64,000 bases of DNA from Stylophora pistillata (lineage: Eukaryota). Where the stretch lies: assembly GCF_002571385.2 (NCBI RefSeq), contig NW_019217828.1, positions 727,204-791,203 of the forward strand. Reading direction: 5' to 3'. The translations under genes and the position numbers were made by a program. This document shows, piece by piece, positions 1 through 64,000 of this stretch (its first letter is position 1; each line of letters begins with the position of its first letter). The notes beneath the pieces are model-generated. The model did not search any database. It was not told the DNA's origin and saw only the letters and a list, made by a program, of their open reading frames with translations.

Positions 1-213
1 CGAGCGATCACTGATGGGTTAAGTACATTACATACGAGACTGTGTTGGTCTCGGTTTCCTTGGAAGTACTATAGGACAAAAACAGCTCATTAAAAACTAA
101 ATCAGACTTTCCAAACACAAAGTAGACCTATCTTTATTTGGTATAAAGAGTAAAGCTTGTAATATGATAGCAATATGATATTTTTTATTACAAGTGCCAC
201 CGAGAATACGAAC

Positions 214-539
214 CACATCGTTGCTCTTGTATCGGTACATAGTCCAGTGCGTTCCATCTTGACTGTACGTCACTTGGTATCTTGTTACCCATTGGTTAGT
301 ATCCTGTCGACCTTTTGTGACTATTTTCTTGATTTTCATTGGTCGACCAAAGTCAACTTTAAGCCACTGATGGTGATTGTTGTGTCGTGCGCTCCAGGCC
401 CCCATGTACCGACCTCGTTTGACGGTCCCTAGCCTGGACAGTCTGGCATTGTGGTATTTGTTCCACTCTGAAGAAGCTGTGATTTGCTTATTCCTAATAG
501 CGCCACTCTTCATACCCAAGGCTTTGTTACAAACAGCAG
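214..539 (-). CDS. FA58C D37 class E, exon a (gene continues beyond the window)
   Basis: 326 nt; CNKALGMKSGAI..YKSNDV. Confidence 0.88.
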
Positions 540-2961
540 CTATATAAAAACCATATACGTAAAAATATAAACATTTTGGAAAAAACAACAACGAAGAAAA
601 ATCAGTGAGTTCAAAACTCCCACATTTCCCCCCCCCCCCTCATTAAAAAGTCCGTCTGAAAACTAGCAAGTCCCGGTGGGGGAGTACATAGGTTAGCAGC
701 ACTGCTTACGGTAGACGGATTTTCTTACACGTGCAAATGCAAAACAAACTAGCAAATAAAAAAAAGAAAACTGATTAAAGTGTATCTGACCGCTGTGTAC
801 ATAATCTTTTGTTGACGGAAGCTTCAAAACTTTATCCCTATTAATCTTACGCGTGTTTCTTCAAATACCTGAGCATCCATACAATTCGATTCTCATCGAT
901 ATCCAACTGTACCAGGTCTTTGGGTAAACTCTGACATAGACAGCAGGAAGTCTCTTATTGAATCTATGATACACTAGTGAGTGGCGGTCTGTATTGGCTG
1001 TGAATAACTTTAACAAACAAAAATACATGTTATTGTGTAAAAACGTTTCTCACGGTCTCAATAACGAGTATAGTCAAACTGTATTTAGCAATTGGTAATA
1101 TGACCGTTACCTACAGTATAATTGTCGGATTCGTTTGGAATTTCTTAACCTTCACAGCCAAGGATCAGTACGAATATTCTCCATACTGTTCGCTATACAT
1201 TTTCTGAGGTTGACAAGGAGAATTTGCTTAACAATCAAGAACTTCTTTAGTCAGTGATCATTTCCGTTGACCTTAATGGGTGATATTGTCAAAGGGTTAA
1301 AAAGTTATGGAATCCGCTCAAAACCCTTGTGCACCTATTTCGAAAACTTGAATGACCAAAGACTTCTGAAACCCTTTCAAATAAATGAATACCTCTGTGA
1401 GCGTAATTCAGGGAATTTTCCTTCAAAATTCAAGTACCACGCATACCGAGAGACAAGTTCAATACTTTTCGCGGGAAACAAGTTCAACTATATAGGGATC
1501 CGATCTTTACCGATTTCCTTTCTAAAAACAAATAAAAACAAGTCCTCAAAATAGGTCTGTCACCCAAATTATTCTTTCTCGTCCCTTAACCCTTTAACTC
1601 ACATGAATCACCAAGACAGAATTTCTCCTCACAATTTCGATACGATATCAAGCAGACAAATGATGAGCAGAAAAATATCAATAAGGGAATCATTAGTTGA
1701 TCCAATACCAAATTCTTCAGAGTAACATCACTAAAATTGTATGATTGACAGTAAGGAGAATTGCTGACAAGATCCTGGTAGTGAAAGGGTTAAACGCCAA
1801 TATAAAGTAAAAATACGTCATCATTTACCTTCACTCTCCCATTCTCTTTATACTGAGCGAAATCCACCCCATTCATTCCATACGCCACAGTATAACTCTT
1901 CACCCATTGATTTGCATCCTGTCGGCCTTGGGATCCGATGCCTCTCACACGATAGATTTCCACCATATTAACCTGGAGCCATTGCTTGTTGTTACGGTGT
2001 CGTACGCTCCATGACCACCGGTGATTTAGTCTTCCATGCCACGGTGCGAGGTGATGATTGTAATATGATGAGGCAGAAAATTGGCCATTTGGGATTCTCT
2101 TGTCTTCCAAACCAAGAGGAGCACCACATGAGTCTAGGAATCAAAAGACGAAAAAAAAAGAGGACCAAAGGAGAATCCAAAAGAAACCTTATGGCCAGTA
2201 GATTTACTTTAATTTGAAGGTTTTTTTCTATCCCATTATTGGTTCAAATTCAACGACGTTACCTTTTCAAGATGTCGACTAAGGTAGAAAAAAACTTATT
2301 TTGCAAGGAAGAACTTCGAAGAAAATAATCGATAAGGAGGTCTGATTAAAAAAAAAACTATAAATGACACAAAGTAGAAAAGGTTAACATCCTTGTCACC
2401 GCGTTAATTATCAGGAAGAAATTACGTAGTCGTATCATCGGTACGTAAAAAGCAGCTTTTGAAAAGTTCACGTTTAATCATTAACCCTTTGTCAGAGCAA
2501 AGAATCGTGATCAATCAATCCTCAGAATAAGTATCACAAAGTTTCTAATTTTATTGCGCTTTTGTGTAAAAAGCGCTCACCACTGACAGAGATTTGGACT
2601 ACAATAGCTATTTCAGAGCTCCCTTGACTAAACAACAGTACCTTCTGGGCATCCAAAGAACTCCACTCTCATAGAAATATGTCTGTGCCAACCCCAAGGA
2701 CGAATGCGCACAAACCGAGCTTTGATTGGTGGAAACAGACGATATTGCACAACGCTATTCTGATCCCTGTTTCCTGTAAAATACTGCGAAAATAACATCA
2801 ATAGTCAATATTTTGCTTCAATACTCAGAATTTTGCAATTTTAAGGAAAGGGGACTGCTTAAAATAATGCATGTTCAATCAAAACAAATCCATCAACTCT
2901 AATACACTCATCAAAGATATATAACTCACGGAATCAAATTCCACCATACTAGTTCGCCTCC

Positions 2962-2995
<34 letters not shown>

Positions 2996-5900
2996 TAACA
3001 ATGATAATAATGTTTATTCAAACCTTTTGCAAAGAATGCTGAATTACAGGTTGATAAATTATGTTAACAAGAAATATGGGAGAAAAAAGGGGAAAAACTG
3101 TACAAAATTCATTAAGCTACATACAAGTAAAACAGCATCTACATAATAATAATAATACTAAATGATAATAAAAAAACCAGGAAAGATTTATTACTCGACG
3201 TTTCGGGGTCATCGTGACTCCATTATCAAGAGACTAGTTTAAAAAACATGCAAATAAGGAAAGGTACAAGAATAGCATAAATTAGACTGAACGGCTTAAA
3301 CAAACACCTTGGCGCGGATGGAATCCGTTTGCACGTTCAGTGTTGGCTTACGCATGCGAATATACAACATTTCATTAACAAGGCAATCAAATTTGCCGTT
3401 ACATTTCGTGATGACGTTGAATTGCTCGATCAAGCGTTCAGGCATTTCACTATTGTGCTGGAGGTGGTAGTGTTTGTAGATAGAAGATGATTTCCTTGTG
3501 TGCCCTTCTACGCGCTCGTGTAAGTGACCACGAGTATAGCCCACATACCCTGCATCACACAGGTTACATTTAAATTCATAAACGACACATTGTTGGTTAA
3601 CAATAGGGGGCTTAATTTCGTGTTGCTTAAGCTGTTGATCGAGCTTAGGGCTAACGAACACTGGTTGGACAGTCACGCTTAACTTCGAGCTTNNNNNNNN
3701 NNNNNNNNNNNNNNNNNNNNNNNNNNNNNNNNNNNNNNNNNNNNNNNNNNNNNNNNNNNNNNNNNNNNNNNNNNNNNNNNNNNNNNNNNNNNNNNNNNNN
3801 NNNNNNNNNNNNNNNNNNNNNNNNNNNNNNNNNNNNNNNNNNNNNNNNNNNNNNNNNNNNNNNNNNNNNNNNNNNNNNNNNNNNNNNNNNNNNNNNNNNN
3901 NNNNNNNNNNNNNNNNNNNNNNNNNNNNNNNNNNNNNNNNNNNNNNNNNNNNNNNNNNNNNNNNNNNNNNNNNNNNNNNNNNNNNNNNNNNNNNNNNNNN
4001 NNNNNNNNNNNNNNNNNNNNNNNNNNNNNNNNNNNNNNNNNNNNNNNNNNNNNNNNNNNNNNNNNNNNNNNNNNNNNNNNNNNNNNNNNNNNNNNNNNNN
4101 NNNNNNNNNNNNNNNNNNNNNNNNNNNNNNNNNNNNNNNNNNNNNNNNNNNNNNNNNNNNNNNNNNNNNNNNNNNNNNNNNNNNNNNNNNNNNNNNNNNN
4201 NNNNNNNNNNNNNNNNNNNNNNNNNNNNNNNNNNNNNNNNNNNNNNNNNNNNNNNNNNNNNNNNNNNNNNNNNNNNNNNNNNNNNNNNNNNNNNNNNNNN
4301 NNNNNNNNNNNNNNNNNNNNNNNNNNNNNNNNNNNNNNNNNNNNNNNNNNNNNNNGGGAATGTCTAGTTGTCATTATGAATACGACTTATAAAGGATTCA
4401 CAGGCAGCACTACAGCGTGCATCAAGGGTTTCAATACCGGCTAGCATTAGGGTATCTGAGTACGAATGACCTGGCCAAATAATGGTGAGAGCACGCCTCT
4501 GCACTGACTCTAGGGTCTTATATAAGTAAGACGGTAAATTGGCAAATGCAGTAGAGGCGTACTCAAGTATGGAATATATTAGGCAGCAATAGATGTAGAC
4601 GATATCTTCCGCTGGGACAGAACTTCTCCTGAGCTGCCTTAAAACAAACAACCGCCTGTTAGCCTTCTTCAGCAAATAGTCAACATGCGTCCCCCCGGAA
4701 AGGTCATTGGACAAGTTGACGCCTAGCAGCTTGAACGACGAGACCTCTTCGATAACAGCGCCCCTCGATACGACAGGGGGCGCCTTGTAACTATTATACT
4801 GAAGGAAGCCAACAGTCATGCACTGACATTTAGTAGGATTAAGGTGCATGTTATTGGTGTTAACAAAATTTTGAATGTCTTTCACAAGGAAGTTACGCAC
4901 AGAAGGAGAATTTCTTGGCAGAATTTCCATGATGGTTAAGTCATCAACAAACTTGATACGCAAGCCCCCGGAAGACATCAGGTCATTAACCATGCAAGCA
5001 AACAAAATAGGCCCTAAACGGGTACCCTGTGGTATCCCGCCGCACAAAGCTTGGGAACTAGAACTGACCGTACCTTATCGATACAGTCGTCCCGAATCTT
5101 CCGATTCGTTTCCCTAAGGCAAAACCTCTTCTTTTTCCGAAGAATCTGACATACTCGCATCTCTACTAGGACTGTTAACATTCCCTTTTCCTTACTTAAG
5201 GGCCAAGTGGATGAGCACGTGCTGTCGTAAGCGACGAGTTGAAGACTTTGGGGCGAACTTGTTTTAATTGATGGAGCGAACTCCTCAAGATTGGGTGGGA
5301 GGGGCGGGGGAGGGGGTAGCTGGTAGAATTAGTAAGCTACTATAAAACAACGCACAGACTTCACTTGAAATTTGCAGGACCTGCAACAGAGCTACCCACT
5401 TTTCTCCGAGACAGAAAGATACCTACAAAATTTATAACACCTGATCTGTCCATTACCTTTCTGTTGCTATTTTCCTTGTATTCAGTGAACGTAGAACCGT
5501 CTTGGCTGTACTCTACAAAGTATTGCGTGACCCACTGTGCAGCATCCTGTCTACCTTGCGTGGATATCTTCACCACGCGCATGGCACGATAAAAGTCTAC
5601 CGCAAGCCACTGGTAGCGGGTGTTGTGCCTGGCACACCAGGCTCCCATACGAGAACCTGTGCGGCGGAAGTGTAGCCGGGCATTGCGAGGACCATGATTG
5701 ACATCCCAGCTCGAGGAGGCTGATAGTTGGGTTTGCCGGATGCGGCCATTTTGCATACCGAGTGGTTTGTCGCATCTTGGGCCTAACAGAGGAAAATTTC
5801 AGGAATGAGGAGACTACACATAATAGGGAAACATACACGCATCTGTTCTCCAATTTCTTTCTGACTTTTTCCTGACTTTTCCTTGGTAGAAATCAAAATT

Positions 5901-8900
5901 TAATGTCCTTCACTAGATAAATACTAAATATAATATAGAAACATTCAGCCCCTGTTAAACCACAGAGACTAACAACAAAATCCGAGTAACTGAAAACTGA
6001 GGCAGAAACTCTTTTTCTGTAAGAACACTTTTGTCCTAAAATGTTTATTGTAAACCTACCAATTACACAGCCATAGAATTCCACTCTCATTGAAATCCAG
6101 CTTCGCCAAGTAACAGGATGAATCCTGAAGTACCTTCCAGAGAGTGGCCTCAGGAATCGATTGGTGACGACCATGTATCGGTCATAATTACCAGCGAATA
6201 TCTATACAGGGGGGTGAACGAAATTACTAGTGTCACTCAGGCTTTAAGTATATGGCTAAGAGCACTAAATATTTTTTACAATAAGAACGATTTAAAAGCA
6301 AGCTTCTAGATTACTACTGGATTCCATTGGTTTTATATTACTCTGCTTTTTGATTGGTCCAAAAAACTTGCATCCCTCTCTTAACCAATCAGAAGTAAAT
6401 CTACAAACAACTGCCACTTGATCCGTCATGTTTTTCCCGCGCTTCAGGCAGACTGCTCATTCTGTCTCCGGCATTTTCCTCTGTTCACATTGGCCACTAC
6501 AATTACCGTGATTTCGGTTTTACCACATTCGTACGAAATGTATTCCATCTCTTTAACTCTCGAGATTTAAATTTCAATTCTCCGCAGTGTCTCCCGTGCA
6601 CTTCTCTCAACTTCCTTCTGAGAATTTGATGCTAAATCAAACGGTGTTCCTGGGTTGCTACTTTTCTTTTGTATCATTAACTTCCTGTTTTATAATGTAT
6701 TGGTGTTGTAAAATGGAATTCCTTTTTTGGTCACTCCTGGGTTTGAAAGCGATATGTAACACGAGGCCGTCTTGATATCGTTCCTAGGCAATTATATCGC
6801 CGAGCCGCTTAAGAAAGTGTCGTCTCTAATCAACAGTCGTCCAGTAGATGGCATTAGGACCTGAATTAAAAGTCATTCTACACAGATAATAACCAGTGTA
6901 CCTTAGTACGGCGTCCTTCTCTGTAAGGTACATAATGTTGACCATCCCGGCTAAAAGTTACATAATAACTTGTAACCCACTGATCAGAATTTTGACGACC
7001 TTGTGTGGAGACGCGTGTTACTCGGGTAAGTCCTCCAAAGTCGAACTGAAGGAACTGTCGTCTATCGCTTCTTTTTACACACCAAGCTCCTCCAAATCTT
7101 CCAACTCGTCTCTGGTGGAGCCTGGCGTTTCTTGGTGCACAGTAGTAGTTATAAAATGAGGAAGCAGTGATGAGCTGGTCGGGGAAGCGACCATCTTCAA
7201 CGCCAAGTGGTACGTCACAACGGTCTAAACAACGAAAAGTATAATATAATTATTAGGAGTGTCAGTGGTAACTGAAGTGAGCTAACAACCTGTGTATGAA
7301 ACAATCCAAAAAAATGCTAAGAAAAAGGAAATTTGGAAGATATGCCATTGAAGAAAGTTTTGATCCCAGTAGGGTTGCGAAATGCTCCGCCAACTTTGTT
7401 GCCAGGCCGTTATGGTATTGGAAACAGATGGAGGACGACATTCGAGGATGTCAGTTAAATGTCAAACTAAAACGTTCGTAATAGAAATATATTGCTATAA
7501 GGTTGGGATAAAATCTATCATATTCTCTTTTTAAAGTATTTGCAAGAGGGAGATGTAGAACCATCTACAAGAGATGAAACGAAACGCTACATGACAACAG
7601 ACTTACTCCATGGACAACCATACAACTCAAGCCTCATTGATATGTGTGATCGCCAGCCGCGCATTTGCAGTCGAACAAAGCGTCCATAGATGGGATACGG
7701 CAGAGGATTATTGCGTATGGAGTACCTGTCCTGATTGGCAGGGAATGTCTATGGAAAAAGGAAAAAATTTCAGGATGTTAATTAACAAGATTGTAGCAAG
7801 AATTAATACCTTAAGTAAAACTGACCTAGAAAGTGGAATTTGTAAGTAGTATATGTCAAGACGAATGATCAAGCTTTATCCGTCAACTTGTCGATGACCA
7901 AGAGGGCTTATCAACACATACTTCCGTTTCAGAGACACAAACAGGCGCCAAAAGTCGTGATCTAGTTCTTTTCCCTGGCGCTTGCCGTAGAATTTTCGAT
8001 TGTACTATTAAGTTTAAATGCTAAAACAAGGATTGCGCGATTGTTTCCTTGTTATCAAAGCGCATTATTGGTGGATAGCTTGTTTTTTGGTCGTCGTTCG
8101 CGTGCCAAAAAACGTCTGTGCTAATGAGTCACCCACTCAACTTTAACCGTGAGTCTGACATCTTTAACTCTCATATTTCTGTCTCACATTCCCTAAGGCT
8201 ATTTAAACCAATTCTACGGATAACAATGGCTTTCCTTGGACTACTTTGTTAAGTACATATATATAATATGTATCTCGACATCCTGAGACACAGAGGAGGC
8301 AGTGATGACTTACAATAAGATTGTTTGCCTCGCAACTTTCGCAATAGGCCACGAAATGGTCTCTCGCATTACTCTGAGAGCATTTGAGAGTATCTGTGAG
8401 TATTTATCTCAGTTCCAAAGCTTTTTCTAACGCACAAGAAAAAACACAAATTACACAATAATTTAAACTAATGCTCACCTTCACCACATCCCACCAATCC
8501 TTGACTTTAGCAAACTTCACTCCGTCCGCGCTGTAGAGAACGTCAAACGCTGTCACCCACTGCGCAGCTTCATACCTGCCTTGTGTTGCCAAACCGGTGA
8601 CCTTCATAGATCTGTGCAGATCAACTTGGATCCACTGGTTATGGTTGTTCTTCTTAGCAGACCACGCACCCATCAGTCTGCCACGACGCATGTTCCCAAG
8701 TCTGGCAAGCCAAGAAGCATGGTTTTTGTCCCACTGAGATGAAGCTGTGATGGCTGCATTCTTGATTCGGCCACTTTGCATACCAAGAGGTCTGTCGCAT
8801 ACATATTCTAACAAAAAACAAACAAACAAACAAGTAGATGTAGTAATGTTTTCCCTTAATTTTAAGGGGCGAAGTAGATGTCAAGAAATGAGGATATTTC

Positions 8901-11900
8901 TGAGAAATATTCAAATGTCTACCTTTGTATCGGCACCCATACAGTTCTACTCTCATGGCAATATAAGACCTCCAGGTCTTGGGATGAATTCGTATGTACC
9001 GAGCTCTTATAAAAGGTGATACTCTCTGGGCAACAGTATGGTAGATATCATAGTTTCCACGGAATCTCTCCAGGAAAATAACCAAAAGATATACCAAATA
9101 AGGAAGTATAACTTGATAATGTCTACTTAAAATTTATTATTATAACCAATTTTTCTGTTAGTTATGTGCCCCTTGAGGAAGTTCGGTGATACACCTTATA
9201 CGTGACAAATACCCCCCTTTAGCCAACTAAAAGCTTTAGTGAAAAGAACCCACTGATAACCATCCCATGATGAACTTCTCCTTTGATAACGAACTTCCGT
9301 TATAACGAACCTTCGTGATGACGAACCCCTGTTGTGTTGAACCTCCGTTAGAGCGAGCTCCTCTATCAACGAACCTCCGTTTTAAAGAGCCCCCGTTTTA
9401 ACCAACAGTCCCTGGCAGTTCGTAATTCCAGGATTCCTTTGCAAACTGCTACAGGTTATCGAATAGTCGTAAGCAAACCACTGCAAACACACAGGTACAA
9501 ACAAATACAAAATTGTATAAAACAAGTTTACCTTGAGTCTTCCACCAACTGTATAAGCTCTAAACCTTCGGCCATCTTTGCTGTACGAGAGAACATAAGT
9601 GTACACCCACTGATGAGCTTCTCTCCTTCCCTGCGTGGCGATTCCTTTGATGATACACATCTGCCTCAAATCGATCTGCAGCCATTGCTTTGTGTTTCTA
9701 TACTTGGCTACCCAGGCTCCCGTGCGGCTGTGACTGGCGTAGATGTTGAGACGCGATCGCTCAGGGCCATGGTTGTAATTGTATGATGACGAAGCACGAA
9801 GATGTCCTGATAAGATACGGCGGTCTTCCATACCAAGTGGCATGGTGCAACGATCTGATAAAAGAAAAAATATGAAACTCAATTGACAAGGAAAGGCAGC
9901 TCTGCGGTGGTGGCTAACAATAAGAACTACTAGATACTAAACTACACAAGAAATTCACGGCATTACCACAAAAGTAAACTTTATTTCAAGCGGTAATCTC
10001 ACGTACATATATGACCGTAAACCCTCTATTAAACACCCCCCTCTAATAAGCCCCCCTCTTCAGAGAAAGAAATTTATTAAGCCCAACTCCCTACCCTCCG
10101 AAATATAAATTTGCACAACAGGAACGAGAGCTCTATCAGCAGATGTCCAACTAATTTTTGGTCTTGAGAGCCGCTTGAGCGATAAATTCCAACAGCAAAT
10201 TCATCACACAACTTCGCTTCCTCTCTTGTATCACGCTCACAGAAAAGGTTTTCTCCGACCACGGGCTTCCAAACTCTTTTTGTAAATATGGTGACCACGG
10301 GCTAAATTAATAAGTCCCCCCTCCGATAAGCCACCCCCTCCCCAAAGTACCTGAATGAAATAAGCCCCCACGGGGGCTTATTAGAGGATTTACGGTAGTT
10401 TAAAAGAGAAAAGATAATCTAAGTGCGGTTGAGGCAGAATATTATAGTATTAGCGATACAAACGTGCGTAAGGATGAACAATTCTAAACAGTCATCTTTT
10501 CGGATTGAATGATTAACACCTCCTTTAGTTTCCAGAACATTTTTTTTAGTAGCTTACGCCCTATGTGGATCATGTTCTTTCTGGCTTTGAAGATTTTGTT
10601 TTCATCAGTTTGGAAAAGACCTCAGGTAATTTGCTGTAAACTTTAAGACAGTGAACACTTAATCACCTGTGAAGCATCCATAGAACTCAGCTCTCATAGA
10701 AATGTGTCTGTACCATACCCATGGATGAACCCGGATGTAACGGCATCGAATCGCAGGATTAAATGAATTGTGGACCACACTGTTACGGTCTCGGTTTCCC
10801 GTGAAATACTGTTGAAGGATTTGGAGTAAATTCAATTTAACTTTAAGAAAGTTAATAAAAAATCATTCTAAAAAGTATGGCAATCTATCACACCTGTGTA
10901 ATGTAACACTTGTGCGATACATACGTTTTTATGGCTACTGCCTCTTATGGGGGCGAAGCCGTATTGTTGTTTCTTGATATAACGTAATGTAACGTACAGT
11001 AACCCTTGTACCGTCAAAGCAAAGTAACCTTTGCAGTGAAATCAATACGGGAGGACTCCTAAGGATAAGGATAAAAGGTATGGCTCGACCTCTCGTAACG
11101 CAGAACGCAGCCAATGGTTATAACACGTTTTTAGGCTTAATTCAGTACTGTACTTTCAATTCTACTTTTCATTGTTATTCATAGAAACCAAGAAAGTAAA
11201 GGATATTCTTCTGATGAAATCATTAACTTTCATTTTCTTTCGTTCATTCTTTCTTTCTTTCTAATTTATATCTTTCTCCACATTATTTTTCTTTTCGAAT
11301 TCAGTGCTTCTTACCATTTATTGTTGAGCTGATAGTCACCATGTCCAACTACTTGCACAATTTACAGGGACCCAAGGTTTGCTTAATCACGCGATTTCTC
11401 TTAGGCGCTTTTTTGGGGTACTTCCCTTTCACTAACAACACAATATTCAAATGATCTCAAACTTTCGTACCTTCCTATTGTTTCTCTCCTTGTATTCCAC
11501 AAAATTGACCAGATTGACACTGTAAGTGACATAGTATTGTGTGACCCACTGATCAGCGTCGTCCCTTCCTTGAGTGGCAATCTTGATAATCTTGGACGGC
11601 CTTGTAAAATCAATCTGTAGATACTGGTATTTGTTGTTAATCCTGGCACTCCATGCACCCATATACTTCCCTGCCCGCCGACGATGAAGTCTCGCCAGGA
11701 AAGAAGCGTGGTATTTATCCCACTGAGAAGAGGCTGTCATCAGGTGGTTCTTAAGGCGTCCAATCTGTAATCCCATTGGTTGGTTACACATTCGACCTTG
11801 AGTAAAAAGGGAGAGACAGAAATGAGTTGATTAGTGCATTACAAAAAATGAGTCTTTAACACTGGGACGTCCGCGAGGTAGCTCTTCGTAGACTGTTACT

Positions 11901-14900
11901 CACAACAAAAGCAATCACAAAGCCTTATCTAAATTGATATAAATCAGTTTTTTTGATACTACGTTATGTGCTCCTTACCTAATCTACAGCCGTAAAGTTC
12001 AACTCTCATAGAGATGTATCCATACCAACTCCTGACATTGATTCGCACAAATCGAGCCACAAATGGCCTAAAGAAGCGATGGGTTACGACGAAGTATCTC
12101 TCAATATTGGCTTGGAAGATCTGCAATAAAAAGAAAGATGTTAAAAATTTCTACGAGGTAAAATTCTTTAAGAAATTTGTCACAAACTTATAAATAAGTG
12201 AGAATTTGAATGGAATGATTCTTGAAAGGGATATCACATAGGAAGGCAATGGCTAAGCGGTCCCGGAAGTAACCCTTTCTCTCCCATGAGTGACCAAGAC
12301 AGAATTTCTACTTACAATATCAAGCTGACAGGTGACGAGAATAAGGAAAAACATCACATGGGCGATTATTTGTTGATTCGACACCAAATTCTCAGAACTA
12401 ACATTATAAGAATTGTATGGCAGACAGTAAGGAGAATTACTAATGGAACGGCTTGGGAGTGAAAGGGTTAAGCCTTCCAATCTGCTTTTCACTGGATTTG
12501 TTCCCATTTGCCTCGAGTTTGCCTGGAGTTTGCCTCGAGTTTACCTCGAGTTTACCTCGAGTTTACCTCGAGTTTGCCTCGAGTTTGCCTCGAGTTTGCC
12601 TCGAGTTTGCCTCGAGTTTGCCTCGAGTTTGCCTCGAGTTTGCCTCGAGTTTGCCTCGCGTTTGCCTCGCGTTTGCCTCCTTGGCTGCGCTCTATAAATA
12701 GCCCGCTGGTTTACCTATTATCTATATTTATCTTCACTATTTGTTTCATTTTTTATTGCAATGGCCCTGAAAAGCTCTTTTGGAGGAAAAGAACCATCAT
12801 CATCATGCTTCTGAAACAGACCAAAAGGCAACTGACACTTCCATAATGATTGATTAAATGGATGGATAGTTTCATACCCTGATCTTTCGCCCCTCTGTGT
12901 ATGACACAAACTTGTCACCTTTCAGGCTGTAAGACACTGTATAGGACTTCACATACTGGTTAGCGTCATACCGGCCCTGAGTGGAAACCCTCTTTACCCT
13001 GCACTTAGTTCCAAGGTCAATCTGTAGCCATTGCTTATTGTTATTGTACTTCGCAATCCAGCCTCCTCGGGTGGAGCCATAGTTCCTGGCTTGGAGCCTA
13101 GCACTCCAGGGACCGTAGTAGTGGTTGTGCATGGAGGATGCCGTGAGCATAGATGAAGTAACACGGCCATCTTGAAGACCGAGAGGAACATCGCAGGGAT
13201 CTGCAGGAAGATTTTTATTTCAAAACACTGATTAGATTTCTCTCGGCAGACCTTCATCAACACGAAGGTTACTTATTATAAGTTGGTGAATACTTATAGA
13301 CAAGTGGACAAACATTTAAAACAAAATACTAACCAGCTCGACATCCGTAGATTTCCACCCTCATCGAGATATGACTTCGCCATCCCCACGGGTGAATCTT
13401 TATAATCCTGGCATATATTGCAGGAGTCAAAGCTTGTATTTTGACGCTGTTTTGATCATAATTGCCACGGAAGGTCTGAAAAAAGAGAAAACATAGAAAA
13501 GAGTGATTTTCATGCTAAAACGTGAACGAAACGTTAACACAATAGACAACTCAACATTTTATAACTTAGCCTATCGAGGTTTGTAAACGGCCAGCGGCCA
13601 GTCGCACGTTCCGTTTGCGGGGAGGACAGCATCCCACTCCCCTGGACAGTCCGGGAGTATGAAGCTTTGGGAATGCCTGAATTTCCCCAGCTTTATGCTC
13701 TAAATTGAAGTCTGTCCATGCGATAAGCCTAATACCGCAGAATACTTTTTGTGCGACCAACTCTCCTCCTTTGTTCTCTCTACCGCCATTATGCGCAAGG
13801 CAAAATCAGCTGCAGAAAAATAAATGCCTATCTAAACGTGGTTCTTGGTAAACCTCCACAAAATGCTCTAGCACCTTCGCTCATCAATTTGCGACGAGTA
13901 GAGACATCTTTAAAACCGACTTAATGTACATCAATAGAGATTTCGCTCGTGTGACATGTCCTTACCATATCGTTGTTTTTGAAGCGATACATTTGCCAGT
14001 GTATGCCATCCACACTGGATGACACTCTGTAGTATGTCACCCACTGCGCTGCATCCTGTCTTCCCTGAGTGGCAATTTTTGTGATTTTCATCAGTCGTCC
14101 CAGGTTCACCTTCAACCACTGATTTTTGTTTTTGTGCTTTGCACACCAGGCTCCAACATATCTTCCTCTCTTGTGCAGATGCAATCTCCCAAGTCTGGCC
14201 GCGTGGTACACATTGTACTCGGACGATGCAGTGATTTTACTGTTACGGATACGACCATTTTGTAAACCTAAGGGTGTGCTGCAGATTGCACCTAATAAAA
14301 CAATTATACTCACGTCAACTACTGTATTGCGCTATGTTCATCATAAAAAGAACAAAACGGGGTGGGGCGGGGCGGGGCGGGGCAGGGGGTTGGTTATATT
14401 GGGTCTATTTCATCACTGGTGTACGCAAGAGGGGAAGGGTACAGTCCGGTACAACGGGATCTATTTCATTTACAAAGAGGTTACAAATGTATCTCAAAGT
14501 TTCATTGCTAGTGAGTTTCCTCTATCTAAAAACATGAAAAACACCTTACTTGTGCAACCAAAGAGCTCAACTCTCATTGAAATCCACCTGTACCAAGATT
14601 TTGGATGGATCTTCACGTACGCAGCAGTGAAGGATTTCAAAAAACGATGGAAAACTACGGAATGTCTGTCACTATTGCCAGAGAATACCTAAGTTTTGGG
14701 AAAGTTTTAAGAGATTATAAGCAAACTTTAAGAAGTAATGAGCCGTTCCTAAACCCTTGCAGCTTGTTATATGAATGAACAATTTCACAATTAGATTCCA
14801 CATAGCCCTGCTTCTTTTCAGTGATAAATCACAGATGACGTCTTTTTAATCTATTAATGTACAGACCCACAGTAACATATAATCTATTTTTTGTAAATGA

Positions 14901-57500: not shown

Positions 57501-60500
57501 CAGATTTCCGATTTTGGCCACTAGTGGCAGATTTCCGATTTTGGCCACTAGTGGCCGATTTGCGATTTTGGACAGTATTGGCAGATTTCCCATTTTGGCC
57601 AGTATTGGCAGATTTCTTATTTTGGCCAGTATTGGCAGATTTCCCATTTTGGACAGTATTGGCAGATTTCCCATTTTGGACAGTATTGGCAGATTTCTTA
57701 TTTTGGCCAGTATTGGCAGATTTCCCATTTTGGCCAGTAGTTGCCGATTTGGGATTTTGGCCACTCGTGGTCGATTTGGGATTTTGGCCAGTAGCGGCAC
57801 ATTTCCGATTTTGGCTATCTTTTATCTTTTATTTAAGTGACGGATGGCTTACGCTTCAAGGATATGATGATCGTGAATAAACATTCGTGATGGTATGTAC
57901 GCCGAACGAATCAGTAGAGCGTGAAATCTCACTGTATGGCAATCAGACTTCATTTGAATGTTCTTCTTTATTTACGACGCGTGCGAGCGCTGCTTTTGCT
58001 TTCTAGAGGTGAAAGAAACTCGTCTTTACTCTACTTTTGAACGCAGTAGTTTTAAAAAGAATTTGGCTACGGATCTTAATCGTGACTAATTTAATATTCA
58101 TGACAAAATTGGGATCAGAGTAAACGTCCGGATAATCTAGGTTCGACTGTATTAATATTACAGAATTATTGCAGATCATATATTTACAAAGAAATTGTTC
58201 CCTACCTGCGCGACATCCATAAAACTCGACTCTCATAGAAATGTGGCTTCTCCATCCCCTCGGGTGTAAACGAATGTAACGCGCTAAAATAGGTGGGTTG
58301 ATAGCTTGCGTGACTACGCTGTTGCGATCGCGGTTTCCTTGAAAGAACTGAAAGGGAAAATTTGATAATAACGTTGAGTGAAAAGGTTAGCAAAGAGGCG
58401 ATGGTATCATAATATTCAAGAAAACAGAGGATCAAATTCTTTGTAGGAAGCTAACGTCCAAAGACTGATCTTTTTAGTGGTCACGTTACTTGTGTTATGT
58501 TATGTTTGTCATATTGAGGAAACACCTTAAACTCGTCAGGCAAAAGATTTCATCTGTGTGTATTGTGAAAGGAGACTTAAGGTGCTTGTTGGAGATTATA
58601 AAGTTCAGTTTGTTGGTCAGGTGAATTCAAAGCCATGACTATCCAGTTAACTTTGAAGGTAACGTATGTGTATCTGTCAAAGTGAGGTATGGTCTCGTTG
58701 GCAGCCCCTGTTTGCTCGTGTTGTGCAATGCACTTTCTTCCTTGAGAAACCATGATGCGTGACAGTCACAGAATATCATACCGCGGTGAGCTCTCCAAAG
58801 ATGCATGACAGTCACAGAATATCATAACGCGGTGAGCTATCCCAAGTTGCAAGCGATAACTCTACAAATGACTCCTAAATCGTGTGTCTTACCTTATCCT
58901 GACTGTTAATCCTATGAATCTGCCAGTGAATTCCATCCAAGCTGGAGGAAAGTTGATAACGCGTTACCCACTGGTCAGCGTCCTGTCGGCCTTGAGTGTC
59001 CACTTTAGTGATTTTCATTGGTCGAGAGAAGTCAAACTTGATCCATTGGTTGTGATTGTTATGTCTTGAGCACCAGGCTCCCACATAACTTCCATGCCGT
59101 ACTCGACCCAGTCTTCCAAGCCAAGCCGCGTGGTATTTGTTGTATTCTGAAGATGCGGTGATCTTGGAGTTCGGTAGTTTTCTAACCAATGGGCTGCTGC
59201 ACGAAAATACTGCAAAACAGAAACGTGAAGCATGGAGAATGATACCGTTTTTTACATTAAAAAGACCGAGATTTACGTGCTCAAATAAAATTAGGCGACA
59301 AATAATAAAAGAATGTCAACATTTCGATAGAATATGTTTCATTTCATAGCAAGAGTTTTGTTGAGTCAAATCTTCTATGGTATATTTTCATGCTTTTTCA
59401 GTTATATAGAGAAAAAAATGTCATAAAAACTCATTGGTAAGTGTCAAAACTCTTGAAAATGTTGAAATAGGATCGGTACATAGGGTAATCAAGAACTGCT
59501 GAGTGGTTGAGGAAGTGAACCAGGAACGATAAAAATTTTATCTAAACATGGACGTTATTGAAGGGTAGAAGCAGTCAATTAATTAATCAGTCCGTCAAAC
59601 AATCAATCAATCAATCATTCCATCGATCAATCAGTCAATCAATCAGTCAATCAATCGATCTATCAGTCCATCAATCAATCATCAATCTGTATATTAGTCT
59701 TTGTTCTTGTCTGCCTATCTGTCTGTCGATCGGTGAATAAATCAATCACTTCGTCCAGGACCAATAGTGAAACATTTTCGTTCCTCTCCTTCGTAAACAC
59801 TCTCGAAACACGAACTCTAACATACCATAACAGCCGTATATCTCTGCTCTCATCGAAATCCAGCCGTACCAACGTCTTGGATAAATACGAACATACACGG
59901 CGTTGAACTGCTTCACAAAATCGTGGTACACAATCGAGTGCCTGTTGCTGTTTCCGGTGAACACCTGTCAGGAACAAGAATATTGAAATTCAAAAGAAAT
60001 GATTGGAGAGCAATCGCAGTGACCAAGACAGTTAGCAGGATTTCCATACGCAATAGGCCTTTCACTCTGGTGTATCTGTTTAACAAATATATTCCATGTT
60101 GTCGTGGGTATGTTTAGTGATAGATCAACAATGACGTTAACATCTGCTAAAAACAAAAAAGTGGCACAGTGTGCCCCAGATGTTTGGAATACTCTTACCT
60201 TGGTTCCCCTCCCTTCAGAGTAATAGCGGAAGTTGGTTGAATCCGGACTGTAGGACACAATATACCTTGTCACCCATTGATTAGCATTCTGTCTTCCCTG
60301 GGTAGCAATCCCTGTCGCCCTGACCACACCCACAAAGCTCACTTGGAACCACTGGTTGTGGTTGTTGGTCCTAGCACTCCATGACCAGCGATGGTTTAAC
60401 CGGCCATGCCAGGGGGACAGATTATGATTGTAATATGTAGACGCCGATAAAAGGCCATTGGTGATACGTTTGTCTTCCAAACCAAGAGGAAGTGAGCAAC

Positions 60501-63500
60501 GTCCTTACATTAAAAAAAAAAAATAGAAATAATAAACAGAAAATGAAATGTAAGAAATCATAAAGGCAAAAATGAGGAATAGAATATACTGATGGCAAGG
60601 GAAAGGGCGGGTAAAAATAGCATGAGCCAGTCAACATCAGGTATTGGCTCATCAATAAGGTTATTTCCTAGAAATAAAGGTTGTTCTCGGACCTTTTTAA
60701 ATTTTCCCTGATTCTTCCCCACAATACAGTGTAAAACTTATTTTCTATGAATCTTCAAATAAATTTCACTATATGACCAATTTCACACATACCCCACCCC
60801 TAACCTAAAAAAGTCAACAAATAACAAGTTAGGATTAAGTCGGTTTAAGGGAGGGGTAGGTGCGCAGCTGCTCAGACACTGACATTCATCTGAAGTTTCC
60901 ATGACAGGTAATCTTAGTTTTGAATCATGCGCGTCCTAATTAAAGGATTTTGCGAGTACTGTTGTGCGCAGAACAGGATGAGCCATGCAACACCAAGGAG
61001 TCATAGCATTAAAGTTTACTTTTCAGTTTGATTTTAATAAGGACGAGATCAAACCTGCAGAACACCCATACAGCTCCACTCTCATAGAGATATGTCTGTA
61101 CCAGCCCCAAGGATGGACACGTAGAAAGCGCGCTCTGATTTGCGGAAATAAACGATTTTGTACCACACTGTTTTGGTCTCTATTACCCACAAGGTACTGG
61201 GAAAATAAGAATGAAGATATGGTTAACTTCTGTGAATTCTTAAGCTTAAAAACACTGTAGGATATTCTTCTCACAAAGTTATTTTAAAGCTTAAAAGTTT
61301 TCATTAGAGAATGGCTTTATGCGTGCATGACGAACGCCATGGTTCATTAAAATAACGCAAAAGTATTGTCTCCACACTTACTTTCCGGTTGCTGTTATGT
61401 TTAAACTCCGCGAAGTGCGCGCCATCTTGACTGTAGCTAAGATAATACTGAGTGACCCATTGAGCGGCATCTTGTCTTCCCTGAGTGGCGATTTTTACCA
61501 ATCTTACTGCGCGGTAAAAATCGATCTGAAACCACTGGTACCGTGTGTTATGTCGAGCACACCAGGCCCCCACTCGATGGCCAATGCGGCGAAGGTGAAG
61601 CCTGCCATTGTTAGGCACGTGATTTCCGTCCCAGCTAGAGGACGCGGATAGCTGTGCTGCTTTTATGCGACCATTTTGCATTCCCAGAGGTTGGTTACAT
61701 CGCTTTCCTGTAAATTGCGATATAAACTTAATGTAGAGCTAAAAGTTTTCATTTAGAATGTTACCTTAAGTTCTTAACACTTGTGTTTTTTACAGACAAG
61801 TTAACCAGGTCAGAAATATAAATTCCCTTGATCCGTTAAAATTAGGACCAGCTATCAAAATCTACACCACTCAATCTAGTTTAACCTTTCAAATGATATT
61901 CTACATGTAATTTGTGATCTCGGGGTCTCAAAATAAGTTAAGTCTACCCTTTCATACGATATTTCAAACTAAGGTGATTCAAACTTCGGTGATCACTTCC
62001 ATGTCTCTCATTCCCTTTCTGTAAAACGTTGCCAGACTTGAAAATTCAACTCAGTAAGAGCGCGGTTACCTGGACACTTCTCATGTCAAGTTTTATAGAT
62101 CAAGGACCTTCGCTGCTTTAGTGAAATCTTACCGTAGACACATCCATAGAACTCGACCCTCAAGCCAATCCAAGAATACCAAGAAACAGGGTAAACTCTG
62201 AAGTATTTGCCATGGAGTACCCGGGCAAACCTATTTTGCACGATGATGTATCTGTCATAGTTTCCACGGAAAATCTATAAAACAAGAAAGACAAATGAAA
62301 TGTTCATGACGATTGAACTAATAAAAGAATCTGTTCGATCGGTAAGGACTATTATGGCGATCTCCTAAAAGTTCTGAAATGACTCTTTCATCAAGACAGA
62401 CGAGCCATAGTGCTTCATATTCCCTCTCCTTGGAACGAGCGATCTCGAACCGTATGAGAATCAGGGCAAAATTTGGAGATGGGAGTTTTGACATCACATC
62501 AGTAAGTAAAACATACCTTTGTGGTTCTACCCTCGCGATATGGAACAAATCCAGTTCTAGTTCTTGAATATTTGATGTAATATTTCTTCACCCAGTAATT
62601 GGCATTCTGCATTCCCTGGGTAGCGACACGTGTCACTTTCGCCATAGCCTGGAAATCAACCTGCAGCCACCTTTGTCCGTCATTTCTACGCGGTGACCAT
62701 CCTCCACCAAAACGGCTGTAACGCCGCCTGTTGAGTCGGGCGTTCCACGGCGCGTCGTAAATATTGTTGTACGAAGAAGCAGTCATCACTGGGTCAGGAA
62801 CTCGGCCGTCTTCGAGACCGAGTGGCATATCACAATGATCTAGAAGGAAAACCGTAAAAATTACAGAAATACGTCAAACATTTGTCACTTGCTTGGGATA
62901 AATAAAACTCTTGCTCAGCCAGCAATTTAATCGACCGTGCTAAGCCGAAGGCTCATAGAATAAGTTCACATGCCACCAGTGTTCTGGATTTTACAAGGAT
63001 TTCAAGCGTCTTGATGGTCGTTAAACAAAGAAAAGTGCACATAAAAAAATATAAAGGTAAAGACTGATGATAAGCAAGGGTGAGCAGAAAATACTTAAAC
63101 GGTTACAGAGAGCTTTTTCTTTGGTCGGGTGACTAAACAAAATAGAAATTCACACATTGTTTTGGTTTTGTAAAAGAGAAGTTAAATTTTACTTCTCTTT
63201 GGCTTGGAAATTCTTTGGAGGAATAGCAAGTCAGTAACGACAACAAAAACAAATCCACCATCCGAAATGTGAAAGGTCCAATCAGAGGGCGAAGTATCAT
63301 GACTTTGCTGGAATAGGGACGTGGAGCCAGAAGGCTACGATGAAACACAAGGAGTCGTATCACCACTGAATGCGAATTTGTGTCAACCCCAAGCTAAGAT
63401 TTAATTCGAGTTTTCGTTGAGCCTTCATTCCAGGATTCTAGTTATTCAGGGGGTTTCTCAAAAACAGCTTCCTATAATTCTTTAAAATGTAGAGAGCCCC

Positions 63501-63648
63501 ACTTACTCCATGGACATCCGTAAAGCTCCATCCTCATGGAAATATGTGACCACCAGCCTCGTGGTTGGATACGAACGAAGCGGGCGTAAATGGCTGGCTT
63601 GAAAGCGTGCGTGCGTAGAGAATATCTGTCGACGTTTCCTGGGAATTG
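214..63648 (-). CDS. Giant multi-exon poly-FA58C (discoidin/F5-8 type C) protein, partial at both ends; 72 exons, ~5,570 aa in window, 8-domain super-repeat
   Basis: All exons read by hand with AG/GT boundaries and compatible phases (a exons 3n+2, b exons 3n+1). FA58C hallmarks in every unit: C..PLG, TASS, AW, QWLQVD, ATQGR, QWV..Y, F.GN.D, RY.RI.P..W, MRVE.YGC. Confidence 0.9.
869..1007 (-). CDS. FA58C D36 class D, exon b
   Basis: 139 nt; LFTANTDRHS..ELYGCS. Confidence 0.9.
1587..1793. mobile_element. MITE with TTAACCCTTT...AAAGGGTTAA ends (piggyBac-like TTAA termini)
   Basis: Terminal inverted repeats; related copy at 12271-12471. Confidence 0.55.
1829..2133 (-). CDS. FA58C D36 class D, exon a
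   Basis: 305 nt; YYNHHLAPWHG..ENGRVK. Confidence 0.9.
2642..2783 (-). CDS. FA58C D35 class C, exon b
   Basis: 142 nt; YFTGNRDQNS..EFFGCPE. Confidence 0.9.
3190..3692 (-). mobile_element. Penelope-like retroelement 3' fragment: GIY-YIG endonuclease plus a hammerhead-like motif
   Basis: VVYEFKCNLCDAGYVGYTRGHLHER..H..IYKH..E..KPTLN is the PLE-type GIY-YIG pattern; runs into an N gap. Confidence 0.8.
3693..4355. other. Assembly gap
   Basis: N run. Confidence 1.
4356..5060 (-). mobile_element. Non-LTR retrotransposon (LINE) reverse transcriptase, C-terminal fragment
   Basis: GIPQGTRLGPILF, IKFVDDLT, LNPTKC, FKLLGV, LESVQRRA; 5' truncated. Confidence 0.85.
5457..5782 (-). CDS. FA58C D35 class C, exon a
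   Basis: 326 nt; CDKPLGMQNGRI..ENSNRK. Confidence 0.9.
6060..6201 (-). CDS. FA58C D34 class B, exon b
   Basis: 142 nt; IFAGNYDRY..EFYGCVI. Confidence 0.9.
6902..7224 (-). CDS. FA58C D34 class B, exon a
   Basis: 323 nt; RCDVPLGVEDGR..FYNYYC..EGRRTK (absent from the ORF track). Confidence 0.9.
7607..7748 (-). CDS. FA58C D33 class A, exon b
   Basis: 142 nt; TFPANQDRYS..ELYGCPW. Confidence 0.9.
8479..8807 (-). CDS. FA58C D33 class A, exon a
   Basis: 329 nt; VCDRPLGMQSGRI..DWWDVVK. Confidence 0.9.
8923..9067 (-). CDS. FA58C D32 class H, exon b
   Basis: 145 nt; RFRGNYDIYHT..ELYGCRYK (weak GAG acceptor). Confidence 0.85.
9250..9385. repeat. Degenerate ~16-17-bp tandem repeat (ATAACGAACYTCCGT-like)
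   Basis: Repeated AACGAAC cores. Confidence 0.55.
9532..9854 (-). CDS. FA58C D32 class H, exon a
   Basis: 323 nt; RCTMPLGMEDRR..GGRLK. Confidence 0.9.
10014..10396. mobile_element. TIR element/MITE with an internal coding relic
   Basis: Imperfect TIRs ACCGTAAAyCCTCTAwTAA; internal TAATAAGCCCCCC repeats. Confidence 0.6.
10667..10808 (-). CDS. FA58C D31 class G, exon b
   Basis: 142 nt; YFTGNRDRNS..EFYGCFT. Confidence 0.9.
11471..11796 (-). CDS. FA58C D31 class G, exon a
   Basis: 326 nt; CNQPMGLQIGRLKNHLM..ERNNRK. Confidence 0.9.
11979..12120 (-). CDS. FA58C D30 class F, exon b
   Basis: 142 nt; IFQANIERYF..ELYGCRL. Confidence 0.9.
12271..12471. mobile_element. MITE, same family as 1587-1793
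   Basis: TAACCCTTT...AAAGGGTTAA ends; shared internal ACCAAGACAGAATTTCT. Confidence 0.55.
12507..12679. repeat. 11-bp minisatellite (TTTGCCTCGAG)n, ~15 copies
   Basis: Direct inspection. Confidence 0.95.
12878..13200 (-). CDS. FA58C D30 class F, exon a
   Basis: 323 nt; MHNHYYGPWSARLQA..EGRKIR. Confidence 0.9.
13334..13475 (-). CDS. FA58C D29 class E, exon b
   Basis: 142 nt; TFRGNYDQNS..EIYGCRA. Confidence 0.9.
13966..14291 (-). CDS. FA58C D29 class E, exon a
   Basis: 326 nt; CSTPLGLQNGRI..FKNNDM. Confidence 0.9.
14550..14688 (-). CDS. FA58C D28 class D, exon b
   Basis: 139 nt; VFSGNSDRHS..ELFGCT. Confidence 0.9.
15282..15586 (-). CDS. FA58C D28 class D, exon a
   Basis: 305 nt; YYNHHLSPWHG..ENKRIK. 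Confidence 0.9.
15699..15771. repeat. 35-bp perfect tandem duplication
   Basis: ACTCTGCCTCACCCCTTCCATGACAGTAGCGCCAG twice. Confidence 0.9.
15937..16200. repeat. Degenerate (GACA)n microsatellite
   Basis: Direct inspection. Confidence 0.9.
16315..16456 (-). CDS. FA58C D27 class C, exon b
   Basis: 142 nt; YFKGNRDQNT..EFYGCVE. Confidence 0.9.
16847..17172 (-). CDS. FA58C D27 class C, exon a
   Basis: 326 nt; MKNGRIHANQI..ENSNRK. Confidence 0.9.
17508..17649 (-). CDS. FA58C D26 class B, exon b
   Basis: 142 nt; IFPGNFDRY..ELYGCVI. Confidence 0.9.
18306..18628 (-). CDS. FA58C D26 class B, exon a
   Basis: 323 nt; YYNYWGSPRMG..EYGRTK. Confidence 0.9.
19120..19261 (-). CDS. FA58C D25 class A, exon b
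   Basis: 142 nt; TFRGNYDRN..EVYGGAW. Confidence 0.9.
19943..20271 (-). CDS. FA58C D25 class A, exon a
   Basis: 329 nt; FCDRVQGLQRGAI..YWWDVIK. Confidence 0.9.
20679..20823 (-). CDS. FA58C D24 class H, exon b
   Basis: 145 nt; VFRGNYDIYHT..ELYGCRYK. Confidence 0.9.
21202..21524 (-). CDS. FA58C D24 class H, exon a
   Basis: 323 nt; CTMPLGMEDRR..YGKVK. Confidence 0.9.
21636..21777 (-). CDS. FA58C D23 class G, exon b
   Basis: 142 nt; YFTGNRDQNT..EFYGCLT. Confidence 0.9.
22146..22471 (-). CDS. FA58C D23 class G, exon a
   Basis: 326 nt; CNRPMGLQNNRLKNHLM..ERNSIK. Confidence 0.9.
22760..22850 (+). mobile_element. Short PLE-type non-autonomous insertion with a minimal hammerhead-like motif
   Basis: CCGACGAAGGGCTAACGCTCGAAACGTCAGC; flanked by direct repeats TACYTTGGAGTCCC (22748-22761, 22848-22861). 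Confidence 0.6.
23016..23087 (-). mobile_element. tRNA-derived SINE head
   Basis: Reverse strand has A-box TAGCTCAATG and B-box GGGTTCAAGCTCC but no complete cloverleaf. Confidence 0.5.
23088..23164. repeat. 21-bp tandem repeat, ~3.5 copies
   Basis: TTCTGAGGTTTCCGCGGGATA. Confidence 0.85.
23314..23455 (-). CDS. FA58C D22 class F, exon b
   Basis: 142 nt; LFQGNTERYF..ELYGCRL. Confidence 0.9.
24015..24337 (-). CDS. FA58C D22 class F, exon a
   Basis: 323 nt; MYNHYYGPWCARLQA..QARRTR. Confidence 0.9.
24778..24959 (-). mobile_element. Same family, longer copy with hammerhead-like motif at 24896-24929, truncated by the N gap
   Basis: Highly similar to the copies at 43061 and 48272. Confidence 0.6.
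24960..25509. other. Assembly gap
   Basis: N run. Confidence 1.
25633..25774 (-). CDS. FA58C D21 class E, exon b
   Basis: 142 nt; LFQANRDQNT..EFYGCPV. Confidence 0.9.
26094..26419 (-). CDS. FA58C D21 class E, exon a
   Basis: 326 nt; CNRALGMQNGRI..FRSSNK. Confidence 0.9.
26983..27121 (-). CDS. FA58C D20 class D, exon b
   Basis: 139 nt; IFTANTDRHS..EFYGCP. Confidence 0.9.
27361..27665 (-). CDS. FA58C D20 class D, exon a
   Basis: 305 nt; YYNHHLSPWHG..ENRGVK. Confidence 0.9.
28132..28273 (-). CDS. FA58C D19 class C, exon b
   Basis: 142 nt; YFTGNRDQNS..EFYGCTE. Confidence 0.9.
30413..30692. mobile_element. MITE with imperfect long terminal inverted repeats
   Basis: AGTCCCTCCTTTTCGG at the left end versus CCGAAAAGGAGGGAGT at the right end. 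Confidence 0.45.
31596..32750 (+). CDS. Intronless rhodopsin-class (class A) GPCR, peptide-receptor-like orphan, nested antisense in the host intron
   Basis: 7 hydrophobic segments; GN (TM1), NMAASD (TM2), CK and IAIDRF (TM3), W (TM4), INPVIC (TM7); first ATG at 31596. Confidence 0.9.
   Translation: MSFPQNTTLLQVLDVIRHDRQQKNCSYQDLPTEVENFKLFMYCCLLLGSLCGNIFIIIIVYKTRDLQKTVNYFIVNMAASDLVSPLVLLPIEIVSMATGSTKSRWYTDGTFGSITCKFINFIAPVSFLVSSQSFVWIAIDRFIAVVLPVRLGLVSRKTRVIAIASTWILAAAISSNHLVSQELHIRDNNSFCGVTLTSTATEGAYFVILLWVQLFINTFGSLFLSPVLYTAMAASLHKQSKALANSGQNIQQNIFKKRKRAIQLSAVTMVTYYLVVTIPVLSHLLYIEVLRFPCIIMKLVGFMGDLCYYGSTVINPVICLSFVQRYRQGLRIILCYCLRKRREKTPNQKQTIQREINSPSGANYRNRRNYNVSAHNEETLDTAL
33330..33493 (+). 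pseudogene. GPCR C-terminal tail relic
   Basis: KRSNVTAKLERISLKEMKNLRGEN resembles the tail of the 38-kb relic; downstream DNA resembles the 3' flank of GPCR2 (~35636-35690). Confidence 0.4.
34387..35433 (+). CDS. Second intronless class A GPCR, tandem paralogue; C-terminal tail cut by TAA at 35431
   Basis: Same motifs (GNIF, NMALSD, IAIDRF, INPF); coding and upstream sequence homologous to the first GPCR. Confidence 0.85.
   Translation: MLLQQNTTQDPDGSKHNHQQTNCSYQELPAAVDNFKLFMYCSVLLCSLCGNIFIIIIVYKHKDLHKTVNYFIVNMALSDLVFPLAWLPVQIVGNANGSISEYWHVGGIFGSITCKFIYFVAHVSVHVSSQSFVWIAIDRFVAFLFPVRLGLISRKIRFIAIASTWSLAAAFNFTFLLGQDLHIEVNHTFCKRTAFISISGQKDFAIYDWFQSIFFYFVPLCLTTLLYTAITAALRKQSKALANSGPNIQRNVFEKRKRAIRLSVVTMVTYFLSVSPAMIVRLHLNKVLPLSCTMFEVLMITGEICYYLSTTINPFIFLSFVQSYRRGLSNILSLCFWKRRNETANKGK
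36456..36722. repeat. 48-bp near-perfect tandem repeat, ~5.5 copies
   Basis: AATCGACATTCAAGCTCAAAATCATCACCTATGTTAGTCTATTGACAC. Confidence 0.95.
37973..38211 (+). pseudogene. GPCR TM7 and C-tail relic
   Basis: YASTVVNLSICLPFVQSYRQGFRNIL matches TM7/helix 8 of the intact paralogues; ends VDTAF* in a shifted frame; no TM1-6. Confidence 0.7.
38861..39186 (-). CDS. FA58C D19 class C, exon a
   Basis: 326 nt; CDKPLGLKNGRI..ENSNRK; followed by a 10.6-kb intron. Confidence 0.9.
39284..39425 (-). CDS. FA58C D18 class B, exon b
   Basis: 142 nt; IFQGNYDRY..EFYGCVV. Confidence 0.9.
39825..40147 (-). CDS. FA58C D18 class B, exon a
   Basis: 323 nt; FYNYYCSPFNG..EGRRTK. Confidence 0.9.
40289..40430 (-). 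CDS. FA58C D17 class A, exon b
   Basis: 142 nt; TFQGNRDRLS..ELYGAPW. Confidence 0.9.
40761..40863. repeat. 21-bp tandem repeat, ~4 copies
   Basis: AAATCTCTTTAGTTTATTGTA. Confidence 0.8.
41127..41455 (-). CDS. FA58C D17 class A, exon a
   Basis: 329 nt; RFYDSPLGLQNNRI..HWWNYVK (Cys replaced by Tyr). Confidence 0.9.
41724..41868 (-). CDS. FA58C D16 class H, exon b
   Basis: 145 nt; VFRGNYDIYHT..ELYGCRLR. Confidence 0.9.
42227..42549 (-). CDS. FA58C D16 class H, exon a
   Basis: 323 nt; YNYNHGPDRARL..YGRVK. Confidence 0.9.
42648..42789 (-). CDS. FA58C D15 class G, exon b
   Basis: 142 nt; YFTGNRDQNT..EFYGCVT. Confidence 0.9.
43061..43234. mobile_element. Same family, fold-back copy with a 12-bp target-site duplication
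   Basis: Inverted arms 43126-43176 and 43184-43234; GGATATTTTTTT on both flanks. Confidence 0.6.
43430..43570. mobile_element. Hairpin-forming interspersed repeat (partial copy at ~22930-23005)
   Basis: GGTCTGTATGGGAGAATCTTGACC and GGTCAAGATTCTCCCATACAGACC are inverted arms. Confidence 0.55.
43894..44219 (-). CDS. FA58C D15 class G, exon a
   Basis: 326 nt; CNRPLGMQTGRI..ERNSIK. Confidence 0.9.
44391..44532 (-). CDS. FA58C D14 class F, exon b
   Basis: 142 nt; IFQGNTERYY..ELYGCRL. Confidence 0.9.
45007..45329 (-). CDS. FA58C D14 class F, exon a
   Basis: 323 nt; RCDVPLGIRDGR..QGRRVK. Confidence 0.9.
45839..45980 (-). CDS. FA58C D13 class E, exon b
   Basis: 142 nt; LFQANRDQNS..EYYGCVA. Confidence 0.9.
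46555..46880 (-). CDS. FA58C D13 class E, exon a
   Basis: 326 nt; CNKPLGLQNHR..FRSAYK. Confidence 0.9.
46984..47122 (-). CDS. FA58C D12 class D, exon b
   Basis: 139 nt; IFNGNTDRHS..EVYGCS. Confidence 0.9.
47643..47947 (-). CDS. FA58C D12 class D, exon a
   Basis: 305 nt; YYNHHLSPWHG..EGRTTK. Confidence 0.9.
48272..48529. mobile_element. Same family, palindromic copy with two opposed hammerhead-like motifs
   Basis: 91-bp inverted arms 48330-48420 and 48439-48529; flanked by (TACA)n. Confidence 0.6.
48837..48978 (-). CDS. FA58C D11 class C, exon b
   Basis: 142 nt; YFQGNRDQNS..EFYGCAE. Confidence 0.9.
49061..49133 (+). tRNA. tRNA-Met(CAT), elongator-type copy, possibly a pseudogene (T1:T72 mismatch)
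   Basis: TCCTCGTTAGCGCAGAAGGCAGCGCGTCAGTCTCATAATCTGAAGGTCGTGAGTTCGATCCTCACACGGGGTA; anticodon loop CTCATAA; GTTCGA T-loop; TTTT follows. Confidence 0.85.
49729..50054 (-). CDS. FA58C D11 class C, exon a
   Basis: 326 nt; MQNGRIRAHQL..ENSNRK. Confidence 0.9.
50442..50583 (-). CDS. FA58C D10 class B, exon b
   Basis: 142 nt; IFPGNYDQH..ELYGCVV. Confidence 0.9.
50981..51303 (-). CDS. FA58C D10 class B, exon a
   Basis: 323 nt; RCDMPLGIEDKR..VGGRTK. Confidence 0.9.
51789..51930 (-). CDS. FA58C D9 class A, exon b
   Basis: 142 nt; TFQGNRDQLS..ELYGSPW. Confidence 0.9.
52708..53039 (-). CDS. FA58C D9 class A, exon a
   Basis: 332 nt; FCDAPVGLQSGRI..YWWNYAPR. Confidence 0.9.
53131..53275 (-). CDS. 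FA58C D8 class H, exon b
   Basis: 145 nt; MFRGNFDIYHT..ELYGGRLR (Cys replaced by Gly). Confidence 0.9.
54007..54329 (-). CDS. FA58C D8 class H, exon a
   Basis: 323 nt; DRFTMPLGMEDRR..FGRVK (N-terminal Cys replaced by Phe). Confidence 0.9.
54754..54895 (-). CDS. FA58C D7 class G, exon b
   Basis: 142 nt; YFSGNHDRNT..EFYGCRI. Confidence 0.9.
55218..55543 (-). CDS. FA58C D7 class G, exon a
   Basis: 326 nt; MGLQSGRLKNHM..ERNSRK. Confidence 0.9.
55820..55961 (-). CDS. FA58C D6 class F, exon b
   Basis: 142 nt; VFQGNIER..ELYGCRL. Confidence 0.9.
56062..56384 (-). CDS. FA58C D6 class F, exon a
   Basis: 323 nt; MYNHYYGPWSARLQA..HGRNVK. Confidence 0.9.
56525..57815. repeat. 27-bp minisatellite, ~47 units, consensus TTTTGGCCACTAGTGGCAGATTTCCSA
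   Basis: Direct inspection; gives 9-aa periodic ORFs on both strands. Confidence 0.95.
58206..58347 (-). CDS. FA58C D5 class E, exon b
   Basis: 142 nt; FFQGNRDRNS..EFYGCRA. Confidence 0.9.
58893..59209 (-). CDS. FA58C D5 class E, exon a
   Basis: 317 nt (3 codons shorter than other E copies); SSEYNKYH..NSQDK. Confidence 0.85.
59575..59745. repeat. Degenerate (TCAA)n/(TCTG)n microsatellite
   Basis: Direct inspection. Confidence 0.8.
59826..59964 (-). CDS. FA58C D4 class D, exon b
   Basis: 139 nt; VFTGNSNRHS..EIYGCY. Confidence 0.9.
60199..60503 (-). CDS. FA58C D4 class D, exon a
   Basis: 305 nt; YYNHNLSPWHGRLN..EGRGTK. Confidence 0.9.
61055..61196 (-). CDS. FA58C D3 class C, exon b
   Basis: 142 nt; YLVGNRDQNS..ELYGCSA. 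Confidence 0.9.
61382..61707 (-). CDS. FA58C D3 class C, exon a
   Basis: 326 nt; CNQPLGMQNGRI..HNSNRK. Confidence 0.9.
62133..62274 (-). CDS. FA58C D2 class B, exon b
   Basis: 142 nt; IFRGNYDRY..EFYGCVY. Confidence 0.9.
62517..62839 (-). CDS. FA58C D2 class B, exon a
   Basis: 323 nt; HCDMPLGLEDGR..REGRTTK; AG/GT. Confidence 0.9.
63507..63648 (-). CDS. FA58C D1 class A, exon b
   Basis: 142 nt; QFPGNVDRYS..ELYGCPW; AG/GT. Confidence 0.9.
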
Positions 63649-64000
63649 CTGCGAAAGAAACAAAAAAATTCCATTAATTCTTCTCACAGGTGTGGTAAGA
63701 TGATGACTTTATAGTTTGATTAGTCTTTGCCTCGTTTACTTCAGCATGGAGTTCACAGGTGTTTTGCTGCCACTGGTGGATCCTTTCTAGTTCTTTCAAG
63801 GTACTTGGAATGTTTTTCTGTGCTCATTTAACCCTTGGACCCCCCGAGAGTAACTAGAATCTAATTTCTCTTTACAATATCACTCCTGAATCAAACATTA
63901 AGGTCATAAGAATAAAGGAAACGATCAACAACTAAAGAAGCTCTTGATTGTTCAACATATTCTCCTTAGCAGCACCTTAAGAAATGTATGGAGAAAAGTA

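What the first reader, a model, noticed from the sequence alone, without database searches (positions are those of the whole stretch)
214..63648. Giant protein built only of discoidin (FA58C) domains in a strict 8-domain super-repeat
Seen: 72 exons join in frame into 35 complete and 2 half FA58C domains (~5,570 aa). No other domain type appears, and no start or stop codon of the spliced frame lies in the window. The domains cycle A-B-C-D-E-F-G-H for ~4.5 turns. Class signatures: A ..WW(D/N); B aromatic YNYY-type loop, GG.W and QN; C WCARHN..NSNRK; D YYNHHLSPWHG with a shorter loop; E SSE.N..H..RLG; F M.NHYYGPWSARLQA; G RLKNH..ERN; H YNYNHGP and DIYHT. Each class has fixed exon lengths (A 329/142, B 323/142, C 326/142, D 305/139, E 326/142, F 323/142, G 326/142, H 323/145; 3,717 nt per cycle; only D5 and D9 deviate), while introns are unrelated between cycles. 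Known: FA58C normally occurs as 1-2 copies (factor V/VIII, MFGE8, EDIL3, neuropilins, DDR), and super-repeats are typical of ruler/filament proteins such as titin and nebulin. Inference: a possibly undescribed, probably extracellular, periodic polyvalent filament or lattice protein. I do not recognise it as a characterised gene.
Basis: partly seen in the sequence, partly recalled or inferred. Interest (0 to 1): 0.92.

Follow-up and report, generated by a model that had tools for sequence, protein, structure and literature searches.

The report
Giant coral protein of repeated discoidin domains
The window holds the middle of one very large, strongly conserved coral gene whose protein is a chain of at least 63 (perhaps 75) discoidin lectin-type domains ordered in a strict eight-domain cycle; nothing like it has been characterised, and its function is still only inferred.

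Summary
On the minus strand, 72 GT-AG exons join into 16,707 nt (5,569 codons) with no stop, giving 35 whole and 2 half F5/8-type-C domains. A tree puts them in eight clades by position mod 8. Both N gaps lie in introns and do not break the cycle.

The window holds only part of the gene. In the same contig the array has 63 domains. Before it lies a carbohydrate-binding-module-like domain. After it come VWD and EGF exons, 12 cysteine-less discoidin domains with a period of four, and a VWA domain. Splice phases chain through all of these. Three other assemblies hold the same exons in the same order, each domain closest to its positional partner. dN/dS is 0.07-0.14 at dS about 1.

My best reading is one giant secreted, strongly basic, multivalent binding or matrix protein of about 10,600-12,800 aa.

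Weak points:
- The first exon is unresolved.
- This assembly has an in-frame TAG before the second block.
- Function is inferred only.

Predicted proteins with 12-19 discoidin domains exist, so "1-2 copies" is outdated. The scan noted other discoidin arrays elsewhere in this genome.

The parts
63507..63648 (-). Window domain 1 (gene domain 7), class A: short exon only (second half of the domain; its long exon lies beyond the window at w 64524-64844)
62133..62839 (-). Domain 2, class B: long exon 62517-62839 (323), short exon 62133-62274 (142)
61055..61707 (-). Domain 3, class C: 61382-61707 (326), 61055-61196 (142)
59826..60503 (-). Domain 4, class D: 60199-60503 (305), 59826-59964 (139)
58206..59209 (-). 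Domain 5, class E: 58893-59209 (317, deviant length), 58206-58347 (142)
55820..56384 (-). Domain 6, class F: 56062-56384 (323), 55820-55961 (142)
54754..55543 (-). Domain 7, class G: 55218-55543 (326), 54754-54895 (142)
53131..54329 (-). Domain 8, class H: 54007-54329 (323), 53131-53275 (145)
51789..53039 (-). Domain 9, class A: 52708-53039 (332, deviant length), 51789-51930 (142)
50442..51303 (-). Domain 10, class B: 50981-51303 (323), 50442-50583 (142)
48837..50054 (-). Domain 11, class C: 49729-50054 (326), 48837-48978 (142)
46984..47947 (-). Domain 12, class D: 47643-47947 (305), 46984-47122 (139)
45839..46880 (-). Domain 13, class E: 46555-46880 (326), 45839-45980 (142)
44391..45329 (-). 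Domain 14, class F: 45007-45329 (323), 44391-44532 (142)
42648..44219 (-). Domain 15, class G: 43894-44219 (326), 42648-42789 (142)
41724..42549 (-). Domain 16, class H: 42227-42549 (323), 41724-41868 (145)
40289..41455 (-). Domain 17, class A: 41127-41455 (329), 40289-40430 (142)
39284..40147 (-). Domain 18, class B: 39825-40147 (323), 39284-39425 (142)
28132..39186 (-). Domain 19, class C: 38861-39186 (326), 28132-28273 (142). The two exons are split by a 10,587-nt intron that holds two GPCR ORFs on the other strand.
26983..27665 (-). Domain 20, class D: 27361-27665 (305), 26983-27121 (139)
25633..26419 (-). Domain 21, class E: 26094-26419 (326), 25633-25774 (142). The N gap 24960-25509 lies in the intron that follows.
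23314..24337 (-). Domain 22, class F: 24015-24337 (323), 23314-23455 (142)
21636..22471 (-). Domain 23, class G: 22146-22471 (326), 21636-21777 (142)
20679..21524 (-). Domain 24, class H: 21202-21524 (323), 20679-20823 (145)
19120..20271 (-). Domain 25, class A: 19943-20271 (329), 19120-19261 (142)
17508..18628 (-). Domain 26, class B: 18306-18628 (323), 17508-17649 (142)
16315..17172 (-). Domain 27, class C: 16847-17172 (326), 16315-16456 (142)
14550..15586 (-). Domain 28, class D: 15282-15586 (305), 14550-14688 (139)
13334..14291 (-). Domain 29, class E: 13966-14291 (326), 13334-13475 (142)
11979..13200 (-). Domain 30, class F: 12878-13200 (323), 11979-12120 (142)
10667..11796 (-). Domain 31, class G: 11471-11796 (326), 10667-10808 (142)
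8923..9854 (-). Domain 32, class H: 9532-9854 (323), 8923-9067 (145)
7607..8807 (-). Domain 33, class A: 8479-8807 (329), 7607-7748 (142)
6060..7224 (-). Domain 34, class B: 6902-7224 (323), 6060-6201 (142)
2642..5782 (-). Domain 35, class C: 5457-5782 (326), 2642-2783 (142). The intron between them holds the N gap 3693-4355.
869..2133 (-). Domain 36, class D: 1829-2133 (305), 869-1007 (139)
214..539 (-). Domain 37 (gene domain 43), class E: long exon only; its short exon straddles the window's low end (about w 68 to -74)

Best explanation
The window is the central 64 kb of one giant protein-coding gene of a cnidarian, most likely a stony coral. The gene lies on the minus strand of contig C45. 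Coordinates written w are relative to the window.

Gene order as read (shown):
1. A candidate signal-peptide exon (w 80770-80718).
2. A two-exon N-terminal jelly-roll domain of the carbohydrate-binding-module type.
3. 63 F5/8-type-C (discoidin) domains in the order C-D-E-F-G-H, then seven turns of A-H, then A. Each domain is a long exon plus a short exon, entered and left in phase 1.
4. About 790 aa of bridge exons that carry a VWD domain and one EGF.
5. 12 more discoidin domains that lack the canonical cysteines, arranged in a four-domain cycle.
6. A VWA domain.

In this assembly an in-frame TAG in bridge exon X10 would end the protein after about 10,600 aa. Read through, as in the related species, it would reach about 12,800 aa. 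Both lengths are estimates.

History (inferred from the tree): one domain became an odd/even pair, the pair grew to an 8-domain unit, and the unit was then amplified. The copies have since been kept apart. Each domain is conserved as an individual under strong purifying selection.

Mechanism (inferred):
- It is a secreted, very basic, bead-on-a-string protein with linkers of only 4-5 residues.
- It presents eight conserved variants of the discoidin ligand-binding loops over and over.
- It would therefore act as a long multivalent binder and cross-linker of anionic glycans, lipids or matrix, in mucus, extracellular matrix, an adhesive or a surface coat.
- VWD and VWA would give multimerisation or matrix anchorage.
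For: Single gene:
- 72 in-window exons are all GT-AG and give 0 stops in 5,569 codons.
- Every domain module is phase 1-1. Inter-domain introns are short (median 397 nt). The one long intron (10.6 kb) lies inside a domain, so a transcript must span it.
- No start, stop or signal-peptide exon lies inside the array.

Extent:
- 75 discoidin domains lie on one strand over about 132 kb.
- The period of 8 holds through block 1: identity is 64/62/60% at lags 8/16/24, against 41-49% at other lags. Block 2 has period 4: 55% against 46%.

Junctions:
- The last N-terminal-domain exon ends with one extra base followed by GTAAGT. The first discoidin exon accepts in phase 1. Both species get Lys at the junction.
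- The last block-1 exon keeps its phase-1 donor. Exon X1 accepts in phase 1 (G+AT = Asp) in both species, and X1 has no ATG or signal peptide.
- X1 to X11 chain in phase into domain 64.
- Domain 75 keeps a phase-1 donor, and VWA ORFs follow.

Selection and age:
- Other assemblies carry the same exons in the same order (L025, L026, L027/L028).
- Every L025 long exon, and 9 of its 10 short exons, matches its positional partner best (80-96%), above the same-class paralogues.
- Omega is 0.068 (window), 0.081 (end of block 1), 0.14 (bridge) and 0.105 (block 2), at dS 0.8-1.4.

Secreted binder:
- The closest solved structure is factor V C2, at E 4.5e-22.
- Class-specific residues sit in the stretch that aligns with the C2 loop regions.
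- K+R is 909 against D+E 306, and there are only 2 N-x-S/T sequons in 5,569 aa.
- Relatives of the N-terminal domain are small proteins with hydrophobic N-termini.
- The N-terminal domain model matches CBM35, CBM6 and MAM folds, but weakly.
Against:
- No multi-domain orthologous fragment turned up among 1.84 billion representative proteins. Expression is therefore unproven.
- NCBI models the Acropora palmata counterpart of the N-terminal domain as a separate 205-aa protein that reads through the donor.
- The candidate first exon ends in phase 2, but the next known exon accepts in phase 1. At least one exon is missing from my model.
- X10 has an in-frame TAG in this assembly.
- All modules are phase-symmetric, so shorter isoforms are possible.
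- Ligand, location and assembly state are pure inference.
- The N-terminal domain fold match is weak (TM 0.3-0.44, model pLDDT 65.7).
Confidence: 0.72

Rival explanations
1. There are two or three neighbouring genes rather than one. These would be a small secreted N-terminal-domain protein, a gene with 63 discoidin domains plus VWD and EGF that ends at the TAG in X10, and a separate gene with 12 discoidin domains plus VWA.
For: - A. palmata LOC141866648 is annotated as a 205-aa stand-alone protein.
- At least 65 stand-alone paralogues of the N-terminal domain exist in this genome.
- X10 has a TAG in this assembly.
- Block 2 differs in period, in cysteines and in clade.
Against: - The donor after the N-terminal domain and the phase-1 acceptor of domain 1 are conserved in two species. 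The read-through stop is not conserved.
- No ATG or signal-peptide exon lies before domain 1, X1 or domain 64. X11 feeds domain 64 in phase in both species.
- The codon is TAT in the related species, and the exon is still 92% conserved after the TAG.
- Block 2 has omega 0.105.
Confidence: 0.2
2. The array is a cassette system. Alternative splicing of the phase-symmetric domain modules gives many shorter proteins of varied domain content, and the full-length product is rare or absent.
For: - Every domain is an exon pair whose length is a multiple of 3 and whose phases are 1-1. Any set of whole domains can be skipped in frame.
- X10 is phase 0-0 and could also be skipped.
Against: - Every domain is individually conserved, and all splice sites are canonical.
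- I have no data on isoforms. This reading is compatible with the main one.
Confidence: 0.25
3. The array is a decaying pseudogene array or an assembly artefact of a shorter repeat.
For: - The assembly has gaps in and near the locus.
- One in-frame TAG lies outside the window.
- No expression evidence exists.
Against: - Omega is 0.07-0.14 and there are no stops in 5,569 codons.
- Same-class copies are only 60-69% identical and their introns are unrelated, so the array is not a collapsed or duplicated assembly.
- Independent assemblies have the same positional order.
Confidence: 0.03

Closest known systems
Sea-urchin Nectin (Paracentrotus lividus; PMC10057474)
   Same: It is a secreted protein made of tandem FA58C domains. 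It is an extracellular adhesive and cohesive matrix protein. Single domains of a 984-aa six-domain hit are 46-51% identical to some domains here. I did not look up that hit's name.
   Different: Nectin has six domains, no other module and no super-repeat. This gene has 63+12 domains with periods of 8 and 4, plus an N-terminal CBM-like domain, VWD, EGF and VWA.
Predicted, uncharacterised cnidarian multi-discoidin proteins: Nematostella LOC5504709 (14 FA58C only) and LOC5512761 (TSP1 x2, 15 FA58C, VWA x2); Pocillopora verrucosa XP_066029356 (6 EGF + 12 FA58C); Acropora millepora LOC114977630 (8 FA58C + 6 EGF)
   Same: They have long runs of FA58C with matrix modules. LOC5512761 also ends in VWA and is the best named match of most domains here.
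   Different: Identity is only 37-54%, so they are paralogues and not orthologues. They are four to five times shorter. A super-repeat was not examined in them. None has been studied.
C1/C2 domains of coagulation factors V and VIII, and lactadherin
   Same: They are the closest solved structures (E 1e-22 to 1e-11). The framework residues and the terminal cysteine pair are the same. They bind anionic membranes through loops plus basic residues.
   Different: Those proteins have two copies per protein. The binding loops here are replaced by eight class-specific versions. Membrane binding was not tested.
Super-repeat giant proteins (titin, nebulin)
   Same: There is a higher-order repeat: modules a fixed number of positions apart are more alike than neighbours are. 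The central units are the youngest.
   Different: The fold is unrelated, those proteins are intracellular, and here no periodic partner is known. This is an analogy only.
[quoted passage not shown]
   Same: The bridge region has a VWD followed by an EGF. The orthologous ORF in L027/L028 carries a weak precomputed Vwde (PF26129) hit.
   Different: Only one EGF was found. My own Pfam scan did not reproduce the Vwde hit. VWDE has no discoidin arrays.

Membership tests
F5/8 type C (discoidin) domain, Pfam PF00754 | Profile match above the curated cut-off | tested here: met
   Long exons alone score 48-67 bits against a cut-off of 28.2. All 36 long and 36 short exons were recovered by the iterated profile.
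F5/8 type C (discoidin) domain, Pfam PF00754 | Cysteine pair at the N- and C-terminal ends of the domain | tested here: met
   The pair is present in nearly all block-1 domains. Exceptions are gene domains 14 and 23 (both missing) and 15 and 31 (C-terminal missing). It is absent from all 12 block-2 domains.
F5/8 type C (discoidin) domain, Pfam PF00754 | Beta-sandwich fold with protruding binding loops | not tested
   A domain is split over two exons. The only support is the sequence alignment to factor V C2.
Nectin-type all-discoidin adhesive proteins | A signal peptide followed by six FA58C domains and nothing else | tested here: not met
   There are 63+12 domains, and other modules are present.
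Nectin-type all-discoidin adhesive proteins | Adhesive or cohesive function in a secretion | not testable with these tools
   No expression or proteome data could be reached.
VWDE | VWD domain | tested here: met
   PF00094 at E 5e-7 on exon X7. The GDPHY start motif is in X4.
VWDE | Run of several EGF repeats after the VWD | tested here: not met
   One teneurin-type EGF (X9) is followed by X10, X11 and discoidin domains.
Super-repeat filament or ruler proteins (an analogy, not a family) | Modules most similar at a fixed lag greater than 1 | tested here: met
   Lag 8 gives 64-69%, against 41-49% at other lags. The eight clades were confirmed.
Super-repeat filament or ruler proteins (an analogy, not a family) | Super-repeat matches the period of a partner polymer | not testable with these tools
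   No partner is known.

The most novel reading that the evidence does not exclude
The eight-domain cycle is a structural register. With 4-5-residue linkers the chain would form a regular rod or ribbon whose eight distinct loop faces recur at a fixed spacing. That spacing would match a periodic extracellular partner, such as a fibrillar collagen, chitin-like or sulfated glycan fibres, arrays of acidic skeletal-matrix proteins, or its own lateral packing. The protein would then be an extracellular counterpart of nebulin or titin, a molecular ruler or template, in a basal animal.
Probability: 0.15. Interest if true: 0.9.

Novelty: new variant of a known kind. Interest (0 to 1): 0.74.

Why it matters
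If it is made as one chain, this would be among the largest extracellular proteins known. It would also hold by far the longest run of discoidin domains I found: 63 to 75, against six in the best-studied case. Super-repeats are otherwise associated with intracellular filament proteins.

Each domain's position has been held under strong selection across species at dS about 1. That points to position-specific roles rather than simple bulk. The gene therefore offers a natural system for three questions:
- how long modular arrays stay stable without being homogenised;
- what eight loop variants of one lectin-type fold recognise;
- how corals build mucus, matrix or adhesive layers.

It also shows that current gene models probably fragment this locus.

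Tried and rejected
RNA evidence:
No transcript evidence exists in this report.

Joined spliced model:
- It was not sent to any search or folding tool.
- Searches were exon by exon, by reference.
- Joining was done only inside scripts, for the frame check, composition and trees. No sequence was printed.
- A search or fold of the whole spliced protein, or of an 8-domain unit, was left out.

Looking for an annotated giant orthologue:
- A phmmer search of a class B exon against 1.84 billion representatives found none. The best hits have 12-19 domains at 37-48% identity.
- None of 11 large hits is closer than 54% to any domain here.
- The look-up of encoding contigs for the A. palmata protein returned nothing.

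Domain searches that gave nothing:
- Pfam finds nothing for the N-terminal domain, X1, X3 or X8.
- The DUF4980 lead and the HpiC1-like lead are weak.
- Foldseek gives only weak CBM and MAM-type matches.

Other points:
- The 5' end is not solved. The conserved candidate exon has the wrong phase for direct joining.
- Long ORFs at 56631-57840 on both strands are a 27-bp minisatellite, not genes.
- A consistent unpaired cysteine in class A was considered and rejected. Cysteine loss is sporadic, not class-wide.
- No second copy of X10 exists in the assembly against which to check the TAG.
- Literature searches found no description of this gene.

Full report
COORDINATES. The window is G000:C45:727204-791203, plus strand. 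Coordinates written w are window-relative and continue outside the window (w = contig position minus 727203). The gene is on the minus strand. GC is 40%, and N runs lie at 3693-4355, 23015 and 24960-25509.

1. THE OBSERVATION

Exons. Long minus-strand ORFs hit Pfam F5_F8_type_C at E 1e-12 to 3e-18. An iterated profile search over all stop-to-stop ORFs found 36 long pieces (first part of the domain) and 36 short pieces (last part), strictly alternating. The anchored ends show a conserved acceptor just before the codon of the N-terminal cysteine and a conserved AAG|GTA donor. I picked sites by frame, pyrimidine tract and donor consensus. That gives 72 exons, all AG..GT, totalling 16,707 nt or 5,569 codons with no stop.

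Exon lengths.

Periodicity. A maximum-likelihood tree of the 35 whole domains gives eight clades identical to position mod 8. Support is 91-100, and the tree needs 7 label changes, the minimum, against a shuffled mean of 25.2. Above that sits a 100/100 split between odd classes (A, C, E, G) and even classes (B, D, F, H). Mean identity in the window by lag is 69% at lag 8, 66% at lag 16 and 64% at lag 24. Other even lags give 47-49% and odd lags 41%.

Introns. Only 9 of 2,485 intron pairs share any similarity, and none of them sit at equivalent positions of the cycle.

Gaps (the check the scan's program asked for first). Gap 3693-4355 is inside the intron that splits window domain 35. The short exon beyond it is 70-72% identical to class C short exons and 41-60% to the others, so both halves belong to one class C domain. 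Gap 24960-25509 is in the intron between an E and an F domain, which is the expected order. The single N at 23015 is also intronic.

Verdict: confirmed.

2. WHAT LIES AROUND IT

I fetched 220 kb of flanking contig. The same profiles find 75 discoidin domains, all on the minus strand, and none in the next 100 kb on the low-coordinate side or the 49 kb fetched on the high-coordinate side.

Block 1 has 63 domains, from w 74880 to -28482.
- The order is C-D-E-F-G-H, then seven turns of A-H, then A.
- The period of 8 holds throughout, with the end copies more divergent. Identity is 64/62/60% at lags 8/16/24.
- Central turns are the most alike. Examples are gene domains 16 and 24, 17 and 25, and 18 and 26.
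- Outside the window six long exons carry an extra intron. The one in domain 5 is conserved in another species.

Block 2 has 12 domains, from w -39901 to -57508.
- The cycle has four domains: 55% identity at lag 4 against 46%.
- All fall in the odd superclade.
- All lack both canonical cysteines.
- The exon design is the same: long plus short, phase 1-1.

5' side.
- Two exons (w 76322-75971 and 75400-75246) encode a domain with no Pfam match.
- Its relatives are small proteins of 170-224 aa. They come from corals (Stylophora, Orbicella, Porites; A. palmata at 76%) and, at 52-56% identity, from Deltaproteobacteria MAGs.
- A model built on the A. palmata relative is a beta sandwich (pLDDT 65.7). 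Its only matches are weak ones to CBM35, CBM6, CBM4, gingipain adhesin and MAM domains.
- The last of these two exons ends with one extra base and GTAAGT. The first discoidin exon accepts in phase 1. The same holds in locus L026 of another assembly, and both give Lys at the junction. The read-through stop seen in our sequence is not conserved there.
- This genome has at least 65 copies of this domain in other clusters, but none next to another discoidin cluster.
- A block conserved between the species 4.4 kb further upstream holds an ATG, a hydrophobic stretch and a GTAAGT donor (w 80770-80718). It ends in phase 2, while the next exon needs phase 1. A small exon is probably missing, so the 5' end is not settled.

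3' side of block 1.
- The last short exon keeps the usual phase-1 donor.
- Loci L027 and L028, from a third assembly, are collinear with gene domains 56-63 and then with eleven further conserved blocks.
- Read in both species, these blocks are exons X1 to X11 with chained phases.
- X1 (w -29088 to -29314) accepts in phase 1 (G+AT = Asp) and has no ATG or signal peptide.
- X4 to X7 are a VWD domain (GDPHY motif; Pfam E 5e-7). X9 is a teneurin-type EGF. X11 ends in phase 1 and feeds domain 64.
- An intact Harbinger-type transposase ORF with a THAP domain lies in the X11-to-domain-64 intron and is absent from L028.
- After domain 75, which again keeps a phase-1 donor, two ORFs encode a VWA domain (E 5e-11 and 8e-14).

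One flaw. In this assembly X10 has TAG at w -36467 to -36469, where L028 has TAT. The 50 codons after it are still 92% conserved. The assembly holds no second copy to compare.

3. SELECTION AND AGE

- Locus L025, from another assembly, carries gene domains 11-20 in the same order. Each long exon, and 9 of the 10 short exons, is closest to its positional partner here (80-96%), above same-class paralogues.
- Over 4,281 aligned nt, dN is 0.078 and dS is 1.15, so omega is 0.068.
- Against L027/L028, omega is 0.081 (end of block 1), 0.14 (bridge) and 0.105 (block 2).
- The array is therefore old, is not homogenised, and each domain is kept as an individual. This rules out a pseudogene array or an assembly artefact.

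4. ONE GENE OR SEVERAL?

For one gene:
- All elements lie on a single strand.
- Phases run unbroken through more than 160 exons.
- No start or terminal exon lies inside the array.
- The 10.6-kb intron is inside a domain.
- Junctions are conserved in two species at all three seams.

Against:
- There is no RNA evidence.
- NCBI models the A. palmata N-terminal domain as a separate protein.
- X10 carries the TAG.
- The first exon is unresolved.
- No multi-domain orthologous fragment exists in the representative library.

My estimates are about 0.72 for one gene covering at least the N-terminal domain, block 1 and the VWD/EGF part, and about 0.5 that block 2 and the VWA belong to the same product in this animal.

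5. HOW IT MAY WORK (inference)

- The nearest solved structures are the membrane-binding C2 domains of factors V and VIII, lactadherin and neuropilin b domains.
- The framework is invariant in all classes. The class signatures fall mainly in the stretch after the ASS motif and around the following glycine-rich turn. In the alignment to factor V C2 these correspond to the loop regions that bind ligand. The assignment of loops rests on my knowledge of the C2 structures.
- The in-window product is extremely basic: K+R 909 against D+E 306. It has only 2 N-x-S/T sequons in 5,569 residues. I did not compute an expected number of sequons.
- Linkers between the last cysteine of one domain and the first of the next are 4-5 residues.
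- Together with VWD, EGF and VWA, this fits a long, stiff, secreted chain. It would bind and cross-link anionic partners many times over.
- Place and ligand are unknown. Discoidin proteins have been listed as candidate pattern-recognition molecules in corals (PMC2291459) and as matrix and adhesive components (PMC8086859, PMC10057474).

6. COMPARISON AND NOVELTY

- The closest characterised protein is sea-urchin Nectin: a signal peptide plus six FA58C domains, adhesive.
- Predicted but unstudied proteins with 8-19 FA58C exist in Nematostella, Pocillopora, Acropora and amphioxus. All are 54% identical or less to any domain here.
- I found no description of a discoidin super-repeat or of this gene.
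- Earlier notes of this scan report other discoidin arrays elsewhere in this genome: a 14-domain protein and a period-3 repeat. A genome-wide scan shows further large clusters, one spanning about 170 kb on C15.
- I class the finding as a new variant of a known kind: a multi-discoidin matrix protein, but giant, with strict periods of 8 and 4 and a new domain combination.

LIMITS. The protein lengths of 10,600 and 12,800 aa are estimates from exon sizes.

Noticed in passing
window 31572-32750 (+) and 34363-35433 (+): Two intronless rhodopsin-type GPCR ORFs (392 and 356 aa; 7tm_1 at E 1e-29 and 3e-34) are nested on the opposite strand. They lie inside the 10.6-kb intron that splits window domain 19.
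   Followed up: partly
window 56526-57815: A 27-bp minisatellite of about 48 copies lies in an intron. It creates spurious ORFs of about 390 aa on both strands, with chance Pfam hits.
   Followed up: yes
L012:3531-3533 (w -36467 to -36469; contig C45 690734-690736): Conserved bridge exon X10 has an in-frame TAG where the related assembly (L028) has TAT. The exon remains 92% conserved after it. It may be a real truncation, one allele, or an error.
   Followed up: partly
L012:439-1956 (-): An intact 506-aa Harbinger/PIF-type transposase ORF (THAP + HTH_Tnp_4 + DDE_Tnp_4) sits in the intron before the second discoidin block. It is absent at the same place in L028.
   Followed up: partly
L004:1908-2333 (-) and genome clusters on C396, C18, C175, C443, C77, C101: The N-terminal domain belongs to a family with at least 65 copies in this genome, mostly in tandem clusters of small genes. 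Proteins 52-56% identical occur in Deltaproteobacteria MAGs. This suggests transfer between bacteria and corals, or contamination of the MAGs.
   Followed up: partly
G000:C15:852830-1024344 (+); also C15:684790-708909 (-), C50:640009-660334, C269, C94, C1181: There are other dense clusters of discoidin exons, one spanning about 170 kb. The genome has at least 1,221 candidate PF00754 exon matches, so further giant arrays may exist.
   Followed up: no
gene domains 14, 15, 23, 31 (window domains 8, 9, 17, 25): These domains have lost one or both of the canonical terminal cysteines. Classes C and E often carry a third cysteine, and class B two extra ones, in the loop region.
   Followed up: partly
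w about -28800 to -29080 (L011), and L027 about 13100-13370: A (CTGA)n-type microsatellite sits at the same place in both species, in the intron after the last block-1 exon.
   Followed up: no
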